In this document: positions 1-40,444 of the stretch, in pieces
How positions within the stretch are numbered: position 1 is the first letter of the stretch
How the letters are laid out: each line of letters begins with the position of its first letter
Virus genome (UHGV): UHGV-1410056
Direction: 5' to 3' (one strand)
Length of the DNA: 40,444 nucleotides
From: a virus
Made by a program: the position numbers and the translations under genes
Notes under the pieces: generated by a model
The model's input: only the letters and a program-made list of their open reading frames with translations
What the model was told of the DNA's origin: nothing
Database searches by the model: none

Positions 1-17
1 ATTGAGTGGGAATGATT
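1..17 (+). repeat. attL core direct repeat ATTGAGTGGGAATGATT
   Basis: Exact 17-nt copy of 40428-40444; flanked by inverted repeat GGAATGA (9-15) / TCATTCC (38-44), a possible integrase core-binding pair. Confidence 0.7.
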
Positions 18-61
18 AACAGCTAACTCATAGCAACTCATTCCTATTCAGATACTAATTT

Positions 62-94
62 AACCCTCTGTAAAAACAGAGGGTTTTTGTTTTT
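62..94 (+). terminator. Rho-independent terminator just inside attL
   Basis: Stem AACCCTCTG (62-70), loop TAAAAA, stem CAGAGGGTT (77-85), then TTTGTTTTT. Confidence 0.6.
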
Positions 95-150
95 ATGTAT
101 TCATTTCTATTCACTATACACCATATTTTTCGTCGGTACAGGTGACGGTA

Positions 151-165
151 TTACCTTAAAGGTAT
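151..165. promoter_or_regulatory. Operator-like palindrome TTACC-ttaaa-GGTAT upstream of int (one mismatch to TTACC-N5-GGTAA)
   Basis: Member of the dispersed TTACC-N5-GGTAA family; nested in a larger inverted repeat GACGGTA (144-150) / TACCGTC (173-179). Confidence 0.5.
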
Positions 166-207
166 ACTCTCATACCGTCATGAAAATGGTTTCTATACGG
201 GTGAATT

Positions 208-1458
208 GTGCTTACCGATACAAAATTAAAAAACCTCAAGCCGCAGGACAAACTGTACAAGGTCTCCGATCGTGACGGGCTGTATGTAGCTGTGCTTACG
301 TCAGGCACGGTCTCGTTTCGCTATGACTACCGTATCAACGGTCGCCGCGAAACACTGGTAATCGGGCAGTATGGGCGTGACGGTATCAGCCTGGCAGAAG
401 CGCGAGAAGAACTGATTGCTGCAAAGAAGCTGCTTAAAGCAGGCCAGTCACCGGCTGCGGCTAAACGTGACGGTATCAAAAAGATTCGTGGTGCCGAGAC
501 GTTTGCGGTACATACCGACAGTTATATGAAACACGTCATCCTGGCTGACAGTACCCGCGCAATGAAACAGGCGGTGATCGACCGTGACATACTTCCGGTT
601 CTTGGCAATAAAATGATGGCTGAAATTACCACATCGATGGTTCGTGATTTGTGTGACCGGATTGTCGAACGCGGTGGCCGGGCAACAGCAGTGCAGGCCA
701 GGGAGATCATCAGTAGCGTATACCGTCACGCCAATGACCGTGGTCATGGTTTGTTTAATCCTGCGGCTGACATTAAACCTTCGTCTATCGCCATATTTAA
801 ACCACGAGAGCGAACACTGACACCAGAAGAAATTGGCCTGTTCTTCCGCACGCTGGATGCCATTGGTGCTATGGGCACTATGAAAATGGCTTTAAAACTG
901 GTGCTTATCACTATGGTTCGTAAGGGCGAATTCACCAATGCAACGTGGGATGAAATAGATTTTAAAAAATGGACATGGACAATTCCTCCAGACCGCATGA
1001 AGGGAAGCCGGGCGCACGTTATTTACCTGCCTAAACAGGCACAGGATATATTGGTCGGGTTGCAGATGTGCGCTGGTGGAAGTGAATATCTGGTTCCTGG
1101 TCGTTACAATTTCCGGAAGCCATTATCTAATGCCGCGCTGAACTCTCTGATCGACAGAACGGTGAAAATAATAAATGAAGATGGTGAGCATATTCAGGAC
1201 TTCACTGTACATGATATGCGCCGTACAGCCAGTACGTTGTTGCATGAGGCTGGTTATCCTTCAGACTGGATTGAAAAGGCTCTGGCACATGAGCAGAAAG
1301 GTGTGCGCGCCGTATATAACAAAGCGGAATACGCCAGACAGCGCGCCTACATGTTGCAGCAGTGGGCCGATATGATTGATTCATGGATTGACGGGGAGCA
1401 TACGGATCTGATTCCGTTCTCCCCGTCGAAGTTTGAGAAGTGGATGGCGGGGGAATAA
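208..1458 (+). CDS. int: Tyrosine recombinase, P4-type phage integrase
   Basis: 416-aa ORF, GTG start at 208; N-terminus LTDTKLKNLKP and C-terminal catalytic region (HDMRRTASTLLHEAG ... VRAVYNK) typical of P4-family integrases; adjacent to attL. Confidence 0.9.
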   Translation: MLTDTKLKNLKPQDKLYKVSDRDGLYVAVLTSGTVSFRYDYRINGRRETLVIGQYGRDGISLAEAREELIAAKKLLKAGQSPAAAKRDGIKKIRGAETFAVHTDSYMKHVILADSTRAMKQAVIDRDILPVLGNKMMAEITTSMVRDLCDRIVERGGRATAVQAREIISSVYRHANDRGHGLFNPAADIKPSSIAIFKPRERTLTPEEIGLFFRTLDAIGAMGTMKMALKLVLITMVRKGEFTNATWDEIDFKKWTWTIPPDRMKGSRAHVIYLPKQAQDILVGLQMCAGGSEYLVPGRYNFRKPLSNAALNSLIDRTVKIINEDGEHIQDFTVHDMRRTASTLLHEAGYPSDWIEKALAHEQKGVRAVYNKAEYARQRAYMLQQWADMIDSWIDGEHTDLIPFSPSKFEKWMAGE

Positions 1459-1461
1459 CGT

Positions 1462-1656
1462 TTAATAGTTCTGCTGATTTTCTTCCATCTCTGCTTCTGC
1501 TGCCAGTGATTCAATTTTGTTTTCGAATATTGCTGACAGTGTTGCAAATTCAGCATCAGTGACAGCGGGAATTGGAACAAACCTGATCCCGCTGTGTGCA
1601 AGCATGTTTGCAGTTTCAAGGCATTTTCTTAAATCTGCTGGTGATGCCCTGTTCAT
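1462..1656 (-). CDS. Hypothetical small protein (64 aa), translationally coupled to the methyltransferase
   Basis: ATG at 1656-1654 overlaps the methyltransferase stop (ATGA overlap); ends ...AEAEMEENQQNY; longer track ORF 1462..1776 overlaps the methylase in another frame. Confidence 0.5.
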   Translation of the reverse strand: MNRASPADLRKCLETANMLAHSGIRFVPIPAVTDAEFATLSAIFENKIESLAAEAEMEENQQNY

Positions 1657-2303
1657 GCAGCACGCTCCCGCCCCTGGATGTCTGTTGGTGACAGCGGAGC
1701 ATTGCTGAATGCATTTGTTAATCCGCCAATATCCAACGCGTATCCAGGGTGTAGTTGCACTGCCGGGTCTTCGCACTGATTACCCCAAACATCAAAGCCA
1801 TGAGACGTCTGGCGGGCGAACAGTTCAATGCGAGAAACATCGCCTAATAATTGCACAAGTTTTTCACGAACGATATCTGGCTTTCTTGAATGCTCAAGCC
1901 GCGGTGCGGTAAATGACTGAACGATCCCTGCATTAATGCGCGTAGGTAGTTTTCCCTTTACCGCAAACAGGCAATCTTCACTATTGGCGCGAGTCATGTG
2001 TCCCATACCCATAACCAGTTTATCTGGTTGTCGACTACCACATTTTATCCACGTGAAGCCCTTCATCGTCATCAGACGGAATCCCCAGGCTTCAACAACT
2101 TTTAGTGCTTCGAGTGGTTGTGTTGGCACCCACCACATGGCCAACAGACAGTTTTCATCGGCCAAATCCCACACAGGAAGGCGGCAGATATCCAGCACAC
2201 TCATAACCGGATATTTAAAACCGGCACCGCGATTACCATCTGCGGCTTTGTCCCGGTATACCCAGGGTGGATCTGCATAGATTAGTGTGTATTTCTTAGT
2301 CAT
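1653..2303 (-). CDS. DNA N6-adenine methyltransferase, MT-A70 family
   Basis: Catalytic DPPW motif in IYADPPWVY near the N-terminus; first ATG at 2303 (track ORF begins at GTG 2315). Confidence 0.8.
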   Translation of the reverse strand: MTKKYTLIYADPPWVYRDKAADGNRGAGFKYPVMSVLDICRLPVWDLADENCLLAMWWVPTQPLEALKVVEAWGFRLMTMKGFTWIKCGSRQPDKLVMGMGHMTRANSEDCLFAVKGKLPTRINAGIVQSFTAPRLEHSRKPDIVREKLVQLLGDVSRIELFARQTSHGFDVWGNQCEDPAVQLHPGYALDIGGLTNAFSNAPLSPTDIQGRERAA

Positions 2304-2547
2304 AAACCACCCCACAACATCCTATGCCGCTATAGTCGCCACGGCGAAGGCCGTTACCTTTTGTGATACATTGGTCCCTGCGAACCGCGATCCTTGCACG
2401 TTCAACATCACCAGAAGCAACATCCATACACTGAAGCCAAAGGTGAGCGGCAATGCGGAATTGCCCTTTTTTCTCTCTTTCAATCGCGCGTTTTTCGATC
2501 TCTATCGCCGCAGGAGTAACGGCGACAATCTTTGACGGACTGCGCAT
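2296..2547 (-). CDS. Hypothetical protein (about 83 aa)
   Basis: ORF in track (2296..2595); start chosen at ATG 2547 (MRSPSK...) with AAGG 8 nt upstream; 8-nt overlap with methylase start. Confidence 0.4.
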   Translation of the reverse strand: MRSPSKIVAVTPAAIEIEKRAIEREKKGQFRIAAHLWLQCMDVASGDVERARIAVRRDQCITKGNGLRRGDYSGIGCCGVVYD

Positions 2548-2704
2548 TGAAACCTTATTCATGTGATATTTTTCAAGTCGGCTTAACTTTCTCACTTAAT
2601 CCAACCCTCTCTGAAAATTAATGCCAGCAGATAAAGCCATGCTGAAACAGAGGCCAGGAATAAGTACCATCCTGACCATTTGCTCCAGTGCCTTAGCAGC
2701 GCAC

Positions 2705-2953
2705 TCATGCAGCGTTGCTCACGGGACGATATACACGTTGCTGAACAGGAGGCTTTTTACCCTGGAACTCTGCCGGGCTTGCTGCCTGACGTTCATCAAG
2801 CCAACGCTCAACTTCATCACGGTTCCATGCGCAGCGTTTATCGGTGATATACCAGCGTTTAGGAAATTCCCCTGCGCGCTCCATACGGTCGATAGTGCTC
2901 CATGACAGTGGCACCACCGCCAGGAGTTCTTTCTTACCTAATGCACCTTTCAT
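2705..2953 (-). CDS. AlpA-family DNA-binding protein (excisionase-like regulator)
   Basis: 82 aa; winged-helix-like core LSWSTIDRMERAGEFPKRWYITDKRCAWNRDEVERWL resembles AlpA/Xis family; SD AGAGAGG upstream. Confidence 0.6.
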   Translation of the reverse strand: MKGALGKKELLAVVPLSWSTIDRMERAGEFPKRWYITDKRCAWNRDEVERWLDERQAASPAEFQGKKPPVQQRVYRPVSNAA

Positions 2954-3002
2954 GAATACCTCTCTTGGTTGCAGTGCGGCGCACGTGGCGCCGCGGTGGT
3001 GG

Positions 3003-4025
3003 TTACTCGAATTCTGGACGCATATCGTTAAGCGTCATCATGAATTTTTGGTGATATTCATCACCGAGCTTTTCAGCCATGGTGTTAATTTCATTTTCAG
3101 CGCGCTTGAACATCGTTTTTGCATCTTCAGCAGATGGATCCAGGCTATTAAGTATCGCGATGATATATTCTCGAGCTTCTTCTCGTTCTGAATCTGAAAT
3201 TGGCGACAGGTGTTGACGCTCATCGTCAACTACGGAATATTCACCAGTGATAACAGCTGCGTTATCTTGGCTAAGTCCAGCTTCAGCGCGCTCATCCATA
3301 ACAACAGCCTTCTGCATTTCAATAGAAACAGGAAGATATTTGAACAGTCGGCGAATTACTGTTTTTTTAGCCATCTCATCGAAGTGATCAACCCATGGGC
3401 CACTGCTACCGGCTTTGCTCAGTGCACGAACTTTCTCAACGTCTGCCCGGCTCATAACTTCAAATTGGACTCCGCCATCTTTCAGTCGTGCAACGGCGTA
3501 AACGTGCGTTAATTCTCCGCGGTCACCTGTTTCGCAAGGTAAATGCTCGAGCGTTTCTTCCAGGCCGTATGAGTAGCTGAATTTGTCGTTTGTATGTACG
3601 GTACGAGCCGAGATACTCAGGATCTGCCCAGAGCGGCGGGCAAGGTCAATCATTCCGCGATAGCCGATAATCAGCTGTGCTTCTGTAGATACGGTTTCCC
3701 ATCTTCCATTTACTTTCTGGCGTTTGTCGAACGGTATCAGGTAAGCGTGTCCAAGAGCTCCGCCTGGTTCAAGACCCAATTGGGCACATTGCATAATTGC
3801 CCCCAGGAAGCTGGCTTGGTCGCATGATGCAAGTTTTGGAACCTTTCTGATCTCTGTGGTTGCTATGCGCGCCAGACGGTCTGCTGTCATGTGCTTTGGA
3901 AGTGCCAAAGCCATCTGAGCTTTAATTTTTGGGTCTGCCAGAAGTCCGGCCAGAGTTGTTGGTTTCTCATTATGATGTGCAACTTGGTTACCGGTAGCCG
4001 CTGCCTTAAGTGCATTGATAGACAT
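3003..4025 (-). CDS. recT: RecT-family single-strand annealing recombinase
   Basis: 340 aa; RecT-like core (ISARTVHTNDKFSYSYG ... HVYAVARLKDGGVQFEVMS); AAGGAG SD; immediately downstream of the YqaJ exonuclease gene. Confidence 0.8.
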   Translation of the reverse strand: MSINALKAAATGNQVAHHNEKPTTLAGLLADPKIKAQMALALPKHMTADRLARIATTEIRKVPKLASCDQASFLGAIMQCAQLGLEPGGALGHAYLIPFDKRQKVNGRWETVSTEAQLIIGYRGMIDLARRSGQILSISARTVHTNDKFSYSYGLEETLEHLPCETGDRGELTHVYAVARLKDGGVQFEVMSRADVEKVRALSKAGSSGPWVDHFDEMAKKTVIRRLFKYLPVSIEMQKAVVMDERAEAGLSQDNAAVITGEYSVVDDERQHLSPISDSEREEAREYIIAILNSLDPSAEDAKTMFKRAENEINTMAEKLGDEYHQKFMMTLNDMRPEFE

Positions 4026-4034
4026 TTTTTCTCC

Positions 4035-4934
4035 TTACTTCATTCTGAAGACGCGTTGTGTCGTTGTTGTTTTGAATTTTTCGAATAACTCAGGGTGTAC
4101 TGACTGGAATAGCTTCTGGTCGAATCTGTTGCTGATCTGAGATTTCCATGTGCAGAGCGGCTTTCCGTCCAGGGTCAGGACTGAGTGCTCTTGCATGTAC
4201 ATCTTCAGCTTCTCTTCTGATATAGCTATTTCTTCTTCCAGTGATTTTCTGCGTGATTTCATGTCTCGTAGATCGTTGAATAGTGCGAGTGCCTTTCCGT
4301 CAGCCTCGATACTTGTCCCGGCATCTTTCTCAAACATCAGCGATACATCGCTTACGCTGGTAGCTTCCGGCGGGTTAAGATTTTTCACTCGGTCCCAGAA
4401 AGCGATTTCTTTTTCTAAGATCGCCTGGATAGTTTCTTCATCACGCTCAACCCGATAGATTCGGAAGTCGTCGCCACCGATAAGCACACCGAAAACGCAT
4501 ACCTGTTTGTTTGTAACCATCAACCCGTGCATGGCCTGGGCCGTGTAATGCACAGGAATTGCATCTGTCTGGATTTCTCCCCATTCTTTGGCTTTGAACG
4601 GACTAACTGTTTTGATCTCAATGTTCTCGCCTGACGCTGCTTCTGCATCGATCTCAGCTGCAATAAAATCGTAATCACGGTGGATATAGCGGTTTCCGCG
4701 ATGAACGATTTCCATCCCTGTTTCCTCAGAAAGCAGGTCTATTACGTATGGCTCCATACGCTGGCCACGCGTGAAAACTTTCTGCTTGCTTGGGTCTACT
4801 GGTTTGACACGTGGCTGGACCTTATCCAGATAAACCTCAAGCGGGGTGCGCCATGGGCTAATTCCAAGAATCCCTGCAACATCGCTTCCTCCGATGTATT
4901 TTGTTCTATCCATGATTCCAGCGTTCCGCATCAT
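4035..4934 (-). CDS. YqaJ-type phage exonuclease (RecE/lambda-Exo-like partner of RecT)
   Basis: 299 aa; N-terminal GGSDVAGILGISPWRTP signature of YqaJ viral recombinase nucleases; ATGA overlap with upstream gene. Confidence 0.75.
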   Translation of the reverse strand: MMRNAGIMDRTKYIGGSDVAGILGISPWRTPLEVYLDKVQPRVKPVDPSKQKVFTRGQRMEPYVIDLLSEETGMEIVHRGNRYIHRDYDFIAAEIDAEAASGENIEIKTVSPFKAKEWGEIQTDAIPVHYTAQAMHGLMVTNKQVCVFGVLIGGDDFRIYRVERDEETIQAILEKEIAFWDRVKNLNPPEATSVSDVSLMFEKDAGTSIEADGKALALFNDLRDMKSRRKSLEEEIAISEEKLKMYMQEHSVLTLDGKPLCTWKSQISNRFDQKLFQSVHPELFEKFKTTTTQRVFRMK

Positions 4935-5230
4935 GCCGCGTCCCTCTGCCCATCAAGCTGATCCGCCAGATCCCAGCGCGCTATAATTGCCATTGCCTCG
5001 CGCCGGTAGGCATCCATCAGTTCTTCGAACTCAGGGCTGTCTTTAGCAGCCTCCAGCACTTCCTGACGAACGCCTTTGCCTGTTACAACGTCGAAAGTTG
5101 AGGACAGTTGATGAAGTCGGATGCTCTCAATCAGTTCAACTTGTCGGTCATATAGCTGTTCTGACAGGCGGTAGTCCTTGTCGAATGCCAGCATGATTTT
5201 TTGAAGATTTTTCTGCTGATTAACGTTCAT
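4931..5230 (-). CDS. Hypothetical protein (99 aa) of the leftward early operon
   Basis: ORF in track; start taken at ATG 5230 (MNVNQQ...) preceded by GGGAGGG. Confidence 0.5.
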   Translation of the reverse strand: MNVNQQKNLQKIMLAFDKDYRLSEQLYDRQVELIESIRLHQLSSTFDVVTGKGVRQEVLEAAKDSPEFEELMDAYRREAMAIIARWDLADQLDGQRDAA

Positions 5231-5232
5231 TA

Positions 5233-5385
5233 TCAGCCCTCCCATATCTCGTTATCGTTGGCTACATCGCGAGCTTCTTTGCTGACGAAAGCCCACTTAA
5301 TGCCTTCCTGTAAGGTGCGGAACTTCCAGCTCATGAATCCGCATGCAGTAACGCAGTACCAACCGTTGATGATTTTCCACTGCAT
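5233..5385 (-). CDS. Small hypothetical protein (50 aa, MQWKIINGWYCVTACGFMSWKFRTLQEGIKWAFVSKEARDVANDNEIWEG), first gene downstream of the putative PL promoter
   Basis: Not in the ORF track (<60 aa); ATG at 5385 with GAGG 9 nt upstream; ends 3 nt before the next gene start. Confidence 0.45.
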   Translation of the reverse strand: MQWKIINGWYCVTACGFMSWKFRTLQEGIKWAFVSKEARDVANDNEIWEG

Positions 5386-5404
5386 AACTTGTTACCTCGG
5401 TCTG

Positions 5405-5482
5405 TTACCGTTGGGGTAATAATTATGCTTATTTGGTTTGGTGTCAATAGATATGAGTTAAAAAAAATTACCCGTAAGGTAA
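5405..5482. promoter_or_regulatory. Putative OL/PL region: two perfect TTACC-N5-GGTAA palindromes (5405-5419, 5468-5482) flanking a leftward promoter
   Basis: Reverse-strand TTGACA (plus 5442-5447) then about 17 bp to an AT-rich -10; one operator overlaps the start region, one lies about 60 bp upstream. Confidence 0.6.
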
Positions 5483-5495
5483 TCTATCTGGCAAT

Positions 5496-5518
5496 AAAAA
5501 AGCCGCCATGAGGCGGCT
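5496..5518 (-). terminator. Rho-independent terminator downstream of the repressor gene
   Basis: Stem AGCCGCC (5501-5507) / GGCGGCT (5512-5518) with A-tract 5496-5500 on plus (T-tract on the transcribed minus strand). Confidence 0.65.
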
Positions 5519-5539
5519 TACTTACTGAAAACTATAGTT

Positions 5540-6124
5540 TTATTGTTTGCTTTTTTCGTTCTGGTTGATGACAAATTCAATGTAACTTTCGATCTTTGCT
5601 TTCTCGGTTTCGGGTAACAATGCGTAGCGTGAGCGGTCATAGTTGATAGTCGCAGGGTCGTGCGGGTGAATCAGTAGTTCATATCCGTGACGCCCGAATG
5701 CGGATGCAACATTCTCCAGGGTGGAAATGGAAACGCTGACCTCATTGTTTAACAGGCGGCTGATTGTCACCTGGGCGACGCCGGATGCGCGGTGAAGTTT
5801 TCCCTGTGTTGAAAGGTCGCGGCTTTCGCTCATCCAGCGTTCCAGGTTGTGAGCCGCCAGCTGACCTATATCGCTCGGGCCGACAGGCTGAAAACCCTCC
5901 TGAGAAAGCGAACGATCAATATCAAGCCAGTTACGGGGTTTATTGGCGGCAGCTTCAATTTTTCGTGCAACCTGGTCGCCGATAACCTTCTTGCCAAGAG
6001 CCCAGCGGTTTACCAGATTTGCCTGAGTTCCAAGTTTTTCTGCCATCCGCGTCTGAACACCATTGAATTCACGGTCGATCAAGTCGTTGAGATTTTGCCT
6101 GCGGACGTCCTGGATACTTTTCAT
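5540..6124 (-). CDS. CI-like phage repressor with two HTH (XRE-type) domains and no S24 peptidase domain
   Basis: 194 aa; two HTH-like segments (TRMAEKLGTQANLVNRW... and ASGVAQVTISRLLNNE...); no Ser/Lys autocleavage module; divergent from Cro-like gene; no SD before ATG (possibly leaderless). Confidence 0.7.
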   Translation of the reverse strand: MKSIQDVRRQNLNDLIDREFNGVQTRMAEKLGTQANLVNRWALGKKVIGDQVARKIEAAANKPRNWLDIDRSLSQEGFQPVGPSDIGQLAAHNLERWMSESRDLSTQGKLHRASGVAQVTISRLLNNEVSVSISTLENVASAFGRHGYELLIHPHDPATINYDRSRYALLPETEKAKIESYIEFVINQNEKSKQ

Positions 6125-6179
6125 TTTCTGGAAAATCGCCTCATATATGAATCAGTAGATGATTCAATTTAAAGCAATA

Positions 6180-6242
6180 TTACCCAACAGGTAAATGCAC
6201 CTCATAGGTAACTATCCTTGATTTTTGTTACCTTATGGGTGA
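6180..6242. promoter_or_regulatory. Putative OR region: three adjacent operators (6180-6194 perfect; 6197-6211 GCACC variant; 6228-6242 GGTGA variant)
   Basis: Lies between divergent repressor and cro-like genes; candidate rightward promoter TTGTTA-17-TATTAT overlaps the third site. Confidence 0.6.
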
Positions 6243-6278
6243 ATATTTATTATCTGAAATAAATATCAGGCAATAGCT

Positions 6279-6509
6279 ATGAGCGATAACGGACATTTCG
6301 ATTTCAAAAAGCACTGGCTTGCACTTACTCCGGATGAGCGTGAAGCCTTCGCACAGGAAGCCGGAACGACGAGTCACTATATCCAGACTCACTTAACAGG
6401 CAAGCGCAAAATGCCAGGTAAAGTATTGATGAATGGGCTTTTTAAAGCCTGTAAAACAAGACAATGGCTGCGCTCAAAAGCAGAACTGGCATACTTCTTC
6501 TACTCATGA
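6279..6509 (+). CDS. Cro/YdaS-like small HTH regulator
   Basis: 76 aa; divergent from repressor; HTH-like segment DEREAFAQEAGTTSHYIQTHLTGKRKMP. Confidence 0.55.
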   Translation: MSDNGHFDFKKHWLALTPDEREAFAQEAGTTSHYIQTHLTGKRKMPGKVLMNGLFKACKTRQWLRSKAELAYFFYS

Positions 6510-6530
6510 TATCCAGCCACAACCCTCTGT

Positions 6531-6556
6531 AGACCGCCATCCGGCGGTCTTTTCAT
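6531..6556 (+). terminator. Terminator-like hairpin after the cro-like gene
   Basis: Stem AGACCGCC (6531-6538) / GGCGGTCT (6543-6550) followed by TTTCAT; followed by a GCACC-N5-GGTAA variant operator at 6565-6579. Confidence 0.5.
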
Positions 6557-6657
6557 ATCTATTCGCACCTTAAGGGTAATAAAAAACCAAATCTGGTTGA
6601 TCAAATTTTCCAATTGTGCAAAATAGCCAATATCAATAACAAAAAGGGGCGGAAAAA

Positions 6658-6870
6658 TTGAAGATAGTAACCAGAATGGAGGCCGCAAAAGCCGGGTTAA
6701 ATCGCTATTTCACAGGAAAGCGGTGCCGTCACGGCCATCTCTCTGAAAGGTATGTTCTGAACGGAACATGTGTTGAATGTGCAATGAATAGCGCCAACCG
6801 CCATCGTAATGAATTTGCTTGTGCACTAAAGAGTGCAAGAGGGGAAACCTATGGCAAGCAGCTGGATTAA
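6658..6870 (+). CDS. Hypothetical small Cys/His-rich protein at the cII position
   Basis: 70 aa, TTG start with AGGGGCGG upstream; Cys/His cluster (CRHGH ... CVEC) suggests zinc binding; sits between cro-like and O-like genes. Confidence 0.4.
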   Translation: MKIVTRMEAAKAGLNRYFTGKRCRHGHLSERYVLNGTCVECAMNSANRHRNEFACALKSARGETYGKQLD

Positions 6871-7681
6871 GGTTGAAGTTATCACTCCTGATAAACCTGA
6901 AATTTTTCAGATAGCAGAAATTCTGGGTATTGATCCAGATGCTGTTCTTGGAAAGCTGGTTCGTATATGGGCATGGGCTGACCAGCAAACAATAGACGGT
7001 AACGCTGGCAGCGTTACAAAAGGAGTACTTGATAGACTCGCTTTTATTACAGGATTTGCTGACGCCCTCATTAGCGTCGGATGGCTTGCTTATCATGACG
7101 GCAAACTAATTCTTCCAAACTTTGAGCGACATAATGGAGAATCATCGAAAAAACGTGCACTTACGAATAGAAGAGTGGCAGAGCATAGAAAACGAGTAAC
7201 GCAAAAAGTAACGCCAACAGCGTTACAAAAGGAGTTACCAGAGGAAGAGGAAGAGGAAGATATATATAAAACCCCACACATAGCGCACGTGCGCGAGGGT
7301 GCTCCGACCAGTGAAGCGAACAGTACGCCGTTGCAGGTGGCAGAACCTGAATTTCTGGATGGCCTGAGTGAACCCATCGGGAAATTTCCGATGACAGATG
7401 GCTGGCTACCGTCGCCAGATTTTCGGCGGCGTGCTGCGCTGTGGGGAACGGCCCTGCCGGAACCGGAATTTACACCTGCTGAACTTGCTGCATTCCGGGA
7501 TTACTGGATGGCTGAGGGCAAAGTGTTCACGCAGGTTCAGTGGGAACAAAAATTCGCCAGGCACGTAAATCATATCAGGGGAAAATCAAAAAATGCCGGG
7601 AAAAGCGATGAGCTTGACTGGAATAACACTGACTGGATAGAAGGGGTGTGGGATGAAATCAACTCCAGAACTTCTCAATGA
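6851..7681 (+). CDS. Replication initiator / replisome organiser (O-like), with DnaT-like C-terminal region
   Basis: Start ATG 6851 with GAGGGG SD; acidic EEEEEED linker; immediately upstream of the lambda-P-like gene; contains iteron-like DNA repeats. Confidence 0.55.
   Translation: MASSWIKVEVITPDKPEIFQIAEILGIDPDAVLGKLVRIWAWADQQTIDGNAGSVTKGVLDRLAFITGFADALISVGWLAYHDGKLILPNFERHNGESSKKRALTNRRVAEHRKRVTQKVTPTALQKELPEEEEEEDIYKTPHIAHVREGAPTSEANSTPLQVAEPEFLDGLSEPIGKFPMTDGWLPSPDFRRRAALWGTALPEPEFTPAELAAFRDYWMAEGKVFTQVQWEQKFARHVNHIRGKSKNAGKSDELDWNNTDWIEGVWDEINSRTSQ
6999..7235. repeat. Iteron-like repeats inside the O-like gene: GTAACGC heptamers (6999, 7196, 7208) and inverted GCGTTAC (7011, 7220), plus 18-bp direct repeat CAGCGTTACAAAAGGAGT (7009-7026 and 7218-7235)
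   Basis: The 18-bp repeat is read in different frames in its two copies, so it is a DNA-level element rather than a protein repeat; candidate origin. Confidence 0.5.
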
Positions 7682-8429
7682 GTACGATCGCTTACGTGAG
7701 CATGGTGTTGCTGTGCATGAAGAGCGGCGTGACAGCAATGGCAAAAAGGAGCAGGTTGCTAGAATTTTCAATGAACTATTTGTCCAGTTACAGGCTGCAT
7801 TTCCTGCAAGCGTTTCGACCATAAGGGAGCAGAACAAACTTAATGAATTCCGTAAGCAATGGATGCTTGCGTTTCTGGAGAATGGGATCACTACAATGGA
7901 ACAGGTTAACGCTGGTATGCGCCACGCCCGCGCCAGTGAATCTCCGTTCTGGCCGTCGCCAGGGCAATTCATCAAGTGGTGCAAAGACAGCAAGATGGTT
8001 CTTGGCGTCACCATTGACGATGTGATGGCGGAGTTTCACCGGTACAGCAAGGAAAAAAGTTTATATCCTGGTGGTCCCGAAAGATTCCCGTGGCGGCATC
8101 CGGTTATGTACTGGGTCGTATGTGATACCCGTCGTGCAATGTATCAGCGCCAGCTTAGCGAGAGTGAGGTTGAGAAACACGCGCGCAGGCTGCTCGATGA
8201 TTGGGCGAAAAAGGTGGCTTCCGGACAGCAGATACCCGATCCGGTGATCAGCATACAGGCAAAGCCAGAGCCCATGAGTACACCTCCGGACACAGGGAGA
8301 GACGTTTACCATCCACCAGGGCGAAGTTTCGGGTGCATGCCTAACGCCGCCACCCTTGGGGGAATAACACCGGCGCAGTGGCTGATGGAGGAATACAGGC
8401 GGGGAAAGGCGGCAGGATTTATCAAGTAA
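7653..8429 (+). CDS. Replication protein P-like DnaB helicase loader
   Basis: 258 aa; long segment FPASVSTIREQNKLNEFRKQWMLAFLENGITTMEQVNAGMRHARASESPFWPSPGQFIKWCKD closely matches the lambda P family. Confidence 0.8.
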   Translation: MKSTPELLNEYDRLREHGVAVHEERRDSNGKKEQVARIFNELFVQLQAAFPASVSTIREQNKLNEFRKQWMLAFLENGITTMEQVNAGMRHARASESPFWPSPGQFIKWCKDSKMVLGVTIDDVMAEFHRYSKEKSLYPGGPERFPWRHPVMYWVVCDTRRAMYQRQLSESEVEKHARRLLDDWAKKVASGQQIPDPVISIQAKPEPMSTPPDTGRDVYHPPGRSFGCMPNAATLGGITPAQWLMEEYRRGKAAGFIK

Positions 8430-8466
8430 TACCAGCGCGATAGCGCATTTTTTTACGCCTCGATAA

Positions 8467-8543
8467 TTACCTGTTAGGTAACAAAATATTATAAACTCTA
8501 TTGATTTCATGTCTTATGTGGTTTTTAATTACCTCAGAGGTAA
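8467..8543. promoter_or_regulatory. Two perfect TTACC-N5-GGTAA operators (8467-8481, 8529-8543) immediately upstream of the gene starting at 8547
   Basis: Second site overlaps the SD (GAGG 8537-8540). Confidence 0.55.
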
Positions 8544-8546
8544 ATC

Positions 8547-8891
8547 ATGAGAAAACAGATACAGGCTCTTGGTCGACTCAAAACAGGCCAGATGAACAAA
8601 ACTGAATCTGCGTATTGCCAGCACCTTGAGCTGCGTAAACGTGCAGGGGAAATCGCCTGGTATCGATTCGAGGGTATCAAGCTGCGGTTAGCTGACAACA
8701 CGTTCTATACGCCAGATTTCGCTGTGATGCTCGCCACCGGAGAGATGGAACTGCACGAAGTGAAAGGTTTCTGGACCGACGACGCCAGGGTGAAAACCAA
8801 AGTCGCCGCAGATCAGTATCCGTTCCGAATCATCGGGGTAACGGTTAAACCAAAGAAAGCAGGTGGTGGCTGGAACATCGAAGAGTTCTGA
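8547..8891 (+). CDS. DUF1064-like phage protein (putative nuclease fold)
   Basis: 114 aa; pattern YCQHLELRKRAGEI ... YTPDFAV ... EVKGF resembles the DUF1064 family. Confidence 0.45.
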   Translation: MRKQIQALGRLKTGQMNKTESAYCQHLELRKRAGEIAWYRFEGIKLRLADNTFYTPDFAVMLATGEMELHEVKGFWTDDARVKTKVAADQYPFRIIGVTVKPKKAGGGWNIEEF

Positions 8892-8952
8892 ATCGACGAT
8901 CTTTTTAGTTATCAATGTAATCAATAAGTTATGTGGATAAGCGAGGGTAAAG

Positions 8953-9525
8953 ATGGAAAGTAATATCAAAGGGTTAGTTGCCGCCGGGCATGAGATGGCT
9001 TCGGAACTGAAAGCAGAATGTGGTGCCGTTGATATGCGCAGTGTGGCAAAGCTGATCAGCGATTTGGCAACGCAACTGGAAGTGCAACTGGTGCGTGCTA
9101 ATGCGCTGGCCGAAGACCAGCAGAAAGCGATTGAGTCAATTAAGCAGGCTGATGCGGCTGTTAAGTTGGCACACGAGAAGTTTTCGGCGCTGGCAGCGGA
9201 GAATGCGGCAATGCATGAAACTATTGAAGCCGTTCGCAGTGTTGCGGATAACTCCAGTGGAATTGCCGGATGGCATTTGAATGGCGATATCGCTACATGG
9301 GAAGAGATTCTTCCTGAAATTAACGATATCGAAACCCAAGCCACCGACGCTTTCCTGTCTGAAGTGCGGGCGCAGGGCGTGGAGATGCTGGCAAAAAATC
9401 ATCAGAGTATCGTCAATGCACTTAAGGGAGATTCTTTATTTTCTGATGGTGAATGCCGACATGCAGCTATTGTTTCCGCAGCTGTATATTTCGCTGCAGA
9501 GCTTCGCAAAGGAGGCAACCAGTGA
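8953..9525 (+). CDS. Hypothetical protein (190 aa)
   Basis: ORF with GAGGG SD; Ala/Glu-rich; no recognised motif. Confidence 0.5.
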   Translation: MESNIKGLVAAGHEMASELKAECGAVDMRSVAKLISDLATQLEVQLVRANALAEDQQKAIESIKQADAAVKLAHEKFSALAAENAAMHETIEAVRSVADNSSGIAGWHLNGDIATWEEILPEINDIETQATDAFLSEVRAQGVEMLAKNHQSIVNALKGDSLFSDGECRHAAIVSAAVYFAAELRKGGNQ

Positions 9526-10220
9526 GCGAAATTAACTATCAGGTACTGCGTGAAAAGGCAGAGAAAGCAACGTGTGGTGTGTGGTCGCTCGAATATGGAG
9601 AGGAGAAATTTGATGCTGGTGATGCGCTAATTCATCGTGAAGTTGTTGGATATATTCCCATTTGCAGAATTGAAGGAGCGCATCCTGAAAGCGGTTTCGA
9701 TGAAGATTTCCAAATGGAACAGCAGGCCAATGCTGAATTCATCGCCGCAGCCAGTCCAGCTACCGTGCTGGCACTGCTGGATGAACGGGAAAGAAACCAG
9801 CAATACATCAAACGCCGTGACCAGGAGAACGAGGATATTGCGCTAACGGTAGGGAAACTGCGTGTTGAGCTTGAGGAAGCAAAATCAAAACTCAACGAGC
9901 AACGCGAGTATTACGAAGGTGTTATCTCTGATGGGAGCAAGCGTATTGCTGAACTGGAAGCACGGGAAATAAAACCAGCCAAAGGTGAAGTTCTTGTCGT
10001 TGTTTCTGGTTTTACTGGTTGCGGAAAAAGCGCCATTGCCGGGGAAATAGAAATCGCGATGAAGGCTATTGGTGTACCGGTTAAGTGGACTAATGGCGAT
10101 GCAGAAAAGCGCATGACTGGCGCTGACTGGCTGACAGCGATTGAGATGTACAAACCAACTGTGCGCATCGTGGAAGTTAATGTGCCACGCGCCGCTGGCA
10201 TTCGCATCAAAGGAGAGTGA
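9522..10220 (+). CDS. Hypothetical protein, possibly ead/Ea22-like
   Basis: GTG start overlapping upstream stop (GTGA) with AAGGAGG SD; N-terminus SEINYQVLREKAEKAT and PATVLALLDERE resemble ead/Ea22-like proteins (from memory only). Confidence 0.4.
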   Translation: MSEINYQVLREKAEKATCGVWSLEYGEEKFDAGDALIHREVVGYIPICRIEGAHPESGFDEDFQMEQQANAEFIAAASPATVLALLDERERNQQYIKRRDQENEDIALTVGKLRVELEEAKSKLNEQREYYEGVISDGSKRIAELEAREIKPAKGEVLVVVSGFTGCGKSAIAGEIEIAMKAIGVPVKWTNGDAEKRMTGADWLTAIEMYKPTVRIVEVNVPRAAGIRIKGE

Positions 10221-10221
10221 T

Positions 10222-10509
10222 ATGGCAACTTTGCAGGAATTAATCGACCTGACGCCAGAACAGGAAAAAGCGTGGAATCGCCTTGTGAAGGCTGTAAAGG
10301 ATTTCAGGGCAGCCGGAGGAAAGTTTTATAGCGTCCTGGACACGCTGAGCGCATACAACGGCGAGCACGTTGCCAGCATTGATAACGATAAGGGCTACCA
10401 CACTGCAAGCGTCTATATGCCTAGCATTGATGCGCCAGGGCTAACCAGTTGGGCTGATGATTGGCACGGCATCACGCTGAAAGATGGCGTTGAAGTGGAT
10501 GAGGACTAA
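10222..10509 (+). CDS. Hypothetical protein (95 aa)
   Basis: ATG 10222 with AAGGAGAG SD. Confidence 0.5.
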   Translation: MATLQELIDLTPEQEKAWNRLVKAVKDFRAAGGKFYSVLDTLSAYNGEHVASIDNDKGYHTASVYMPSIDAPGLTSWADDWHGITLKDGVEVDED

Positions 10510-10512
10510 CAC

Positions 10513-11376
10513 ATGACAACGTTCACCGACAAAGAACTGATTAAAGAAATCAAAGAGCGTATAGGCAGCCTGGACGTCCGAGACAATATTGAGCGTCGGG
10601 CTTATGAAATCGCACTGGCATCGCTGGAAGCCGAGCCTGTTCTGTATCAGTCCTGCACTCGCCCCACCTGGAATAGCGGTGTTCCGTGGACGGAATGGAA
10701 AGAACGAAGTCGTGAGTGCTACGAAGACGATTTGCGCTTTACAGACACGCCTGACCATGCCGGTTGGATATACAAATGTCGAAAACTATATACCACTCCG
10801 CCAGCGCCGATAGCGTTAGAGGCCATTGAAAACGCAATTGAATACATCCGCAGTATCGCTTTTCACATCAATGAAGACGATTACCACGGCAAGCATATTG
10901 CGTATTTCATGCGACAAGCATTGGCCTGGCTGGAAGGGCATTCATGCAGCGACGACAGACTGGGTAAAGCCGAGAATCAAACAGTACACGGCAACCAGGC
11001 TGCCGAATCCAATCGCGGTAATGAGTGGACCGGCAATCCTGATATTGATAACGCCATCATCATGCTCGACCGCATAGATACGCTGGAAAATTGCGATGAT
11101 GACCGTATTGAGGCGGTTAAGGCTGTTTTGCGTAGACTGGCTGGCAACTCTCCGGGAACTCCGGATAGTTGGATAAGCTGTAGTGAGCGAATGCCGGAAG
11201 ACACCAAAATGTTACTGGCATTTAGTCAAGGTGAAATCGTGGCCGCATATTGGAACTGGGTTGTAAATCCAATTGATTACAAAAAATATAGAGCTTTCAC
11301 GTATTTATCAGGAAATATCTTGGATGACGTAACTCACTGGATGCCTCTACCAGAACCGCCGCAGGAGATGAAGTAA
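10513..11376 (+). CDS. DUF551-domain phage protein
   Basis: 287 aa; C-terminal HWMPLPEPP motif characteristic of DUF551. Confidence 0.55.
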   Translation: MTTFTDKELIKEIKERIGSLDVRDNIERRAYEIALASLEAEPVLYQSCTRPTWNSGVPWTEWKERSRECYEDDLRFTDTPDHAGWIYKCRKLYTTPPAPIALEAIENAIEYIRSIAFHINEDDYHGKHIAYFMRQALAWLEGHSCSDDRLGKAENQTVHGNQAAESNRGNEWTGNPDIDNAIIMLDRIDTLENCDDDRIEAVKAVLRRLAGNSPGTPDSWISCSERMPEDTKMLLAFSQGEIVAAYWNWVVNPIDYKKYRAFTYLSGNILDDVTHWMPLPEPPQEMK

Positions 11377-11660
11377 TGGACTCCTTCGCGAAATATACGA
11401 TTATTGACTGGATAGCATTCCTTCAGGTTTTGCTCATCTGGTTTTATATGGCTTACAGGAGTGGACAGTGGATTGTCGATGTAGCCTGTAGCAAGGGATG
11501 GCGTTGGTGGAACCGAAAGAATAAAAAAGCACTGGCATTGGATTCGTTTTACGAAGCATTCAATCTTAACAGCCTTCAGCCTGGTTCTGTCGTTGTAGTC
11601 ACCACTCAAAGCGGCATGACGATACAAATTCACAAGCCAAAGGAGGAAGGTCGTGGCTAA
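11376..11660 (+). CDS. Hypothetical protein (94 aa), hydrophobic N-terminus
   Basis: ORF with AGGAG SD; possible single TM segment. Confidence 0.45.
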   Translation: MDSFAKYTIIDWIAFLQVLLIWFYMAYRSGQWIVDVACSKGWRWWNRKNKKALALDSFYEAFNLNSLQPGSVVVVTTQSGMTIQIHKPKEEGRG

Positions 11661-11934
11661 CCTGCAACTTGCCGTCAAAGGTGAATACTTCGATGCCATG
11701 ATTCGTGGAGAGAAAACGGAAGAGTATCGCTTGTGTAATGACTACTGGAATAAGCGAATTATGTTCCGCGAGTATGGCCGCCTGATTATCACAAAGGGAT
11801 ATCCGAAGCGTGACGATTCCAGCCGCAGAATTGATGTCCCGTATGACGGATATGAAATCAAGACAATCACACATCCCCACTTCGGCGATAAACCGGTAAA
11901 GGTGTTCGCGATAAAGGTAAATATTGATGGCTAA
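11653..11934 (+). CDS. ASCH-like small protein
   Basis: 93 aa; GTG start after AGGAGG; motif GEYFDAMIRGEKTEEYR reminiscent of ASCH/DUF3850. Confidence 0.4.
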   Translation: MANLQLAVKGEYFDAMIRGEKTEEYRLCNDYWNKRIMFREYGRLIITKGYPKRDDSSRRIDVPYDGYEIKTITHPHFGDKPVKVFAIKVNIDG

Positions 11935-12265
11935 ATCAGCAGCAGAGCGCAAAGCCGCTCAGAGAGCCAGACAAGCTGCATCTGGTGTGCGTAAGCTGGA
12001 AATTGTGCTTGATGCTCAGGAAATTGAAATGCTGGAGCGTAACTGTGCCACGCGTCGCCCCGGGCGTGCGCCTTACGAATTTGGTGAGTATATAGCGTTA
12101 CTGATCCGCCAGGATGATGCACGCGTGCGCGGGCGTATAAAATCGATCAGCAGAAAATGTTGCGGTAAGTGCGGCGAGAGAGTTCCAGTTAATTCATGCC
12201 CGTGTAATGGTGACTCGCAATGCTGGGTGACTAAAGGCTGGCATGAAACGAAATTAATAGTGTGA
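11927..12265 (+). CDS. Hypothetical basic protein with C-terminal Cys cluster; candidate late-gene regulator by position
   Basis: 112 aa from ATG 11927; C-terminal CCGKCGERVPVNSCPCNGDSQC; last early gene before a terminator and terS. Confidence 0.35.
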   Translation: MAKSAAERKAAQRARQAASGVRKLEIVLDAQEIEMLERNCATRRPGRAPYEFGEYIALLIRQDDARVRGRIKSISRKCCGKCGERVPVNSCPCNGDSQCWVTKGWHETKLIV

Positions 12266-12273
12266 CATGTCAC
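12262..12273. promoter_or_regulatory. Perfect 12-bp palindrome GTGACATGTCAC overlapping the stop codon of the upstream gene
   Basis: One of three near-identical palindromes (also 14527-14538, 31765-31776), each next to an intrinsic terminator. Confidence 0.45.
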
Positions 12274-12314
12274 GAGTAGATTATGCATGATGAATTTGAT
12301 GGGTTTTGAATACT

Positions 12315-12340
12315 GCCGCCAACTATGGCGGCTTTATTTT
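12315..12340 (+). terminator. Rho-independent terminator (tR'-like) upstream of the terminase genes
   Basis: Stem GCCGCC (12315-12320), loop AACTAT, stem GGCGGC (12327-12332), then TTTATTTT. Confidence 0.7.
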
Positions 12341-12383
12341 GCATGGTACTATTACCACAACGGTAACTATTACCACGGTGGTT

Positions 12384-12980
12384 ATGATGCCTGCTGAACC
12401 TAAAACCTATAAACGCAAATCAACGCAATTTAAGCCACTAACAGCAATGCAGGAGGCTTATTGCCAGTCATACATCAAAACGCCTGAAAACCAGACTCAG
12501 GCAGCGATTAACGCAGGATTCTCCCCAAATACAGCGGCAGTTAAAGCCAGTGTCATGATGCGCGATGAACGCATTCAAAAACGGATTGCCGAGTTGATGG
12601 AGGAGCGCAACAAACGAATGCGCGTCAGTGCTGATTACGTTCTCATGCGCCTGGTGGAGATCGACCAGATGGACGTGATCGACATCCTCAACGACGATGG
12701 GAGCCTTAAACCAATCCGTGAGTGGCCGAAAATCTGGCGCACTACGCTTAGTGGCTTTGATCTGTCATCGACCATCATGAACATGAACGAGGATTCGATA
12801 GAGACAATCCTCAAAAAAATTAAATGGCCTGACAAGGTGAAGAACCTTGAGCTGATTGGTAAGCATGTTGATGTCAACGCGTTCAAAGAACGTCTGGATG
12901 TTAATGTGAATGTGACAATTGCTGATCGCATAGCAGCAGCCAGGAAGCGACTCAAAGAACGTCAGGATGGTAATCAGTGA
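12384..12980 (+). CDS. Terminase small subunit
   Basis: 198 aa from ATG 12384; N-terminal HTH-like region (AAINAGFSPNTAAVKAS); directly upstream of and overlapping the large subunit; track ORF start at 12306 lies inside a terminator hairpin. Confidence 0.65.
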   Translation: MMPAEPKTYKRKSTQFKPLTAMQEAYCQSYIKTPENQTQAAINAGFSPNTAAVKASVMMRDERIQKRIAELMEERNKRMRVSADYVLMRLVEIDQMDVIDILNDDGSLKPIREWPKIWRTTLSGFDLSSTIMNMNEDSIETILKKIKWPDKVKNLELIGKHVDVNAFKERLDVNVNVTIADRIAAARKRLKERQDGNQ

Positions 12981-14452
12981 CAGATACAGCGTTATCTCCT
13001 GAAGAGCAGTTGATCGAGGATATTGCAGGGTTCACTCACGATCCGCTTGGCTATGCCCTCTATGCGTTCCCGTGGGGGGAAGAGGGGACTGAACTGGCAC
13101 ATGCTACCGGCCCACGTCAGTGGCAGGCTGATGCGTTCCGAGAGATACGTGATCACCTGCAGAATCCAGAGACGCGCTATCAGCCGCTTATGCTGGCACG
13201 TGCTTCGGGTCACGGTATTGGTAAATCCGCATTCATCTCAATGCTGATCAACTGGGGCATGTCCACTTGCGAGGATTGTAAGGTCGTGGTGACCGCCAAC
13301 ACCGACAACCAGCTACGAACGAAGACCTGGCCGGAAATTATCAAGTGGTCGAACCTTGCTATCACGGAAGACTGGTTTACCTGTACCGCTACCGCGATGT
13401 ACAGCAATGACCCAGGGCACGACAAGCGGTGGCGGGCTGACGCAATACCCTGGTCTGAGCACAACACTGAGGCATTCGCCGGACTACACAACGAGCGCAA
13501 ACGCATCATCGTGGTATTCGATGAAGCGTCGAACATTGCCGATCTGGTGTGGGAGGTAGCAGAGGGTGCGCTGACGGACGAAGACACCGAAATCATCTGG
13601 GTGGCGTTCGGGAACCCGACGCGTAACACCGGGCGTTTCCGTGAATGTTTCCGCAAGTACAAACACCGCTGGAAGTGTGCGCAGATTGACAGCCGGACGG
13701 TGGAAGGCACTAACAAACAGCAGTTGCAGAAATGGGTTGATGACTACGGGGAAGACAGCGACTTCGTTAAAATCCGTGTGCGCGGCATATTCCCTGATGC
13801 ATCTGAATTGCAGTTTATCCCTACCGGTCTTACTGACGAGGCAATGAAACGGGTGGTAACCGCTGCGCAGGTTGCACATGCTCCGGTGATAATCGGCGTT
13901 GACCCGGCATACTCCGGCGTTGATGACGCTGTGATATACCTGCGGCAGGGGCTACACAGTAAGGTGCTGTGGACTGGCAACAAGACTACCGACGATCTGA
14001 TTATGGCGAAGCGTATCGCTGACTTTGAAGACCAGTATCAGGCTGACGCGGTGTTCATCGACTTCGGTTACGGAACCGGTTTGAAGTCAATCGGTGACGG
14101 CTGGGGTCGTACATGGCAACTTGTTCCGTTCGGTGGCGCGTCTACTGACCCGCAGATGCTCAACAAGCGTGGGGAGATGTTCAATTCATGCAAGACATGG
14201 CTGAGGCTTGGCGGCATGCTGGATGACCAGGAAACAGCAGACGACCTGTCGGCGGCAGAGTACAAAGTTCGAGTGGACGGTAAAATCGTTATCGAACCGA
14301 AGGAAGATATCAAGGAGCGGCTTGGGCGTTCACCGGGTAAAGGCGATGCGCTACTGCTGACGTTTGCGTTCCCTGTGTCTAAGCGTCTGCGAATTCCCGG
14401 GCAGCAGAACCAGCAAGGCAAGGCCATCACAGATTACGATCCCTATGCTTAA
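12977..14452 (+). CDS. Terminase large subunit (ATPase/nuclease)
   Basis: 491 aa; Walker-A-like SGHGIGKS, VVFDEASN-type Walker B region and C-terminal nuclease-like region; GTG start overlapping terS stop. Confidence 0.85.
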   Translation: MTDTALSPEEQLIEDIAGFTHDPLGYALYAFPWGEEGTELAHATGPRQWQADAFREIRDHLQNPETRYQPLMLARASGHGIGKSAFISMLINWGMSTCEDCKVVVTANTDNQLRTKTWPEIIKWSNLAITEDWFTCTATAMYSNDPGHDKRWRADAIPWSEHNTEAFAGLHNERKRIIVVFDEASNIADLVWEVAEGALTDEDTEIIWVAFGNPTRNTGRFRECFRKYKHRWKCAQIDSRTVEGTNKQQLQKWVDDYGEDSDFVKIRVRGIFPDASELQFIPTGLTDEAMKRVVTAAQVAHAPVIIGVDPAYSGVDDAVIYLRQGLHSKVLWTGNKTTDDLIMAKRIADFEDQYQADAVFIDFGYGTGLKSIGDGWGRTWQLVPFGGASTDPQMLNKRGEMFNSCKTWLRLGGMLDDQETADDLSAAEYKVRVDGKIVIEPKEDIKERLGRSPGKGDALLLTFAFPVSKRLRIPGQQNQQGKAITDYDPYA

Positions 14453-14494
14453 TCCGCTTGAGGGGATAATGTTGTTGATATCCTCTGATGAGGA

Positions 14495-14530
14495 TAAAAC
14501 AAAGCCAGCTCATAGGCTGGCTGTTTGTGA
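14495..14530. terminator. Bidirectional intrinsic terminator between convergent terL and Gp49-like gene
   Basis: Stem AGCCAGC (14503-14509) / GCTGGCT (14516-14522), T-rich on plus side (GTTTGTG) and on minus side (TTTGTTTT). Confidence 0.6.
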
Positions 14531-14538
14531 TATGTCAC
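14527..14538. promoter_or_regulatory. Palindrome GTGATATGTCAC (11 of 12 match to GTGACATGTCAC)
   Basis: Abuts the bidirectional terminator. Confidence 0.4.
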
Positions 14539-14542
14539 GGTG

Positions 14543-14914
14543 TTATTGCTCGCTTAACTTCTGCTTCAGCAAGTAACCTTCAAGCATCCAGATTTTGTTT
14601 ACAGCATTCTGTCGGGCAATCTTCCGACCAATTTCTGCATCAAAGTTTTCCGGGCTTGCACAGGCGCTCTCTCCGGTGACGGTGAAGCCGTTGCGCAGCA
14701 CCAGGACGCAGAACGTCAGCAGAGAAAGTGATTCGTGCGGCTGGTAGTTTACCTCTCCGCCAGTATGTTTCACTTTTATGGCTACGCCAAAGGCACCATC
14801 TTCTGCTGTGAAATATGCCTCCTGAGCAATAATGCTCTCGATATGGTCTGGCTTAACGCGCGGCGCGGCTAAACCTTTAGCCTGAATTTCAGATTCAATG
14901 TCTTTGTCACTCAT
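14543..14914 (-). CDS. Gp49-like (Phage_gp49_66 family) protein; reverse-strand moron
   Basis: 123 aa; motifs GLAAPRV ... NGFTVTGESACASPENF ... WMLEGYLL typical of the gp49 family; AAGGTGAG SD. Confidence 0.55.
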   Translation of the reverse strand: MSDKDIESEIQAKGLAAPRVKPDHIESIIAQEAYFTAEDGAFGVAIKVKHTGGEVNYQPHESLSLLTFCVLVLRNGFTVTGESACASPENFDAEIGRKIARQNAVNKIWMLEGYLLKQKLSEQ

Positions 14915-14930
14915 AGTCTAATCTCACCTT

Positions 14931-14954
14931 AAAAAAATGCCCGGCGAACCGGGC
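14931..14954 (-). terminator. Rho-independent terminator (minus strand) immediately upstream of the Gp49-like start
   Basis: Stem GCCCGG (14939-14944) / CCGGGC (14949-14954) with A7 on plus (T7 on minus). Confidence 0.6.
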
Positions 14955-15032
14955 GAACTGGAAGCAATGAGTTATGCCTTCCGTGGCTGTACGGGTTTAC
15001 AGCATGAAGTCATCGCAATGGCGTCCTGCTGT

Positions 15033-15074
15033 AAAAAGGGCGGTGATAGTCCCTCAAGGGAAACCATCACCGCC
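15033..15074 (-). terminator. Terminator-like hairpin downstream of tRNA-Arg (minus strand)
   Basis: 9-bp stem GGCGGTGAT (15039-15047) / ATCACCGCC (15066-15074), with A5 on plus 15033-15037. Confidence 0.45.
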
Positions 15075-15117
15075 AAGCACCTGGAACTTCTGGCATCACG
15101 GTCCTTAGGCGTGATTC

Positions 15118-15194
15118 TGGCGTGGCATGCAGGATTCGAACCTGCGACCAACCGCTTAGAAGGCGGTTGCTCTGTCCAACTGAGCTAATGCCAC
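15118..15194 (-). tRNA. tRNA-Arg, anticodon UCU (reads AGA)
   Basis: 77 nt; manual fold gives 7-bp acceptor stem GUGGCAU/AUGCCAC, D-stem GCUC/GAGC, anticodon stem ACCGC/GCGGU with loop CUUCUAA, T-arm GCAGG-UUCGAAU-CCUGC, encoded CCA. Confidence 0.9.
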
Positions 15195-15516
15195 AACGCT
15201 GAGAGCACTTAGCCTGTTAAGGCGCCACACTTTGTCGCGGCTCCATAAATGCTCTCATCGTTGTACCCTCGTCTCTTCCGAGGCGTCACACCGAATCGCC
15301 GGGATGGTGAATCCCCGTGCGCGGAATAAAACCGCTCGACTTGCACATTCCGGCTACCTGGTTCGTTTGCCCGAGCAAGGGAGGGTGCCCCTTAAACGTA
15401 TCCAGACCGCTATCGGCGCATGTGCCATACGCCGTACTGCTCAAAATAAAAGCTCACTCCACCTGTTCAATTTAACGACAAGCCAGTCAGGTTAGTAACC
15501 GGAATGAACTCTTTGG

Positions 15517-15531
15517 TTACCTGAAAGGTAA
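15517..15531. promoter_or_regulatory. Perfect TTACC-tgaaa-GGTAA operator between the divergent tRNA/moron transcript and the structural operon
   Basis: Adjacent reverse-strand TTGACA (plus 15549-15554) 17 bp from a TACCTT -10 candidate. Confidence 0.5.
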
Positions 15532-15621
15532 TAATTTGTGCGTTAAATGTCAACTATCTACGATAAATAAATCATATGTGGTTAAATTGGTAATAATTTA
15601 ATTGCGTACGGAGTCATTGAT

Positions 15622-15828
15622 ATGTGCATGGGTAGCTCACCATCAGTGCCTGCAACACCAGAAGTTCAGGCAGCACCACAGGAGCAGGATGCCGCCGTTG
15701 TTGATGCCCGCGACGAAGAAACACGTCGCCGTCGCGCTGCTGCTGGTCGTAGTTCTACGCTGCTTACCGGTTCTCAGGGCGACACATCAACCGCTAATAC
15801 CAGCGGTAAAACGCTGCTTGGTCAGTAA
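15622..15828 (+). CDS. Small low-complexity protein (68 aa) preceding the portal gene
   Basis: ATG 15622 preceded by CGGAGTCATTGA, the same 12-nt initiation region that precedes the portal ATG. Confidence 0.45.
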   Translation: MCMGSSPSVPATPEVQAAPQEQDAAVVDARDEETRRRRAAAGRSSTLLTGSQGDTSTANTSGKTLLGQ

Positions 15829-15842
15829 CCGGAGTCATTGAA

Positions 15843-17522
15843 ATGGCGGAAACAACTAAAGAGCGATTGAACAAACAGTTCGCACAACTTGAAAGCGAGC
15901 GTCAGTCGTTCGAGCCGCACTGGCGCGAGTTGAGTGATTACATCAACCCGCGTGGTTCCCGCTTTCTGACTTCTGAGGTTAACCGTAACGATCGACGCAA
16001 TACACGCATTATTGATTCGACCGGGACTATGGCGGCGCGCACTCTCGCCAGCGGCATGATGTCAGGCATCACAAGCCCCGCGCGTCCGTGGTTTCGCCTG
16101 GCTACGCCAGATCCTGAAATGATGGATTATGGCCCTGTTAAGTTGTGGCTTGAGGCGGTGCAGAACCGCATGAACGATATGTTCAATAATTCGAATCTCT
16201 ATCAGTCGCTGCCGCAGTTATACGGAAGCCTCGGCACATACAGCACTGGTGCAATGGCAGTGCTGGAGGATGACGAGGACATCATTCGCACAATGCCATT
16301 CCCGATAGGCAGTTACTACCTGGCTAACTCACCTCGTGGCAGTGTGGACACCTGTTTTCGCAAGTTCTCTATGACTGTTCGTCAGCTTGTTCAGGAGTTC
16401 GGGCTAAATAACGTCAGCGAATCCGTAAAAAGCATGTGGGAAAGCGGAACCTACGAGAAGTGGATTGAAGTGATGCATTCGGTTTACCCGAACATTGACC
16501 GCGATACATCGAAGCTGGATAGCAAGAACAAGCCATTCAAATCGGTTTATTACGAGGTTGGTGGCGATAACGACAAGTTGTTGCGTGAGTCCGGATTCGA
16601 TGAGTTTCCAATTATGGCTCCGCGCTGGGAAGTTAACGGCGAAGATGTTTATGGATCATCATGCCCGGGTATGCTGGCGCTTGGACCTGTTAAGGCATTG
16701 CAGCTTCTCCAGAAGCGCAAGTCGCAGTTGATTGATAAAGCCACCAATCCGCCGATGGTTGCTCCGACTTCCCTCAAGAATCAGCGTGCCTCCCTTCTTC
16801 CTGGCGACATCACGTATATCGATCAGATTACTGGTCAGGATGGTTTCAGGCCTGCTTATCTGGTTAACCCCAGTACAGCAGATTTGGTGGCAGACATTCA
16901 GGACACCCGTCAAATCATTAACAGCGCCTACTTTGTCGATCTGTTCATGATGTTGCAGAACATCAATACCCGCTCGATGCCTGTTGAAGCGGTGATCGAA
17001 ATGAAAGAAGAAAAACTTCTGATGTTGGGGCCGGTTCTGGAGCGTCTGAACGACGAATGTCTTAATCCTCTCATTGATCGCGCTTTCTCGATGATGGTGC
17101 GTAAAAACATGCTGCCGCCACCGCCTGACGCGATGGAAGGTATGCCCCTGAAGGTCGAATACATTTCCGTCATGGCTCAGGCGCAGAAGTCTATCGGCCT
17201 GTCCAGTCTGGCGTCTACGGTCAACTTCATTGGTCAACTTGCGCAAGCGAAACCAGAAGCTCTCGACAAACTCAACGTTGATCAGGCGATCGATGCATTC
17301 GCTGATATGTCCGGAGTGTCTCCAACCGTCATTGTTCCGCAGGAACAGGTTGAGCAGGCTCGCCAGCAACGGGCACAGCAACAACAGCAGCAACAAATGA
17401 TGGCGATGGGGATGGCGGCGGCACAGGGTGCCAAGACGCTAAGCGAAGCTAAAACTTCGGATCCGAGTGTTTTGTCAGCTATGGCGAATGCAGTTAGTGG
17501 TCAGGGTGGGCAATCACAATGA
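15843..17522 (+). CDS. Portal (head-to-tail connector) protein, T7 gp8-like
   Basis: 559 aa; C-terminal Gln/Ala-rich tail (QQRAQQQQQQQMMAMGMAAAQGAKTL...) closely resembles the T7 gp8 C-terminus; follows terminase. Confidence 0.75.
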   Translation: MAETTKERLNKQFAQLESERQSFEPHWRELSDYINPRGSRFLTSEVNRNDRRNTRIIDSTGTMAARTLASGMMSGITSPARPWFRLATPDPEMMDYGPVKLWLEAVQNRMNDMFNNSNLYQSLPQLYGSLGTYSTGAMAVLEDDEDIIRTMPFPIGSYYLANSPRGSVDTCFRKFSMTVRQLVQEFGLNNVSESVKSMWESGTYEKWIEVMHSVYPNIDRDTSKLDSKNKPFKSVYYEVGGDNDKLLRESGFDEFPIMAPRWEVNGEDVYGSSCPGMLALGPVKALQLLQKRKSQLIDKATNPPMVAPTSLKNQRASLLPGDITYIDQITGQDGFRPAYLVNPSTADLVADIQDTRQIINSAYFVDLFMMLQNINTRSMPVEAVIEMKEEKLLMLGPVLERLNDECLNPLIDRAFSMMVRKNMLPPPPDAMEGMPLKVEYISVMAQAQKSIGLSSLASTVNFIGQLAQAKPEALDKLNVDQAIDAFADMSGVSPTVIVPQEQVEQARQQRAQQQQQQQMMAMGMAAAQGAKTLSEAKTSDPSVLSAMANAVSGQGGQSQ

Positions 17523-17815
17523 CAGATTACGAAGACGATCAACTGAAAGAAGAAAACGCCCGTAAGCAACGTGACATGGCACAGCGTGAAATTGATGACA
17601 TTTGCTTTGTCATGAGCAGTGAACAGGGGCGTCGCGTTGTCTGGTCGGTGCTGGAGAAAGGCCGTGTGTTTTCCGCTATCTCACCGATGGACGCTATGGC
17701 AATGGCATTTAATGAGGGGCAACGCAATCTGGCGCTGGAACTGTTTCAGCGCGTTATGGCGCATTGCCCTGAACAGTATTTGAAGATGGCCAAAGAGGCC
17801 AGTGAACAGGAGTGA
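17519..17815 (+). CDS. Hypothetical protein (98 aa) between portal and scaffold
   Basis: ATGA overlap with portal stop. Confidence 0.5.
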   Translation: MTDYEDDQLKEENARKQRDMAQREIDDICFVMSSEQGRRVVWSVLEKGRVFSAISPMDAMAMAFNEGQRNLALELFQRVMAHCPEQYLKMAKEASEQE

Positions 17816-17817
17816 TC

Positions 17818-18513
17818 ATGAATTTATTTGAGCGTTTGCTGTATCGCCGTCTTTGCAATGAGCAACCAGTCGATGGTGGAGCAGCTCCGGCTGCGTCAGA
17901 ACCGTCAGCGCCTGCAGGTGATAACCCTGCTCCAGTTGGTGATCCATCACAACAGGAAGGTGATAAGCCACAACCTGTTGCTGATGGCGATAAACCTGCT
18001 GATGACAAAAAGCCTGAAAACGATAAGCAGGATGAAAAAAAGGACGGCGATAAACCAGAGGGTGCGCCAGAAAAGTACGAGTTTCAGGCTGCCGAAGGCG
18101 TAGAGCTGGATACAGAAGCGTTGAAGGAATTCGAGCCGGTGGCGCGAGAACTAAACCTGACCAACGAGCAAGCGCAAAAGCTGGTTGATGCTTATCCGAA
18201 GATTCTGGCAGGTGTTCAGCAGCGCCAGGCAGAAGCCTGGCAGAAAACAACCGAGCAGTGGGCTGCGGATGTAAAAGCCGACAAAGAAATCGGTGGCGAC
18301 AAGTTGATTTCTAACCTTAGCGCCGCACAGCGTGCGCTTGACCAGTTCGGGACACCTGAACTCAAAGAATATCTGAACACCACCGGGCTGGGTAATCACC
18401 CTGATCTGGTCAAAACGTTCGTGAAAATCGGAAAGGCGATGTCTGAAGATGGCATGGTCACCGGTGGTAATGAAGGCCAGCGTAGTGCGGCCGAAGTGCT
18501 CTATGGCAAATAA
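17818..18513 (+). CDS. Putative scaffolding protein
   Basis: About 231 aa; Pro/Ala/Asp/Lys-rich acidic N-terminal half; immediately upstream of major capsid gene; ACAGGAG SD before ATG 17818. Confidence 0.5.
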   Translation: MNLFERLLYRRLCNEQPVDGGAAPAASEPSAPAGDNPAPVGDPSQQEGDKPQPVADGDKPADDKKPENDKQDEKKDGDKPEGAPEKYEFQAAEGVELDTEALKEFEPVARELNLTNEQAQKLVDAYPKILAGVQQRQAEAWQKTTEQWAADVKADKEIGGDKLISNLSAAQRALDQFGTPELKEYLNTTGLGNHPDLVKTFVKIGKAMSEDGMVTGGNEGQRSAAEVLYGK

Positions 18514-18527
18514 GAGAGGAAATGACA

Positions 18528-19514
18528 ATGGCTGTTAAAGGCTTAACTGCGCTAACGCTGGCTGACTGGGGTAAGCGCGTCGATCCAAACGGGAAAGTCG
18601 ATAAGATTATCGAGCTTCTCGGTCAAACTAACCCGATCCTTCAGGATATGCCTTTTGTCGAAGGGAACCTTCCTACCGGACACCGAACCACCATTCGTTC
18701 TGGTTTACCTTCAGCTACCTGGCGTTTGCTGAACTATGGCGTACAGCCAAGCAAATCAACCACAGTGCAGGTAACCGATTCCGTTGGCATGCTGGAAACC
18801 TATGCGGAAGTCGATAAGTCACTGGCTGATCTGAACGGCAATACCGCCGAATTCCGCCTTTCTGAAGACCGCGCATTTATTGAAGCGATGAATCAGCAGA
18901 TGGCGCAGACGCTGTTTTATGGTGATTCCAGCGTTAACCCTCAGCAGTTTATGGGACTGTCCTCCCGCTATTCCAGCCTGTCTGCGGGTAATGCTCAGAA
19001 CATCATTGATGCTGGTGGCACGGGTACAGATAACACCTCAATCTGGTTAGTGGTGTGGGGCGAAAACACCGTGCATGGCATCTTCCCGAAAGGGCAGAAG
19101 GCTGGCATCCAGATGGAAGATAAAGGCCAGGTGACACTGGAAGATGCTAATGGCGGCAAGTACGAAGGCTATCGCACCCATTACAAATGGGATAACGGAC
19201 TTGCTCTGCGTGACTGGCGTTATGTTGTTCGCATTGCAAACATCGATGTCAGCAATCTTTCAGAACCATCCTCTGCCGCAAATATTGCGAAGTTGATGGT
19301 TAAAGCACTACATCGCATTCCAAACCGTGGCATGGGCCGCCCGGTGTTCTACATGAACCGCACTGTAGGCCAGGCTCTTGATCTGCAGTCTCTGGAGAAA
19401 ACATCTCTGGCTATCAGCGTAAAAGAGACAGAAGGCGAGTGGTGGACTTCATTCCGTGGTGTACCAATCCGTGAAACTGATGCGCTTCTGGAAACAGAAG
19501 CCCGCGTGGTGTAA
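18528..19514 (+). CDS. Major capsid protein (HK97-fold, podovirus-type)
   Basis: About 328 aa; position after scaffold; SD GAGAGGA 8 nt before ATG 18528. Confidence 0.65.
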   Translation: MAVKGLTALTLADWGKRVDPNGKVDKIIELLGQTNPILQDMPFVEGNLPTGHRTTIRSGLPSATWRLLNYGVQPSKSTTVQVTDSVGMLETYAEVDKSLADLNGNTAEFRLSEDRAFIEAMNQQMAQTLFYGDSSVNPQQFMGLSSRYSSLSAGNAQNIIDAGGTGTDNTSIWLVVWGENTVHGIFPKGQKAGIQMEDKGQVTLEDANGGKYEGYRTHYKWDNGLALRDWRYVVRIANIDVSNLSEPSSAANIAKLMVKALHRIPNRGMGRPVFYMNRTVGQALDLQSLEKTSLAISVKETEGEWWTSFRGVPIRETDALLETEARVV

Positions 19515-19565
19515 CGCCTGTTATTAACCTGTGGGTCGTAACAGACCCACTAATGGAGAAAGAAG

Positions 19566-20003
19566 ATGATCACCGACAAACTGTTGATGTTCTCCGAAGC
19601 ACAGGCGGTAACTGATACCGCGGCTTCTACTGACGTAATCGATCTCGGTCCAATTGACGGAAAACGTCGTGATATCGGCGTTGGTTACCCGCTTGAGTTT
19701 TGGGCGCTGGTTAACACAGCCGCCGCGGCAAGCGGTGATGCAACTGTAAACATCCAGTTGCAGACGAGTGAAAATAACAGCTCATGGACCACTATTTATG
19801 ATAGTGGCGCACTGGCAAAGACCGCCCTGACAGCAGGTAAACGAGTTGTTTCTGCAAAGGTGCCTGCCGGTGTTCAGCGATATCTGCGTGTTAACTACTC
19901 CGTCGCAACTGGCCCACTAACGGCTGGCGAATTCACTGCTGGTATCAGTCTTGATGTTGATGCCAATACGCCGTATCCGATCCGCTCAAAAGTAACTGGT
20001 TAA
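19566..20003 (+). CDS. Putative capsid decoration/cement protein
   Basis: 145 aa, beta-rich; directly follows the major capsid gene. Confidence 0.4.
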   Translation: MITDKLLMFSEAQAVTDTAASTDVIDLGPIDGKRRDIGVGYPLEFWALVNTAAAASGDATVNIQLQTSENNSSWTTIYDSGALAKTALTAGKRVVSAKVPAGVQRYLRVNYSVATGPLTAGEFTAGISLDVDANTPYPIRSKVTG

Positions 20004-20013
20004 GGTGATATCG

Positions 20014-20349
20014 ATGTCAGGTGAGAAACCAAGATACCTCGTTCTGCGCCTCTCTCATATCCATAACACTCTGTGGCCGGAGGGGGCAGAAATCGAATAC
20101 GAAGGTGAGCCTGGTAGCGCACTGGAACCTGTTAACGATGCAGCCAGACAGGCAAAAGCAAAAGTTGCAGGAAAGGTGTCAATGGCAGCAACCAGCACCA
20201 AAATCATCAACGATGTGTCAGATGATGGTGAACTGGATAAGCTCCGTGAAGAGTACGAATTGCTCTTTAACGAGAAGCCACACCATAACGCTAAAGCCAA
20301 AACGCTCCGCGAGAAGATCGCAGATAAGCGTAAAGAACTAGGCGTGTAA
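20014..20349 (+). CDS. Hypothetical virion-module protein
   Basis: ATG 20014 with AAGGTGA SD. Confidence 0.45.
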   Translation: MSGEKPRYLVLRLSHIHNTLWPEGAEIEYEGEPGSALEPVNDAARQAKAKVAGKVSMAATSTKIINDVSDDGELDKLREEYELLFNEKPHHNAKAKTLREKIADKRKELGV

Positions 20350-20366
20350 GCCTCGCGAATCCGACA

Positions 20367-20387
20367 AGGGGCTTCGGCCCCTTTATT
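20367..20387 (+). terminator. Terminator-like hairpin after the capsid gene cluster
   Basis: Stem AGGGGC / GCCCCT with loop TTCG, followed by TTATTG. Confidence 0.4.
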
Positions 20388-20399
20388 GCAGGAGTGTAT

Positions 20400-20723
20400 A
20401 TGGAACTCGTAAACCTCAAAACCGGCACTGACAGCTACCAGGATGAGAGCGGAGAAACCAGAACTCGCGATGAATACCCGTGGGGGCTGTGCATCACTCT
20501 TAATAACGACACATTGAATAAGCTGAAGGCGCAACCTCAGGGCGTCGGAACAGAAGTGATGATAACTGCAAAAGCTGTTATTCGAGGCCTGTCTGCCAGA
20601 GAAACTGACGATGGTGTTAATCGCAGCGCCGATCTGCAGATCACTGATATGGCGATCGCTCCTGTTTCCGGTGATGTAGAAAAATCAGCGGCTGAAACCC
20701 TCTACGGTAACGGGGGTGAGTGA
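20400..20723 (+). CDS. Hypothetical virion-module protein
   Basis: ATG 20400 with AGGAG SD. Confidence 0.45.
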   Translation: MELVNLKTGTDSYQDESGETRTRDEYPWGLCITLNNDTLNKLKAQPQGVGTEVMITAKAVIRGLSARETDDGVNRSADLQITDMAIAPVSGDVEKSAAETLYGNGGE

Positions 20724-21328
20724 TGGCCTCTGTAGTAGAGATCTGTAATCGTGCGCTGTCCAATATTGGCAACAGCCGCAGCATTAACAGCCTGACGGAA
20801 GCCAGCAAGGAAGCAGGGGAATGTTCGCTGCACTTTGAGGCCTGCCGTGATGCTGTGCTTTCTGATTTTGACTGGAACTTTGCTACCAAACGCGTGGCGC
20901 TTGCAGATACGAACAATCCACCGCCTGACTGGGAATATGCGTACCAGTACCCGTCCGATTGTCTGCGCATTACTGAAATTATGCTTCCTGGTGTACGCAA
21001 TCCAACAGCAGCAATGCGCGTTCAGTACGAAGTTGGTGCAGACACCAACGGAACAGGAAAGTTGATCTACACAGACCAGCCGCAGGCATGGCTCAAGTAT
21101 GTCTCTCGCGTTTCAGATGTGAACATGTTTGATGCCATTTTTATGGAGGCGTTGGCCTGGCGTCTTGCGGCAGCTATTAACATGGCGCTGACTGGGAATG
21201 CAGACCTCGGTACGTTTGCCCTCAATATGTACAATCGCGTGATTCTTAGTGCTGGCTCGCATAGCCAGAATGAATCACAGGAACCACAGCCACCGGTTGA
21301 TGAGTTTACCATTGCGAGGTTGTCCTGA
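20723..21328 (+). CDS. Tail adaptor / tubular protein A-like (T7 gp11-like)
   Basis: About 201 aa; N-terminal pattern NRALSNIGNSRSINSLTE resembles the T7 gp11 N-terminus; followed by a large gp12-sized gene. Confidence 0.45.
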   Translation: MASVVEICNRALSNIGNSRSINSLTEASKEAGECSLHFEACRDAVLSDFDWNFATKRVALADTNNPPPDWEYAYQYPSDCLRITEIMLPGVRNPTAAMRVQYEVGADTNGTGKLIYTDQPQAWLKYVSRVSDVNMFDAIFMEALAWRLAAAINMALTGNADLGTFALNMYNRVILSAGSHSQNESQEPQPPVDEFTIARLS

Positions 21329-23799
21329 TGGCTATCAGTTGGATCCAGCCCAGCTTTGCCGGTGGTGAGATTGGACCGTCGTTGTACGGGCGTATTGACA
21401 TGGCGAAGTACCAGGTGGCATTGCGCAAGTGCGATAACTTTATCGTGCGGCAGTATGGCGGCGTTGAGAATCGACCTGGTACGCGTTTTGTCGGTGCCGC
21501 CAAATACCCAAATCGGAAATGCCGCCTGATCCCGTTCCAGTTCTCGACGGTTCAGACCTATGCTCTGGAGTTCGGACACCAGTACATGCGCGTTATCAAA
21601 GATGGTGCGTTGGTGCTGAACAGCAGCAATGTTATTTATGAAATTGCCACGCCATATACTGAAGCCGATCTGTTCCGAATTAAATTCACGCAAAGCGCCG
21701 ACGTGCTTACGCTGGTTCATCCGGCATACCCGCCGAAAGAGTTGCGTCGCTATGCGCATGACAACTGGCAACTGGTTGATGTGGTAACGAAGAACGGGCC
21801 ATTTGAAGATATCAATATTGACGAGTCAGTGACGGTTTATGCCAGCGCCAGCACCGGGACAATTACGTTAACGGCAAGCGCCTCTATTTTTGGCGCGGAG
21901 CAGGTAGGCAAATTGTTCTATCTGGAACAGCCTGCAGTGGATTCTGTGCCGGTATGGGAAACCAGTAAGAGTACGTCGATTGGCGATATTCGCCGTGCAG
22001 ACAGTAACTACTATCGCGCCGTTACAGCAGGCAAAACAGGTACTTTGCGCCCTTCGCATACAGAAGGCACATCATGGGATGGCTGGGGCGGATCCGGTGA
22101 TGATGATACTGGCATTGAGTGGGAGTATCTGCACAGTGGTTTTGGCATTGCCAGTATAACTGCTGTAAATGGCACTACTGCAACTGCTGAGGTGATTTCC
22201 TATATCCCTTCGCAGGTCGTTGGCGAGGATAATGCCAGCTATAAATGGGCTAAATATGCCTGGAACAGTGTTAATGGTTATCCTGGCACTGTTGTTTATT
22301 ATCAACAGCGTCTTTACTTCGCCGCATCGACTGCGTTCCCTCAGACTATCTGGGCCAGCCGTACCGGGGATTATAAGGATTTTGGCAAAAGCAATCCTAC
22401 GCAGGATGACGACAGAATTATCTACACCTATGCCGGGCGTCAGGTTAATGAGATCCGCCACCTGATTGATGTTGGTTCTCTGGTGGCGCTGACTTCCGGA
22501 GGTGAGTACGTCATCACCGGCGACCAGAACAAAGTGTTAACCCCATCATCATTTGCATTCAGCTCTCAGGGATCAAATGGCTCGAGCAATGTCCCACCAA
22601 TTGCCGTGGCGAATATTGCTCTGTTCGTCCAGGAGAAAGGCAGTGTTGTCCGTGATCTGGCCTACTCATTCGATGTTGACGGCTATCAGGGGAACGACCT
22701 TACTATCCTTGCCAATCATCTTTTTCAGAAGCACAGCATTGTTGACTGGTGCTTCTCGATTGTCCCTTACTCCAGTGCCTTCTGCATTCGTGATGACGGT
22801 AAATTACTGGTGATGACCTATTTGCGTGATCAGCAGGTTTTTGCATGGGCACCACAATCCAGTACCGGAAAATATGAAAGCACATGCAGTATCAGCGAAG
22901 GCAATGAAGATGCGGTGTATTTCGTCGTTAACAGAACCGTTAACGGGCAAACAGTGAGATACATCGAGAGACTGTCCAGCCGTTTATTTACCAGCGATGA
23001 AGATGCTTTCTTTGTTGATTCTGGCCTTAGCTATGATGGAAGAAATACGTCTGACAGAACGATGACCATCACTGGTGGTTCTGGCGAATGGGATTACCGC
23101 GCGGAATATACAATCAGTGTTTCTGGTGGTGCGTACTTCACCAGTAGTGATGTCGGTGCGCAACTACAGTTCCCTTATACCGGAACTGCTCCTGATACTG
23201 GCGATGAAGTGTCAAAAGAATTACGTTGCGACATTATTTCTGTAACCAGCAATACCGCTGTAGTGGTTCGTGCTAACAGGAACGTCCCGCCATCCCTCAG
23301 GAATGTGGCCACCACGAACTGGCAGATGGCGCGCCGGACATTTGGAGGCCTGTCTCATCTTGAAGGCCAGACCGTAAACATTCTCTCTGATGCGAACGTG
23401 GAACCACAGAAAGTGGTTTCCGGAGGTGCCGTCACGCTGGAATCTCCGGGGGCTGTAGTGCACATCGGCCTGCCAATAACTGCTGAATTCGAAACACTGG
23501 ATATCAACATTAACGGACAGGAAACGCTGCTGGACAAAAAACAGGTGATCCCCTCCGTTACTCTGGTTGTGAATGCCAGTCGCGGCATCTGGGCGACTAC
23601 GCCCGGCGGTAAATGGTACGAATATCCACAGCGTGAATTCGAGTTCTACGATGATCCTGTTGATGATGCTACCGGAAAAGTAGAAGTGAAACTGGACAGT
23701 AACTGGGGCAAAAACGGACGTGTAAAAATCCGTCAGCTTGATCCGTTGCCGCTGTCTGTTCTTGCCGTTATTCCTCGCCTTACTGTTGGGGGATTCTGA
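21328..23799 (+). CDS. Tail tubular protein B / nozzle-like (T7 gp12-like by size and synteny)
   Basis: 823 aa; position immediately after the gp11-like gene. Confidence 0.45.
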   Translation: MAISWIQPSFAGGEIGPSLYGRIDMAKYQVALRKCDNFIVRQYGGVENRPGTRFVGAAKYPNRKCRLIPFQFSTVQTYALEFGHQYMRVIKDGALVLNSSNVIYEIATPYTEADLFRIKFTQSADVLTLVHPAYPPKELRRYAHDNWQLVDVVTKNGPFEDINIDESVTVYASASTGTITLTASASIFGAEQVGKLFYLEQPAVDSVPVWETSKSTSIGDIRRADSNYYRAVTAGKTGTLRPSHTEGTSWDGWGGSGDDDTGIEWEYLHSGFGIASITAVNGTTATAEVISYIPSQVVGEDNASYKWAKYAWNSVNGYPGTVVYYQQRLYFAASTAFPQTIWASRTGDYKDFGKSNPTQDDDRIIYTYAGRQVNEIRHLIDVGSLVALTSGGEYVITGDQNKVLTPSSFAFSSQGSNGSSNVPPIAVANIALFVQEKGSVVRDLAYSFDVDGYQGNDLTILANHLFQKHSIVDWCFSIVPYSSAFCIRDDGKLLVMTYLRDQQVFAWAPQSSTGKYESTCSISEGNEDAVYFVVNRTVNGQTVRYIERLSSRLFTSDEDAFFVDSGLSYDGRNTSDRTMTITGGSGEWDYRAEYTISVSGGAYFTSSDVGAQLQFPYTGTAPDTGDEVSKELRCDIISVTSNTAVVVRANRNVPPSLRNVATTNWQMARRTFGGLSHLEGQTVNILSDANVEPQKVVSGGAVTLESPGAVVHIGLPITAEFETLDININGQETLLDKKQVIPSVTLVVNASRGIWATTPGGKWYEYPQREFEFYDDPVDDATGKVEVKLDSNWGKNGRVKIRQLDPLPLSVLAVIPRLTVGGF

Positions 23800-24263
23800 T
23801 GATCGATGTTCAAATTATTCCCGCAACCGAAGAGCATCTTCAGATGATTTTGCCGGATGTTCGTCAGGCTGATATTGACGAACTGTATGCGGTATCACTG
23901 ATGACTACCGAAGATGCGCTGCGTGTTGGTCTGCGTACTGCGACTATGGCCTGGTCAGGATTTGCGAACGGAGAACTGGTAACCATGTTTGGCGTATCTC
24001 CGGCGTCAATGATCGGTGGCAATGGTACGCCCTGGCTGGTCGGAACCAGCCGTATCGAAAAATATCAGAAGACATTTCTTCGCCACTGCCGCCCTGTATT
24101 GCAGCAGATGCTGGCAGTTTATCCGCGCCTGGAAAACTATGTCGACGAGCGAAACCATGTTGCCAAAGCATGGCTGCACTGGCTTGGATTCAGGCTTGAA
24201 GAAGCCGCGCCTTATGGTGCTCTTGGTCTTAATTTCCACAGATTTCACATGGAGAGAAAATAA
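23799..24263 (+). CDS. Hypothetical virion protein (154 aa)
   Basis: ATGA overlap with upstream gene. Confidence 0.45.
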   Translation: MIDVQIIPATEEHLQMILPDVRQADIDELYAVSLMTTEDALRVGLRTATMAWSGFANGELVTMFGVSPASMIGGNGTPWLVGTSRIEKYQKTFLRHCRPVLQQMLAVYPRLENYVDERNHVAKAWLHWLGFRLEEAAPYGALGLNFHRFHMERK

Positions 24264-24802
24264 TGTGTAACCCAGCCATCGCTTTGGTTGCCGTCACAGT
24301 GGCATCCACAGCCGCGTCAATGTACAGCCAGAGCAAGCAGGCAAAATACCAGTCAGCCATAGCTGATCGGAATGCTGAAATTGCTGAAGCTCAGGCACAG
24401 GATTCAATCAATCGTGGGAATATTGAAGCGGATCAGCGTCGTCGTGAAATGCGTCAACGCTCAGGCACTGCGGCGGCCACTATGGGGGCTACCGGTGCGG
24501 AATTAAGTAGCGGAACAGCTCTTGACGTTTTTGCGGATAATGCTCAGTTCGGCACTCTTGATGCGTTAACGACAGTGAATAATGCTCAGCGTGAGGCATA
24601 TGGGTATCAGGTTCAGGGAATGAATGCTCAGGCACAGGGGGCTGCTGCTCAGTCGGCTGCTAAATCATCGATGACCAGCACTTTGTTAACGGCACCACTA
24701 AAAGCATACGGTGCATACCAGATGGGCGGCGGAACGTGGAGCCCGTTCTCTCAGAAGGCTGCGCCGATTTCTGCTGCTGTTGGCACTCCAACCGGTCGAT
24801 AA
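24263..24802 (+). CDS. Internal virion protein (T7 gp14-like by composition and position)
   Basis: 179 aa; N-terminal hydrophobic segment then Ala/Gln-rich region. Confidence 0.4.
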   Translation: MCNPAIALVAVTVASTAASMYSQSKQAKYQSAIADRNAEIAEAQAQDSINRGNIEADQRRREMRQRSGTAAATMGATGAELSSGTALDVFADNAQFGTLDALTTVNNAQREAYGYQVQGMNAQAQGAAAQSAAKSSMTSTLLTAPLKAYGAYQMGGGTWSPFSQKAAPISAAVGTPTGR

Positions 24803-24814
24803 GGGGATAATAAG

Positions 24815-27328
24815 ATGCCAGTTGTACCAACAACATCGGGCCGTCAGGTTCAGAGCAGAGGGATTTCGACGCAGGGATTCTCATCGTTTCAGACACCAAA
24901 TGTCGGTGATGTACTTGGCGATGTTGCAGAGCAATATGCAGGTATTATTGCGCAGGCAAAACAGCGTGCGAATGTTGCTATGGCTCAGGATGCTTCTCTT
25001 AGCTTAAGCCAGATAAGCAGCGATCTGCTGAATAACCCTGAAACAGGTTTGCTTAACCTGAAAGGGAAAAATGCTATTGGAAAAGGTCAGGAGTATACGC
25101 AGCAGTTTGATGCTCAGGTCGAACAACTGGCTATGTCGCTGCCGGATGAACAGGCTCGTAATGCTTTCATGCAGCAGGCGCAGCAGCAGCGCATTCAGTT
25201 CACTACGCAGGCCGGGCGGCACGAGATAGGGCAAATAAATGCCTACGAAGAAGGCCAGTTTCAGGCTACGCTGCTGAACAATGGTAAAAATGCCGCAGCA
25301 TTGTATGGCGACAACGCCGCATACGTATTGGCTAATAAGCAAACTTTCCAGCAAATTGAGGATTACGGCATTGCACATGGCTGGAGTGACGAGCAAATCC
25401 AGGCCAAGAAAATCGAGTTTAAAGAAGCAACAGCAAAAGCAACTGCTCAAAATGCTATTGGAGCAAACTATCTTCAGGTAAGACAGCAAAACGGCGAGTT
25501 AAGCGATACTGCTGCTGGTTCTCGCCGTGCTGTAGCAGATAGTGGCTCTTCCGATCGTACCCGCGGTATACGCAACAATAACCCCGGCAATCTTGAATAC
25601 AGCAAAACTAATCCGTGGGTTGGGCAGACTGGTGATGATGGTCGCTTTGCCAAATTCGAAACCCCTGAACACGGTATTCGTGCATTAGGGCGGAACCTGA
25701 TGTCGTATCAGCGGCAGGGTATTGATACCGTCAGCGAGATAATTAATCGCTGGGCACCGCCTACTGATAAAAATGACACTATGTCGTATATCAAAGCAGT
25801 GTGCGAACAACTTGGCGTTTCTGCTGATGAGCCTCTCGATGCATCAAATCCTGATACCCTGAAGGCGCTTTGTGCAGCCATTATCCATCATGAAAACGGT
25901 AGCCAGCCATACAGTGATCAGCAGTTAACTGCAGGTGTTAGTGCTGCGCTGGGGCTTTCTCAGCTACCGACAAAAAATAAACGTTATACCGGTGTAGCCT
26001 GGTTCGATGCTTTAAGTGAATCAGATCAGGCCAGCGTGTTGCGACAGACTGATGCACTAGCCAGACAACAGCAGGCTGAATATAAAACGATGCTCGACAG
26101 CCGGGTTCGCGATGCGACGGCTGCGTATATGCGTGGCATTGAATTTCCTAACCCACCTGGTGAGGATGATTTTATTGCAGCTTATGGAGTCAGAGAAGGA
26201 AACCTGCGATATACCGAGTTTAAGAATACGCAGATCGCCGGACAGTATATAGGCTCTTTCCGCAACATGCCGACAAGCAGCATTACAGCATATGTTGAGC
26301 AATTACGCCCGGATACTGGTGATACAGGGGAGGGGTATGCGGCACGCGCAACTCTTTATGACAACGTTGTTTCGGCTGCAAATCAGGTGATAAAGCAGCG
26401 GCAGTCGGATCCTGTGCAGTTCTCTCTTGCCTCCGGACAGGCAAAGCCTATCGACATGAGCAATAAGGATAACTTTGGACAGAGCGTTGCCTTGCGTGCC
26501 GCTCAGGTCAGTGACCTTGCTAAGTCATATGGCACTCCACTGACGTTCTTTTCCAAATACGAGGCCAATCAGATCGGTGTTTTCTTTCGTGATGCTCCAG
26601 TTTCCCAACAGGCAGCATATCTCGATACCATCAGGCAGAGCACTGGTGGTGGGCAGGTGTATATGTCAGCACTACAGCAGATCAGTGCCAACGCTCCATC
26701 TGCTGCCGTTGCCGGGATACTGATGGATAAGCCTGGTGGTATTTTGGCAGAAAAAAACTGGTTTAATCCGGATGTTTCCGTGTCTCCTGAAACCGCTGCG
26801 CAGACAATTCTTGCTGGCGCGGCGGCTCGTAAAGGTACTGATGATGCGAAAGGTATTCCGATGCCTAAAGATGCTGATCTTCGCCTTGAGTTTTCTGACA
26901 TGGTGAAGGATGCATTTGCTGGTGACGCTCAGGGCGCATCAATGGCATACGAGATCGCAAAGGATTATTACGCTGGTGTGATGGCGAAAAAAGGCGTGGT
27001 ATCAGGCGAAATTGACAATGATGTCTGGAAACAGGCTGTTAACGTAGCTACAGGTGGCGTGCATGACTATAACGGAATGGGGAATGTCCTTTTGCCGTGG
27101 GGAATGTCTGCAGAGCAATTCGATAAGCAGGTTAATCAGGCTTGGAATGAACAAGTTGTCGGCTCCGGGATAAAAACACCGCCTGGTCAGTATGGTTTGC
27201 AAAGTTACGGCGATAGTCAGTACCTGGTGAAACTTGGTACTGGTTATCTGCTGAAAGATGATGGTTCTCCCGTTGTTCTTAATCTGACACAGAAGCGTCA
27301 GAGATTCTCCGGAGATATTCCGCAATGA
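24815..27328 (+). CDS. Internal virion / ejection protein with conserved RNNNPGN-containing domain
   Basis: 837 aa; segment RGIRNNNPGNLEY ... FAKFETPEHGIRALGRNL ... IINRWAP; possible cell-wall-acting domain (inference). Confidence 0.45.
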   Translation: MPVVPTTSGRQVQSRGISTQGFSSFQTPNVGDVLGDVAEQYAGIIAQAKQRANVAMAQDASLSLSQISSDLLNNPETGLLNLKGKNAIGKGQEYTQQFDAQVEQLAMSLPDEQARNAFMQQAQQQRIQFTTQAGRHEIGQINAYEEGQFQATLLNNGKNAAALYGDNAAYVLANKQTFQQIEDYGIAHGWSDEQIQAKKIEFKEATAKATAQNAIGANYLQVRQQNGELSDTAAGSRRAVADSGSSDRTRGIRNNNPGNLEYSKTNPWVGQTGDDGRFAKFETPEHGIRALGRNLMSYQRQGIDTVSEIINRWAPPTDKNDTMSYIKAVCEQLGVSADEPLDASNPDTLKALCAAIIHHENGSQPYSDQQLTAGVSAALGLSQLPTKNKRYTGVAWFDALSESDQASVLRQTDALARQQQAEYKTMLDSRVRDATAAYMRGIEFPNPPGEDDFIAAYGVREGNLRYTEFKNTQIAGQYIGSFRNMPTSSITAYVEQLRPDTGDTGEGYAARATLYDNVVSAANQVIKQRQSDPVQFSLASGQAKPIDMSNKDNFGQSVALRAAQVSDLAKSYGTPLTFFSKYEANQIGVFFRDAPVSQQAAYLDTIRQSTGGGQVYMSALQQISANAPSAAVAGILMDKPGGILAEKNWFNPDVSVSPETAAQTILAGAAARKGTDDAKGIPMPKDADLRLEFSDMVKDAFAGDAQGASMAYEIAKDYYAGVMAKKGVVSGEIDNDVWKQAVNVATGGVHDYNGMGNVLLPWGMSAEQFDKQVNQAWNEQVVGSGIKTPPGQYGLQSYGDSQYLVKLGTGYLLKDDGSPVVLNLTQKRQRFSGDIPQ

Positions 27329-29127
27329 GTTACTTTGGCCTTAATCCAGTAAACCAGAATCAGCAGCTTGACGAAGCAGCATCAAATCCAGCTGGCTTTA
27401 ACAGCGATGTTGGTTTTTTCGACAATGCTGTAGGAGCGGCATTGTCTGGTTTGTACTCCGGGCTGGTGGCAAAGCCAGATCAGTTGCTATGGGCAGGGAT
27501 GGATAAAATCGTATCCCCGATTGCTCAGTTTGTTAACGAAAACACCTCGATCAATGACACTTCAGTTTCATACATTGCTGAGCAGAGAAAACTAGCAGAG
27601 CAGCAGGTTAAGCGGCTGACGCCTGATGCCGCGACAACCGGAACCGCCGGGCAGGTCCTTTATGGGTTGTTCGATATGGGCGGGCAGGCTGTTGTCGGTA
27701 CAACGCTCGGTGGTCCGGTCGGAGGTGCTGCGGCGGTAACTTCTCTACAGGGTTTTTCTGAGTTTGAACGGCTTACAGCACAGGGTGTTGATTTCAGGAC
27801 GGCGCAGGAAGCGGGATTAGTGCAGGGTATTACTGCTGGTGCCGGAACACTGATCCCTATGAGCCTCGGGTTACGTGCTGGTGGTGCGCTGGCGGAAGGT
27901 GTGGCGGCTCAGCTTGCGCGGACGGGTGAAAGTTCAGTGCGACGCGCCGCAGCAACAGCAGTACGTGCAACGCCAGATATTGCCTATGCCGCAGGTACAA
28001 ATATTGCGTTCGGTATGGCACAGCGTGGGCTTACTGCAAAAACGCTTCGTGATGGTGGCTATAGCGAAATGGCTAACCAGTATGATGTGTTGGATCGACA
28101 GGCAATTGCTATTGATGCTGTTCTTGGGGTGGCGTTTGGTGGTGTCGGCAGATTTATTAACTCTCGCGGCGAGTCTACAAGCGCACCAAATTTTTCACCA
28201 GTTGATATCGATGCTGCACTGGCGGCGAATGCCGCTCATCATGCTGAAATTGATATTGCTCCCGGCGTGCCGATCAACGTGCTTTCGCGTAATTCGCACA
28301 TTCAGGCTCTGCGAAAAGCCATGTCTGATGTTAGCCAGGGGAGACCTGTAGACGTTGCCAGCATTGTTGAGTCTGCATCTTTCAGTGAAATTCCTGGACG
28401 CAAGAGTCTGCTGTCTCAGGCAGTTAATGAGGCTCTGTCATCTGTAGATGATGGAGTAACGGCGCGCGCTATAGAAAATCGGTTGCTTGAAGAACAGGCC
28501 GCGCAGCTTTTGCCGCGTGGCGATAGACAGGTTTACCAGTCTGAAATCGCTAATAGCCAACGAATTATTGAAAATCTCACTGAACAGCGCGCACAAATTC
28601 TTGCAGAAGATCCAGCCGGTAGCGGTAAAGCTTTGTCTCGTGCTCGATCAGATAAACAGGCCAGACTTCGGGATATTGACCAACGAATCCGGCAGGCACA
28701 AGAACGCCTGGAATTTTCCCGTAACGCGTTGGCACCGCATGAGCCTGGCGGTCAGTTTTTTGAAGCTCGAGCAGAACTGGCTCGGAGACAGCAGGCAGAA
28801 AGTGAACTTAATGCTCAGGCTGTTTCATTCTATAAAACAGCAGAGGTCAGGACGCCAGACGAAGTAGCTCCTTTTGATCCCGGTAAGATATTGCAACAGA
28901 CAGAACAAAAAATGATGGCAGATCCGGCAGGAGATATTGATCTGCGTATAGCTGAAGACTCGCTGCTTGAATATCCGGACATGATAATCACCGTGCTGGA
29001 TGATGATGGTAATCCACAATCGCGCAGCGCGCGTGAAGTACTGGATGAAGCGAACAGGGAAAGTGAGCAGGCAATACAGGATTCCAGCCTGTTTGATGTC
29101 GCTGTGGCGTGTTTCTTGAGAGGTTAA
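27325..29127 (+). CDS. Internal virion / ejection protein
   Basis: 600 aa; Gly/Ala-rich N-terminal half; ATGA overlap with upstream gene. Confidence 0.45.
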   Translation: MSYFGLNPVNQNQQLDEAASNPAGFNSDVGFFDNAVGAALSGLYSGLVAKPDQLLWAGMDKIVSPIAQFVNENTSINDTSVSYIAEQRKLAEQQVKRLTPDAATTGTAGQVLYGLFDMGGQAVVGTTLGGPVGGAAAVTSLQGFSEFERLTAQGVDFRTAQEAGLVQGITAGAGTLIPMSLGLRAGGALAEGVAAQLARTGESSVRRAAATAVRATPDIAYAAGTNIAFGMAQRGLTAKTLRDGGYSEMANQYDVLDRQAIAIDAVLGVAFGGVGRFINSRGESTSAPNFSPVDIDAALAANAAHHAEIDIAPGVPINVLSRNSHIQALRKAMSDVSQGRPVDVASIVESASFSEIPGRKSLLSQAVNEALSSVDDGVTARAIENRLLEEQAAQLLPRGDRQVYQSEIANSQRIIENLTEQRAQILAEDPAGSGKALSRARSDKQARLRDIDQRIRQAQERLEFSRNALAPHEPGGQFFEARAELARRQQAESELNAQAVSFYKTAEVRTPDEVAPFDPGKILQQTEQKMMADPAGDIDLRIAEDSLLEYPDMIITVLDDDGNPQSRSAREVLDEANRESEQAIQDSSLFDVAVACFLRG

Positions 29128-29132
29128 ATTAA

Positions 29133-31607
29133 ATGAGACAGGAATGTATACAAGCGGTCCAGCAGGCGGCGCAGCGCACGTTAACGGCGCGAGAAATACA
29201 GAACATTGAAGACCGCATTTATCGAAATATGCGCTCCATTGCTCGTGATGACCCGATGTCGTGGAGACAACTTTCCGAATCAGAGCGGCTATATCGAGCA
29301 GCACAATTGGCATCTGAAGAATTACAGCGAGAAGCGGCATTAAAGAAACGTCGTGTGACTCTCACTATAGCCGCGCGTCAGAGATTGGATAAATTTATCA
29401 ATAGCTATCAAGGGGCTGATGGGAAACTTGGCGCTCTTAACCGTACTATAGCTTTTAATGCAGACGGTAAATCTAATTTCCTCTCTGTTGAATCCAGAAC
29501 AAAAGCCACCCGTGATTATGCATTGAGTCAATTGCAGGAGGCATTCGAAGCAGTTGATCCTCGCTTTTTTGGTCTGTTTGAAGATGAAGCGGGCGTACGT
29601 GACCTGGTATATGAAATGCGGGGGCAAAATACTGGCAATGCTAAAGCAAGAAACGGTGCTAAGGCGTGGAGAGAAGTTACAGAGCTGCTGCGCCGCCGGT
29701 TTAATGATGCTGGTGGGGACATTGGCTATCTCGAAAACTGGGGGATCCCTCAACATCATTCTATGGAAAAGGTTGGGGCAGTATCAAAGGATAAGTGGGT
29801 TAGCGATGTTATAGGTAAGCTGGATCGCAAATATTATATCCGAGCCGATGGACAACTGATGAACGATGCCGAGTTGTCTTCATTTCTTGGAGAGGCTTAT
29901 AACACGATCGCTACTGGTGGGCTGAATAAGCTTACTGATACCGGAATGCGAATTTCCGGCGCACGTGCTAACCGTGGTAATGCATCACGACAGATACATT
30001 TCAAAGATGCAGATTCCTATCTGCAATATCAGCAACTTTATGGCGATCGCTCTCTATGGGAAATCATGGTCGGTCACCTGGAAGGTATCAGTAAAGATAT
30101 TGCACTGGTGGAAACATATGGCCCAAACCCCGATCATGTTTTCCGCTCTCTTCTTGATCAGGTGAAGGCAGAAACGGCAACAGCTAACCAGAGTAAAACC
30201 GGTAAAGTCGAGCGGCTGGCGAACAACACAGAGAATCTGTACAACTTTATTTCCGGAAAGACACAGCCTGTAGCGAATCCGCACATCGCGCGATGGTCTG
30301 ACAATATCCGCAACTGGCTGGTTGCCAGCAGACTCGGATCCGCGTTGCTGTCATCGTTCTCTGATCTTGGAACCATGTATCTGTCTGCGAAGGTTACCAA
30401 CCTTCCAATGAACCAGTTATTCCGCAACCAGCTTGAAGCTATGGACCCAACGAACCGTACAGAACTTGCGCGGGCGCGCCGCGCTGGTCTGGCGATGGAA
30501 TCTCTACTTGGCAGCGTTAACCGCTGGGCGATGGATAATATGGGGCCGTCAGTGTCTCGTTGGGCGGCAACGGCGGTAATGCGTGCCAGTGGGCTTACAG
30601 CATGGTCAGATGCGCACAAGCGCGCCTATGGCGTAACCATGATGGGAAGCCTGGGAGAAGTAGTGTCACGTACACCAGACCTTCGTAGCCTCGATGACTC
30701 TGATTTTCGTATCCTGAAAAGCAAAGGGATTACTGACACAGACTGGAGCGTATGGAAGCTGGCGAAACAGGAGGACTGGGGGAACGGTAATAATACGATG
30801 CTGACACCGGAAAGCATTATGCGTATCCCTGATTCAGCAGTTAAACATCTTGGTGAGCCTGAACGCGTGAAATTTGAGGCAATGCGTAAACTGCTCGGTG
30901 CCGTAACTGAAGAAGTTGATATGGCTGTTATTACACCGGGAGCACGTGAGCAACTGATAACCGGTTCTGGTATTCAGCGTGGAACATGGAAAGGTGAATT
31001 AACGAGAAGTGTTTTCCTGTTTAAATCGTTCCCTATCTCGGTGGTTATGCGTCACTGGTCACGCGCTATGGGTATGCCGTCTGCTGGTGGGCGTGCGGCA
31101 TATATTGCGACGTTTATTGCCAGTACGACCATTCTTGGCGCTTTGTCGCAGCAACTTAACGACCTTGCGTCTGGTCGTAATCCTCGCGAGATGACAGGAG
31201 AAGATGCTGCTAAATTTTGGCTTGGTGCTCTACTGAAAGGTGGTGGTCTTGGCCTTTACGGTGACTTTTTATTGTCAGATCACACTAGGTACGGAAGCGG
31301 CGCGCTGGCGTCGATGCTTGGCCCGGTAGCTGGTCTGGTTGATGACGTAGTGAAGATTGCTCAGGGCATACCGTTAAATGCTGTGGAAGGGAAGAGTGAG
31401 CAGACTGGTGGTGATCTGGTTAAGCTGGGGAAAGGTCTGATGCCAGGTGCGAATCTCTGGTACTTGAAGGCGGCTCTCGATCACATGATCTTTAACCAGA
31501 TGCAGGAGTATTTTTCACCAGGTTATTTGCGTAAAATGGAGCAACGTTCGAAGAAAGAGTTTAACCAGACATACTGGTGGCGACCACAGGATGTCACTCC
31601 GCAATAA
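29133..31607 (+). CDS. Large internal virion / ejection protein
   Basis: 824 aa; last gene of the virion block before the accessory island. Confidence 0.45.
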   Translation: MRQECIQAVQQAAQRTLTAREIQNIEDRIYRNMRSIARDDPMSWRQLSESERLYRAAQLASEELQREAALKKRRVTLTIAARQRLDKFINSYQGADGKLGALNRTIAFNADGKSNFLSVESRTKATRDYALSQLQEAFEAVDPRFFGLFEDEAGVRDLVYEMRGQNTGNAKARNGAKAWREVTELLRRRFNDAGGDIGYLENWGIPQHHSMEKVGAVSKDKWVSDVIGKLDRKYYIRADGQLMNDAELSSFLGEAYNTIATGGLNKLTDTGMRISGARANRGNASRQIHFKDADSYLQYQQLYGDRSLWEIMVGHLEGISKDIALVETYGPNPDHVFRSLLDQVKAETATANQSKTGKVERLANNTENLYNFISGKTQPVANPHIARWSDNIRNWLVASRLGSALLSSFSDLGTMYLSAKVTNLPMNQLFRNQLEAMDPTNRTELARARRAGLAMESLLGSVNRWAMDNMGPSVSRWAATAVMRASGLTAWSDAHKRAYGVTMMGSLGEVVSRTPDLRSLDDSDFRILKSKGITDTDWSVWKLAKQEDWGNGNNTMLTPESIMRIPDSAVKHLGEPERVKFEAMRKLLGAVTEEVDMAVITPGAREQLITGSGIQRGTWKGELTRSVFLFKSFPISVVMRHWSRAMGMPSAGGRAAYIATFIASTTILGALSQQLNDLASGRNPREMTGEDAAKFWLGALLKGGGLGLYGDFLLSDHTRYGSGALASMLGPVAGLVDDVVKIAQGIPLNAVEGKSEQTGGDLVKLGKGLMPGANLWYLKAALDHMIFNQMQEYFSPGYLRKMEQRSKKEFNQTYWWRPQDVTPQ

Positions 31608-31616
31608 GGATGAGAA

Positions 31617-31757
31617 ATGATTGCTTTTATTCTTGTTGTGTTTGCGCTTGTTGCACTTGGCGTTATGAACCGTAAATGTATCATTGACGATGGCGAATTT
31701 GCTGTTGCAGTTATTATGATATTATCTGGTGTAGCAGGGTACATAGGCTTGTCATAA
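31617..31757 (+). CDS. Small membrane protein (46 aa, MIAFILVVFALVALGVMNRKCIIDDGEFAVAVIMILSGVAGYIGLS)
   Basis: Not in the ORF track; ATG 31617 with AAGGATGAG SD 9 nt after the upstream stop; two hydrophobic segments. Confidence 0.45.
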   Translation: MIAFILVVFALVALGVMNRKCIIDDGEFAVAVIMILSGVAGYIGLS

Positions 31758-31764
31758 CGTGAGC

Positions 31765-31776
31765 GTGACATGTCAC
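31765..31776. promoter_or_regulatory. Perfect 12-bp palindrome GTGACATGTCAC
   Basis: Identical to 12262-12273; immediately followed by terminator 31777-31801. Confidence 0.45.
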
Positions 31777-31801
31777 AGGCCGCTTTCGCGGCCTTGTTTT
31801 T
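31777..31801 (+). terminator. Rho-independent terminator ending the virion operon
   Basis: Stem AGGCCGC / GCGGCCT with loop TTTC, followed by TGTTTTT. Confidence 0.7.
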
Positions 31802-31961
31802 AACGAATGCCACCGCCGCCCGGACGGGAGTCCGCAGAACGCCCACCGCAGCGGGAGCCGTCAGCAGCAGTGTCGCTGTCGTGCTGACAACGACCGGCAA
31901 AGGCCTGAGTTGAAGCTACCAGAGACAACAAAACGAACAGTGCAGCAAATGCTTTTTTCAT
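31800..31961 (-). CDS. Small secreted Cys-containing peptide (53-aa precursor; predicted signal peptide MKKAFAALFVLLSLVASTQAFA)
   Basis: Start ATG 31961 chosen inside track ORF 31800..32033; canonical signal peptide with AFA-G cleavage site; candidate promoter TTGACG-17-TATAGA upstream; weak SD. Confidence 0.45.
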   Translation of the reverse strand: MKKAFAALFVLLSLVASTQAFAGRCQHDSDTAADGSRCGGRSADSRPGGGGIR

Positions 31962-32032
31962 TGTGAAATTTCCATCTATAAGCCACCTCAATGTGGCGTC
32001 AATGAGTGTAGCACTGACTTTTGTTTCGTCCA

Positions 32033-32055
32033 CAAAAAAGCCCGCAGCGCGGGCT
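32033..32055 (-). terminator. Rho-independent terminator (minus strand) after the AT-rich two-gene cassette
   Basis: Stem AGCCCGC (32039-32045) / GCGGGCT (32049-32055), A6 on plus (T6 on minus); stem overlaps the stop codon at 32054-32056. Confidence 0.6.
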
Positions 32056-32494
32056 ATTCTTCTTCATCATTAAAAAGCGGATTGTTGTTTCCATCTGATG
32101 AAAGGAAAGGTATGTGTTCTCTTGAAAATCCAACAATGACAATTTCATTATCATTTTTTGCATAATGAATGCATTCATTAGAATGCCTTCCGCCAGGGTT
32201 GAAATTTAAGTTAATGGTATAATTCTTAAATGTGTTTGGATACCATGTTGGCCCACAATGATAATGCCAATAATTCTCTTGCTCATAATTGTCTGAGCCG
32301 GGAATTTTATCATGGTTATCATCAACCCACGAGGGCTTGTTTTTTCCAACAAGCGCCCTTCCATTGGCAACATCCTCTAAAAAACTTTGTATGATTTTTA
32401 TTTCATCATCAGTAAGGAAAGGTCCGTCTACAGCGAAAGGGGTGTTGCTTTCCCCATGTAGAAAACTATTAGATATTCTAATGTTAAACTTCAA
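32054..32494 (-). CDS. AT-rich hypothetical protein (146 aa, TTG start), unknown function; second gene of a two-gene cassette
   Basis: Track ORF 32054..32635 has no internal Met and its N-terminal 47 codons overlap the upstream small gene; TTG at 32494 preceded by AGGAG (6-nt spacer); His/Cys-rich segments (HYHCGPTW, GRHSNECIHY); markedly lower GC than surroundings. Confidence 0.45.
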   Translation of the reverse strand: MKFNIRISNSFLHGESNTPFAVDGPFLTDDEIKIIQSFLEDVANGRALVGKNKPSWVDDNHDKIPGSDNYEQENYWHYHCGPTWYPNTFKNYTINLNFNPGGRHSNECIHYAKNDNEIVIVGFSREHIPFLSSDGNNNPLFNDEEE

Positions 32495-32514
32495 GGAAAA
32501 CTCCTGATGTGCTT

Positions 32515-32682
32515 CTATTTGGAGCGAAATGCCGCCTTGAAGTCGCTGAAAGATGTTCCTGTCTGGTAAACCATATCCTTGTCGCGCTCTTTGCTTGCGC
32601 GGCCAAGCATAACTTTTCCAATGACATCCCAGCATTGCTTGGCTTGTTCATTGTGCTGAGTACGATTTTTCAACGCTGTCAT
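32515..32682 (-). CDS. Small hypothetical protein (55 aa, MTALKNRTQHNEQAKQCWDVIGKVMLGRASKERDKDMVYQTGTSFSDFKAAFRSK); first gene of the two-gene cassette
   Basis: Not in the ORF track; ATG 32682 with AGGAGG 6 nt upstream; operator 32695-32709 immediately upstream. Confidence 0.5.
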   Translation of the reverse strand: MTALKNRTQHNEQAKQCWDVIGKVMLGRASKERDKDMVYQTGTSFSDFKAAFRSK

Positions 32683-32694
32683 ATCGCGCCTCCT

Positions 32695-32709
32695 TTACCT
32701 TTAAGGTAA
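32695..32709. promoter_or_regulatory. Perfect TTACC-tttaa-GGTAA operator upstream of the two-gene cassette
   Basis: Lies 13 bp upstream of the start codon of the 55-aa gene. Confidence 0.5.
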
Positions 32710-32781
32710 TAGTACGCTATTCACCCACAGTCTGCAATCTGTACAGAATTATTTAAAGGCACATCCCTGTGCCACCGCCCG

Positions 32782-33492
32782 TCAGAAGAACCCTGCCTTG
32801 TCGTTGATGTATTCCGCGTGGGTCTGGATATCACGCAGGCATTTGCTCACACCGACGATGTAGCAGAACATGGTGGTCAGCTCCGCCGCCGCGCCCGATA
32901 CGTCGTGCCCGTCGTCCTGTAACTGGTTCAGCAGATTCATCAGCAGTGAGTTCTCCGTCAGGCCGAGAACACCAGACGGCGAATTAATCAGGCTGCGGTA
33001 GCCGGGCTTCAGTGGGGCGCTGTAGGTTTTGTTCTCTATCTTCATCGCCTGCATTACTGCTGACGCCGTGGCGTTGGCTACCTGGTCGGCAACCATCTTT
33101 ATGCGTTCTTCCTGCGGGAGCGAGTTTTTAATGTAGCTTCCGGTGCGGCGGATCTGAGGAAGAACCTCACCCGTAACCCATTTACGAAAGCGGTAGGGGA
33201 TAGTGCCTGGTGTCACTGCGTCGCGGCAGCGGAGGATCAGTGTGTAGAGGCCTGACTCGGAGATGATGTTGATCTCTTTTACTCGGCTGTCAAAAATTGC
33301 ACGATGTTCATGCCCTATGTTGAACATAGACCTTTCATCATCATCCAGTTTTTCAAGTGCTTGGGTGACGTTTTGGATACGCAGCGCACTACAAACGTCT
33401 TGGGCTACAAACCATGGTTGGCCATCGATAATGATGGAACGGATAGGGTTAACAGATTCAAATTTGAAGATGGAAGTTTGAGCATTAGCCAT
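32782..33492 (-). CDS. Antirepressor (Bro-N / AntA-type N-terminal domain plus C-terminal domain)
   Basis: About 236 aa from ATG 33492; N-terminal Bro-N-like region (FKFESVNPIRSIIIDGQPWFVAQDVCSAL); C-terminal 80 aa paralogous to the LexA-box gene at 34641-34898. Confidence 0.7.
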   Translation of the reverse strand: MANAQTSIFKFESVNPIRSIIIDGQPWFVAQDVCSALRIQNVTQALEKLDDDERSMFNIGHEHRAIFDSRVKEINIISESGLYTLILRCRDAVTPGTIPYRFRKWVTGEVLPQIRRTGSYIKNSLPQEERIKMVADQVANATASAVMQAMKIENKTYSAPLKPGYRSLINSPSGVLGLTENSLLMNLLNQLQDDGHDVSGAAAELTTMFCYIVGVSKCLRDIQTHAEYINDKAGFF

Positions 33493-33510
33493 GGTGGTTA
33501 TCTCCACTTA

Positions 33511-33524
33511 GTGATTTTAATCAC
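33511..33524. promoter_or_regulatory. 14-bp palindrome GTGATTTTAATCAC just upstream of the antirepressor start
   Basis: Perfect inverted repeat GTGATT/AATCAC 19 bp upstream of ATG 33492. Confidence 0.35.
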
Positions 33525-33648
33525 CACCGCAACGCCAATTACTGGTGGTGAACTGGACAAGGTTGGCGTACCGGCCTAAGTGGTACCGGCGTCCTTTCGG
33601 ACCCCTGCCCAGCCCACCATAATTCGGATATAGCTGTGCTTAACGCAT

Positions 33649-33782
33649 AAAAAAACCACGTCTGGCGTGGTATGCGCCACTTAGTAACCCGGGACGCCAA
33701 TCCCGGCACTGGATTTTGCCAGTGCCCGATTACTATGGCACAAGAGGAGTGCGATGTAAATTTACCGCAAAGGTAATGATAA
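33649..33782 (-). ncRNA. Candidate small RNA or attenuated leader (about 120 nt) upstream of the antirepressor gene
   Basis: Reverse-strand promoter TTGATT (plus 33800-33805) - 17 bp - TATCAT (plus 33777-33782), overlapped by operator 33762-33776; transcript contains hairpins (GGCACTGG/CCAGTGCC; CCGGGA/TCCCGG) and ends at intrinsic terminator CCACG-N5-CGTGG + T7 (plus 33649-33670); no credible ORF. Confidence 0.4.
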
Positions 33783-33869
33783 ACGCGGAGAAATATCAAA
33801 ATCAACCGTATTTGGTTGGTGGCGTTTAACGCTTGATCACCTGAAAGCAAGATATTACCTTTAAGGTAA
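33762..33869. promoter_or_regulatory. Two perfect TTACC-N5-GGTAA operators (33762-33776, 33855-33869) in the divergent control region between the antirepressor side and the zinc-ribbon gene
   Basis: Second operator sits 20 bp upstream of ATG 33890. Confidence 0.5.
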
Positions 33870-33889
33870 TGTTATTGTGAGGAAAAGCA

Positions 33890-34618
33890 ATGGAAGTTTT
33901 CTGGATAGTTGTTGGTGTGGTTGCGGTGATTATTTACGTTATCAACCAGAACAAGACTAAGATCTCTGATCGTACGGTCGTTAATCATAACAAAACGATA
34001 AAGACCGAAGATGGGGAGATAACGATTAATCGTACACAGGTGATAGAACACACCTCTACTCAGTTTCAAAAAACTGGAGGTAATGCGCCTAATATTTCCG
34101 AACCTCCTGCTTATGATAGTGCGGTAATCCAGACATATTGTAAACAGCAGGAGTTAGCAAAAGAGAGGCAACTGATTCAGCCAAAGCCGTTTACAGCTGA
34201 GCTTCCACCTGGAGTATCAATGCGTCCGGCATATCATGGAAGATTCCCTGGTGATGACATATCGTCTCAGTCATCTAAAAAAGCACCTCAGGCAGTATCA
34301 GAGCCAGCAAGAATACCTTCTGTATCGCCGCCAAAAGAAGAATCAGCTAACAGAGTTTCAAGTGGCCGCAAGCAGTGTTTGCGATGCAGAATAAACCTTC
34401 CATATGACAAATTCCGGAAATCGTCAAAAAATCCAGATGGATTGACTAAGTGGTGTGCAAGGTGTCTCGATGGCCCAAAGAATACACGCCATATGAAGTG
34501 GTGCCCAATTTGTAATGTCCGCAGAAAACGGACCAGCTTTTACCCTAATAATCAAAATGCGGACGGCTTAATGGCATGGTGCAAAACGTGCTGGGACGAG
34601 CACAAAGCGAAACGATAG
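33890..34618 (+). CDS. Membrane-anchored protein with C-terminal tandem CxxC zinc-ribbon-like repeats; unknown function
   Basis: 242 aa; N-terminal TM helix (EVFWIVVGVVAVIIYVI); C-terminal repeats CLRCRINLPYDKFRKSSKNPDGLTKWCARC and CPICNVRRKRTSFYPNNQNADGLMAWCKTC. Confidence 0.55.
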   Translation: MEVFWIVVGVVAVIIYVINQNKTKISDRTVVNHNKTIKTEDGEITINRTQVIEHTSTQFQKTGGNAPNISEPPAYDSAVIQTYCKQQELAKERQLIQPKPFTAELPPGVSMRPAYHGRFPGDDISSQSSKKAPQAVSEPARIPSVSPPKEESANRVSSGRKQCLRCRINLPYDKFRKSSKNPDGLTKWCARCLDGPKNTRHMKWCPICNVRRKRTSFYPNNQNADGLMAWCKTCWDEHKAKR

Positions 34619-34640
34619 GCCGCTCTTGCGGCCTTTAAAT

Positions 34641-34898
34641 TTACCGGGTTTGTTTTCGTAATTGTTCGGCACAATAGTCGAGATGTGTTTGCAGATCCTG
34701 CATAGACATCTGTGAGCTGGTGACGTAGTTAATCAGTGCAGTCAGTTCGGCAAGTGGGCCATCGACATTAAATCCATCCTTATCGAGATCCCGGAGTAAT
34801 TTCATCAAGTGCGATCCCTCCACCAGTGACCTGACGCCTCCCGGCGTGTGAATCCTTTCGGTAAATCCGTCTTCCAGTGGATAGTGATACTGCTGCAT
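34641..34898 (-). CDS. Small LexA-controlled protein (85 aa) homologous to the antirepressor C-terminal domain; candidate SOS-induced antirepressor
   Basis: Start ATG 34898 (GGAGAAG SD) within track ORF 34641..34916; about 40% identity by eye to the C-terminus of the Bro-N antirepressor (shared GV..L.E.S.LM.LL..L..DG..V.G...ELT ... D.QTH); LexA box immediately upstream. Confidence 0.6.
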   Translation of the reverse strand: MQQYHYPLEDGFTERIHTPGGVRSLVEGSHLMKLLRDLDKDGFNVDGPLAELTALINYVTSSQMSMQDLQTHLDYCAEQLRKQTR

Positions 34899-34919
34899 CT
34901 TATCTTCTCCATGCAATAA

Positions 34920-34935
34920 CTGTATATTTATACAG
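34920..34935. promoter_or_regulatory. LexA (SOS) box CTGTATATTTATACAG
   Basis: Perfect CTGT-N8-ACAG with AT-rich spacer (extended TAACTGTATATTTATACAGTAT, 34917-34938), 4 bp from the first ATG of the minus-strand gene. Confidence 0.75.
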
Positions 34936-34974
34936 TATCAAATAATTTGTTTGCTATCCAGCACGTTTTGCAAA

Positions 34975-34989
34975 TTACCTGAAAGGTAA
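34975..34989. promoter_or_regulatory. Perfect TTACC-tgaaa-GGTAA operator between the LexA-controlled gene and the tailspike gene
   Basis: Same 15-bp sequence as the site at 15517-15531. Confidence 0.5.
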
Positions 34990-35093
34990 TATCTATTCGT
35001 ATTTACAGCCTTTCTATCCATATGTGGTTTTCCAGGTAATAGAATAACCAGATATGCGGCGCAACGGGTGCTGCGACTATCTGGAGATTTAAC

Positions 35094-38000
35094 ATGACGG
35101 TCTCAACCGAAGTTGACCACAACGAATACACCGGTAACGGCGTTACGACATCGTTTCCGTATACTTTTCGAATTTTCAGAAAATCAGACCTGGTTGTTCA
35201 GGTGTCTGACCTGAACGGAAACGTAACAGAATTGGTTCTGGATACCGGTTATACGGTAACTGGGGCGGGCACTTATAGTGGCGGTTCTGTGGTTCTTCCG
35301 TCTCCGCTTGCTACTGGATGGCGAATTACGATAGATCGTGTGCTTGATGTAGTGCAGGAGACAGACCTTCGCAATCAGGGAAAATTTTTCCCCGAAGTGC
35401 ATGAAGATGCCTTTGACTACCTGACGATGCTGATCCAGCAATGTTTTGGGTGGTTCAGACGTGCATTGATGAAACCATCTTTGCTTGCAAAATATTACGA
35501 TGCAAAGCAAAACAAAATTTCTAACCTTGCAGATCCATCATTTGAGCAGGACGCTGTAAATAATCGCTCAATGCGTAATTATGTCGATGCTGCAATCGCC
35601 GGGGTTGTTGGTGGTTTTGGTTGGTTTATTCAGTATGGTTCTGGGGCTGTGTACCGAACGTTCCAGGATAAAATGCGTGATGCTATTAGCCCCAAAGATT
35701 TTGGAGCTGTTGGTGATGGTATAAATGACGATTCCACTGCAATAAGCGCGTGCCTTGAAGCCTCATCTCCAGGTTATAAAATTGACGGATTAGGGCTTAC
35801 TTTTAAAGTATCAACTCTTCCGGATGTCAGTCGATTTAAAAATGCTCGTTTTTTATTTGAGAGAATACCGGGCCAGCCTCTTTTTTATGCTTCTGAAGAT
35901 TTTATCCAGGGAGAGTTATTTAAAATTACAGATACACCGTGGTACAACGCCTGGACGCAGGATAAAACGTTTGTATATGACAATGTCATCTATGCGCCTT
36001 TTATGGCTGGAGACCGCCATGGTGTAAATAACCTCCATGTTGCATGGGTTCGCTCAGGAGATGACGGGAAGACCTGGACAACGCCGGAATGGCTTACAGA
36101 TTTACATGAAAACTATCCCACAGTTAACTATCACTGCATGAGTATGGGGGTTGTCAGAAATCGCCTTTTTGCTGTAATTGAGACGCGGACCGTGAGCGGA
36201 AATAAACTGCAGGTTGCAGAGTTGTGGGATCGCCCAATGAGTCGCAGCCTTCGCGCTTATGGTGGTATAACGAAAGCAGCAAATCAGCAAGTCGCTTATA
36301 TTCGCATTACTGATCACGGATTATTTGCTGGTGATTTTGTCAACTTCTCAAACTCTGGTGTTACAGGTGTTACCGGGAATATGACGGTGACTACTGTTAT
36401 TGATAAAAATACTTTTACAGTTACGACGCAAAATACCCAGGATGTGGATCAGAATAACGAGGGTAGATACTGGAGTTTTGGTACATCATTTCACTCGTCA
36501 CCATGGAGAAAAACCAGTCTTGGAACTATTCCTTCTTTTGTTGACGGAAGCACTCCTGTTACTGAGATTCACAGTTTTGCGACGATTAGCGATAACAGTT
36601 TTGCTGTTGGCTACCATAATGGTGATATTGGTCCACGCGAGCTTGGGATACTCTATTTCTCTGATGCTTTCGGTTCTCCTGGTAGCTTTGTTCGCAGACG
36701 CATACCTGCAGAATATGAGGCGAATGCATCTGAGCCATGTGTAAAATATTATGATGGCATTCTGTATCTGACGACCAGGGGGACATTAAGTACTCAACCC
36801 GGTAGTTCATTGCACAGAAGCTCTGATTTAGGTACATCATGGAATTCTCTTCGCTTCCCAAATAATGTTCATCACTCAAACCTTCCTTTTGCCAAAGTTG
36901 GCGATGAGCTGATTATTTTTGGCAGTGAGCGCGCATTTGGTGAGTGGGAAGGAGGAGAACCTGATAACCGTTATGCAGGAAATTATCCAAGAACATTTAT
37001 GACCAGAGTTAACGTCAATGAGTGGAGTCTGGATAATGTAGAGTGGGTTAATGTTACTGATCAGATTTATCAGGGCGGAATAGTTAACTCTGCAGTTGGT
37101 GTTGGTTCAGTTTGTATCAAAGACAACTGGCTGTACTACATTTTCGGTGGGGAAGACTTTCTAAACCCATGGAGCATAGGGGATAACAACAGAAAATATC
37201 CTTATGTTCACGATGGTCACCCGGCTGATTTGTATTGTTTCAGGGTGAAAATTAAACAGGAAGAATTTGTTTCAAGGGATTTTGTCTACGGAGCCACTCC
37301 TAACAGAACGCTTCCTACTTTTATGTCGACGTCAGGCGTGAGGACGGTTCCTGTACCCGTTGATTTCGCAGATGATGTTGCCGTCCAGTCACTGACTGTC
37401 CATGCAGGTACATCAGGACAAGTTCGCGCGGAAGTCAAACTTGAGGGTAATTACGCCATTATTGCGAAGAAAGTACCGTCTGATGATGTTACCGCTCAGA
37501 GATTAATCGTTAGCGGCGGTGAAACAACGTCTTCAGCAGATGGTGCAATGATAACGTTGCATGGTTCCGGAAGCAGTACTCCACGTCGCGCGGTATATAA
37601 CGCACTCGAACATCTTTTTGAGAACGGAGATGTTAAACCTTATCTTGATAATGTAAATGCTCTTGGTGGTCCGGGAAACAGGTTCTCGACAGTTTATCTT
37701 GGCTCCAATCCTGTGGTTACCAGTGACGGAACATTAAAGACAGAGCCGGTCTCTCCTGACGAAGCATTGCTGGATGCCTGGGGTGACGTCAGGTATATCG
37801 CTTATAAATGGCTGAACGCTGTCGCTATAAAGGGGGAAGAAGGGGCGAGGATACATCATGGTGTAATCGCGCAGCAACTTCGTGATGTTCTTATTTCTCA
37901 CGGACTCATGGAAGAAGAAAGCACAACATGCCGCTATGCCTTTCTTTGCTATGACGATTATCCCGCAGTATATGATGACGTCATTACTGGCCAAAGGGAA

Positions 38001-38213
38001 ATGCCGCTGACTGATAATGACGGGAGCATCATTGTTGATGAGGATGATAATCCAGTGATGGTAATGGAAGACATCATTGAGCGCGTTGAAATAACGCCAG
38101 CAGGATCTAGATGGGGGGTCAGACCTGATCTCTTATTCTATATCGAGGCAGCATGGCAGCGCAGAGAAATGGATAAGATAAAAGAGCGGATTCAGTCTCT
38201 GGAAGAACGTTAA
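35094..38213 (+). CDS. Tailspike: endo-N-acetylneuraminidase (endosialidase) with C-terminal intramolecular chaperone domain
   Basis: 1039 aa; T7 gp17-like N-terminal head-binding region; two sialidase Asp-boxes (SGDDGKTW, SSDLGTSW); long collinear match to K1F-type endosialidase catalytic region as I recall it; C-terminal about 162 aa resemble the autocleaving chaperone domain with predicted cleavage at Ser877/Asp878 (37722-37727). Confidence 0.8.
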   Translation: MTVSTEVDHNEYTGNGVTTSFPYTFRIFRKSDLVVQVSDLNGNVTELVLDTGYTVTGAGTYSGGSVVLPSPLATGWRITIDRVLDVVQETDLRNQGKFFPEVHEDAFDYLTMLIQQCFGWFRRALMKPSLLAKYYDAKQNKISNLADPSFEQDAVNNRSMRNYVDAAIAGVVGGFGWFIQYGSGAVYRTFQDKMRDAISPKDFGAVGDGINDDSTAISACLEASSPGYKIDGLGLTFKVSTLPDVSRFKNARFLFERIPGQPLFYASEDFIQGELFKITDTPWYNAWTQDKTFVYDNVIYAPFMAGDRHGVNNLHVAWVRSGDDGKTWTTPEWLTDLHENYPTVNYHCMSMGVVRNRLFAVIETRTVSGNKLQVAELWDRPMSRSLRAYGGITKAANQQVAYIRITDHGLFAGDFVNFSNSGVTGVTGNMTVTTVIDKNTFTVTTQNTQDVDQNNEGRYWSFGTSFHSSPWRKTSLGTIPSFVDGSTPVTEIHSFATISDNSFAVGYHNGDIGPRELGILYFSDAFGSPGSFVRRRIPAEYEANASEPCVKYYDGILYLTTRGTLSTQPGSSLHRSSDLGTSWNSLRFPNNVHHSNLPFAKVGDELIIFGSERAFGEWEGGEPDNRYAGNYPRTFMTRVNVNEWSLDNVEWVNVTDQIYQGGIVNSAVGVGSVCIKDNWLYYIFGGEDFLNPWSIGDNNRKYPYVHDGHPADLYCFRVKIKQEEFVSRDFVYGATPNRTLPTFMSTSGVRTVPVPVDFADDVAVQSLTVHAGTSGQVRAEVKLEGNYAIIAKKVPSDDVTAQRLIVSGGETTSSADGAMITLHGSGSSTPRRAVYNALEHLFENGDVKPYLDNVNALGGPGNRFSTVYLGSNPVVTSDGTLKTEPVSPDEALLDAWGDVRYIAYKWLNAVAIKGEEGARIHHGVIAQQLRDVLISHGLMEEESTTCRYAFLCYDDYPAVYDDVITGQREMPLTDNDGSIIVDEDDNPVMVMEDIIERVEITPAGSRWGVRPDLLFYIEAAWQRREMDKIKERIQSLEER

Positions 38214-38219
38214 AAAAAA

Positions 38220-38239
38220 GCCCGCAATATTTTGCGGGT
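38220..38239. terminator. Hairpin immediately after the tailspike stop; terminator-competent mainly for the minus direction
   Basis: Stem CCCGCAA / TTGCGGG with loop TATT; A8 precedes it on plus (T8 after it on minus); plus-side downstream is TATCAAAAA (poor U-tract). Confidence 0.45.
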
Positions 38240-38519
38240 ATCAAAAACGGAGTTTGTGAAAAGTTATCTTTGAATTCTATCATGAATCAGTACGTATTTT
38301 AAATACATGTTCAGGTTTATTACACCATAGCATTATTAAATACAAAATTAAGTCTATGGTTCCTGTACAACTGCCCCCACTCTGCTGGCTCGTTCTGTAA
38401 AATCATTAGTACTTTTATTGAGATATATGATATGGAACAATAATGATTCATATATGGTTTACTATGCGGGTTTAGTCATCAATAATTGACTGGCTTATAG
38501 ATAGTAAACAGGAGAAAGT

Positions 38520-38924
38520 ATGTCTGCTCAAGTAACAAGTGAGCAATTAAATCAGTTGCTTAGTTTTAGTTCTCTTGCTGCGGTTATTGCAGGTGCCCCT
38601 CCGGAGGTTGCTTTAGGGGCTTTGGCTGGGGCGGTAATTTTTGTTACCTCTGCAGTAGAGTACCCCATCCGTCGCCGGGTGCTCCTGTCGATGCTCAGCT
38701 TTCTTTGCGGCCTTCTCTTTTACAAACCAGCAGCATCAATTCTTATCGGCATAGCCAGCCTGATCCCTACCATCACGCAGGACTCTTTTGAAAAAGGGAT
38801 TGTTTTCTCTGCAGGCGCATTCGTGTCAGCAATTGTCGCTGTGCGTATTGGTATATGGCTCTATCACCGTTCCGATAATCCACGCGAGTTAATTCCGGGG
38901 AGAAAAGACGATGGTAACGCATGA
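38520..38924 (+). CDS. Putative holin (multi-pass membrane protein)
   Basis: 134 aa; 3-4 hydrophobic segments; first gene of lysis cassette; CAGGAGAAAG SD. Confidence 0.5.
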   Translation: MSAQVTSEQLNQLLSFSSLAAVIAGAPPEVALGALAGAVIFVTSAVEYPIRRRVLLSMLSFLCGLLFYKPAASILIGIASLIPTITQDSFEKGIVFSAGAFVSAIVAVRIGIWLYHRSDNPRELIPGRKDDGNA

Positions 38925-39219
38925 GTTTTTTTTGCTTATCACCAATGCAGTTATTTGCACTGGCATAGCAATTCGCGTTGTCACATTCCGGCGTAACGGC
39001 TCTCAACATCGAAGGTGGGGAGGATGGCTTGCTTATTTCCTGATTGTTGCTGCGGCCAGTATTCCTGTTCGAGTCGCCTATGCAATCTGGTTACGTACGC
39101 CAATGGCTGTGGATTTATCTGAGGTCATTATCAACGCTGTCATGCTGGCTGCGGTTATTAAAACGCGCGGTAACGTCGTTCAAATTTTTAAAGTATCGAG
39201 GTCTAAACATGGAGATTAA
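38911..39219 (+). CDS. Second small membrane protein of the lysis cassette (holin/antiholin-like)
   Basis: 102 aa; 2-3 hydrophobic segments; overlaps neighbours at both ends. Confidence 0.45.
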
Positions 39220-39838
39220 ACAATTCCAGCGAGCTGCTGGTATCAGCGAGGCACTGGCCGCACGCTGGTTCTCGCATATAACTTCTGCGATGAAAGAGTT
39301 TGGTATCAGCAAAGCAGAAGATCAGGCAATGTTTATTGCTCAAGTCGGGCATGAGTCTGGGGGCTTCACCAGGTTGCAGGAGAATTTCAACTACAGTGTC
39401 AGCGGACTGGCTAACTTCGTTCGGGCTGGGCGTCTCACTCAGGGGCAGGCTAATGCACTGGGGCGCCGTGCTGGTGAACCACCATTGCCACTTGAGCGCC
39501 AGCGCGCGATCGCAAATCTGGTATACAGCAAACGCATGGGGAACAATGCCCCTGGTGATGGCTGGAATTACCGAGGGCGCGGACTTATCCAGATTACCGG
39601 TTTGAATAACTATCGTGATTGCGGAAACGGTCTGAAGGTTGACCTGCTGGAGAGCCCTGAACTGCTGGCGCAGGACGAATATGCGGCTCGTAGCGCGGCG
39701 TGGTTCTTCGCCAGCAAAGGATGCATGAAGTATACCGGCGATATTGCACGTGTAACTCTGATTATCAATGGTGGCCGGAACGGCATCGACGACCGGCGAG
39801 CGCGGTACATCACTGCCAGTAAGGTGCTGGCGGTATGA
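39209..39838 (+). CDS. Endolysin, glycoside hydrolase family 19 (chitinase-like lysozyme)
   Basis: 209 aa from ATG 39209 (GAGG SD); GH19 signature [12 protein letters not shown]; track ORF 39044..39838 has an implausible N-terminal extension. Confidence 0.75.
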
Positions 39839-40317
39839 TCTGGGCATTCGTAAAAGCATACTGGAAACAGTTTCTTATCGTGGCAGTGCTTGCTGTTCTG
39901 GTCATATCAGGAGTGGTTGCCTGGAATATACACGGCAGTCGCCAGTACGATGCCGGGTATGCTCAGGCGGAAGAAGACCGCAAAGCCGAAGAAGACAAAG
40001 TTCGTCAGTACTACGAACAGGAGAAAGTGACCAATGAACGTGAAGCTCAGCAGAGGATCGACCAGGCGCGCAATGATGCTCTTGATGCTGCCGCTAGCGC
40101 TGGCCGGTTGCAGCAACAACTCTTTGCCATCCGTGAGCAGCTCAGGCAGTATAACGCCATTGTCGGCGCTGGGTCGTCAGCCGCAGACACCGGAGTTTTG
40201 CTTGCCGACGTGCTCAGCAAATCTCTCGAGAGAAACAGACAACTGGCAGAGTATGCTGACCGGGCAGCCGAAGCCGGAAGAGTCTGCGAAAAACAGTACG
40301 ACACTTTGACCAGATAG
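39835..40317 (+). CDS. Rz-like i-spanin
   Basis: 160 aa; N-terminal TM segment then coiled-coil-like charged region; ATGA overlap with endolysin stop; contains an embedded +1-frame lipoprotein gene. Confidence 0.6.
40034..40309 (+). CDS. Rz1-like o-spanin (outer-membrane lipoprotein) embedded in the Rz reading frame
   Basis: Signal peptide with lipobox LALAG-C; Pro-containing mature region; entirely within Rz in another frame. Confidence 0.55.
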   Translation: MNVKLSRGSTRRAMMLLMLPLALAGCSNNSLPSVSSSGSITPLSALGRQPQTPEFCLPTCSANLSRETDNWQSMLTGQPKPEESAKNSTTL

Positions 40318-40427
40318 CATGGCATTTTTCATGGTACTGATTTCCGGTGACGGTATATAAAACGGTACGGGAAAAATTGAGATTTGGAAAAATGTTATCA
40401 CTCAATTGGTTATGGTTATCGTAAATA

Positions 40428-40444
40428 ATTGAGTGGGAATGATT
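40428..40444 (+). repeat. attR core direct repeat ATTGAGTGGGAATGATT
   Basis: Exact copy of 1-17; adjacent inverted repeat CACTCAATT (40399-40407) / AATTGAGTG (40427-40435). Confidence 0.7.

Follow-up and report, generated by a model that had tools for sequence, protein, structure and literature searches.

A 17-bp core at the 3' end of guaA bounds a K1-endosialidase Uetakevirus prophage

Gene content and attachment cores of the window

The window, a 40,444-nucleotide stretch of viral DNA (UHGV-1410056) analysed here over its entire length, begins and ends with the same 17-mer, ATTGAGTGGGAATGATT, which occurs in just these two copies, both on the + strand (Table 1). No third copy was found in the window with up to 2 mismatches tolerated, and two matches were obtained in 0 of 100 shuffled sequences. 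Translation of the core gives I-E-W-E-stop, the C-terminus of GMP synthase (guaA), followed by TT. A tyrosine integrase gene starts 190 bp inward of the left copy, and its product contains an arm-binding domain (Arm-DNA-bind_3, PF13356, 3.9e-20), a central domain (PF22022, 5.8e-12) and a catalytic domain (PF00589, 1.4e-19). Integrase N-terminal domains of solved structure, among them 3jtz ('CP4-like integrase'), match its N-terminus, and its homologue in phiV10 is annotated as cd00801 INT_P4. The P4-type integrase that the initial annotation had placed just inside the left copy is borne out by the PF13356 domain and by the position of the gene next to attL. Candidate catalytic residues read off the sequence are R238 (VRKGE), H335-x-x-R338 (HDMRR), H361 (LAHE) and Y370 (RAVYN), with a spacing similar to that of H308/R311/H333/Y342 in lambda Int, to which the phmmer match of the integrase spans 134-365.

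Table 1. Coordinates of the genes and sequence features of the window
Feature	Position	Strand	Remarks
attL core	1-17	+	bases 1-15 = last four codons and stop of host guaA (IEWE*); published attP/attB core
Left imperfect inverted repeat	3-50 (3-15/38-50)	+	13 nt, 85% complementary
Putative phage-borne substitute guaA 3' UTR, start of P' arm	18-61	+	likeness to native enterobacterial guaA 3' UTRs
Intrinsic terminator	62-94	+	10-bp stem AACCCTCTGT/ACAGAGGGTT, then T-run
Predicted P' arm-type integrase site GTGACGGTAT	142-151		exact copy; inverted partner 172-181 (-), 1 mismatch
Tyrosine integrase, P4-type arm-binding domain	208-1458	+	416 aa, GTG start; Pfam domains
Further exact GTGACGGTAT copies inside int	377-386, 467-476, 720-729 (-)		predicted arm-type sites
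AlpA-family small DNA-binding protein	2705-2953	-	candidate excisionase/recombination directionality factor; 100% identical to ZX5 AlpA
Immunity switch	5540-6509		HTH repressor 5540-6124 (-); divergent cro-like gene 6279-6509 (+)
Replication genes	6851-8429	+	DnaT-like protein and replication protein P
Small and large terminase subunits	12387-14452	+
Phage-carried tRNA-Arg	15118-15194	-	anticodon TCT
Portal, scaffold/protease, major capsid, cement, staple, tail and internal virion (ejection) proteins	15843-31607	+	all full length
Antirepressor module	32782-33725	-	Bro-N antirepressor 32782-33507; upstream C4 antisense RNA 33541-33624 and isrK-type RNA 33649-33725
Endosialidase tailspike	35094-38213	+	specific for the K1 polysialic-acid capsule; C-terminal chaperone domain
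Lysis cassette	38520-40317	+	two holins, GH19 endolysin, Rz, embedded Rz1 (40034-40309)
Predicted P arm-type integrase site GTGACGGTAT	40347-40356	+	within invariant block GTGACGGTATATAAAACGGTA
Right imperfect inverted repeat	40399-40435 (40399-40412/40422-40435)	+	14 nt, 86% complementary
Proposed core-type dyad AATAATT-GAGTGGG-AATGATT	40424-40444	+	ends with attR core
attR core	40428-40444	+	second ATTGAGTGGGAATGATT copy

In ICTV practice, phages sharing at least ~70% genome-wide nucleotide similarity are placed in one genus, and members of the same species normally share 95%. The window aligns with phage ZX5 (MW722083) over 33.2 of its 40.4 kb (~82%) at a mean identity of 98.1%, giving a product of coverage and identity of 80.6%, which would place it in the same genus as ZX5 and below the species threshold. 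Integration at the guaA 3' end via ATTGAGTGGGAATGATT, a Uetakevirus trait, was likewise found, and the annotation of a homologous chromosomal prophage agrees with the Uetakevirus structural gene set. The structural, lysis and integration proteins of ZX5 have full-length counterparts in conserved order, the counterparts of 42 ZX5 proteins lack stop codons, and the packaging, head, tail, lysis, immunity, replication and integration genes show full coverage; all essential genes are intact. The two phages share gene order, the same attP core of 17 bp, which precedes int by 190 bp, and nearly identical integrases (414 of 416 residues, 99.5%), endosialidase tailspikes (99.7%) and repressors (99.5%), with AlpA, the replication proteins and terS at 100%. 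They differ in ~18% of the window, where mosaic modules have been exchanged or gained: the window has another RecT/YqaJ pair for recombination and another nin-like region, its antirepressor and one internal virion protein have diverged, and it carries an additional ORF of 242 aa (33890-34618). Among the ORFs absent from ZX5, a search for defence systems returned an orphan MT-A70 methyltransferase as its sole match. A search of 5426 complete E. coli genomes revealed no identical prophage; the best match covered 95% of the right half at 98% identity.

Integration at guaA and competing readings

The core sequence attgagtgggaatgatt was reported in 2022 as the core common to attP and attB for ZX5, phiV10 and epsilon15, located at the guaA 3' end; for vB_EcoP_ZX5, which integrates there in K1 E. 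coli, attB, attL and attR were amplified by PCR and Sanger-sequenced, confirming the core (PMC9782041). Chromosomal comparisons point to the same site. In E. coli chromosomes the same type of prophage lies between guaA and yfgI; in NZ_CP138217.1 it is flanked by an exact 17-bp repeat, which extends on neither side, and the end of guaA falls on window base 15. Of the 5426 complete E. coli genomes, 4567 carry the reconstructed empty site attB (guaA-yfgI) without a break, in many cases with 100% identity. The attP obtained by joining the window ends is likewise unbroken in the free phages ZX5 (98.7%), phiV10 (96.1%) and epsilon15 (86.6%), and in pHL15EC-2, a 41-kb circular replicon with a single core copy.

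These results uphold the earlier proposals that the 17-mer is the attP/attB core and that a complete prophage lies between attL and attR, and they overturn the statement that the target cannot be named from the window, as the core is the end of guaA and its chromosomal context agrees. The suggested checks, namely a search for the 17-mer in prophage-free relatives and PCR across the att sites, have been published for the near-identical ZX5 (PMC9782041) and were reproduced in silico. In our analysis core identity, target gene, empty site, joined attP, gene integrity and terminator fold were all shown computationally, and integration at the core was established experimentally by others in that near-identical phage. 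As the core includes the guaA stop codon, guaA is uninterrupted and GMP synthase unchanged; integration would replace only the guaA 3' UTR and terminator.

Since no host DNA lies beyond the core copies, the integrated state of this copy is read from its exact att-to-att boundaries. The same want of flanking host sequence, together with the existence of relatives as circular records with one core copy, could be taken to mean that the 17-mer at the two ends arose as an artefact of assembly or circularisation, or that a free circular genome was opened arbitrarily with a duplicated overlap. We reject this reading, which we regard as very improbable, because the repeat has the sequence and the length of the published core: the duplicated stretch is the experimentally defined 17-bp core, as long as in a real chromosome, whereas an arbitrary break would coincide with it in about 1 of 40,000 cases and assembler overlaps usually have the k-mer length and lie at arbitrary positions. 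Moreover, the guaA-attL-int junction sequence is present in >500 E. coli chromosomes. A target other than guaA, with the match being coincidental, deserves even less credence. Such integrases are typically tied to tRNA genes (PMC9782041), but ARAGORN and Rfam detected no tRNA or tmRNA at either end of the window, whose sole tRNA is internal. With the core being the guaA stop region, found under annotated guaA in 20 of 20 listed chromosomes, and the empty site being guaA-yfgI, a tRNA or tmRNA target is ruled out.

A somewhat more serious alternative, though still an unlikely one, is that the element is a true att-bounded prophage which has become cryptic through mosaic replacements or point defects, and can neither excise nor form virions. 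The 18% of the window that differs in content from infectious ZX5 could be cited in its favour, as could two internal virion proteins that are only 64% and 90% identical to those of ZX5. Against this, the genes homologous to those of ZX5 are free of stop codons, with essential genes fully covered; neither att copy has a flaw; Int departs from the active Int of ZX5 in 2 of 416 residues, and AlpA in none; and in place of the ZX5 recombination module the window has a RecT/YqaJ pair of another kind, itself complete. We hold it to be very probable that the window represents an intact temperate Uetakevirus podovirus of the epsilon15/phiV10/vB_EcoP_ZX5 group with a K1-capsule endosialidase tailspike, cut from attL to attR out of an E. 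coli chromosome and integrating at guaA via the 17-bp core.

Predicted attP organization and the substitute guaA 3' end

The motif GTGACGGTAT has 11 matches with at most one mismatch, against 1.68 expected; its exact copies cluster around att, and four are annotated as integrase sites in the epsilon15 record. The copies on the P and P' arms are invariant in six phages. Since the core has predicted arm-type repeats to its left and to its right, attP appears to be of the complex, lambda-like type. The proposed core dyad is 6/7 complementary with a 7-bp spacer, is invariant in the six phages and is centred on the crossover motif of the genomic island GIsul2; a dyad of such quality occurs at 0.2% of positions, with ~145 placements scanned. 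The roles of these arm sites and dyad, of the IHF sites and of AlpA as Xis are predictions from sequence.

Inverted repeats had also been noted beside each core copy. Both are present, but they are imperfect and their pairing is poorly conserved: in six related phages they are kept as sequence and not as pairing partners. In the relatives from Salmonella, Enterobacter and Klebsiella the pairing is eroded and the sequences are still alike. The likeness probably has other causes, such as predicted IHF sites, two of which in the epsilon15 record are overlapped by the right repeat; the counterpart of window 22-58, part of the left repeat, is annotated there as a putative RNase III site. Because they are conserved as sequence and not as pairing, the repeats may not matter as such, and we dropped them as conserved structures or defining features of the element.

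The stretch 18-61 resembles the 3' UTRs that natively follow guaA in Enterobacter, Atlantibacter and Buttiauxella, and is unlike that of E. coli; taken with the terminator, it is similar to guaA 3' ends native to enterobacteria. The terminator downstream of it (62-85 and the T-run) folds at -15.5 kcal/mol (z = -4.9), was likewise detected by an independent consensus scan, and has a stem invariant across six phages; the fold and the invariant stem argue for a conserved role. Of the suggestion that the phage rebuilds the 3' end of an interrupted host gene, the phage-borne terminator stands and the interruption does not, the core itself carrying the guaA stop. In the interval separating the terminator from the int start codon, the consensus scan found no sigma-70 promoter that could serve the gene.

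We propose the following scheme for this guaA-integrating phage. Int would recombine the complex attP with a 17-bp attB comprising the last four codons of guaA, the stop and two bases. In the lysogen, the guaBA transcript would enter the phage 3' UTR and intrinsic terminator (18-94), and the native guaA terminator would be displaced by 40.4 kb to a position behind the phage lysis genes. The 62-94 terminator should end guaBA transcripts in the lysogen and late (lysis) transcripts in the circular phage, and may also insulate int from host read-through. Excision presumably requires Int and the AlpA-type protein. With slightly better than even confidence, we further suggest, as a joint proposition, that the att side of the phage is a diverged copy of ~95 bp of an enterobacterial guaA 3' end and that the guaA stop codon is a hotspot shared by phage and island integrases. 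This copy would comprise the last codons, the 3' UTR with an AGCTA..TAGC element and the terminator with an identical 10-bp stem, and integration would therefore exchange homologous guaA terminators, the native one passing to the lysis operon. Strand exchange probably occurs at GAGTGGG, between AATAATT and AATGATT, a region that would coincide with the GIsul2 crossover.

The core, target gene and integration mechanism of this phage group have already been published, and the observation made in the window is correct but known. Its practical value lies in annotation: the window can safely be given the label of an intact, K1-specific prophage of Uetakevirus at guaA, and the 17-mer, being the end of the GuaA coding sequence, offers a dependable landmark for prophage-boundary callers. 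The terminator swap would let a phage insert where a strongly expressed housekeeping operon ends, with protein and termination unaltered; it extends a well-known principle and establishes no new one.

Relation to known integration systems

The Uetakevirus type members phiV10 and epsilon15 share with the window the attP core, the invariant terminator stem, the structural gene block, an integrase of the same type and GTGACGGTAT sites at equal offsets, their attP regions being 96% and 87% identical to it, respectively. Their receptor-binding proteins differ from that of the window, being for hosts with O157 and Salmonella group E1 O antigens, and genes for O-antigen modification are present in place of the endosialidase. 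The guaA 3' end is also the target of GIsul2, which encodes an integrase and alpA and has an experimentally supported core/crossover, GAGTGGGA, lying within the window 17-mer; unlike the window, it is a 15-kb resistance island, is not a phage and has 19-bp att sites (PMC9376610). In a plasmid protein search the GIsul2 Int was not identified among the matches listed, in which integrases of the same type were 22-36% identical.

A further parallel is the complex attP of phage lambda. In common with it, the window has predicted arm-type motifs repeated on either arm, a segment of identity that is short, an Int with an N-terminal arm-binding domain, predicted IHF sites and a small candidate excisionase. 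Retroregulation of the lambda sib type cannot apply in the same manner, because attP precedes int in the window and transcription of int leads away from the site. Unlike lambda, the element targets the end of a protein-coding gene, whose terminator is supplied by the phage arm.

The attachment core and its host gene

The element is bounded, as had been proposed, by 17-base direct repeats: ATTGAGTGGGAATGATT occurs at 1-17 and 40428-40444, no third copy was found in the window with up to two mismatches allowed, and none of 100 dinucleotide-preserving shuffles of the window yielded two matches. Bases 1-15 read in frame as ATT GAG TGG GAA TGA, encoding I-E-W-E-stop. A prophage of the window's type on the Escherichia coli chromosome NZ_CP138217.1 starts exactly at the stop region of guaA, and the annotated guaA (GMP synthase, ...KPPATIEWE*) ends at the base corresponding to window position 15. 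The 17-mer recurs 40.7 kb downstream, and after it come the native guaA terminator, yfgI, yfgH and yfgG; identity between the two copies is exactly 17 bp, without extension on either side. Of 5426 complete E. coli genomes, 554 contain the left 1.6 kb of the window, junction included; the 20 matches listed all sit under guaA. Hence the target, which the initial annotation held could not be named from the window, is the stop-codon region of guaA. The accompanying remark that the core is not an obvious tRNA 3' end was correct: neither a tRNA nor a tmRNA occurs at either window end, and with the core at the guaA stop codon such a target is refuted. Past base 40444 the right flank would be expected to read TTGATCCCTGCAC...AAAACCCTCTGTTACTACAGAGGGTTTTTT and then yfgI, and on the left guaA (...PPATIEWE) would run into base 1.

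Both the empty and the joined site could be rebuilt from these ends. The predicted attB (617 bases) joins the 3' part of guaA through a single 17-mer to what follows attR on the right. It runs unbroken for 80% or more of its length in 4567 of 5426 E. coli genomes, with 100% identity over 617 bases in all 12 matches listed. The predicted attP, built from the right end, one 17-mer and the left end of the window, is contiguous in the free phage genomes of vB_EcoP_ZX5 (MW722083, hereafter ZX5, a near-identical reference; 98.7%), phiV10 (96.1%) and epsilon15 (86.6%), and also in O157 typing phages 9 and 10, SPN1S, Enterobacter phage BUCT554 and Klebsiella phage BUCT711. These contiguous junctions, and the same 17-mer published for ZX5, bear out its assignment as the attP/attB core. 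A circular form was encountered in pHL15EC-2 (NZ_CP079771.1, E. coli HL15, 1-41027), deposited as a 41-kb circular non-mobilizable plasmid: it has one attP-type junction with core ATTGAGTGGGAATGATG, a 99% identical integrase, and genes for a GDSL-esterase tailspike, an acyltransferase and a YafO-type toxin. This record is a whole, circular Uetakevirus genome related to the window element, and probably represents phage DNA that had excised or was replicating, not a plasmid.

The uninterrupted guaA-yfgI site is missing from 859 of the 5426 complete E. coli genomes and the window-type integrase is found in only 554, so about 300 may hold other elements (e.g. islands like the resistance island GIsul2) or rearrangements at this site. 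In Apirhabdus apintestini (CP138906.1, 4205-6910), a phage-like P' arm (the attP side toward int) and terminator come after guaA, and integrase fragments of 51-79% identity, split over 2.5 kb, come after these; this is a decayed element at the guaA site of a distant Enterobacterales host.

Completeness of the prophage

After rotation of ZX5 to begin at its core, about 82% of the window aligns to it at a mean identity of 98%, interrupted by mosaic replacements (see table). Stop-free window counterparts were found for 42 ZX5 proteins. Coverage is full for the integrase (99.5%), AlpA (100%), the repressor (99.5%), the cro-like protein and both replication proteins, for both terminase subunits, the portal, the capsid and all large virion proteins, and for the tailspike (99.7%), both holins, the endolysin and Rz. 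The recombination genes of ZX5 are missing, whereas a complete pair of RecT and a YqaJ-type exonuclease stands in their place. With integration, immunity, replication, virion and lysis proteins represented at full length, the earlier designation as a complete prophage, with a P4-type integrase gene just inside the left repeat, is well supported in silico. It is very unlikely that the terminal 17-mer is a circularisation or assembly artefact, since the repeat has exactly the sequence and the length of the core defined by experiment. That the prophage is cryptic and non-inducible seems improbable; a gene defect was looked for and none was found.

Coordinates of features in the window
Feature	Position	Strand	Details
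Left inverted repeat	3-15/38-50		13 nt, 85%
Integrase ORF	208-1458		GTG start, 416 aa; Arm-DNA-bind_3, Phage_int_M and Phage_integrase domains
MT-A70 family adenine methyltransferase	1653-2315	-	PADLOC type II MTase model; adjoins int
Mosaic replacements relative to ZX5	3007-4930, 9111-11926, 24268-24926, 32067-32756, 33777-34640
tRNA-Arg	15118-15194	-	Anticodon TCT; between terminase and portal genes
Bro-N antirepressor gene	32782-33507	-	C4 antisense RNA and isrK directly upstream
C4 antisense RNA	33541-33624	-	Rfam match above gathering score
isrK	33649-33725	-	Rfam match above gathering score
242-aa ORF	33890-34618	+	phrog_6762 (unknown function) end to end
Endosialidase tailspike	35094-38213	+	N-terminal extension, beta-propeller, beta-barrel, tailspike domain, C-terminal S74 chaperone
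Right inverted repeat	40399-40412/40422-40435		14 nt, 86%

Architecture of the att region and exchange of terminators

Exact copies of GTGACGGTAT lie at 40347 (P arm, the attP side at the right end of the window), 142 (P' arm), 377, 467 and 720 (minus strand), with an inverted one-mismatch partner at 172-181; with at most one mismatch there are 11 matches in the window against 1.68 expected. Four of the exact copies occupy the same offsets as protein-binding features annotated "integrase" by the depositors of the epsilon15 GenBank record; in the same record three IHF sites are predicted around the core. In an alignment of six attPs, taken from phages that infect E. coli, Salmonella, Enterobacter and Klebsiella, the invariant parts are the P-arm block GTGACGGTATATAAAACGGTA, GTAAATAATTGAGTGGGAATGAT around the core, the stem of the terminator, the loop of which varies, and TGACGGTATTACC in the P' arm; on the left, invariance continues for 7 bp beyond the 17 bases shared with the host, and this extension creates a dyad, AATAATT-GAGTGGG-AATGATT, with arms complementary at 6 of 7 positions and a 7-bp spacer. 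Of about 145 placements scanned around the core it was the best; equally good dyads occur at 0.2% of positions. Its invariant centre coincides with GAGTGGG(A), the experimentally shown crossover core of the unrelated GIsul2 at the guaA 3' end (PMC9376610), and we therefore propose that GAGTGGG might be the overlap region between core-type half-sites. The AlpA-family protein at 2705-2953 would, judging from its family assignment, presumably be needed for excision. Short inverted repeats were indeed found beside each core copy, as initially described, but both are imperfect. A direct repeat, TCATTCCTATTCA/TCATTTCTATTCA at 38-50 and 101-113, brackets the terminator; all six phages keep the CTATTCAC part of its second copy unchanged, which could indicate a site for Xis, IHF or Int.

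The terminator itself, a hairpin at 62-85 with a 10-bp stem, a 4-nt loop and TTTTTGTTTTT behind it, has a folding energy of -15.5 kcal/mol (z = -4.9 against shuffles) and was recovered by an independent terminator scan. This part of the earlier reading stands, except for the notion that the gene is interrupted: because the core carries the guaA stop codon, guaA stays whole, and the change is confined to the sequence past that codon. Once the phage is integrated, the guaBA transcript would run into phage bases 18-94 and meet the phage terminator, which should besides shield int from host read-through; when the phage is circular, this terminator lies 3' of the lysis genes. The native terminator AAAACCCTCTGTTACTACAGAGGGTTTTTT (-19.3 kcal/mol) falls just past attR, downstream of Rz/Rz1.

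The stem of the native E. coli terminator and that of the phage, AACCCTCTGT/ACAGAGGGTT, are identical. With one genome scanned per species, this stem turned up past the guaA stop codon in Escherichia, Enterobacter, Buttiauxella, Dryocola, Atlantibacter, Pseudescherichia, Klebsiella indica and Serratia. An integrase remnant lies downstream at only one of 20 stem loci (Apirhabdus); at several, the host gene yfgG stands 200-500 nt past the terminator, which identifies these as native guaA ends. In alignments, the phage spacer (18-61) shares the element AGCTA(G/A)(T/C)T(C/T)ATAGC and further features with the Enterobacter and Atlantibacter UTRs, features that the E. coli UTR lacks. Given the identical stem and this likeness, the P' arm as far as the terminator resembles an enterobacterial guaA 3' end that has been copied and has diverged. 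Two assemblies are probably contaminated or mislabelled: one labelled Brevibacterium sp. (336-bp contig), with an enterobacterial guaA end and an E. coli yfgI match at 100% protein identity, and one labelled Vagococcus sp., with an E. coli GuaA match at 96% protein identity and yfgG downstream.

Accessory genes and relation to known elements

A phage with this complete endosialidase as its tailspike should recognise the K1 polysialic-acid capsule specifically. Among E. coli chromosomes, the prophages nearest to it come from O7:K1 and O2:K1 (avian pathogenic) strains and from further strains of poultry or human origin. The C4/isrK/Bro-N segment, only 84% identical to ZX5, resembles a P1/P7-style immI module inside a Uetakevirus, in which a small RNA would control the antirepressor. 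Between the antirepressor region and the tailspike, a segment missing from ZX5 encodes the 242-aa ORF, which has a C-terminal endonuclease VII/Lar-like zinc-finger region and no PADLOC match, and could be a moron or accessory gene. The anticodon of the tRNA-Arg reads the rare AGA codon; ZX5 too is reported to have one tRNA, and the annotations of O157 typing phages 9 and 10 include a tRNA-Arg. The methyltransferase is an orphan: no restriction enzyme was seen that could partner it.

ZX5 was isolated on O87:H52:K1 E. coli, and its endosialidase tailspike was already noted (PMC9782041). The attP core of ZX5, attgagtgggaatgatt, precedes the integrase by 190 bp, and the identical sequence is the attB at the guaA 3' end; attB, attL and attR were amplified and Sanger-sequenced by the authors, who state that phiV10 and epsilon15 had earlier been shown to have this 17-mer as attP (PMC9782041). 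The core-to-int distance in the window (core end 17, int start 208) is likewise 190 bp, and the phiV10-like prophage TL-2011b is reported as inserted in guaA (PMC3293862). The initial observation is confirmed and its reading was essentially right; in view of these reports, nothing essential about the guaA target, the core or the mechanism is new. Our additions are modest: the apparent homology of the phage arm with the 3' UTRs and terminators of native guaA genes, and a proposed 7-bp overlap common to GIsul2.

What the first reader, a model, noticed from the sequence alone, without database searches (positions are those of the whole stretch)
151..34989. Genome-wide dispersed palindromic operator TTACC-N5-GGTAA (at least 10 perfect and 4 variant copies, all intergenic)
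Perfect copies found by eye: 5405, 5468, 6180, 8467, 8529, 15517, 32695, 33762, 33855, 34975. Variant copies: 151 (GGTAT), 6197 and 6565 (GCACC left half), 6228 (GGTGA). A 10-nt specified palindrome is expected about 0.04 times by chance in 40 kb. The sites sit at the repressor/cro switch, the putative PL, upstream of int, inside the rightward early operon, at the head of the structural operon, and at three promoters of the accessory island, often in pairs 48-93 bp apart. A lambdoid repressor normally binds only at OL and OR; this distribution resembles the 'stoperator' networks of mycobacteriophage L5-type repressors. The binding protein is unknown.
Basis: seen in the sequence. Interest (0 to 1): 0.72.

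Follow-up and report, generated by a model that had tools for sequence, protein, structure and literature searches.

The report
Dispersed repressor operators of epsilon15-like prophage
The repeated palindrome TTACC-N5-GGTAA is real and far from random, but it is the binding site already annotated for the main repressor of epsilon15-like phages, so this common E. coli prophage shows a known control system, not a new one.

Summary
None is expected by chance. Five imperfect copies (151, 6197, 6228, 6565, 12370) recur at the same loci in most or all of six related phages. All 16 sites lie in the 7.7% of the prophage that is non-genic. The other 23 matches with up to 2 mismatches are all inside genes, at background frequency.

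The window is a complete Uetakevirus (epsilon15/phiV10-like) prophage bounded by its att cores. The epsilon15 GenBank record already marks seven dispersed copies of this motif as repressor binding sites. The 194-aa repressor here is a full-length homologue of the SPC32H repressor Rep (PDB 5D50), a tetramer inactivated by a small antirepressor, Ant.

The motif is the top palindrome in all 7 Uetakevirus genomes and in 6 further Enterobacterales prophages, at syntenic positions. Pairs 61-63 bp apart flank promoter-like hexamers. Most sites overlap such hexamers or a ribosome-binding site.

The stoperator analogy fails on its defining features. Phage P1 C1 is the closer functional analogue.

Rep binding at these sites, the promoters and DNA looping are all inferred here, not tested.

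Verdict: already known, modest interest.

The parts
5540..6124 (-). Rep, the 194-aa prophage repressor. It has an N-terminal HTH DNA-binding domain, a middle HTH_3 domain and a C-terminal tetramerisation/Ant-binding region. It has no S24 peptidase domain.
   Evidence: full-length match to SPC32H Rep, PDB 5D50, E 3.5e-42; only HTH families in Pfam; recognition helix N36-L-V-N-R-W41 invariant across 5 Rep types. Domain roles are taken (PMC9986798).
5405..5419 (.). PL-proximal operator (perfect). It abuts the -10 of the leftward PL-like promoter and covers the start region.
   Evidence: minus-strand TTGACA(5447-5442)-17-AATTAT(5424-5419). Conserved in 7 genomes.
5468..5482 (.). PL-distal operator (perfect), 63 bp from the proximal one and upstream of the PL -35.
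   Evidence: The pair spacing is 61-63 bp in every relative that has the pair.
6180..6194 (.). OR operator 1 (perfect), between rep and gp39. It overlaps the -35 of a candidate leftward rep promoter (TTTACC-18-TAAATT, 6195->6166).
6197..6211 (.). OR operator 2 (GCACC left half, 2 mismatches), 17 bp from operator 1. The same position holds a perfect site in epsilon15, SPC32H and BUCT711.
6228..6242 (.). OR operator 3 (GGTGA, 1 mismatch), in the -35/spacer of the rightward PR-like promoter (-35 TTGATT 6218 or TTGTTA 6225; -10 TATTAT 6248-6253).
   Evidence: The same mismatch is conserved at the syntenic site in six of the seven genomes; the BUCT711 site differs (ACACC).
6279..6509 (+). gp39 homologue, a 76-aa protein in the Cro position. 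It is a possible second binder of the OR sites.
   Evidence: phrog_35, transcriptional repressor; 58-84% identity across the genus with an invariant AGTTSHYIQ.HLT stretch.
6565..6579 (.). Variant operator (GCACC, 2 mismatches) after the gp39 terminator (6531-6550) and upstream of a promoter-like site (6597-6624) for the replication genes.
   Evidence: GTACC...GGTAA at the same locus in ZX5, phiV10 and Tyrion, and a 1-mismatch site in BUCT711.
8467..8481 (.). Distal operator of the pair before the DUF1064 ('nin-like') operon (perfect).
   Evidence: It follows the terminator-like stem-loop after the P-like gene.
8529..8543 (.). Proximal operator (perfect). Its first T is the last base of the -10 of TTGATT-17-TTTAAT (8501-8529). 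Its spacer carries the GAGG ribosome-binding site of the DUF1064 gene (ATG 8547).
   Evidence: The 62-bp spacing is conserved in 7 phage genomes and is 61-62 bp in 6 prophages.
12352..12366 (.).
   Evidence: epsilon15 annotates the equivalent site (12-27) as repressor binding.
12370..12384 (.). Second terS operator (GGTTA, 1 mismatch), 18 bp from the first. It overlaps the terS ribosome-binding region.
   Evidence: The same mismatch occurs in ZX5, phiV10 and Tyrion.
15517..15531 (.). Operator (perfect) at the head of the structural operon (gp3-like gene at 15622). It contains the -10 (TACCTT) of a strong leftward promoter-like site and lies 5 bp upstream of a rightward one (TTGTGC-17-TACGAT, 15536-15564).
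   Evidence: epsilon15 annotates the equivalent site (2931-2947) as repressor binding.
15525..15553 (-). Leftward promoter-like site TTGACA-17-TACCTT, with an equivalent leftward site in all 7 genomes. It points at the tRNA-Arg gene.
   Evidence: (score 13.2, the highest near any site).
15118..15194 (-). tRNA-Arg(TCT), a likely product of the operator-controlled leftward promoter.
   Evidence: A minus-strand terminator lies at 15074-15039.
32695..32709 (.). Operator (perfect) upstream of the leftward gene 32054-32635 (PHROG 5954, unknown function).
   Evidence: A leftward promoter-like site TTGCAG-17-TACTAT runs 32737->32709, and its -10 ends on the operator's last base.
33762..33776 (.). Operator (perfect) at the leftward promoter of the isrK-like / C4 RNA / Bro-N-Ant module. 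The -10 TATCAT (33781-33776) ends on the first base of the operator.
   Evidence: The same site is present in phiV10 (20497) and ZX5 (2043).
33855..33869 (.). Operator (perfect) containing the -10 (TACCTT) of a rightward promoter-like site, TTGATC-17-TACCTT (33833-33861), for gene 33890-34618.
33541..33725 (-). C4 antisense RNA (33541-33624) and isrK-like sRNA (33649-33725), upstream of the Bro-N/Ant gene.
   Evidence: Rfam RF01695 at 66 bits and RF01394 at 67.7 bits, both above their gathering scores.
32782..33507 (-). Bro-N protein whose C-terminal part is an Ant-like domain (a second antirepressor candidate).
   Evidence: 41% identity to the small Ant; 81% identity to ZX5 ORF4, whose overexpression reduced prophage titres about 1000-fold, favouring lytic growth.
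34975..34989 (.). Operator (perfect) in the divergent ant / tail-fibre control region.
   Evidence: epsilon15 annotates the equivalent site (19895-19911) as repressor binding.
34920..34935 (.). Perfect LexA box CTGTATATTTATACAG overlapping the candidate ant promoter (TGGATA-17-TACTGT, 34960->34932).
   Evidence: A LexA-box-like sequence is present in all 7 genomes (near-consensus in BUCT711).
34641..34898 (-). Small antirepressor Ant (85 aa).
   Evidence: 88% identity to SPC32H Ant..
151..165 (.). Possible weak operator (GGTAT, 1 mismatch) 42 bp upstream of int, in the spacer of a promoter-like site, GTGACG-15-TATACT (142-168). Its status is uncertain because it is nested between inverted integrase arm-type sites and lies in a hairpin.
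   Evidence: (same variant in all 7 genomes).

Best explanation
TTACC-N5-GGTAA (extended form A-TTACC-NNWNN-GGTAA-T) is the operator of the Uetakevirus prophage repressor Rep. Rep is the family of epsilon15 gp38 and SPC32H Rep.

Proposed mechanism. Pairs of N-terminal HTH domains of a Rep tetramer read the two half-sites, whose centres are 10 bp (one helical turn) apart. The prophage carries 15 or 16 such sites at 9 loci. Apart from the terS pair, every site lies next to or overlaps promoter-like hexamers. The loci cover PL, the rep/gp39 switch, the replication genes, the DUF1064 operon, terS-terL, the structural operon together with a divergent tRNA-Arg, two accessory-island units, the ant/tail-fibre region and perhaps int; no site was found before the lysis operon.

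Sites sit on the -10/+1 region, with the last base of the -10 being the first T of TTACC, or inside the -35/-10 spacer, or they contain the -10 itself (TACCTT). Bound Rep would therefore exclude RNA polymerase.

At PL and at the DUF1064 operon a second site lies 61-63 bp (six helical turns) away on the far side of the promoter. This suggests that one tetramer clamps both sites and loops out the promoter.

Rep has no autocleavage domain. Induction would therefore run through the LexA-controlled small Ant, with a second Ant-domain protein held down by a C4-type antisense RNA and a Rep operator.

What is shown here: the sites, their positions, their conservation, and the homology of Rep and Ant. 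What is inferred: Rep occupancy at each site, the promoter assignments and the looping.
For: (1) Non-randomness. There are 11 perfect copies against 0 expected. All 16 sites are non-genic, while all 23 background matches are genic.

(2) Prior annotation. epsilon15 records AY150271.2 and NC_004775.2 carry protein_bind features labelled 'repressor' on seven copies of exactly this motif. These lie upstream of terS, upstream of gp3, between gp19 and the tail fibre, at PL (three sites) and before gp43.

(3) Rep homology. Rep here matches SPC32H Rep (PDB 5D50) over its full length, E 3.5e-42. That protein has an N-terminal DNA-binding domain and binds palindromic sites as a tetramer.

(4) Association with the Rep recognition helix.
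- TTACC-N5-GGTAA is the top palindrome in all 7 Uetakevirus genomes, with 8-11 copies each, and it is at least joint top in 6 further Enterobacterales prophages, with 5-9 copies in the 12-21 kb fetched.
- All of their Reps, 41-100% identical, keep the helix x-LVNRW.
- Five distant N-terminal-domain homologues with other helices lack the motif.
- Two phages that share only the Rep N-terminal domain and have no gp39 homologue carry related palindromes only around their repressor gene: TTACC-N4-GGTAA in PseuP_224 and only degenerate TTACCT-like sites in Mcat9.

(5) Conserved architecture. Sites are syntenic. The weak variants carry the same mismatch at the same locus in most or all of the genomes. 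Pairs are 61-63 bp apart and flank promoter-like hexamers.

(6) Functional data in a 99%-identical phage. Overexpressing ZX5 Rep abolished free phage and cut endolysin and holin transcripts by more than 99.9%.

(7) Induction module. Ant is 88% identical to SPC32H Ant and has a perfect LexA box upstream.
Against: No binding data for these sites could be read. The epsilon15 genome paper and the two SPC32H papers are not in the held library. I therefore cannot say whether the epsilon15 features are experimental or predicted.

The promoter assignments are consensus matches from a simple scan and from my own weight matrix, not mapped transcription starts.

No recognisable sigma-70 promoter accompanies the terS pair.

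The gp39 protein is as conserved as Rep, so covariation within the genus cannot exclude that it also binds.

Site 151 has a competing annotation as an integrase arm site and RNase III hairpin.

The strongest OR site overlaps the candidate rep promoter rather than PR. This does not fit a simple lambda-like order of occupancy.
Confidence: 0.8

Rival explanations
1. The 76-aa protein in the Cro position (gp39 homologue, 6279-6509) binds these palindromes, either instead of Rep or, as lambda Cro does, in competition with Rep at some of them.
For: It is the first gene of the rightward operon next to three sites. It matches a PHROG of transcriptional repressors. It is highly conserved, with an invariant HTH-like stretch, in all genomes that carry the motif.
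Against: TTACC-type palindromes flank Rep N-terminal-domain homologues in phages that have no gp39 homologue. epsilon15's depositors assign the sites to the repressor. Rep overexpression alone silences late genes in ZX5. Exclusive binding by gp39 is unlikely; shared binding at OR remains open.
Confidence: 0.2
2. Stoperator-like roadblocks. Repressor bound at intergenic sites inside transcription units stops elongating RNA polymerase rather than blocking initiation.
For: The terS pair (12352, 12370) lies downstream of a promoter-like site (12254-12282) and a terminator (12315-12332), with no good sigma-70 promoter of its own. Sites 8529 and 12370 overlap ribosome-binding regions. Sites are dispersed in short intergenic spaces.
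Against: The sites are palindromic and so carry no orientation, whereas stoperators are asymmetric and orientation-dependent and are bound by a monomer. Rep homologues are tetramers that bind palindromes. At PL, PR, the DUF1064 operon, the gp3 locus and three accessory-island sites (32695, 33762, 33855), the site overlaps promoter-like hexamers; at the core loci this register is conserved across genomes.
Confidence: 0.12
3. The repeat is not regulatory. It could be a recombination, packaging or modification target, or a repeat inherited without function.
For: The phage encodes DNA methyltransferases and recombination proteins. One copy (151) overlaps integrase arm-type sites.
Against: The sites are confined to non-genic DNA next to gene starts. 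They keep fixed registers with promoter hexamers. Strong and weak variants are conserved locus by locus across hosts from at least six genera while the flanks diverge. They also track a repressor's recognition helix.
Confidence: 0.03

Closest known systems
epsilon15 gp38 / SPC32H Rep immunity system (Uetakevirus: epsilon15, phiV10, SPC32H, SPN1S, ZX5)
   Same: The gene order is the same. Rep is a full-length homologue and Ant is 88% identical with a LexA box upstream. The palindrome is identical and sits at the same loci. epsilon15's GenBank record labels seven of these sites as repressor binding.
   Different: Rep is only 43% identical to the Salmonella proteins. Flank and spacer preferences differ slightly: the E. 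coli type favours TTACCT, the Salmonella type ATTACC. This prophage adds accessory-island sites (32695, 33855). epsilon15's annotation omits the OR sites and the second site of the gp43 pair. The phiV10-like E. coli records that I read in full (phiV10 and ZX5) annotate none of the sites.
Phage P1 C1 repressor with operators dispersed over the genome, plus the c4-(icd)-ant immunity module
   Same: One repressor acts at many promoters scattered over the genome. P1 has 22 operators, including those for replication and late-activator genes. An antirepressor is held down by a C4 antisense RNA. Here a C4-family RNA and an Ant-domain gene lie downstream of a Rep operator. That P1's c4-ant operon has a C1-controlled operator (Op51) is my recollection, not checked here.
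   Different: P1 operators are asymmetric 17-mers (ATTGCTCTAATAAATTT), not palindromes. C1 was not compared with Rep here. P1 is a 94-kb plasmid prophage (from memory), whereas this is a 40-kb integrated podovirus prophage.
Mycobacteriophage L5-type repressor with stoperators
   Same: Many repressor sites (more than 20 in L5, 16 here) are spread through the genome in short intergenic spaces, beyond the immunity region.
   Different: L5 sites are asymmetric 13-mers bound by a monomer using two domains. They work only in one orientation and stop elongation. These sites are symmetric, are read by a homologue of a tetrameric repressor, and mostly overlap promoter elements.
Lambda-type OL/OR operators
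   Same: There is a three-site operator between the divergent repressor gene and the Cro-position gene, with graded match to consensus, and a multi-site operator at PL.
   Different: Sites also occur at seven other loci. Rep has no RecA-dependent cleavage domain. Late genes appear to be gated directly rather than only through an antitermination cascade.
Rco of Bacillus plasmid pLS20 (looping repressor with a p53-like tetramerisation domain)
   Same: According to PMC9986798, SPC32H Rep shares with Rco a homologous N-terminal DNA-binding domain and a C-terminal tetramerisation fold. Rco loops DNA between two operators 75 bp apart that flank its promoters. The 61-63 bp operator pairs flanking PL and the DUF1064-operon promoter here have a similar layout.
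   Different: Rco operators are arrays of direct 8-bp repeats, not single palindromes. Looping by Rep has not been shown; the same paper says Rep's repression mechanism is not well characterised.

Membership tests
Uetakevirus Rep-operator immunity system (epsilon15 gp38 / SPC32H Rep) | Repressor homologous to SPC32H Rep over its full length (N-terminal DNA-binding domain, middle domain, C-terminal tetramerisation/Ant-binding domain) | tested here: met
   5D50 chain A, E 3.5e-42, residues 1-190 aligned; alignment with 5 Rep types.
Uetakevirus Rep-operator immunity system (epsilon15 gp38 / SPC32H Rep) | Operator palindrome (A)TTACC-N5-GGTAA(T) at the loci annotated as repressor binding in epsilon15 | tested here: met
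   (epsilon15 features and their sequences). (same motif at syntenic loci in the window).
Uetakevirus Rep-operator immunity system (epsilon15 gp38 / SPC32H Rep) | Repressor without an autocleavage domain, with a small Ant antirepressor whose promoter carries a LexA box | tested here: met
   (no Peptidase_S24). (Ant 88% identical to SPC32H Ant). (perfect LexA box 34920-34935).
Uetakevirus Rep-operator immunity system (epsilon15 gp38 / SPC32H Rep) | Uetakevirus genome backbone | tested here: met
   97-100% protein identity to ZX5 and phiV10 over most genes; bounded by the ZX5 att core.
Uetakevirus Rep-operator immunity system (epsilon15 gp38 / SPC32H Rep) | Direct binding of Rep to the sites | not testable with these tools
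   Needs EMSA, footprinting or ChIP. The primary papers are not in the held library.
L5-type stoperator network | Asymmetric site (13-mer) | tested here: not met
   The sites are perfect 5+5 palindromes with an A/T centre in nearly all sites.
L5-type stoperator network | Site orientation correlates with the direction of transcription and is required for function | tested here: not met
   A palindrome has no orientation.
L5-type stoperator network | Monomeric repressor using two DNA-binding domains | tested here: not met
   By homology only. Rep matches the tetrameric SPC32H Rep, which binds palindromes through paired N-terminal domains.
L5-type stoperator network | Sites inside transcription units that block elongation rather than initiation | tested here: inconclusive
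   Most sites overlap promoter-like hexamers. The terS pair lies after a terminator without a recognisable promoter. No transcript data are available.
P1 C1-type dispersed operator regulon | One repressor with many operators at promoters scattered over the genome | tested here: met
   16 sites at 9 loci across 35 kb. P1 has 22 operators. Only the dispersal of the sites was tested; their link to promoters rests on consensus hexamer matches, and Rep occupancy was not tested.
P1 C1-type dispersed operator regulon | Asymmetric 17-bp operator ATTGCTCTAATAAATTT | tested here: not met
   The motif here is a 15-bp palindrome.
P1 C1-type dispersed operator regulon | Repressor homologous to P1 C1 | not tested
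   No direct comparison with C1 was run. Rep's domain matches are to generic HTH families and to SPC32H Rep.
Lambda-type OL/OR immunity | Operators confined to the two promoters that flank the repressor gene | tested here: not met
   Eleven of the 16 sites lie outside the PL and OR regions. By contrast, the distant relative PseuP_224 has all its TTACC-N4-GGTAA sites flanking cI.

The most novel reading that the evidence does not exclude
Uetakevirus Rep may be a P1-C1-like global silencer that directly gates almost every transcription unit of a small podovirus: early, replication, packaging, structural, tail fibre, antirepressors, a tRNA and perhaps int. It would do so by clamping operator pairs six helical turns apart around promoters.

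Because about nine loci must change together, the operator core would have stayed frozen while Rep diverged to 41-45% identity. Prophages of Escherichia, Salmonella, Klebsiella, Enterobacter, Citrobacter and Erwinia would then share one immunity specificity. That is unlike lambdoid phages and Cluster A mycobacteriophages, where specificity diversifies.

None of this has, to my knowledge, been described beyond the site annotation in epsilon15.
Probability: 0.35. Interest if true: 0.5.

Novelty: already known. Interest (0 to 1): 0.27.

Why it matters
For this window it settles what the repeat is. It also gives a nearly complete regulatory map of a prophage whose immunity region is present in about 10% of complete E. 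coli genomes but whose operators are not annotated in the E. coli-type records read here (phiV10, ZX5).

More broadly, it is a compact case of a temperate phage that appears to silence each operon directly, rather than through an antitermination cascade. It also offers clear experimental handles:
- operator pairs with a fixed 62-bp spacing around promoters;
- weak variants that carry the same mismatch at the same locus in relatives;
- two antirepressor modules under different controls (LexA, and a C4-type RNA);
- an operator core that stays the same across repressors only 41-45% identical, which predicts cross-immunity between phages of different genera.

These points are incremental to what is known for epsilon15 and SPC32H. 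They do not define a new kind of system.

Tried and rejected
- **Primary papers.** I tried to read the epsilon15 genome paper (PMC2698709, PMID 17825342 and its DOI) and the two SPC32H papers (PMC4983836, PMC3807360). None is held. Statements about them rest on GenBank features and on citing papers, or are marked as recollection. The ZX5 paper mentions no operator sequence, and the epsilon34 paper was irrelevant.
- **Promoter scan.** The built-in scan found fewer promoter-like sites than the shuffles in 1-16000 (10 against 18.9) and caught only PL, PR and a few others. I therefore scored sigma-70 hexamers with my own weight matrix. These remain consensus matches only.
- **Half-site covariation within the genus.** There is none; the core is invariant. 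Covariation appears only against distant homologues.
- **Extra weak sites.** A search of non-genic DNA at 3 mismatches gave nothing convincing, and no site lies upstream of the lysis operon in this prophage.
- **Composite pattern.** ATRTGGTT-N6-GGTAAT gave no matches. The simple box TATGTGGTT does recur but is unexplained.
- **LexA boxes.** Genome-wide they are at background. Only the perfect one at ant is meaningful.
- **gp49-like regulator.** It has no informative Pfam, NCBIfam or PDB match, so I could not decide whether late transcription uses antitermination.
- **Host transcription factor as binder.** I rejected this because the motif tracks the phage Rep helix across hosts from at least six genera.

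Full report
**1. The observation**

An exact search finds TTACC-N5-GGTAA 11 times in the 40,444-bp window. The positions are 5405, 5468, 6180, 8467, 8529, 12352, 15517, 32695, 33762, 33855 and 34975. One hundred dinucleotide-preserving shuffles gave no matches.

As a control inside the real sequence, I built the same palindrome from each of the 29 other orderings of the half-site letters. These averaged 0.03 perfect copies, 1.3 copies with one mismatch and 13.7 +/- 7.2 copies with two. TTACC gives 11, 3 and 25. The excess is therefore in the perfect class, and two-mismatch matches are essentially background.

A blind scan of every 5-mer half-site with spacers of 0-12 bp also puts TTACC with spacer 5 first by a wide margin.

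Against a curated map of genes and RNA genes (92.3% genic), all 11 perfect sites are non-genic. So are five imperfect ones: 151, 6228 and 12370 with one mismatch, and 6197 and 6565 with two. All 23 other matches with up to two mismatches lie inside genes.

**2. What the window is**

The window starts and ends with the 17-bp core ATTGAGTGGGAATGATT. This is the attachment core reported for phage vB_EcoP_ZX5. The window is therefore exactly one integrated prophage.

Its immunity region is 97-99% identical to phages ZX5, HEMP4, TL-2011b and phiV10, all genus Uetakevirus, the epsilon15-like podoviruses. Most proteins are 97-100% identical to those of ZX5. The same immunity region is present in 540 of 5,426 complete E. 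coli genomes. This is a very common prophage.

**3. The sites are already annotated in the type phage**

The epsilon15 records carry protein_bind features labelled 'repressor / lysogeny'. This is true of both RefSeq NC_004775.2 and the depositors' AY150271.2. The features are at 12-27, 2931-2947, 19895-19911, 32479-32494, 32554-32570, 32616-32632 and 35906-35922.

Reading those coordinates gives (A)TTACC-N5-GGTAAT every time. They lie upstream of terS, upstream of gp3, between gp19 and the tail-fibre gene, at PL (three sites) and after the replication genes. These are the same kinds of locus as in the window. epsilon15 has four further perfect copies that its record does not mark, including two between the repressor gene and gp39.

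I could not read the epsilon15 genome paper. I therefore cannot say whether the features are predictions or tested sites. My recollection is that they were found by motif search.

**4. The binding protein**

The 194-aa product of 5540-6124 (minus strand) matches the repressor Rep of Salmonella phage SPC32H (PDB 5D50) over its whole length, E 3.5e-42. It has HTH domains and no S24 peptidase domain.

Papers that I could read describe SPC32H Rep as follows:
- It binds palindromic DNA sites as a tetramer, and each DNA-binding pair is formed by N-terminal domains from different dimers (PMC9638917).
- It has an N-terminal DNA-binding domain, a middle dimerisation domain and a C-terminal tetramerisation domain. 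The C-terminal domain also binds the antirepressor Ant, and its fold is shared with looping regulators (PMC9986798).

In the 99%-identical phage ZX5, overexpressing this repressor abolished free phage. It also cut endolysin and holin transcripts by more than 99.9%.

The window also encodes an 85-aa protein (34641-34898, minus strand) that is 88% identical to SPC32H Ant. A perfect LexA box lies just upstream at 34920-34935, and a LexA-box-like sequence is present in all seven genomes compared (near-consensus in BUCT711). That SPC32H Ant is LexA-controlled is my recollection of Kim and Ryu 2013, which I could not open.

**5. Does the motif go with Rep?

*Within the genus.* Seven Uetakevirus genomes have Reps that are 43-100% identical: the window, ZX5, phiV10, Tyrion, BUCT711, epsilon15 and SPC32H. 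TTACC-N5-GGTAA is the top palindrome in every one, with 8-11 copies. The half-site does not vary. Neither does the N-terminal recognition helix, N36-L-V-N-R-W41.

*Wider Enterobacterales.* A scan of bacterial genomes found six more prophages with full-length Reps, 41-74% identical and with helix x-LVNRW. They are in Superficieibacter, Erwinia, Klebsiella, Citrobacter (two) and Scandinavium. Each has 5-9 perfect copies in the 12-21 kb fetched, at the same offsets from rep.

*Distant homologues.* Five homologues that share only the N-terminal domain have different helices. They are in Paraburkholderia, Hydrogenovibrio and Thiomicrospira. They have no copy of the motif.

*Two phages that share only the Rep N-terminal domain and lack any gp39 homologue.* Both carry related palindromes only around their repressor gene. 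Pseudomonas phage PseuP_224 has five TTACC-N4-GGTAA sites flanking cI (three perfect, two imperfect). Moraxella phage Mcat9 has only degenerate TTACCT-like sites.

So the TTACC half-site follows the Rep N-terminal domain. The classical two-locus layout exists in relatives, and the dispersal is a trait of the Uetakevirus group.

Within the genus only minor preferences differ. Salmonella-type sites favour an outer A (ATTACC), and E. coli-type sites favour an inner T (TTACCT). The central base is A or T in nearly all sites.

**6. Anatomy of the sites**

Alignment of the syntenic regions shows that the imperfect sites are real. The same mismatch recurs at the same locus in other genomes:
- GGTAT upstream of int, in all seven genomes;
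- GGTGA (or its complement TCACC) at the third OR site, in six of the seven genomes;
- GGTTA at the second terS site, in four;
- G(T/C)ACC after gp39, in four genomes.

Spacing is equally fixed. The PL pair and the pair before the DUF1064 operon are 61-63 bp apart wherever a pair is present among the 13 genomes. The first two OR sites are 17 bp apart.

Scoring sigma-70 hexamers gives three recurrent registers.

(a) The last base of the -10 is the first T of TTACC:
- PL: minus strand, TTGACA-17-AATTAT, 5447 to 5419.
- The DUF1064 promoter: TTGATT-17-TTTAAT, 8501-8529.
- The leftward accessory promoter: TTGATT-18-TATCAT, 33805 to 33776.
- The promoter at 32709: TTGCAG-17-TACTAT.

(b) The operator lies in the -35/-10 spacer:
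- PR: site 6228. The -35 TTGATT is conserved in all seven genomes.
- Possibly P_int: site 151.

(c) The half-site itself supplies the -10 (TACCTT):
- 33833-33861, rightward.
- 15553 to 15525, leftward. This TTGACA-17-TACCTT site has the highest score near any site, and an equivalent site is present in all seven genomes.

Sites 8529 and 12370 also cover ribosome-binding regions. These are consensus matches, not mapped promoters.

**7. What is controlled**

Reading terminators and sites together, the prophage is cut into short units, and most of those units carry an operator at their head:
- the PL operon;
- rep and gp39;
- the replication genes (site 6565, after the gp39 terminator);
- the DUF1064 operon;
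- terS-terL (after terminator 12315-12332);
- the structural operon;
- three accessory-island units;
- the ant/tail-fibre region.

Two findings changed the picture of the 'accessory island' and the structural-operon site.

First, Rfam finds a C4 antisense RNA (33541-33624) and an isrK-like sRNA (33649-33725), both on the minus strand. They lie between operator 33762 and a Bro-N gene (32782-33507). The C-terminal part of that gene's product is 41% identical to Ant. This is the layout of the P1 c4-ant module, in which c4 RNA represses antirepressor synthesis. Here it lies downstream of a Rep operator. The homologous ZX5 protein promoted lytic growth when overexpressed.

Second, a tRNA-Arg(TCT) gene lies at 15118-15194 on the minus strand. 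It is downstream of the leftward promoter-like site whose -10 lies inside operator 15517. That operator would then control a divergent pair: the tRNA leftward and the structural genes rightward.

**8. Mechanism proposed**

Shown here: the motif, its confinement to control regions, the conserved registers and spacings, and the homology of Rep and Ant.

Inferred: Rep tetramers occupy the palindromes through paired N-terminal HTH domains, with half-site centres one helical turn apart. They exclude RNA polymerase from the overlapping hexamers. At PL and the DUF1064 promoter, one tetramer may hold both sites, six helical turns apart, and loop out the promoter.

The looping idea rests on the fixed spacing and on the description of Rep's tetramerisation fold as that of looping regulators. 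One such regulator is pLS20 Rco, which bridges operators 75 bp apart. The same paper notes that Rep's repression mechanism is not well characterised.

Induction would follow LexA cleavage, Ant synthesis and release of Rep. The C4-controlled Bro-N/Ant protein would be a second route.

**9. Points that do not fit neatly**

- The strongest OR site (6180) overlaps the candidate rep promoter, and the weakest (6228) overlaps PR. This is not the lambda order.
- The terS pair has no convincing sigma-70 promoter and lies downstream of a promoter-like site and a terminator. Rep there could act as a roadblock, or could block an activator-dependent promoter.
- Site 151 is flanked by inverted copies of GTGACGGTAT. 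epsilon15 annotates this sequence as an integrase binding site. Five perfect copies and one near-perfect inverted copy cluster at the two prophage ends (142, 172, 377, 467, 720, 40347). The site also sits in a hairpin with a folding z-score of -3.8. Its conservation may therefore owe nothing to Rep.
- gp39, in the Cro position, is as conserved as Rep. It may share some sites.

**10. Comparison with known systems**

*Membership.* This is the epsilon15/SPC32H Rep-operator system. Every defining feature that I could test is met; direct binding is untested.

*Function.* The closest analogue for dispersal is P1 C1, with 22 operators spread over the genome, an antirepressor and a c4 RNA. P1's operator is asymmetric, and I did not compare C1 with Rep.

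Whether any site stops elongation is undecided.

*Lambda.* The system differs from lambda in that 11 of the 16 sites lie outside PL and OR.

**11. Novelty and score**

The finding is correct and statistically overwhelming. However, the motif and its dispersed distribution are public annotation in the type phage of the genus, and the repressor family has been solved structurally. I rate it already known, interest 0.27.

To my knowledge the following have not been described:
- the full 16-site catalogue;
- the recurrence of the weak variants at the same loci in relatives;
- the fixed 61-63 bp pairs around promoters;
- the operator at the C4/Ant module;
- the operator at the tRNA promoter;
- the invariance of the core across repressors only 41-45% identical.

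The last point predicts cross-immunity between phages of different enterobacterial genera. This is the most novel reading that the evidence leaves open (probability about 0.35).

Noticed in passing
window 15118-15194 (minus strand): A tRNA-Arg(TCT) gene found by Rfam and ARAGORN. It overlaps the plus-strand ORF 14937-15188, which ZX5 and phiV10 annotate as a hypothetical protein and which is probably not a gene. SPC32H annotates a tRNA-Arg at the equivalent place. It lies downstream of a conserved leftward promoter-like site whose -10 is inside operator 15517.
   Followed up: partly
window 33541-33624 and 33649-33725 (minus strand): A C4 antisense RNA (RF01695) and an isrK-like sRNA (RF01394) sit upstream of a Bro-N gene (32782-33507). 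That gene's product has a C-terminal domain 41% identical to the small Ant. The layout resembles the P1 c4-ant immunity module. The mechanical ORF 33539-33850 is therefore not a protein gene.
   Followed up: partly
window 8515, 15575, 35021 (perfect); 38451, 33809, 5430, 8930 (1 mismatch): A conserved box, (C)ATATGTGGTT, lies in the leader or promoter regions of the DUF1064 operon, the structural operon, the tail-fibre gene and the lysis operon. It is conserved at the first three loci in all 7 Uetakevirus genomes. At gp3 and the tail fibre it is followed 5-6 nt later by GGTAATA plus a -10-like hexamer. epsilon15 annotates one copy as the start of an RNase III site. Its function is unknown; it may be a late-promoter or RNA-processing element.
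   Followed up: partly
window 12262-12273, 31765-31776 (perfect); 14527-14538 (1 mismatch): A 12-bp palindrome, GTGACATGTCAC, lies next to the terminators at operon ends: after the gp49-like regulator, after the last structural gene and after terL. The same palindrome recurs 2-4 times in most of the related genomes scanned. The first copy sits in the spacer of a promoter-like site, TTAATA-17-TAGATT.
   Followed up: no
window 11924-12265 (plus strand): The gp49-like 'transcriptional regulator' (PHROG 536) has a basic N-terminus and a C-terminal cysteine cluster (CCGKCG...CPCNGDSQC). It has no informative Pfam, NCBIfam or PDB match. Its position just before a promoter-like site, a terminator and terS resembles the lambda Q / PR' / tR' arrangement.
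   Followed up: partly
window 142-151, 172-181 (minus strand), 377-386, 467-476, 720-729 (minus strand), 40347-40356: Copies of GTGACGGTAT cluster at both prophage ends: 5 perfect and 1 near-perfect, with 11 matches at up to 1 mismatch against 1.7 expected. epsilon15 annotates this sequence as an integrase binding site. Three of the copies lie inside the int coding region.
   Followed up: partly
window 1-17 and 40428-40444: The 17-bp att core ATTGAGTGGGAATGATT is present at both ends. The window is therefore exactly the integrated prophage, with no host flank.
   Followed up: yes
L009 (Pseudomonas phage PseuP_224) 19922-19974 and 20797-20836: A siphovirus cI that shares only the Rep N-terminal domain (39% identity) has five sites built on the same TTACC half-site (three perfect, two imperfect), but with a 4-bp spacer. 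All of them flank cI in a classical OL/OR layout.
   Followed up: partly

Follow-up and report, generated by a model that had tools for sequence, protein, structure and literature searches.

Palindromic sites inside the initiator gene of a Uetakevirus-like phage as a candidate lambda-type replication origin

The replication initiator gene of a Uetakevirus-like phage carries two 19-bp palindromes with accompanying half sites, and a polypurine and A/T tract. Judged from comparison with related sequences, these elements together are probably a lambda-type origin, which would be bound by the N-terminal domain of the initiator that the same gene encodes. The window, i.e. the whole stretch of 40,444 nucleotides analysed here (UHGV virus genome UHGV-1410056), is over the initiator region 99.9% identical to Escherichia phage vB_EcoP_ZX5 (Uetakevirus), 99.4% identical to HEMP4 and 98% identical to TL-2011b. 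A probable origin is thereby located for temperate Uetakevirus-like phages and prophages, including these three. The module is present in at least 123 of 5,426 complete E. coli genomes.

Palindromes, half sites and the gene that contains them

The initiator gene (positions 6851–7681, plus strand) encodes a 276 aa protein that matches phrog_2509, annotated as 'replication initiation protein', with an E-value = 9e-130. Amino acid positions 1–118 constitute a winged-helix-like N-terminal domain and positions 120–140 a disordered acidic linker, which is followed by a DnaT-like C-terminal domain. The C-terminal domain matches the Pfam DnaT model PF17948 at positions 179–249 (E-value = 1.6e-18) and the DnaT chains 6aep and 4ou6 of the PDB (E-value of about 1e-20). 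Identity with E. coli DnaT itself (primosomal protein I, NCBIfam NF002770) was rejected; the score is 92.4 bits with a cut-off of 201 and the match covers positions 171–252 only. So far the gene has been annotated only as 'primosomal protein I', 'DnaT-like' or 'hypothetical'. The first of these, the GenBank/RefSeq name, is misleading and is corrected here, since the DnaT match is limited to one domain, the N-terminal half bears no relation to DnaT, and the context is that of a phage initiator-loader module.

No Pfam or NCBIfam model matched the N-terminal 135 residues of the initiator. With the window protein and 28 family members as queries, no significant Pfam family was found for the N-terminal domain, the best E-value being 0.11 in one member. 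An AlphaFold2 model of positions 1–135, made from an input alignment of 28 sequences (pLDDT 73), displays helices at 16–25, 29–46, 57–64 and 69–76, a beta-hairpin at 80–87, a long helix at 96–118 and a disordered tail at 120–135. The modelled domain is a helix-turn-helix with a beta-hairpin and resembles the winged helices of replisome-organiser, DUF1376, DnaD-like and RepA_N proteins, with weak structural scores. An exhaustive phmmer search places 7,212 clusters (50% identity) in the N-terminal domain family at an E-value of 1e-3 or better. The sites described below give a clear motif, with coordinates, for this large family of initiators without a Pfam model.

The surroundings of the gene are those of a phage replication locus. 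The downstream gene (7653–8429, plus strand) overlaps the 3′ end of the initiator gene and encodes a helicase loader of the lambda P family (PF06992, E-value = 5e-56; 39% identity to lambda P). Upstream are found a divergent repressor gene (5540–6124, minus strand), a cro/cII-like open reading frame, a terminator-like hairpin, and an open reading frame for a 70 aa Cys/His protein (6658–6870). The locus is a lambdoid early-right operon.

A heptamer search shows GTAACGC on the plus strand at 6999, 7196 and 7208 and on the minus strand (GCGTTAC on the plus strand) at 7011 and 7220. Thus 228 bp hold 5 of the 11 copies found in the whole window. Whole-window shuffles hold 3.8 copies on average, and 11 was not reached in any of 100. 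For at least five copies within 228 bp a Poisson model gives a probability of about 4e-10, which correction for all positions raises to about 7e-8. Nowhere else in the window does any strand-symmetric heptamer reach five copies within 240 nt, a density that 200 block shuffles did not attain once. Chance clustering was rejected on these statistics, and no further repeat cluster comparable to that of the initiator gene was found in the window.

The 18-mer CAGCGTTACAAAAGGAGT is present in exactly two copies, at 7009–7026 and 7218–7235, with 0.02 expected. The copies are spaced by 209 bp, which leaves a remainder of 2 on division by 3. Copy 1 begins at codon position 3 and is translated as part of SVTKGV, while copy 2 begins at codon position 2 and is translated as part of ALQKEL. 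A repeat finder extends each copy to a 28-bp unit (6999–7026 and 7208–7235, plus strand), and the two units are identical at 25 of 28 positions. The core of the unit is the 19-bp palindrome GTAACGC-N5-GCGTTAC, of which the gene has two full copies, also 209 bp apart. Palindrome 1, GTAACGC-TGGCA-GCGTTAC (6999–7017), makes up cluster 1; it encodes the loop G50–T56, which joins helix 2 to helix 3 in the N-terminal domain. Palindrome 2, GTAACGC-CAACA-GCGTTAC (7208–7226), lies in the linker-coding region in a different reading frame.

Palindrome 2 is accompanied by further half sites. A direct GTAACGC at 7196–7202, replaced by GAAACGC in other clades, is situated 12 bp upstream of it, and a degenerate outer half site on the minus strand, GAGTTAC (7232–7238; 6 of 7 positions), reads as a perfect GCGTTAC in many relatives. 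Cluster 2 as a whole reads GTAACGC-AAAAA-GTAACGC-CAACA-GCGTTAC-AAAAG-GAGTTAC, i.e. two direct and then two inverted copies, with the flanking half sites in a 12-bp register with the palindrome.

A sequence-only reading of this DNA had reported the five heptamers in about 230 bp and the 18-mer repeated 209 bp apart in two frames. Its positions and strings are correct, the clustering exceeds chance, and the codon phases confirm the change of frame. The reading had called the heptamers iteron-like; repeats they are, but not direct iterons, as they are half sites of palindromes. Likewise the exact 18-mer exists but is specific to the clade and belongs to a larger unit rather than being the basic one. 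A plasmid-type iteron origin, with tandem direct units of 17–22 bp and a Rep protein, was rejected because the units here are inverted 7-bp half sites.

Beyond the last half site is a polypurine run (7240–7260, plus strand), a tandem repeat of AGAGGA in 3.5 copies which encodes EEEEEE and, at 21 nt, is the longest homopurine/homopyrimidine run in the window. Next is the A/T run TATATATAAAA (7261–7271) and then CCCC. Cluster 2 and the purine tract together encode the disordered linker of the initiator. Within the gene region, stability is lowest for the 20-mer starting at 7251, which is among the top 0.17% of the window, although with windows of 40–60 bp the stability minimum of the gene lies outside the purine and A/T tract. 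The A/T run is short, 11 bp alone and about 30 bp with the purine tract. The tract 7240–7271 is proposed as part of a candidate unwinding region. A 12-bp palindrome, GCGCACGTGCGC at 7282–7293, was also considered as a part of the origin and was rejected, being variable in close relatives and absent from other clades.

Two other kinds of site were sought. No DnaA box with one mismatch or less is found inside the initiator gene, and the one perfect DnaA box in the window, at 8932, is about what chance predicts; a DnaA-dependent origin was rejected on this basis. Immunity operators were rejected as well, the GTAACGC motif being absent from the intergenic region between the repressor and cro genes (6125–6278).

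Selection on the sites and their inheritance with the N-terminal domain

In close relatives the sites are conserved beyond what the encoded protein accounts for. Three diverged records, Enterobacter phage BUCT554, Klebsiella phage ST11-OXA245phi3.2 and the Rac-like element MN652886 (L003), were added to the comparison together with 80 viral contigs, and these keep both palindromes, at gene nt 149–167 and 358–376. Selection was assessed on the first 393 nt of the gene in 47 distinct sequences that are mutually 77–100% identical. Palindrome 1 is invariant in this sample, wobble positions included. The palindrome arms as a whole show two substitutions, each in a single sequence and both in palindrome 2, and the wobble positions of the arms show no variation apart from one substitution. 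In codons where the amino acid is constant, 6 of 6 arm wobble positions are invariant. In the background, 6–12% of 78–89 comparable wobble positions are invariant and the mean variability is 0.26–0.29, so that the invariance of the arms has a probability of about 4e-6 to 7e-8.

The N5 spacer of palindrome 2 behaves in the opposite manner. It is hypervariable even in the protein: the first residue there is P, Q, R or L and the second T, A, P, S, I or V, whereas VT and AL on either side are constant. Fixed arms with a free N5 centre are the pattern that a dimer contacting both arms would be expected to leave.

Ten further homologues, with 40–71% protein identity, were recovered with their DNA. 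A strand-symmetric hexamer count over gene nt 101–430 in 12 homologues gave a top word that always falls into two clusters, at nt ~143–198 and ~338–404, with direct copies followed by inverted copies. GTAACGC is the top word in L085, L086, L088 (a planctomycete genome), L093 and L094. Other words are found in L089 (GTGACGC/GCGTAAC/CGTCAC), L090 (GTTGCGG/CCGCAAC), L091 (GTTACGC or GTTGCGC) and L092 (GTAGACGC/GCGTCTAC), and in each of these four the switch of motif affects both clusters together. The sites of one gene thus change in concert. The spacing between the clusters varies among homologues from 198 to 233 bp, and therefore helical phasing is not conserved.

The reading frame of the sites is equally free. 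In the window gene the heptamers of cluster 1 are in codon phase 2 and those of cluster 2 in phase 1 (VTPTAL). In L003, L093 and L088, cluster 2 is in phase 2 (SNAxSVT), and L085, L086 and L094 each have both phases within a single gene. Additional half sites come in through insertions of 12 bp, or four codons; the inserted residues are ECNA in the Rac-like gene and NAGS in P0083. The placement of palindrome 1 in the loop G50–T56 fits the tolerance of insertions there.

The tract beyond the sites is kept as well. In every homologue the last half site adjoins CAGAG and a polypurine run, which is followed by A/T. The purine run is retained though the peptide differs, as (GAGGAA)n encoding EEEEEE or as (GAGAA)n encoding EKRREEK, and the copy number of GAGGAA among relatives is 2–5.

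These comparisons show, at the level of aligned sequences, strong selection acting on the sites as DNA. The suggestion of such selection in the sequence-only reading is borne out by the fixed wobble positions of the arms, the independence of frame and the concerted change of motif. That reading had also held that homologues lacking the repeats, with nothing in compensation, would speak against it; every homologue examined has repeats, motif-matched where they differ. The same features point to a single trans-acting protein that would recognise all of the sites in a gene. This is a clean natural case of overlapping codes. The palindrome is retained while the reading frame and the peptide change and insertions arise, and it evolves together with the protein encoded by its own sequence.

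The N-terminal domain, the sites and the tract also move together. BLAST matches to the N-terminal module end at 7275 and those to the C-terminal module start at 7262, which puts a mosaic junction at ~7262–7275; alignments of relatives diverge directly after the A/T run and CCCC. In the homologues the N-terminal domain, the sites and the tract are joined to various C-terminal domains. The downstream partner also differs, being lambda P in the window phage and BUCT554, an IstB/DnaC-like protein in the Rac-like element, L089 and L090, DnaB in L091 and AAA_25 in L086. Of all the components, only the initiator gene is found at every locus. As these alignments show, the N-terminal domain and the sites are inherited and exchanged as one mosaic module.

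Proposed mechanism and alternative explanations

In the mechanism proposed here, dimers of the winged-helix-like N-terminal domain would bind the palindromes at 6999–7017 and 7208–7226. Binding would then spread cooperatively to the flanking half sites 11–12 bp apart (7196 and 7232), on an array of the form G(T/A)AACGC-5-GTAACGC-5-GCGTTAC-5-G(A/C)GTTAC in which the spacers are A-tracts. A DNA loop may bridge the two clusters, which lie about 200 bp apart. The resulting nucleoprotein complex would destabilise the polypurine and A/T tract at 7240–7271, and the DnaT-like C-terminal domain with its lambda-O-like tail would recruit the lambda-P-like loader and host DnaB to the opened DNA. In practical terms the candidate origin may provide narrow-specificity replicons and incompatibility determinants.

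A further form of this proposal is offered tentatively and appears rather doubtful. In it a two-site loop would take the place of a contiguous, lambda-like O-some, dimers on both clusters would bridge and wrap the intervening DNA, and the (GAGGAA)n or (GAGAA)n polypurine repeat would melt instead of a classic A/T-rich element. If correct, it would describe a widespread origin architecture that has neither a Pfam model nor a description in the papers searched. Approximately 7,200 protein clusters (50% identity) that share the N-terminal domain would be concerned, and motif specificity would have diversified through a protein co-evolving with sites in its own coding sequence.

An alternative is that the palindromes are operators where the initiator or another regulator binds, so that the replication operon is autoregulated or its transcription blocked, with the true origin elsewhere. 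Lambda-type initiators are tightly dosed and palindromic sites are operator-like. The Rac-like relative has a third palindrome 14–32 bp upstream of the start codon, which fits autoregulation and an origin equally, and a half site is present at −21 in L093. The sites in question, however, are 150–390 nt inside the coding region rather than at a promoter, and no sigma-70-like promoter is predicted near the palindromes. Their constant junction with a polypurine and A/T tract, whatever the peptide, has no obvious role in repression, and the window offers no other repeat cluster of this kind. Control by operators in place of an origin is thus judged unlikely, although the two roles are not mutually exclusive. 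Less probable still is another binding protein, from the host or from the phage (e.g. the 70 aa Cys/His protein), with the sites serving a function other than initiation, such as packaging, partition or recombination. The upstream small open reading frame of L001, L002 and relatives does carry a GCGTTAC half site, and the mosaic junction beside the sites could suggest a recombination hotspot. But the upstream neighbours vary from locus to locus, with YdaS and YdaT homologues in Rac-like loci and others in metagenomic loci, and the motif is missing from the repressor/cro intergenic region. A host factor fits poorly with a motif that is identical in enterobacteria and in a planctomycete genome yet different among closer relatives. 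The motif travels with the N-terminal domain of the initiator whatever the rest of the phage, and another binding protein is unlikely because the initiator gene alone is common to all loci.

Least credible of all are readings in which the feature stems from chance, from a peptide motif that recurs, or from an RNA structure, be it a hairpin or an antisense terminator. The peptide footprint of the palindrome, NAxxVT, does occur in 127 of 145 representatives among the best 150 phmmer matches, and at least twice in 63 of the 145; the copies in the window, however, encode different peptides in different frames and their wobble positions are fixed. A consensus scan flags both palindromes as terminator-like on the minus strand, one of them being followed by TTTTT, but the tail of the other, site 1, is not T-rich. 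For a hairpin, complementarity alone would suffice, yet one arm sequence is kept at two sites and changes at both together, and directly repeated half sites cannot pair with one another. The independence of frame and the concerted change exclude the peptide repeat and the RNA hairpin, and chance is excluded by the Poisson and shuffle statistics. The frame and wobble analyses largely refute this group of readings. A lambda-type origin bound by the N-terminal domain of its own initiator is the explanation preferred here.

Comparison with known replication systems

No description of a GTAACGC-type origin was found in the literature searched, and a search with the motif string likewise gave nothing relevant. 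With E. coli DnaT the window initiator shares the C-terminal DNA-binding domain only. With initiators of the replisome-organiser, DnaD-like and DUF1376 types it shares a weak resemblance of fold, sites within the gene itself and a helicase or loader downstream; the motifs and hosts differ, and there is no membership at the sequence level. An example of such initiators is the G38P protein of SPP1, with oriL inside gene 38.

The Rac-like element MN652886 (L003) is closer. Its N-terminal domain is 72% identical, its palindromes are at the same places, and the gene is followed by that of the DnaC-like YdaV. For Rac, oriJ has been reported as an active origin (PMC3945230; Potrykus et al., 2000, as given in PMC11014345). 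The YdaU protein of the K-12 Rac prophage has the C-terminal part in common with the L003 protein (83% identity over 119 residues) but differs in having a DUF1376 N-terminal domain and in lacking the GTAACGC sites. K-12 ydaU instead has three copies of ATGTTCAAACA at the corresponding position, ahead of an A/T-rich tract. As both the N-terminal domain and the repeats differ, the K-12 oriJ would be of another specificity type than the sites in the window. The 'oriJ' primers of PMC3945230 were rejected as a guide to the position of that origin, as they map within ydaV, in the region coding for Walker-A, where nothing origin-like is seen.

The analogy with the lambda ori drawn in the sequence-only reading holds for the layout and the loader; its description of the DNA-binding domain as O-like does not, this domain being no homologue of lambda O. 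Membership of the N-terminal domain in the lambda O family (Phage_rep_O, PF04492) was rejected, as hhalign against lambda O gave a probability of 0.2 and PF04492 matched none of the window protein and 28 family members, while lambda O itself gives an E-value = 6e-36. In lambda, four dyad-symmetric iterons in the middle of gene O are followed by AAAAGAAAAAAGAAAAGATTATT / ACAAAAGAAAAAAGAAAAGATTATT on the coding strand (PMC7466680). The motif is unrelated, GTAACGC-N5-GCGTTAC here and ATCCCTCAAAACGAGGGA in lambda. The iterons of lambda are contiguous, whereas the sites here form two clusters about 200 bp apart, one of them inside the coding sequence of the DNA-binding domain itself. The A/T tract here is shorter and is dominated by the (GAGGAA)n purine repeat.

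The arrangement of the elements is shared with lambda. In each case the origin, here the probable one, is situated within the initiator gene where the linker between the domains is encoded, and the dyad-symmetric sites have A-tracts at their centre or flanks (PMC7466680). In both, the sites are directly followed by a purine-rich, A/T-rich stretch on the coding strand, and a loader of the P family is the next gene. A weak similarity extends to the last ~55 residues of the initiators, at the extreme C-terminal tail (LDWNNTDWIEGV in the window initiator and LDLTNTDWIYGV in lambda O). The N-terminal domain and the candidate ori behave as one exchangeable specificity module here, as in lambdoid O proteins. 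According to Dodson et al. (1986), as cited in PMC7466680, unwinding in lambda needs no more than two iterons and the A/T-rich tract. In Stx phages two extra iterons add 13 residues to the O protein (PMC7466680), and the extra half sites of the present family likewise cost extra amino acids.

Repeats of ydaU and the initiator module in E. coli

Among 5,426 complete E. coli genomes, at least 123 contain the module formed by the initiator N-terminal domain and its sites, and it is chromosomal in every carrier. The module genes are annotated in E. coli as 'DnaT-like ssDNA-binding domain-containing protein', and none of the at least 123 complete genomes carrying the module has an annotated origin.

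In YdaU of the E. coli K-12 Rac element the N-terminal domain is of the DUF1376 type, and the ydaU gene displays a repeat set of its own. At positions 3005–3078 of the K-12 ydaU-ydaV locus (L096), gene nt about 386–459, ATGTTCAAACA is present as two direct copies and one inverted copy, followed by an A/T-rich tract and then CCCCCCC. Copies of GCTGATGTT(C/G)AA are situated farther upstream within ydaU, at L096 positions 2763–2774 and 2848–2859. This layout parallels the two half-site clusters of the window and suggests that the same architecture is in use by DUF1376 initiators. The product of the primers named 'oriJ' (PMC3945230) is a 155-bp piece of K-12 ydaV (L096:3741–3895) that encodes the Walker A region; the ydaU repeats lie approximately 0.7 kb upstream of it. 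Nothing origin-like is visible within this amplicon.

Purine repeat, palindrome and other sites of the window

Relatives that are otherwise near-identical carry between 2 and 5 GAGGAA units in the polypurine run (positions 7240–7260, and the same place in the homologous loci L001–L084). This variation is slippage; it alters both the length of the poly-Glu linker and how far the A/T run lies from the last half site. Just 3′ of the A/T run there is a perfect 12-bp palindrome, GCGCACGTGCGC (positions 7282–7293). Close relatives show the versions GCGCACGCGCGC and GCACACGCGCGC, and the palindrome is missing from other clades. Because of this variability and absence, it is probably not functional.

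Words of the AATGCTCAG type, with a TGCTCAG core, are found four times at positions 24541–24652, inside the open reading frame 24263–24802. All four share one reading frame, with spacings of 42, 42 and 21 bp, and the repeat looks like a peptide repeat and not a DNA signal. A single perfect DnaA box, TTATCCACA, is present on the minus strand at positions 8932–8940, at the 5′ edge of the open reading frame 8953–9525; about one such box is expected by chance in 40 kb.

Upstream region and C-terminal tail of the initiator gene

Directly upstream of the initiator gene is a 70 aa open reading frame (positions 6658–6870; phrog_1081, unknown function) with the Cys/His pattern C-R-H-G-H ... C-V-E-C. 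In L001, L002 and their relatives, the homologous small open reading frame contains one GCGTTAC, which precedes the start of the initiator gene by about 118 bp; this half site is absent from the window copy. A strong terminator-like hairpin at positions 6531–6550 (8 pairs, 6 of them G-C, then a T run) is situated between a cro/cII-like open reading frame (6279–6509) and the replication genes. Its position is similar to that of tR1, which would imply control of the replication operon by antitermination or read-through.

The extreme tail of the initiator C-terminus (positions 7570–7678), ..LDWNNTDWIEGV, is similar to the lambda O tail, ..LDLTNTDWIYGV, with a pairwise E-value of 0.001 over 55 residues. 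This likeness suggests that the P-family loader is contacted through the tail, and that lambda O may have a DnaT-like C-terminal domain.

Follow-up and report, generated by a model that had tools for sequence, protein, structure and literature searches.

A 40,444-nucleotide stretch of viral DNA (hereafter the window), which is a phiV10/epsilon15-type prophage, raises the question of what purpose is served by a short palindrome that recurs beside transcription terminators. The perfect 12-base palindrome GTGACATGTCAC occurs twice in the window and a copy with one mismatch, GTGATATGTCAC, occurs once. The original prediction held that these three copies are more likely a site for a dimeric DNA-binding protein, for example a late antiterminator or terminator-modulating factor, than an RNA structure. 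Every copy was found at the predicted position, and terminator-like hairpins lie at all three places where they had been expected. The features of the window that bear on the question are as follows.

11927..12265, + strand: gene for a 112-residue protein with a modelled ribbon-helix-helix (RHH) domain and a four-cysteine (Cys4) knuckle; last gene of the early rightward unit
12262..12273, unstranded: copy 1, GTGACATGTCAC, including the RHH gene's stop codon TGA (12263-12265)
12290..12309, + strand: 3' remnant of a small (~70-codon) gene, from comparison with close relatives
12315..12340, + strand: terminator 1 (hairpin 12315-12332), GCCGCC-loop-GGCGGC and T-tract, closing the early unit
12344..12366, + strand: extended -10-like TGgTACTAT (12344-12352) and overlapping palindrome TTACC-N5-GGTAA (12352-12366); context, outside the element
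14503..14522, unstranded: terminator 2 hairpin, scored on both strands, between terL (+) and a minus-strand cargo gene
14527..14538, unstranded: copy 2, GTGATATGTCAC, one mismatch
14543..14914, - strand: variable cargo gene adjoining copy 2, Phage_gp49_66 family (Pfam E 1.9e-34)
17571..17582, unstranded: one-mismatch copy GTGACATGGCAC, inside ORF 17519-17815
31617..31757, + strand: last small ORF (46 amino acids) of the long structural unit, phiV10 p21
31765..31776, unstranded: copy 3, GTGACATGTCAC, adjoining terminator 3
31777..31801, + strand: terminator 3 (hairpin 31777-31794), AGGCCGC-loop-GCGGCCT and T-tract, scored on the + strand only

Palindrome copies and their surroundings

The palindrome is far more frequent in the window than chance allows, with 0.04 matches expected from dinucleotide-preserving shuffles and the observed count reached in none of 100 of them, and each of the three copies lies 0-7 nt from the last stop codon and 0-41 nt from an intrinsic terminator. 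Copy 1 shares its first base with the end of the last sense codon of ORF 11927-12265, and the TGA of this gene therefore forms bases 2-4 of the palindrome, an overlap that had been correctly predicted. A gap of 4 nt separates copy 2 from the hairpin, and a further 4-nt gap separates it from the stop codon of the minus-strand cargo gene; copy 2 is upstream of the hairpin for that gene only, and just downstream of it for terL transcripts. Copy 3 follows the stop codon of the 46-residue ORF by 7 nt. Copy 1 occupies a tandem junction between the early and terminase units, and copies 2 and 3 occupy junctions between convergent units. Terminator 3 is unidirectional: minus-strand transcripts receive no T-tract and meet copy 3 right after the hairpin. 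The one-mismatch copy GTGACATGGCAC is away from all terminators, and its status as a site is uncertain; the same variant also occurs in P2-like phages, 33 bp from a perfect copy.

As RNA, the 12-mer forms no meaningful hairpin (-1.2 kcal/mol, z=-0.03 versus shuffles), as had been predicted, and the terminator stems exclude the palindrome, which folds apart from them and negligibly. A search of the whole window against Rfam 15 at the gathering score gave no match over any palindrome copy. The only Rfam 15 matches in the window are tRNA-Arg, isrK and C4 RNA, all away from the copies. The negligible RNA fold favours a site for a dimeric DNA-binding protein, as judged from the sequence.

The palindromes are kept among relatives of the window in spite of flanks, spacers to the terminators and neighbouring genes that all differ. 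Epsilon15 and Tyrion have a perfect copy at each of the three orthologous places, and the Klebsiella relative Kp4865-1 has one at two of them. The position of copy 2 carries the perfect form in most relatives, and its layout is shared with epsilon15, Kp4865-1 and Tyrion, while the adjoining cargo slot holds at least five unrelated genes across near-identical phages. Copy 3 has perfect orthologues in phiV10, epsilon15 and Tyrion. In Kp4865-1 (a record marked UNVERIFIED) only its right half-site remains and terminator 3 persists, so copy 3 is dispensable at least in this phage. Terminator 1 is kept in epsilon15 and Tyrion and is missing in Kp4865-1, and the ~70-codon gene is intact between copy 1 and terminator 1 in 23 of 80 close-relative contigs. 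Beyond terminator 1, the extended -10 and TTACC-N5-GGTAA lie ~20 nt upstream of the terS ATG (12387) and are conserved in four diverged relatives. TTACC-N5-GGTAA is present in 11 copies, at unit starts, and equivalent sites are annotated as repressor sites in the epsilon15 record. By these sequence features, 12344..12366 is probably the terminase unit's own promoter and operator.

A predicted RHH protein and its pairing with the palindrome

The 11927-12265 product is phiV10 p55 and epsilon15 gp49, with N15 gp46 as a homologue, and belongs to PHROG 536, a family so far annotated nominally as 'transcriptional regulator'. Its N-terminal half is modelled as an RHH domain with the beta-alpha-alpha fold of such DNA-binding domains, followed by a four-cysteine knuckle for which the family pattern is CxxC-x8-C-x7-C. 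Pfam RHH models (RHH_5, RHH_1 or RepB) match 2-3 of 56 family members, weakly, and the Aeromonas member matches the RHH-type YbfE model with an E value of 4e-5, below the cut-off.

Homologues are found in about ten clades, which include N15-like, Yersinia and other P2-like phages, two Vibrio groups, Aeromonas, Paraglaciecola, P0227, P0183 and others. In the 189 homologue-bearing loci (3.58 Mb pooled), GTGAC-N2-GTCAC occurs at 314 sites compared with 3.4 expected. These sites make up 314 of the 330 GTGAC/GTCAC inverted pairs with spacers of 0-6 bp; spacers of 0, 1, 3, 4, 5 and 6 bp give 0, 6, 2, 0, 4 and 4 pairs, respectively, which is the chance level. Since the loci are phylogenetically clustered, the effective sample is about ten clades, not 189 loci. 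When all 5-mer half-sites with a gap of 2 are compared, GTGAC takes first or joint first place in epsilon15, Vibrio K308 and PhiPS02 as well as in the P0183 and P0227 clades; in N15 and the P0150 clade it comes second. GTGAC-N2-GTCAC is present in all of the clades but that of Aeromonas, where a near variant, GTGACCGGACAC, occurs in three copies although it breaks RNA pairing. Three control phages that lack the protein, the N15 relative PY54, P2 and Sf6, have no GTGAC-N2-GTCAC sites. Moreover, in five clades whose proteins are only ~35% identical, a site overlaps the stop codon of the homologue's gene in identical phase, the first G of the palindrome preceding TGA; this overlap is seen in epsilon15, Kp4865-1, 49 N15-like contigs, a Vibrio 10N phage, a Paraglaciecola MAG and the P0227 clade.

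Because of the modelled RHH fold, the co-occurrence in about ten clades with strict 2-bp spacing and the stop-codon overlap, the 112-residue protein, which had been put forward as a candidate from the sequence, is the likely binder of the palindrome. This protein-site pair has not been described before; about ten unrelated groups of phages share it, and it marks where gene blocks end. The pairing of protein and site, the boundary positions and the modelled fold are what comparison among phages shows.

Almost all of the whole genomes examined carry 2-4 sites, dispersed or in tandem. Two sites in tandem separate the early region of P2-like contigs from the terminator that serves the convergent portal gene, and in Vibrio 10N the site adjoins a bidirectional terminator. 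Every site in the Aeromonas phage, the one before its own gene included, is 2-16 nt downstream of a -10-like hexamer; the Aeromonas sites may be promoter-proximal, and the one before the phage's own gene is in a repressor-like position. Intragenic sites occur in N15 repA, in the tail-fibre gene of Kp4865-1 and at 17571 in the window. The original prediction of an association with terminators holds at the three window copies but not at the 17571 copy, nor at most sites outside the epsilon15 lineage. Additional copies away from terminators had been named there as a result that would count against a terminator-linked role, and since most sites beyond the epsilon15 lineage are of this kind, that role is in part contradicted. 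Tight terminator adjacency is mainly a trait of the epsilon15 lineage.

Possible roles: boundary element, architectural site or antiterminator

We propose, with a probability of roughly 50%, that the palindrome is the cognate site of the 112-residue protein and that the bound dimer acts as a boundary or roadblock at unit ends. One dimer of the RHH and zinc-knuckle protein would bind each GTGAC-N2-GTCAC. These sites are not at promoters but mark the ends of transcription units, and TTACC-N5-GGTAA, the palindrome at promoters, marks their starts. As a boundary element the dimer would be a protein roadblock that reinforces terminators, and at copy 3 it would be the sole barrier to minus-strand transcripts because the hairpin there has no T-tract in that direction. 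The stop codon of the protein directly follows the first base of copy 1, so that a dimer on this copy would also feed back on the protein's own transcript, and a polymerase stalled there would leave a stop-less message. Autoregulation, like the roadblock and insulator action, is inferred.

Several observations sit uneasily with this model. The intragenic sites are awkward for a pure boundary role. If polymerase were stopped just before the terminator of the structural operon, which is heavily used, late messages would lose their protective 3' hairpin; this seems counter-productive unless the block is leaky. In addition, half of copy 3 is lost in Kp4865-1, and the Pfam RHH matches are weak.

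P22 Arc and Mnt and plasmid CopG-type repressors are small phage or plasmid RHH dimers that bind short dyad-symmetric DNA; the present protein, whose site is a perfect dyad, would resemble them in this and is probably autoregulatory as they are. However, their operators overlap promoters and they have no extra zinc module, whereas the window sites are found at unit 3' ends and, for copy 1, across the stop codon of the protein's gene; none of the three window copies overlaps a regulated promoter, all of them following stop codons beside terminators. A precedent for the position of copy 1, and for a protein roadblock within a transcription unit, may be the Lac repressor. Abo and colleagues reportedly found in 2000 that LacI bound to an operator at the 3' end of lacI gives rise to a truncated, tmRNA-tagged product. 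In both cases an operator, here a putative one, lies where the coding sequence of its own regulator ends, and by analogy a stop-less message would be expected here, although the Lac repressor is a helix-turn-helix tetramer with its main operator at the promoter.

The best-surviving alternative, which we nevertheless consider unlikely, is an architectural system like MatP/matS, in which dimers bridge sites via the C-terminal zinc module and effects on transcription are secondary. Such bridging would hold the terminase unit (copies 1-2, 2.3 kb) and the structural unit (copies 2-3, 17 kb) in loops, or would in other ways organise, position or shield phage DNA. matS is a 13-bp site with the consensus GTGACRNYGTCAC (PMC6907758), and MatP uses an RHH domain for dimerisation and matS contact (PMC12756933). 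The half-sites of the palindrome, GTGAC...GTCAC, are identical to those of matS, and in both systems a dimeric RHH protein (here modelled) has few dispersed copies of its site per replicon; the 2-4 sites in nearly every genome, rather than one, fit this reading. The hosts of this phage protein family, which we take to be gamma-proteobacteria with MatP, also match. In contrast to the 3-bp spacer of matS, that of the palindrome is 2 bp, strictly so over the 314 sites, and only two matS-type 3-bp-spaced pairs, the chance level, occur in the 3.58 Mb. Sequence homology to MatP was not detected by hhalign (0.6% probability), which leaves fold-level similarity of the predicted RHH domain, and the MatP domains (four-helix bundle PF06303; RHH and coiled coil PF17414) are absent from the 25 Pfam families listed for the 56 members. 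The 112-residue protein is too short to have room for the four-helix bundle, lacks the coiled coil as well, and carries a Cys4 knuckle instead. Higher oligomers are without support, and the sites recur beside terminators, stop codons and ribosome-binding sites, which suggests gene expression. Unlike matS, they are found where gene blocks of phage genomes end.

Somewhat less probable still is antitermination, in which protein on the palindrome would move to the passing polymerase before the terminator and cause read-through, perhaps through a TraR/DksA-like zinc module. The site precedes the terminator at copies 1 and 3 and, when the minus strand is read, at copy 2. In epsilon15-like, Vibrio and Aeromonas phages the gene occupies the 'Q position', with the late, lysis or terminase genes directly after it. 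This resembles lambda Q, its binding element and tR', where the regulator is the last early gene, with a DNA site right after it and a terminator before the packaging and late genes. The protein, however, has another fold, and no conserved late promoter embeds the site: copy 1 has only a weak, non-conserved promoter-like match that uses the left half-site, and copies 2 and 3 have none. A Q-like role is unsupported because the terminase genes seem to be served by a promoter of their own, terS retaining the conserved extended -10 and operator behind terminator 1. Terminator 1 is absent from Kp4865-1, N15 encodes a separate Q-like late activator, gp40, alongside this protein, and the sites in other clades are mostly far from terminators. 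At copies 2 and 3 read-through would give only antisense RNA because the junctions are convergent. The late-antiterminator role suggested for the palindrome is thus disfavoured.

The resemblance to TraR/DksA, C4 zinc-finger factors that act in the secondary channel of RNA polymerase, comprises a long helix, a CxxCG..(I/L)P knuckle and a short C-terminal helix in the same order. TraR and YbiI are the top three PDB sequences in weak family-profile matches (E ~0.03), and hhalign against the TraR alignment gave 62% probability. The fourth cysteine is nevertheless placed differently, neither Pfam PF01258 nor the TraR fold is matched, and the equivalent of the TraR helix that enters the channel belongs here to the RHH core. 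The protein does not fit the TraR/DksA family model (PF01258), since CxxC-x17-CxxC is expected and CxxC-x8-C-x7-C is found with no PF01258 match. Membership of a Q family was rejected, there being no Pfam family match, an RHH fold and a distinct N15 late activator.

It is quite improbable that the palindrome is chiefly a recombination junction, hot spot or target for accessory-gene swaps. At least five unrelated genes, including Phage_gp49_66 and Tad2-like ones, abut copy 2 in phages with 96-100% identical RHH proteins, copy 1 is followed by an optional small gene or a LexA-controlled gene, and the novel joint at copy 3 of Kp4865-1 falls within the palindrome. However, the homology break at copy 2 is at the cargo stop codon, 4-7 nt past the palindrome, as is typical of gene-border selection, no recombinase is linked to the sites, and the stop-codon overlap and the link to the RHH protein would be left unexplained. 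Least credible of all is that a host protein (MatP, with the sites as matS mimics) binds the sites, or that the palindrome is an RNA element or a chance recurrence: the half-sites are those of matS and all copies are in transcribed 3' regions, but the spacer is always 2 bp, the sites track the phage protein, no Rfam family or RNA hairpin coincides with them, the unpaired Aeromonas variant recurs, and the chance expectation is minute.

Significance for phage gene organisation

The widespread PHROG 536 family, N15 gp46 and epsilon15 gp49 included, gains a concrete, testable function and a defined DNA motif, GTGAC-N2-GTCAC. Epsilon15-type phages have two separate palindrome systems, one at unit starts and one at unit ends. 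If the unit-end sites are protein boundaries, they would explain how dense, convergently transcribed phage modules escape interference, and one small gene with a 12-bp site would be a compact, portable insulator useful in synthetic biology. Half-sites like those of matS invite the question whether the phage pair shares ancestry, or engages in cross-talk, with the host chromosome-organising system. More speculatively, the pair could be a phage counterpart of MatP/matS, an RHH and zinc-knuckle protein with a private 2-bp spacing that serves as insulator or loop anchor at unit ends and throttles itself at its own stop codon. As a loop anchor, it might hold a terminator close to a promoter so that polymerase is recycled; as an insulator, it might bar host SMC/MukBEF-type machines or colliding polymerases from defined segments of the phage genome.

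Palindrome copies and their neighbourhoods

The window is a podophage genome of 40.4 kb of the phiV10/epsilon15 type (genus Uetakevirus), with its genes in prophage order from the integrase at the start to the lysis genes at the end. The original prediction placed three copies of a 12-bp palindrome, GTGAC-N2-GTCAC, in it, one of them overlapping a stop codon and each beside a terminator-like hairpin (terminators 1 to 3). All three copies, the overlap and the hairpins were found as described.

Palindrome copies in the window
12262-12273, copy 1, GTGACATGTCAC; includes the TGA stop of the plus-strand ORF 11927-12265
14527-14538, copy 2, GTGATATGTCAC; separated by 4 nt from the hairpin and likewise by 4 nt from the stop codon of gene 14543-14914 (minus strand)
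31765-31776, copy 3, GTGACATGTCAC; 7 nt past the stop codon that ends a 46-codon ORF, with terminator 3 immediately adjacent
17571, one-mismatch copy; intragenic

Shuffled sequences gave an expectation of 0.04 matches, and the observed count was reached in 0 of 100 shuffles. Copy 1 lies at a tandem junction of transcription units and copies 2 and 3 lie at convergent junctions. The hairpin beside copy 2 is scored as a terminator for either strand. At terminator 3, minus-strand transcripts find no T-tract and run into copy 3 right after the hairpin. Folded as RNA, the 12-mer lacks structure (−1.2 kcal/mol, z −0.03), as had been anticipated, and none of the copies in the window is overlapped by an Rfam family; these results, together with the broken pairing in an Aeromonas phage variant, dismiss an RNA hairpin or 3′-UTR element.

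Epsilon15, which shares only ∼80% identity with the window even in conserved genes, has a perfect copy at each of the three orthologous positions. The flanks, the spacers and the ends of adjacent genes differ there from those of the window. The same copies are present in phiV10, where the cut point of the linear record falls within copy 1. All three are kept in Enterobacter phage Tyrion, and copies 1 and 2 in Klebsiella phage Kp4865-1, which at the copy-3 position (32095-32130) has only the right half-site GTCAC before a conserved terminator. Among 80 close relatives, the sequence on one flank of copy 2 does not vary, and the other flank is occupied by at least five unrelated genes, all of which stop 4 nt from the palindrome. 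A ∼70-codon gene lies between copy 1 and terminator 1 in 23 of the 80, and the window retains only its 3′ remnant. From these comparisons we infer that the palindrome is a conserved island and that copy 1 is linked to the stop codon before it, not to the terminator.

Copy 2 and the structural operon are separated by a slot for accessory genes (14543-14914, minus strand, with equivalents in the 80 relatives). It holds a Phage_gp49_66 gene in the window and a Tad2-like anti-Thoeris protein in L006 and L080, two of the relatives. Three or more further small proteins, again unrelated, occupy it elsewhere, and it is likely a counter-defence hot spot. A tRNA-Arg gene (anticodon TCT; 15118-15194, minus strand) lies between this cargo gene and the structural-operon promoter region.

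Co-occurrence of the site with a small protein

The ORF ending in copy 1 encodes a 112-residue protein, the N-terminal half of which is modelled as a ribbon-helix-helix (RHH), followed by a Cys4 knuckle. It is a member of PHROG 536, has no Pfam family, and gave only a weak RHH-like match in a Foldseek search against the PDB. With 152 clusters (50% identity) out of 1.84 billion representatives, this is a small family. A tblastn search returned homologues in 153 phage records that span unrelated groups, and a scan of genome contigs for homologue loci yielded a single locus. The motif or a near variant is present in every homologue-bearing lineage examined.

Sites in homologue-bearing lineages
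N15: 3 sites, one overlapping the stop of gp46 (the homologue) in the same G/TGA phase
49 N15-like and 2 Vibrio contigs: stop-codon site in 49 of 49 N15-like contigs; 110 sites over 51 loci, where 0.87 would be expected
Yersinia and other P2-like phages: sites paired in tandem; 34 in 684 kb (0.65 expected)
Vibrio K308 and PhiPS02: sites 19 nt upstream of terS and other genes
Vibrio 10N: a stop-codon site, plus a second abutting a bidirectional terminator
Aeromonas: variant GTGACCGGACAC, 3 copies, one of them before the protein's own gene
Paraglaciecola MAG: 1 site, overlapping the stop codon
P0227 clade: 11 sites, with stop-codon overlap
P0183 clade: 3 sites

Across 189 homologue-bearing loci (3.58 Mb), GTGAC-Nx-GTCAC with x from 0 to 6 occurred 0, 6, 314, 2, 0, 4 and 4 times, with 3.4 expected for each spacing. 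The N15 relative PY54, P2 and Sf6 lack the protein, and no site was found in them at any tested spacing. Judged by this co-occurrence, the protein and GTGAC-N2-GTCAC very probably belong together; the earlier proposal that a DNA-binding dimer recognizes the palindrome is strongly supported, and so is the product of 11927-12265, named then as candidate binder.

The half-sites are identical to those of matS, the site of the host Ter-macrodomain protein MatP, but the phage spacer is strictly 2 bp whereas that of matS is 3 bp, and the other domains of MatP are absent from the phage protein. A single-sequence hhalign comparison with MatP detected no homology; the MatP sequences retrieved were all at least 97% identical apart from one at 69%, too uniform for a profile. 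Spacing, missing domains and lack of detectable homology place the protein outside the MatP family. A TraR/DksA relationship gave a weak profile signal only (E∼0.03; hhalign probability 62%) and no support from fold searches, and a toxin–antitoxin pair with the downstream gene was rejected, the downstream genes being mutually unrelated. The pair would work like an RHH protein and operator with matS-like half-sites, and the protein is not a MatP, Q or TraR family member.

The P2-like tandem pair comprises GTGACATGGCAC and GTGACATGTCAC, 33 bp apart (L144 10847-10891; L084 11675-11719, both P2-like phages), in a non-coding stretch with G+C-rich cos-like sequence on one side and the portal-gene terminator on the other. 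The N15 genome also contains four copies of CGACC-N2-GGTCG, its top half-site at gap 2. They are probably the dispersed Sop centromere repeats and would be a second dispersed-palindrome system alongside the GTGAC sites.

A second palindrome and the probable terminase promoter

A 15-bp palindrome, TTACC-N5-GGTAA, outnumbers the GTGAC sites in the window, with 11 copies.

Start positions of TTACC-N5-GGTAA
5405, 5468, 6180, 8467, 8529, 12352, 15517, 32695, 33762, 33855, 34975

Some of these fall within the immunity region and others precede terS, the tail-fibre gene, the structural operon and the Bro-N/antirepressor unit; their equivalents are annotated as 'repressor' sites in the epsilon15 record. 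From these positions and that annotation, TTACC-N5-GGTAA marks the starts of lytic units, which suggests a single repressor in direct control of every one. The GTGAC sites lie at the opposite ends of units, and an identity as immunity-repressor operators was rejected, those being the TTACC palindrome.

Right after terminator 1 and overlapping a TTACC operator is an extended −10-like element, TGgTACTAT (12344-12352). The arrangement TGnTA(C/T)TAT with overlapping operator, ∼20 nt from terS, is kept in four diverged relatives, and the element is common to epsilon15, Tyrion and Kp4865-1; it is probably the terS–terL promoter. Kp4865-1 has no terminator 1 and instead carries after copy 1 (12709-13110) an S24/UmuD-like gene and its promoter, TTGACT/TATACT overlapped by a perfect LexA box, TACTGTTTAAATATACAGTA.

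In the phiV10 RefSeq record terS begins at a TTG ahead of terminator 1 and runs across it (window 12306-12980, against 12387-12980); this start is probably mis-annotated, since the epsilon15-type ATG at 12387 is a much more plausible one. Rfam identifies a C4 antisense RNA (33541-33624) and an isrK RNA (33649-33725), both on the minus strand, upstream of the Bro-N gene (32782-33507). This podophage thus has an RNA-controlled anti-immunity module of the P1/N15 type. The N15 gene for gp46 is located downstream of genes 41-43, the antirepressor operon corresponding to this module.

Possible role at unit boundaries

We propose, with a probability of roughly 0.4–0.5, that the sites act as boundaries or roadblocks. 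An RHH dimer bound to the site would halt polymerases at unit ends and reinforce intrinsic terminators; at copy 1, a polymerase stalled ahead of the stop codon of the RHH gene itself would limit synthesis of the protein. This proposal fits the usual role of RHH proteins as repressors, the convergent junctions, the constant distance of 0–7 nt from the last stop codon even where the upstream gene is swapped, and the repressor-like placement of the Aeromonas sites. The original prediction's terminator adjacency is true of the window's three copies, but in lineages other than that of epsilon15 most sites are intergenic, frequently 9–19 nt ahead of a start codon, and usually not beside terminators. 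A site within the repA coding sequence of N15 (33237-33248), ∼620 nt from its start, is unexplained under a pure boundary model; nearly all N15-like contigs of sufficient length have a second site 4.3–7.1 kb upstream of gp46, consistent with the repA position. An architectural role of the RHH protein and its sites is a less probable alternative.

Antitermination, the Q-like role first suggested, is not supported; it is weaker than the boundary proposal and rather improbable. Its TraR/DksA lead gained no support in fold searches and, given the terminase genes' own extended −10 and operator and the Kp4865-1 arrangement, their late expression need not require read-through of terminator 1. A pac or cos signal was rejected, the sites lying close to cos or terS in P2-like phages and in some Vibrio phages yet far from cos in N15. 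A class II activator site is ruled out because sites in other clades precede a start codon by only 9–19 nt, and a promoter with GTGACA as −35 is likewise dismissed, its weak matches being at copy 1 only and unconserved within the window's lineage.

Literature searches on the 12-mers, the phage group and N15 gp46 returned nothing relevant, with motif and protein function unmentioned in the library searched, and the heavily annotated epsilon15 record leaves the GTGAC sites unmarked. The protein–site pair is undescribed and unusual in its placement, and is worth experimental follow-up.

Follow-up and report, generated by a model that had tools for sequence, protein, structure and literature searches.

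Introduction

Repressors that act at operators dispersed over the genome are known from phage P1 (the C1 operators) and mycobacteriophage L5 (the gp71 stoperators). In phages lambda and SPP1, the sites for the small terminase subunit TerS are located immediately upstream of the small terminase gene, at cosB and pacL, respectively. The closest described counterpart of the locus treated here is found in the type phage epsilon15, whose record (NC_004775.2) carries a 'protein_bind repressor' feature at 12..27, directly before the small terminase gene terS, and a terminator at 39646-39672. This 'repressor' label was probably itself predicted by computation.

Here we report an analysis of the interval between a 112-aa gp49-like gene on the 5' side and terS, followed by terL, on the 3' side. 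The window, i.e. the whole stretch of DNA that was analysed, consists of 40,444 nt of UHGV virus genome UHGV-1410056. We propose, with a probability of about 0.65, that positions 12341-12386 are the repressor-controlled promoter-operator region of the terS-terL packaging operon, placed behind a terminator; the proposal is built on sequence comparison. The homologous site is already annotated in epsilon15, and for a temperate phage such biology is ordinary.

The locus lies at a position homologous to that in epsilon15 and has in common with it the terminator sequence family and the 17-bp palindrome ATTACC-N5-GGTAAT. In the epsilon15 record, annotation is given for only one site, and none for O2 (the second operator), for the extended -10 element or for the shared register of the promoters. 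The half-sites differ as well, being GGTAAC and GGTTAT in the window. The likeness to the Rep/Ant immunity system of Salmonella phage SPC32H (PDB 5D50, 5D4Z) consists of a Rep homologue (E = 3.5e-42) and a LexA-box ant-like gene. With P1 C1 and L5 gp71 the window has in common one immunity repressor and many genome-spread sites, including sites before late or structural operons, but sequence and protein homology to these systems is absent. Moreover, the L5 stoperators are asymmetric, orientation-dependent elongation blocks, whereas the sites in the window are symmetric 17-mers overlapping promoters.

Sequence data and comparison sets

Over positions 11900-13000 the window has 99.7% identity with Escherichia phage vB_EcoP_PAS61 and 98% with TL-2011b and phiV10, and by these identities it is classed as an epsilon15/phiV10-type (Uetakevirus) prophage. 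Micro-variation, as distinct from diversity, was assessed with 33 close variants, which are near-identical loci from viral contigs. A scan of genome contigs gave 6 diverged loci, and seven diverged lineages were compared, namely the window, epsilon15/PAT1, BUCT554, Klebsiella phi13.3 (Kp phi13.3) and prophages of Pseudocitrobacter, Erwinia and Scandinavium. The operator consensus was derived from the seven sites annotated 'protein_bind repressor' in epsilon15 (NC_004775.2), 7/7 of which read ATTACC-N5-GGTAAT. A full-text search of the literature returned nothing relevant on the operator sequence or on Uetakevirus regulation, and operator or promoter coordinates are not given in the ZX5 paper.

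Outside the interval, the window carries a tRNA-Arg (anticodon TCT) at 15118-15194 on the minus strand, between a terL-convergent gene and the portal operon.

Terminator and start of terS

The interval and its flanking genes contain the following features, apart from the operators and the candidate promoter:

11927..12265, plus strand: gp49-like gene, 112 aa, last gene of the early-right operon (PHROG 536 'transcriptional regulator', E = 8.5e-55)
12262..12273, no strand: perfect 12-bp palindrome GTGACATGTCAC, overlapping the stop codon of the gp49-like gene
12289..12309, plus strand: 3'-end remnant of a small ORF (...DEFDGL*), containing the spurious TTG 12306
12315..12340, plus strand: Rho-independent terminator at the end of the early-right operon, with stems at 12315-12320 and 12327-12332 and a T-tract at 12333-12340
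12387..12980, plus strand: terS, Terminase_2 small subunit, 197 aa (Pfam PF03592, E = 1e-29), from a conserved ATG

The terminator reads GCCGCC-AACTAT-GGCGGC followed by TTTATTTT, a GC-rich hairpin and then a T-tract, conserved at an operon end. Terminator prediction and the RNA fold (-16.4 kcal/mol, z = -3.4) bear out the first-pass annotation, which had noticed a terminator buried in the six-frame ORF 12306..12980. It is kept in epsilon15, PAT1, Kp phi13.3, L092, L095 and L096 and is missing from BUCT554, L091 and L093, while the operator and -10 module is kept in every lineage compared. The terminator is real and divides the upstream operon from terS.

The 41 nt that separate the palindrome from the terminator are what is left of a small ORF, which sister prophages still carry intact. 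The letters GATGAATTTGATGGGTTTTGA are the leftover 3' end of this 77-codon ORF, which sits between the gp49-like gene and the terminator in the sister prophages (L014, 1190-1423) and ends in GATGAATTTGATGGACTTTGA. Searched against Rfam, the interval gave nothing at gathering score. A sub-threshold match to the rseX sRNA (12254-12339, plus strand; 27.8 bits vs a cut-off of 50, E = 0.12) runs from the palindrome to the terminator and is probably driven by the latter.

The six-frame ORF of terS begins at TTG 12306, within the ORF remnant, and crosses the terminator; its start is spurious, as had been recognised in the first pass. The start preferred there, ATG 12384, is one codon off, the conserved start being ATG 12387. 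Epsilon15 has a single ATG at the start of terS, aligned to 12387, and terS of RefSeq TL-2011b begins at the ATG equivalent to 12387. In the natural variants L017, L073 and L069, ATG 12384 is changed to ATT or ACG and ATG 12387 is retained. The Shine-Dalgarno sequence GGTGG (12377-12381) lies 5 nt from ATG 12387 and 2 nt from ATG 12384. Furthermore, in L095 and BUCT554 the distance between the repeat copies described below is altered by indels of 1 and 2 nt, so this region is not coding.

Existing records differ in this respect, PAS61 and PAT1 annotating the long six-frame ORF as terS and RefSeq TL-2011b and epsilon15 using the short form. The extension crosses the terminator and the operators in PAS61 and PAT1, and only the operator region in the terminator-less BUCT554. 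The GenBank records in which terS is N-terminally extended include OQ921333.1 (12387-13061), MT261384.1 (23156-23827) and MW205203.1 (7171-7800).

Proposed operators O1 and O2

Two palindromes lie between the terminator and terS:

12351..12367, no strand: operator O1, ATTACC-ACAAC-GGTAAC, homologous to the epsilon15 'protein_bind: repressor' site
12369..12385, no strand: operator O2, ATTACC-ACGGT-GGTTAT, covering the Shine-Dalgarno sequence and ATG 12384

The tandem direct repeat described in the first pass is present, with copies GGTACTATTACCAC at 12345-12358 and GGTAACTATTACCAC at 12362-12376. The exact core common to both, ACTATTACCAC (11 nt), occurs twice, 18 nt apart; the chance expectation for such repeats in 122 bp is ~0.002. 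The 14-15 bp direct repeat would not, however, be the functional unit, which we place instead in two 17-bp inverted repeats, O1 and O2, each with one mismatch to the ATTACC-N5-GGTAAT consensus. As read from the letters, the direct repeat is a by-product of two abutting palindromes when these are read along a single direction: GGTA(A)CT-ATTACC arises where the right half of one operator meets the left half of the next. Copies of the TTACC/GGTA half-sites that had been pointed out within the repeats do exist, but the first GGTA is not a conserved half-site, since its second G varies (G/T/A) among close relatives.

Throughout the 33 close variants and the seven diverged lineages the operator half-sites are invariant and the N5 spacers variable, and O1 and O2 stand 1, 2 or 3 nt apart across the seven diverged lineages. 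This combination argues for separate protein-binding palindromes and not for a phased tandem repeat. O2 is conserved in 6/7 lineages and degenerate in Kp phi13.3; part of its conservation may be translational, because it overlaps the Shine-Dalgarno sequence.

A further direct repeat, D2 (ATTATGCATG / ATTTTGCATG), has no conservation in epsilon15 and was treated as chance. The motif TGNTANNAT by itself is too short for significance and needs comparative data.

Genome-wide distribution of the operator motif and its probable repressor

The window contains 15 matches to the consensus at <=2 mismatches vs 1.13 expected, and 0/100 shuffles reach 15. At <=1 mismatch there are 12 sites, nine of them outside all ORFs of the crude map, in a sequence with a non-coding share of ~9%; the remaining three overlap just the TTG 12306 extension or an ORF unannotated in related records. 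Three sites flank rep, those at 5404 and 5467 being downstream of rep, at the leftward promoter, and that at 6179 being between rep and cro. Others precede operons, namely 8466/8528 (operon at 8547), 12351/12369 (terS), 15516 (gp3/portal) and 34974 (tailspike), and the sites at 33761/33854 precede an inserted module. The layout in BUCT554 is the same as in the window.

The window repressor (5540-6124, minus strand) is the homologue of SPC32H Rep (PDB 5D50) mentioned above, the DNA-binding domain at the N-terminus being well conserved; identity to the epsilon15 repressor is ~43% (tblastn). Homologues of rep and cro are present alongside the motif in the window, PAS61 and epsilon15. Omnitron and Chlobot, in which rep and cro homologues are absent, have 0 motif sites at <=1 mismatch, and only the gp49-like gene is common to them. 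From this co-occurrence of the motif with rep and cro, O1 and O2 would be sites neither for the gp49-like protein nor for the terminase. We infer that they are operators of the immunity repressor Rep, and Cro probably binds the same operators.

The repeats had originally been offered as a binding site of either the terminase or a regulator, and the operator match supports the second option. The first would have TerS bind the repeats to begin packaging, as at the R-sites of lambda cosB or at SPP1 pacL, with which the locus shares short repeats directly upstream of the small terminase gene; several GenBank records also begin within the interval. Nevertheless, we judge it extremely improbable. 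The motif recurs outside this locus, and its presence goes with that of rep and cro and not with that of terS. Its 12-15 copies, dispersed across the genome with the immunity region included, cannot mark one single starting point for packaging. The starts of the records differ from one another (they are equivalent to 12266, 12286, 12305, 12312 and 12341), which speaks for depositor convention more than for a physical end.

Several further elements were observed around the dispersed sites. A LexA-box-like sequence, CTGTATATTTATACAG, lies at 34920-34936, before a minus-strand ant-like ORF of 91 aa (34641-34916) that is divergent from the tailspike gene. In SPC32H the antirepressor is reportedly under LexA control, which the ant-like gene and LexA box here match. 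A further conserved motif, (C)ATATGTGGTT, occurs at 8515-8523, 15575-15583 and 35021-35029, and also in epsilon15 (L004) at 2990 and 24753. It is found 30-42 nt downstream of the operators before the 8547, portal-region and tailspike operons, and before the lysis operon in epsilon15; no placeable sigma-70 element fits it. At 33541-33725 (minus strand), Rfam reports a C4 antisense RNA (66 bits) and isrK (67.7 bits), accompanied by genes at 32054-32635 and 32782-33507 (both minus strand) and missing, as a module, in PAS61. The region suggests an inserted P1-immI/Gifsy-like antirepressor-control module, whose minus-strand promoter, TTGATT-18-TATCAT, bears an ATTACC-N5-GGTAAT operator at 33761.

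Candidate promoter and proposed mechanism

Overlapping O1 is a further feature:

12344..12352, plus strand: candidate extended -10 element TGG-TACTAT (P_terS), recognised by conservation, with a predicted start at ~12359

In this element TGn directly precedes a hexamer having A2 and T6. Within TGnTA(C/G)TAT, the T, G, TA and TAT do not vary among the seven lineages, while n may be G, T or A even between prophages that are nearly identical. Farther upstream, the flanks of lineages that have the terminator are unrelated to those of lineages that lack it. O1 begins with the last two bases of the -10, and this register of -10 and operator recurs at better promoters of the genome: at PL (TTGACA-17-AATTAT/TACC, minus strand, 5404), at 8528 (TTGATT-17-TTTAAT/TACC) and on the minus strand at 33761 (TTGATT-18-TATCAT/TACC). 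The P_terS hexamer itself matches at only 4/6 positions, and no -35 element for a sigma-70 promoter was found downstream of the terminator. The promoter scan did not list P_terS because it demands a -35 match. Extended -10 promoters do without a -35 element.

The weak -10 and the absent -35 would also suit an arrangement in which O1 and O2 are repressor sites with no local promoter. Here terS would be expressed by read-through of the terminator, perhaps aided by a phage factor, and bound Rep would act as a 'stoperator'-like block in the lysogen. The sites do lie directly downstream of the terminator at an operon junction, and in BUCT554, L091 and L093 a gene with a LexA box directly abuts the -10/operator module before terS with no terminator, so that read-in occurs in these three. 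Still, this arrangement is unlikely, given that TGnTAnTAT is conserved in the same register as PL and 8528 even where the flanks are unrelated, that the terminator is strong and that no antiterminator was identified.

Another possibility is control at the level of translation, by a hairpin in read-through RNA in which the nested inverted repeats hide the Shine-Dalgarno sequence and the AUG. The RNA of 12341-12400 folds at -20.7 kcal/mol (z = -4.1), pairing the Shine-Dalgarno sequence and both AUGs. The RNAalifold covariation term, however, is only -0.12, the paired columns being the invariant half-sites with no compensatory changes, and the fold is thus explained by the DNA palindromes. In addition, the same palindrome flanks promoters on either strand, and RNA that starts at ~12359 has a fold no more stable than that of shuffled sequence (z = -1.1). 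We regard an RNA leader of this kind as very unlikely.

Under the preferred reading, a repressor-controlled promoter-operator region, the sigma-70 extended -10 promoter TGG-TACTAT, with no usable -35, would start transcription at ~12359, with O1 spanning ~-9 to +8 and O2 ~+10 to +26, the ribosome-binding site included. Rep, and probably also Cro, would occupy these operators. PMC9638917 describes Rep as a tetramer that binds at palindromic sites, and one tetramer could therefore occupy both O1 and O2. In the lysogen, Rep would occlude RNA polymerase and the terminator would stop read-in from upstream. Inactivation of Rep by the LexA-controlled antirepressor would then allow transcription of the packaging operon from a promoter of its own. 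The portal/structural and tailspike operons and, in relatives, the lysis operon are preceded by the same operator. A point against the scheme is that control by the immunity repressor alone leaves the late timing of the packaging operon unaccounted for.

The gp49-like gene and the 12-bp palindrome

The gp49-like protein has an invariant Cys-rich C-terminus and is represented in epsilon15 by gp49, annotated 'similar to N15 gp46'; its 726 homologues are all enterobacterial prophage proteins. It belongs to no Pfam or NCBIfam family, and sequence and profile searches of the PDB gave no relative. The AlphaFold model has a mean pLDDT of 52.5 and is unusable, although residues ~22-62 strike us as a candidate ribbon-helix-helix.

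This gene had been assigned to the "Q position" in the first pass, and the order of upstream gene, palindrome, tR'-like terminator, repeats and terS had been compared to lambdoid late antitermination. Its product would then be a Q-like protein acting at a promoter or at the palindrome and causing read-through of the terminator into terS. The order of gene, palindrome, terminator and terS is indeed as stated, and the palindrome is a constant companion of the gp49-like gene. Promoter prediction also gives a weak match, GTGACA-18-CATGAT (9/12), from 12262. This match is not conserved, its -10 candidate reading CGCGAT in L095, and the stretch before the terminator, where a PR'-like promoter would be expected, stems from a deleted small ORF and shows no conserved promoter with a pause site.

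The protein does not resemble Q either: neither it nor 25 homologues gave a Pfam hit to the Q families PF06323, PF06530 and PF03589 beyond noise. Homologues coexist with a genuine Q elsewhere, as an accessory gene that is not consistently found by the late operon. In lambdoid prophages of Edwardsiella and Salmonella the gene is in the nin region, 1.3-2.3 kb upstream of the true Q (PF06323/PF06530), and in the lambda-like Chlobot it is in the exo-xis region near xis-int, Q being encoded elsewhere. In sister prophages the palindrome is directly followed by another ORF or by a LexA-controlled promoter, and the terminator is dispensable, being missing in some lineages. The likeness to lambda Q/PR'/qut/tR' is therefore one of gene order only (last early gene, terminator, first late gene), and a lambda-like late switch at this locus is highly improbable.

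Small genes with a LexA box are located between the gp49-like gene and terS in several relatives, namely BUCT554 (L006, 482-889), Kp phi13.3 (L007, 863-1195), L091 and L093. These ORFs vary by lineage, and a related gene of Chlobot is annotated 'UmuD-like protein'. LexA-box genes likewise come after the gp49-like gene in lambdoid prophages (DinI in L179).

The palindrome that had been noticed after the upstream gene was confirmed at 12262-12273. It directly follows the gp49-like gene in every context examined, including unrelated lambdoid prophages. It is kept in Chlobot, although it lies clear of the stop codon there, and also in cases of a different last codon. Further copies in the window stand at operon ends, at 14527-14538 (by the terL terminator, with one mismatch) and at 31765-31776, the latter 1 nt before the terminator closing the structural operon. 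The chance expectation for exact copies is ~0.002 per genome. The same pattern is seen in PAS61, in epsilon15 (L004; 39612, 2142 and 19517) and in BUCT554 (L185; 8259, 5660 and 27924), so that the Uetakevirus palindromes adjoin the intrinsic terminators of three rightward operons: early-right, terS-terL and structural. It is conceivable, at long odds, that the palindrome is the cognate DNA site of the gp49-like Cys-rich protein, which would be a site-directed modulator of termination or read-through coupling the early to the late operons. If true, this mechanism would be unlike N, Q or put-type antitermination.

Conclusions

The start of terS is corrected to ATG 12387; several records (PAS61, PAT1 and others) extend the gene across the terminator and two operators. 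On the preferred reading, the packaging, structural and tailspike operons of epsilon15-type phages, and the lysis operon in relatives, would be under the direct control of the immunity repressor and not of a lambda-like Q switch. This is relevant to the engineering of phiV10-type reporter phages and to predictions of how prophage genes are expressed in E. coli and Salmonella.

Follow-up and report, generated by a model that had tools for sequence, protein, structure and literature searches.

Why would a prophage place some 320 nt without a convincing gene between a promoter and a tRNA, in a unit that runs against its neighbors? The window, meaning the whole 40,444-nucleotide stretch of DNA analyzed here, is a phiV10/epsilon15-like (Uetakevirus) E. 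coli prophage. In it, a minus-strand accessory unit splits the terminase gene (12977..14452) from the portal gene (15843..17522), both on the plus strand, as an earlier sequence-only reading had proposed. The items listed in that reading were all found in the sequence at the positions it gave, and its proposed anatomy is right: an operator-controlled promoter, a structured untranslated stretch, a tRNA-Arg(UCU), two terminators and a Gp49-like gene. The untranslated stretch (15195..15516) had been described as a leader that might hold a second RNA gene, a degraded tRNA or a protein-coding remnant. We find that these 320 nt are best explained as a functional RNA in their own right and not as a leader, and the locus as a repressor-controlled early transcription unit that combines this RNA with anti-defense. 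Unless noted otherwise, the features below lie on the minus strand.

The unit begins with a predicted sigma-70 promoter overlapped by a repressor operator (15516..15553). The promoter, itself read by eye only, consists of a -35 element TTGACA (15553..15548), a 17-nt spacer and a -10 element TACCTT (15530..15525). A consensus promoter scan did not call it, because the -10 element matches the consensus at only three of six positions. In divergent relatives, the -35 element, the spacing and the operator-embedded -10 element are conserved, with variation in the spacer sequence. The operator, ATTACCTTTCAGGTAAC (15532..15516), is a member of a 17-bp palindrome family, ATTACCN5GGTAAT, which has 15 sites in the window against 1.1 expected, a number reached in none of 100 shuffles. 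In epsilon15, the record marks the homologous position as a repressor site. The enrichment of the operator family and the retention of the promoter elements in relatives support the operator control proposed earlier, and the transcript is predicted to start near 15518.

At the other end of the 320-nt stretch lies a tRNA-Arg(UCU) with an encoded CCA (15118..15194). Its fold is supported both by ARAGORN (anticodon tct) and by the Rfam model RF00005 (73.3 bits against a gathering score of 29), as the earlier reading expected. The tRNA is argU-like: it shares its D arm, T arm and anticodon loop exactly with K-12 argU, stem changes are compensated, and the acceptor stem is swapped relative to argU (GUGGCAU/AUGCCAC). 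AGA is used 7.8 times per 1000 codons in the prophage, or for 12.5% of its Arg codons, compared with an E. coli average of about 2 per 1000. This enrichment fits a tRNA that is useful to the phage.

Two intrinsic terminators, T1 and T2, are present as described before, each with a GC-rich hairpin and a U-tract. T1 (GGCGGU...ACCGCC + CUUUUU; 15033..15074) has a stem of 15 pairs (15074..15039) followed by CTTTTT. T2 (GCCCGG-UUCG-CCGGGC-AUUUUUUU; 14931..14954) is near-ideal, with a stem (14954..14939) of six GC pairs, a UUCG loop and seven U residues (ATTTTTTT in the DNA). Between them lies a hairpin, ACAGCAGGACGCCAUUGCGAUGACUUCAUGCUGU (14999..15032; z -2.9), conserved in Uetakevirus relatives. 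T2 abuts the ribosome-binding site (RBS) AAGGUGAG (14930..14923), and its stem ends 24 nt from the ATG at 14914, which agrees with the earlier remark that a terminator stands close before the start codon. Epsilon15 keeps T2, and its record annotates a rho-independent terminator there. A bidirectional terminator, T3 (14496..14522), is shared with the convergent terminase gene, and the phiV10 record annotates a terminator at this site. Altogether, the region holds six terminator-like sites against 1.7 expected. No promoter was found between T1 and the acb4 RBS.

The Gp49-like coding sequence (14543..14914) matches PF13876 with 118.5 bits against a cut-off of 27 (E 1.9e-34), confirming its designation. 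The solved Acb4 structure, PDB 9e4w_A, also matches the protein (E 0.0066, residues 67-108). PMC11722364 equates Acb4 with PF13876 and reports that eight of eight tested Acb4 homologues bound 3'3'-cGAMP. On the basis of these matches, the product is likely an Acb4-family anti-CBASS cyclic-dinucleotide sponge. In sister phages, the slot behind T2 holds a Tad2-like gene (PF11195) or other small genes. Because a PF13876/Acb4 gene is found here and a Tad2-like gene in the same slot of sisters, we regard the locus as an early anti-defense unit. The slot thereby resembles phage anti-defense hot spots with Acb4/Tad2 sponges, since Acb4-family and Tad2-like genes are likewise interchangeable in it; a link between a slot of this kind and a conserved structured RNA, with a tRNA and tandem terminators alongside, goes unmentioned in the portions of the Acb4/Tad2 literature consulted. 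The flanking proteins gave no PADLOC match. A longest-ORF test of downstream gene orientation was uninformative, as it picked the convergent terminase gene or spurious ORFs.

The 320-nt stretch itself is multi-domain, with a pseudoknotted core of about 170 nt and a long closing helix. The core (15267..15434) is defined by a 42-sequence alignment (A2), covariation and a covariance model. It opens with H1 (15434..15414), the junction UAGCGGUC (15412..15405) and H2, with a variable arm and a YCCUUG loop (15410..15353). These are followed by a near-invariant 19-mer, GGUAGCCGGAAUGUGCAAG (15358..15340), by H3 (15335..15321) and by H4 with the loop UUCACCA (15315..15301). The pseudoknot partner GGUG (15292..15289) and H5, CCUCG-GAAGAGA-CGAGG (15283..15267), complete the core.

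Across the 27 pairs of the alignment, 97% of base-pair cells are paired, compared with 28-51% in slid controls, and 12 of the pairs show compensatory changes. H1, for instance, covaries at pair 10-22, which is A-U in 23 sequences and G-C in 17. The conserved G.U pairs 34-96 (41/41) and 11-21 (39/41) become A.C mismatches on the opposite strand; the covariation is therefore specific to the transcribed strand. The 19-mer is near-invariant in more than 150 distinct loci, and other unpaired segments are invariant too. In the window, the covariance model finds a single copy at 149.5 bits. A long-range GCACAU/AUGUGC pairing that RNAalifold placed instead of the local H1 was rejected, since it involves invariant columns only whereas H1 covaries; it may represent a tertiary contact. 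The H2-base pairs 30-100 and 31-99 were not accepted as secure, and the variant GGUAACCGG breaks the latter.

The suggestion that the leader may hold a second RNA gene thus proved apt: it is a distinct, conserved, covarying RNA family common to unrelated phages, and this finding displaces the notion of a degraded tRNA. The earlier impression that 15195..15516 lacks a convincing ORF also holds, as no conserved ORF was found. Every frame is interrupted by stops when homologues are compared, and the inserts do not come in multiples of three nucleotides, which disposes of the protein-coding remnant. When the transcribed strand of 15195..15516 was compared with Rfam 15, including GOLLD, ROOL, riboswitches, C4/isrK and ribozymes, nothing matched at E<=10, and a scan of the window at the gathering threshold likewise assigned no family to the leader. 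In two other cassette variants, the only matches at E<=1 were chance ones to miRNAs. PGAP does not annotate the core RNA, and a literature search by sequence string and keywords, with subscription-only papers outside its scope, found no description of it. Members of the C4/isrK family do occur elsewhere in the window (33541..33725) and are unrelated to this RNA. We also considered rRNA mimicry or pairing, as the 13-mer CGGUGUGACGCCU is identical to 23S rRNA near position 1822. This match is read as chance because the score of the full 23S alignment does not set it apart from shuffles (49 against 42.6 +/- 5.5) and a search for antisense rRNA matches of at least 10 nt found none.

The core is embedded in a cassette of further modules. 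On its 5' side, module B (15448..15514) forms a long hairpin, AAAGAGUUCAUUC ... GUCGUUAAAU ... GGAGUGAGCUUUU (MFE -22.9 kcal/mol, z -3.45). This hairpin is one variant form of the CAAC...GUUG helix modules that relatives carry, and the type bearing GUCGUUAAAU is present in other cassettes. On the 3' side, the long closing helix H6, CAACGAUGAGAGCA / UGCUCUCAGCGUUG (15194..15263; MFE -31.6 kcal/mol, z -5.14), encloses a variable two-hairpin insert, and its last G is G1 of the tRNA. H6 shows compensatory variants across loci (among them GAGAGCA/UGCUCUC, AAGAGCA/UGCUCUU, GAGAGUA/UACUCUC and GAUAAGAG/CUCUUAUC).

Across cassettes, H6 is abutted by a same-strand tRNA or tRNA-like module. A true tRNA is absent from 64% of loci; where the window has a real tRNA, relatives have a tRNA-like module starting GUGGUG, so that the tRNA occupies a slot filled elsewhere by this module. 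The D-like and T-like loops of the module are complementary (GCUGAU/AUCAGC), with a compensated variant GCUAAU/AUUAGC. A conserved 3' trailer hairpin, AUCACG-CCUAAGGAC-CGUGAU (15095..15115), with an AGGA-containing loop, follows the tRNA or tRNA-like module in most cassettes. Other conserved modules 3' of the core are UCCUU loops and arrays of CAAC...GUUG helices that extend up to about 900 nt. A T1-type terminator lies 3' of the core in 120 of 126 distinct loci, and the stem base and flanks of T1 are conserved. T1 is thus the cassette's own conserved terminator and more than a mere barrier before the gene. Its loop bears a UCCCUUG motif in common with the H2 loop. Cassette-specific co-evolution of the two loops was rejected, as the longest shared string averaged 5.8 nt within and 5.4 nt between cassettes; only a UCCUU-type motif is common to both.

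The core is widespread, being present in 1840 of 5426 complete E. coli genomes (about a third) and in about 20 Enterobacteriaceae species. Its carriers include Uetakeviruses, lambdoids, P1/P7/D6/SJ46 and an N4-like Klebsiella phage. Where genes can be called with clarity, it lies upstream of co-directional genes and near a promoter. In lambdoids, it is predicted to start 8-130 nt after the early promoters that follow cI and its terminator. In P1, it stands between tRNA-Ile and ban; P1 keeps the core only, directly before ban and with no terminator 3' of it, so the 3' modules must be dispensable in some settings. Loss of the core has left epsilon15 viable, with T2 and the gene still in place, which indicates that the RNA is accessory. 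The record of the N4-like phage SopranoGao closes with the array, and the sole downstream annotated CDS overlaps the RNA modules; we suspect that this CDS is spurious.

What, then, does the RNA do? With some hesitation, we favor a stand-alone early RNA that would be released by RNase P and act in trans. Once the operator is free of the prophage repressor, the sigma-70 polymerase of the host would start near 15518 and make a primary transcript of about 480 nt, comprising module B, the pseudoknotted core, H6, tRNA-Arg(UCU), the trailer hairpin and T1. A cut by RNase P at 15195/15194 would separate the tRNA, which would serve AGA-rich phage genes, from a structured RNA of about 320 nt whose 3' end the cut defines. 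In relatives, the tRNA-like module in the tRNA slot would give the same cut. Most transcripts would end at T1 and T2, and a read-through fraction would yield the Acb4-family sponge. The released RNA, with its near-invariant junction nucleotides, may then act in trans early in development, on some conserved macromolecule of the host or the phage. Because of the core's neighbors, host takeover or counter-defense would be the most likely role.

RNA ends defined by RNase P have precedents in MALAT1-mascRNA, the E. coli 3'ETS-leuZ, the stable RNAs of the T4 tRNA cluster, P1 C4 and P4 CI. As in those systems, a non-tRNA RNA would here be co-transcribed with a tRNA or tRNA-like structure; we infer its processing from the geometry of the junction. 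The cassette's own conserved terminator and the abutting tRNA or tRNA-like module suggest that the RNA has a discrete gene. The trailer hairpin, the UCCUU loops and the helix arrays 3' of the core would be superfluous in a nascent element that addresses only the polymerase, which favors the stand-alone RNA. The strand-specific covariation, the occurrence in unrelated phages and the Acb4-family and Tad2-like genes in the slot behind it speak for this reading too. On the other side, a position upstream of co-directional genes and near a promoter fits a role in cis equally well, a stoichiometric sponge gene behind two strong terminators is awkward to reconcile with passive read-through, and the -10 element is weak by consensus.

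The strongest rival, a serious one that we nonetheless consider unlikely, is processive antitermination in cis after the manner of HK022 put: as it emerges, the core would bind its own polymerase and make it resistant to T1, T2 and later terminators. Only transcripts from the early promoter would then reach acb4, the lambdoid early-left genes and, in P1, ban. The core is likewise promoter-proximal in repressor-controlled early operons and upstream of intrinsic terminators, as are putL and putR, with no N-type gene between. Its predicted closeness to the lambdoid early promoters fits such a role, and so does the strong terminator that separates it from co-directional genes in nearly all contexts. 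No N-like gene was found before the first terminator in cdtI-type phages. The lack of a promoter found between T1 and the acb4 RBS, the abutment of T2 on that RBS, the need of a sponge protein for early, high expression and the retention of just the core inside the P1 operon point the same way.

However, the covariance model had no match in HK022 21000-29000 or 27500-33000, the latter expected to hold PL and PR, and we reject homology to put. The core measures about 170 nt and has five helices, whereas put is about 70 nt with two stem-loops; unlike put, it occurs once per phage, with no PR copy found. A terminator of its own and a slot for a tRNA or tRNA-like module go with it as well. The putative antitermination would account neither for the conservation of the terminator sequence nor for the tRNA-like slot, trailer hairpin and module arrays, and a cassette bearing a terminator plus its own antidote would be odd. 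Moreover, Uetakeviruses offer only one small accessory gene to antiterminate, and epsilon15 retains T2 and that gene without the core. A lambda-type nut site (boxA CGCUCUUA / UGCUCUUUAACAA plus boxB) was rejected too: the window cassette has no boxA, and the nearest match there, UGCUCUCA, is base-paired as the 3' strand of H6. In only one locus (L088) does the core have a perfect rrn-type boxA on its 3' side, and the H5 GAAGAGA loop merely resembles boxB.

It is conceivable, if short of probable, that the core represents an unrecognized class of large modular phage RNA working as an early effector, either a new protein-independent device for terminator read-through into anti-defense and early genes or an RNA that neutralizes or senses a host immune or translation component. 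GOLLD and ROOL are large phage-borne RNAs that often lie next to tRNAs or embed them. The core RNA shares with them the large modular structured form, carriage by phages and prophages, and proximity to tRNAs. It differs in giving no Rfam match, in its Enterobacteriaceae hosts, and in having a smaller conserved core fixed behind early promoters.

We think it improbable that the core is a structured 5' domain with housekeeping duties only, protecting the 5' end from decay or serving as a scaffold for folding and processing of the tRNA or tRNA-like module, with no specific partner. The core does always lie near a 5' end, past the transcription start or, in P1, after tRNA-Ile, and the cassette is tightly juxtaposed to the 5' end of the tRNA. 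However, a near-invariant 19-mer, invariant unpaired segments and a pseudoknot, kept over more than 150 loci, exceed the constraint on a stabilizer, and nearly two-thirds of loci lack a true tRNA.

A riboswitch-like aptamer that tunes read-through at T1 and T2, and with it expression of the anti-defense cargo or early genes, to a metabolite or immune signal is more doubtful still. Conserved junctions and a pseudoknot give the core an aptamer-like architecture, it belongs to a 5' UTR that intrinsic terminators follow, and the cargo consists of genes for cyclic-nucleotide sponges. Yet the terminators lie 150-600 nt from the core with autonomous modules between, no alternative pairing of core and T1 was seen, no riboswitch family matched, and the P1 core has no terminator following it.

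A type III toxin-antitoxin RNA was rejected. The locus has the layout of ToxIN in common (a promoter, a structured RNA, an intrinsic terminator and a protein gene reached by read-through), but no tandem repeats were found in the RNA, and the downstream PF13876 protein, without a PADLOC match, is an Acb4-family sponge and not an endoRNase toxin. The core RNA also occurs without an Acb4-family gene.

Finally, it is very improbable that something other than an RNA is conserved here, whether a small protein, a pseudogene or a site that acts at the DNA level, such as an origin or an array of protein-binding sites: hypothetical ORFs are annotated over the core in some records (among them mEp460_037, cdtI orf40 and phiV10p04) and the epsilon15 record lists IHF and repressor sites nearby, but the broken frames rule out small-protein coding, and the strand-specific covariation with its G.U pairs and the lack of tandem repeats speak against the rest.

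By our analysis, early transcripts in some of the most studied systems in biology, namely E. coli, P1, Stx-converting phages and the epsilon15/phiV10 group, are headed by an unannotated RNA of 170-500 nt whose conservation is of the grade seen in riboswitches. Several of the "hypothetical proteins" annotated over the core region are probably spurious. The interchange of tRNA and tRNA mimic offers a clean example of how phages acquire tRNA genes, and the cassette marks a variable cargo slot that can be mined for new anti-defense genes. If the RNA modifies polymerase, it would join the single kind of RNA-only antiterminator known from phages so far and would explain how early-left operons are expressed in lambdoid prophages that lack N. 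If it acts in trans, it would add an RNA player, linked to Acb4 and Tad2 sponge genes, to the early anti-defense and host-takeover repertoire.

By sequence, the window is a Uetakevirus (epsilon15/phiV10-like) prophage, and the 1.5 kb around the locus share 98-99.6% identity with Escherichia phage phiV10, the O157 typing phages 9 and 10, and many E. coli prophages. The minus-strand locus sits between the large terminase gene (12977..14452(+)) and a small gp3-like ORF (15622..15828(+)) next to the portal gene (15843..17522(+), PF12236 match). Its overall anatomy, as described in the sequence-only reading, was confirmed for the tRNA, terminators, operator, promoter and Gp49-like gene. The tRNA-Arg(UCU) was called by ARAGORN and Rfam at 15194..15118(-) (73.3 bits). 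It is closely related to host argU, with the same D arm, T arm and anticodon loop and with compensated changes in the acceptor and anticodon stems. AGA, the codon it was said to read, occurs at 7.8 per 1000 codons in the prophage ORFs, several-fold above the E. coli average. Both terminators proposed 3' of the tRNA are canonical intrinsic terminators (T1, 15074..15033; T2, 14954..14931), and T2 directly adjoins the RBS of the Gp49-like gene (14914..14543), which fits the short distance to its start codon that had been claimed.

The suspected operator is a 17-bp palindrome, ATTACCTTTCAGGTAAC, at 15532..15516, and the epsilon15 record marks the homologous site as a repressor site. The proposed promoter also holds: its -35 TTGACA, 17-nt spacing and operator-embedded -10 TACCTT are kept in divergent relatives, while the spacer itself varies. 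A consensus promoter scan made no call at this operator-overlapped promoter. The palindrome family, ATTACCN5GGTAAT, numbers 15 sites in the window where 1.1 are expected, including those at 5404, 5467, 6179, 8466, 8528, 12351, 12369, 15516, 32694, 33761, 33854 and 34974. They mark many promoter regions, and one pair lies just upstream of or inside the small-terminase ORF start. This over-representation at many promoter regions suggests that a single repressor governs many scattered promoters in the window. The sites at 33761 and 33854 adjoin a P1/P7-type antirepressor immunity module, in which an isrK Hfq-binding RNA (33649..33725(-), Rfam, 67.7 bits) is directly followed by a C4 antisense RNA (33541..33624(-), 66 bits).

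The leader (15195..15516(-), about 320 nt), which had been suspected of carrying a second RNA gene, proved to contain a conserved, covarying core of about 170 nt (15267..15434(-)), preceded by a predicted 5' helix module (15514..15448(-)). Sensitive BLAST of 15195..15620 gave near-identical matches in phiV10-type phages and, restricted to about 15435..15195, 70-83% matches in unrelated phage groups. These comprise lambdoids (cdtI, mEp460, mEp390, 2H10, Stx2c- and Stx2a-converting phages), P1-like phages (P1, P7, D6, SJ46, RCS47), Uetakeviruses of Klebsiella and Enterobacter, an N4-like Klebsiella phage and a phage deposited as a Stenotrophomonas phage. An exact 19-mer of the core, GGTAGCCGGAATGTGCAAG (15358..15340), occurs in at least 120 IMG/VR contigs and in 24 loci from the genomes of about 20 Enterobacteriaceae species. 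Among 5426 complete E. coli genomes, 1840 carry the core, on chromosomes as well as P1-like plasmids, and PGAP annotates nothing at these positions. Judged from these comparisons, the leader is a conserved RNA common to unrelated phages.

A structure of five helices is supported by an alignment of 42 representatives (pairwise identity <93%). They are a local hairpin (H1); H2, which encloses a variable arm; H4; a pseudoknot that pairs CACC of the H4 loop with a GGUG further downstream; and H5. Over the 27 pairs, 97% of cells are paired, a share that drops to 28-51% once the partners are slid; changes on both sides occur in 12 of the pairs, and the covariation score of 0.256 (0.123 in shuffles) was reached by 0 of 500 shuffles. 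Frequent G.U pairs fix the transcribed strand. The long unpaired segments UAGCGGUC, UUCACCA, GGCGAU and the 19-mer are invariant or nearly so, with only single-base variants of the 19-mer found. A long closing helix around a variable insert, H6 (CAAC...GUUG), also covaries. The covariance model finds one copy in the window, at 149.5 bits. A protein-coding remnant was rejected as an explanation of the leader, since frames are not conserved among homologues and indels do not come in threes.

Several short motifs accompany these elements. A 13-mer between the pseudoknot and H5, CGGUGUGACGCCU (15292..15280(-)), is identical to E. coli 23S rRNA at about 1822..1834, and a conserved 12-mer of relatives, AUACGGUGUGAC, matches the same stretch; the extended alignment was not significant, and a relationship to 23S rRNA was rejected. 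In most cassettes, anti-Shine-Dalgarno-like UCCUU/CCCUU occurs in the H2 apical loop (~15385..15375) and the T1 loop (~15060..15050), and the trailer hairpin loop (15109..15101) displays AGGA. These loops could form loop-loop contacts or binding sites; no cassette-specific co-evolution of the H2-loop and terminator-loop motifs was found. In Klebsiella/Enterobacter-type lambdoid leaders (L008, L041, L076), several H5-like hairpins, GUGAC-N-stem(GGAARGAC loop)-stem, flank the core on both sides and look like a repeated protein-binding motif.

Comparison of about 150 distinct loci revealed an ordered cassette: an early sigma-70 promoter with operator, optional 5' modules, the core, H6, a slot filled by a true tRNA-Arg(UCU) or by a tRNA-like module, a trailer hairpin (AUCACG...CGUGAU) and a conserved terminator (GGCGGU...ACCGCC-CUUUUUACA). 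The tRNA-like module consists of a GUGGUG acceptor-like stem, D-like hairpin, variable centre, T-like hairpin and CACCAC; its D-like and T-like loops are complementary (GCUGAU/AUCAGC, with a compensated variant GCUAAU/AUUAGC). The window tRNA occupies the slot of this mimic, and the acceptor stem starts with GUGG in both. An abutting same-strand tRNA is present in 36% of loci; epsilon15-like phages have tRNA-Arg 3' of the RNA, and P1-like phages have a CAU-anticodon tRNA 15 nt away on the 5' side (tRNA-Ile2, trnI, in the P1 record). A terminator lies 240-800 nt 3' of the 19-mer in 120 of 126 distinct loci, and T1 of the window therefore belongs to the RNA cassette.

In lambdoids, the cassette comes after cI, the cI terminator and an operator-bearing PL-type promoter; the predicted distance from transcription start to core is 8-130 nt, and the early-left genes follow beyond the cassette terminator. 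P1 has kept only the core (L004, AF234173, 2497..2693). It lies in the ban operon, which C1 controls, with trnI on one side and the start codon of ban about 85 nt downstream on the other; P1 relatives share this position, and the P1 record has no feature there. In epsilon15 (L003, 1440..1700) and one IMG/VR relative (L169), the core breaks off at the H2 loop, and the tRNA or mimic is missing too (compare L043, L012). The junction lies inside CCCTTGATGCT, a string that close relatives carry in the H2 apical loop and again in the T1 loop, so the deletion looks like recombination between two short repeats. Three hypothetical ORFs antisense to tRNA, terminators or structured RNA, phiV10p04 (window 14937..15188(+)), cdtI orf40 (L005, 2782..3237(-)) and mEp460_037 (L131, 2943..3311(-)), are probably spurious.

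The tRNA, terminators, operator family and Acb4-family gene are of known kinds. Rfam 15 gave no match for the leader, even at E<=10, or for two other cassette variants, and membership tests placed the core RNA in none of put (the HK022 antiterminator RNA), nut, type III antitoxins or any Rfam family. It resembles GOLLD/ROOL, the tRNA-associated large phage RNAs, and RNase P-defined RNAs in general character, without homology. In our incomplete coverage of the literature, sequence-string searches included, we found no description of it, and on that coverage we file it as a new RNA class.

For its function, we tentatively favor an RNA operon whose structured RNA is freed by processing, a reading we regard as plausible if short of probable. 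RNase P would cleave at the tRNA or mimic and so free a structured RNA about 320 nt long; most transcripts would end at T1 and T2, and read-through would supply the cargo gene. This proposal draws on the cassette's own conserved terminator, the tRNA/mimic slot, the extra conserved 3' modules and multi-module arrays, and the accessory, mobile distribution of the core. It also draws on SopranoGao, whose cassette stands at the record end; the sole CDS annotated downstream there runs across the RNA modules and is possibly spurious. Action in cis, as by put, is a less likely but serious rival: it would account for the promoter-proximal position of the core, the terminators ahead of early-needed genes (including a stoichiometric sponge) and the fact that no N gene precedes the first terminator, yet it leaves the 3' modules unexplained, and a covariance-model search of two HK022 stretches (21000-29000 and 27500-33000, the second expected to hold PL and PR) gave no hit, so the core is not related to put. 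The two modes are not mutually exclusive, and both fit; in both, we infer the transcription start, the processing and the target of the RNA. A passive 5' stabiliser or scaffold and a ligand-sensing switch are minor alternatives, and a non-RNA feature behind the conservation is essentially excluded.

In a few lambdoid contexts (L088 at ~3340..3380; also L164, L032, L045), a small hairpin and a boxA-like string follow within about 40 nt of the core; in L088 the string is a perfect rrn-type boxA, UGCUCUUUAACAA, with neither H6 nor a tRNA-like module present. Such loci suggest that the core can be combined with Nus-factor antitermination sites. Directly upstream of the small terminase, a 113-aa protein (11924..12265(+)) is homologous to phiV10p55 and epsilon15 gp49, annotated as transcriptional regulators; its arginine-rich N-terminus, AKSAAERKAAQRARQAASG, recalls N-type RNA-binding motifs, and a cysteine cluster is C-terminal. 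Neither Pfam nor PADLOC matched it. As a candidate late or antitermination regulator, it might act on the minus-strand RNA locus.

The Gp49-like assignment of the gene 3' of T2 is upheld by a PF13876 match (E 1.9e-34), and its product matches the solved anti-CBASS 4 structure (Acb4, 9e4w) at E 0.0066. According to the Acb4 paper (PMC11722364), SPO1 Acb4 is a PF13876 member and 8 of 8 tested homologues bind 3'3'-cGAMP. Sister prophages that share this RNA cassette and T2 have different cargo in the slot, either a Tad2-like protein (PF11195) or another small protein of unknown kind. With Acb4-family or Tad2-like cargo behind it, the RNA cassette thus heads an early, repressor-controlled hot spot of anti-defence genes.
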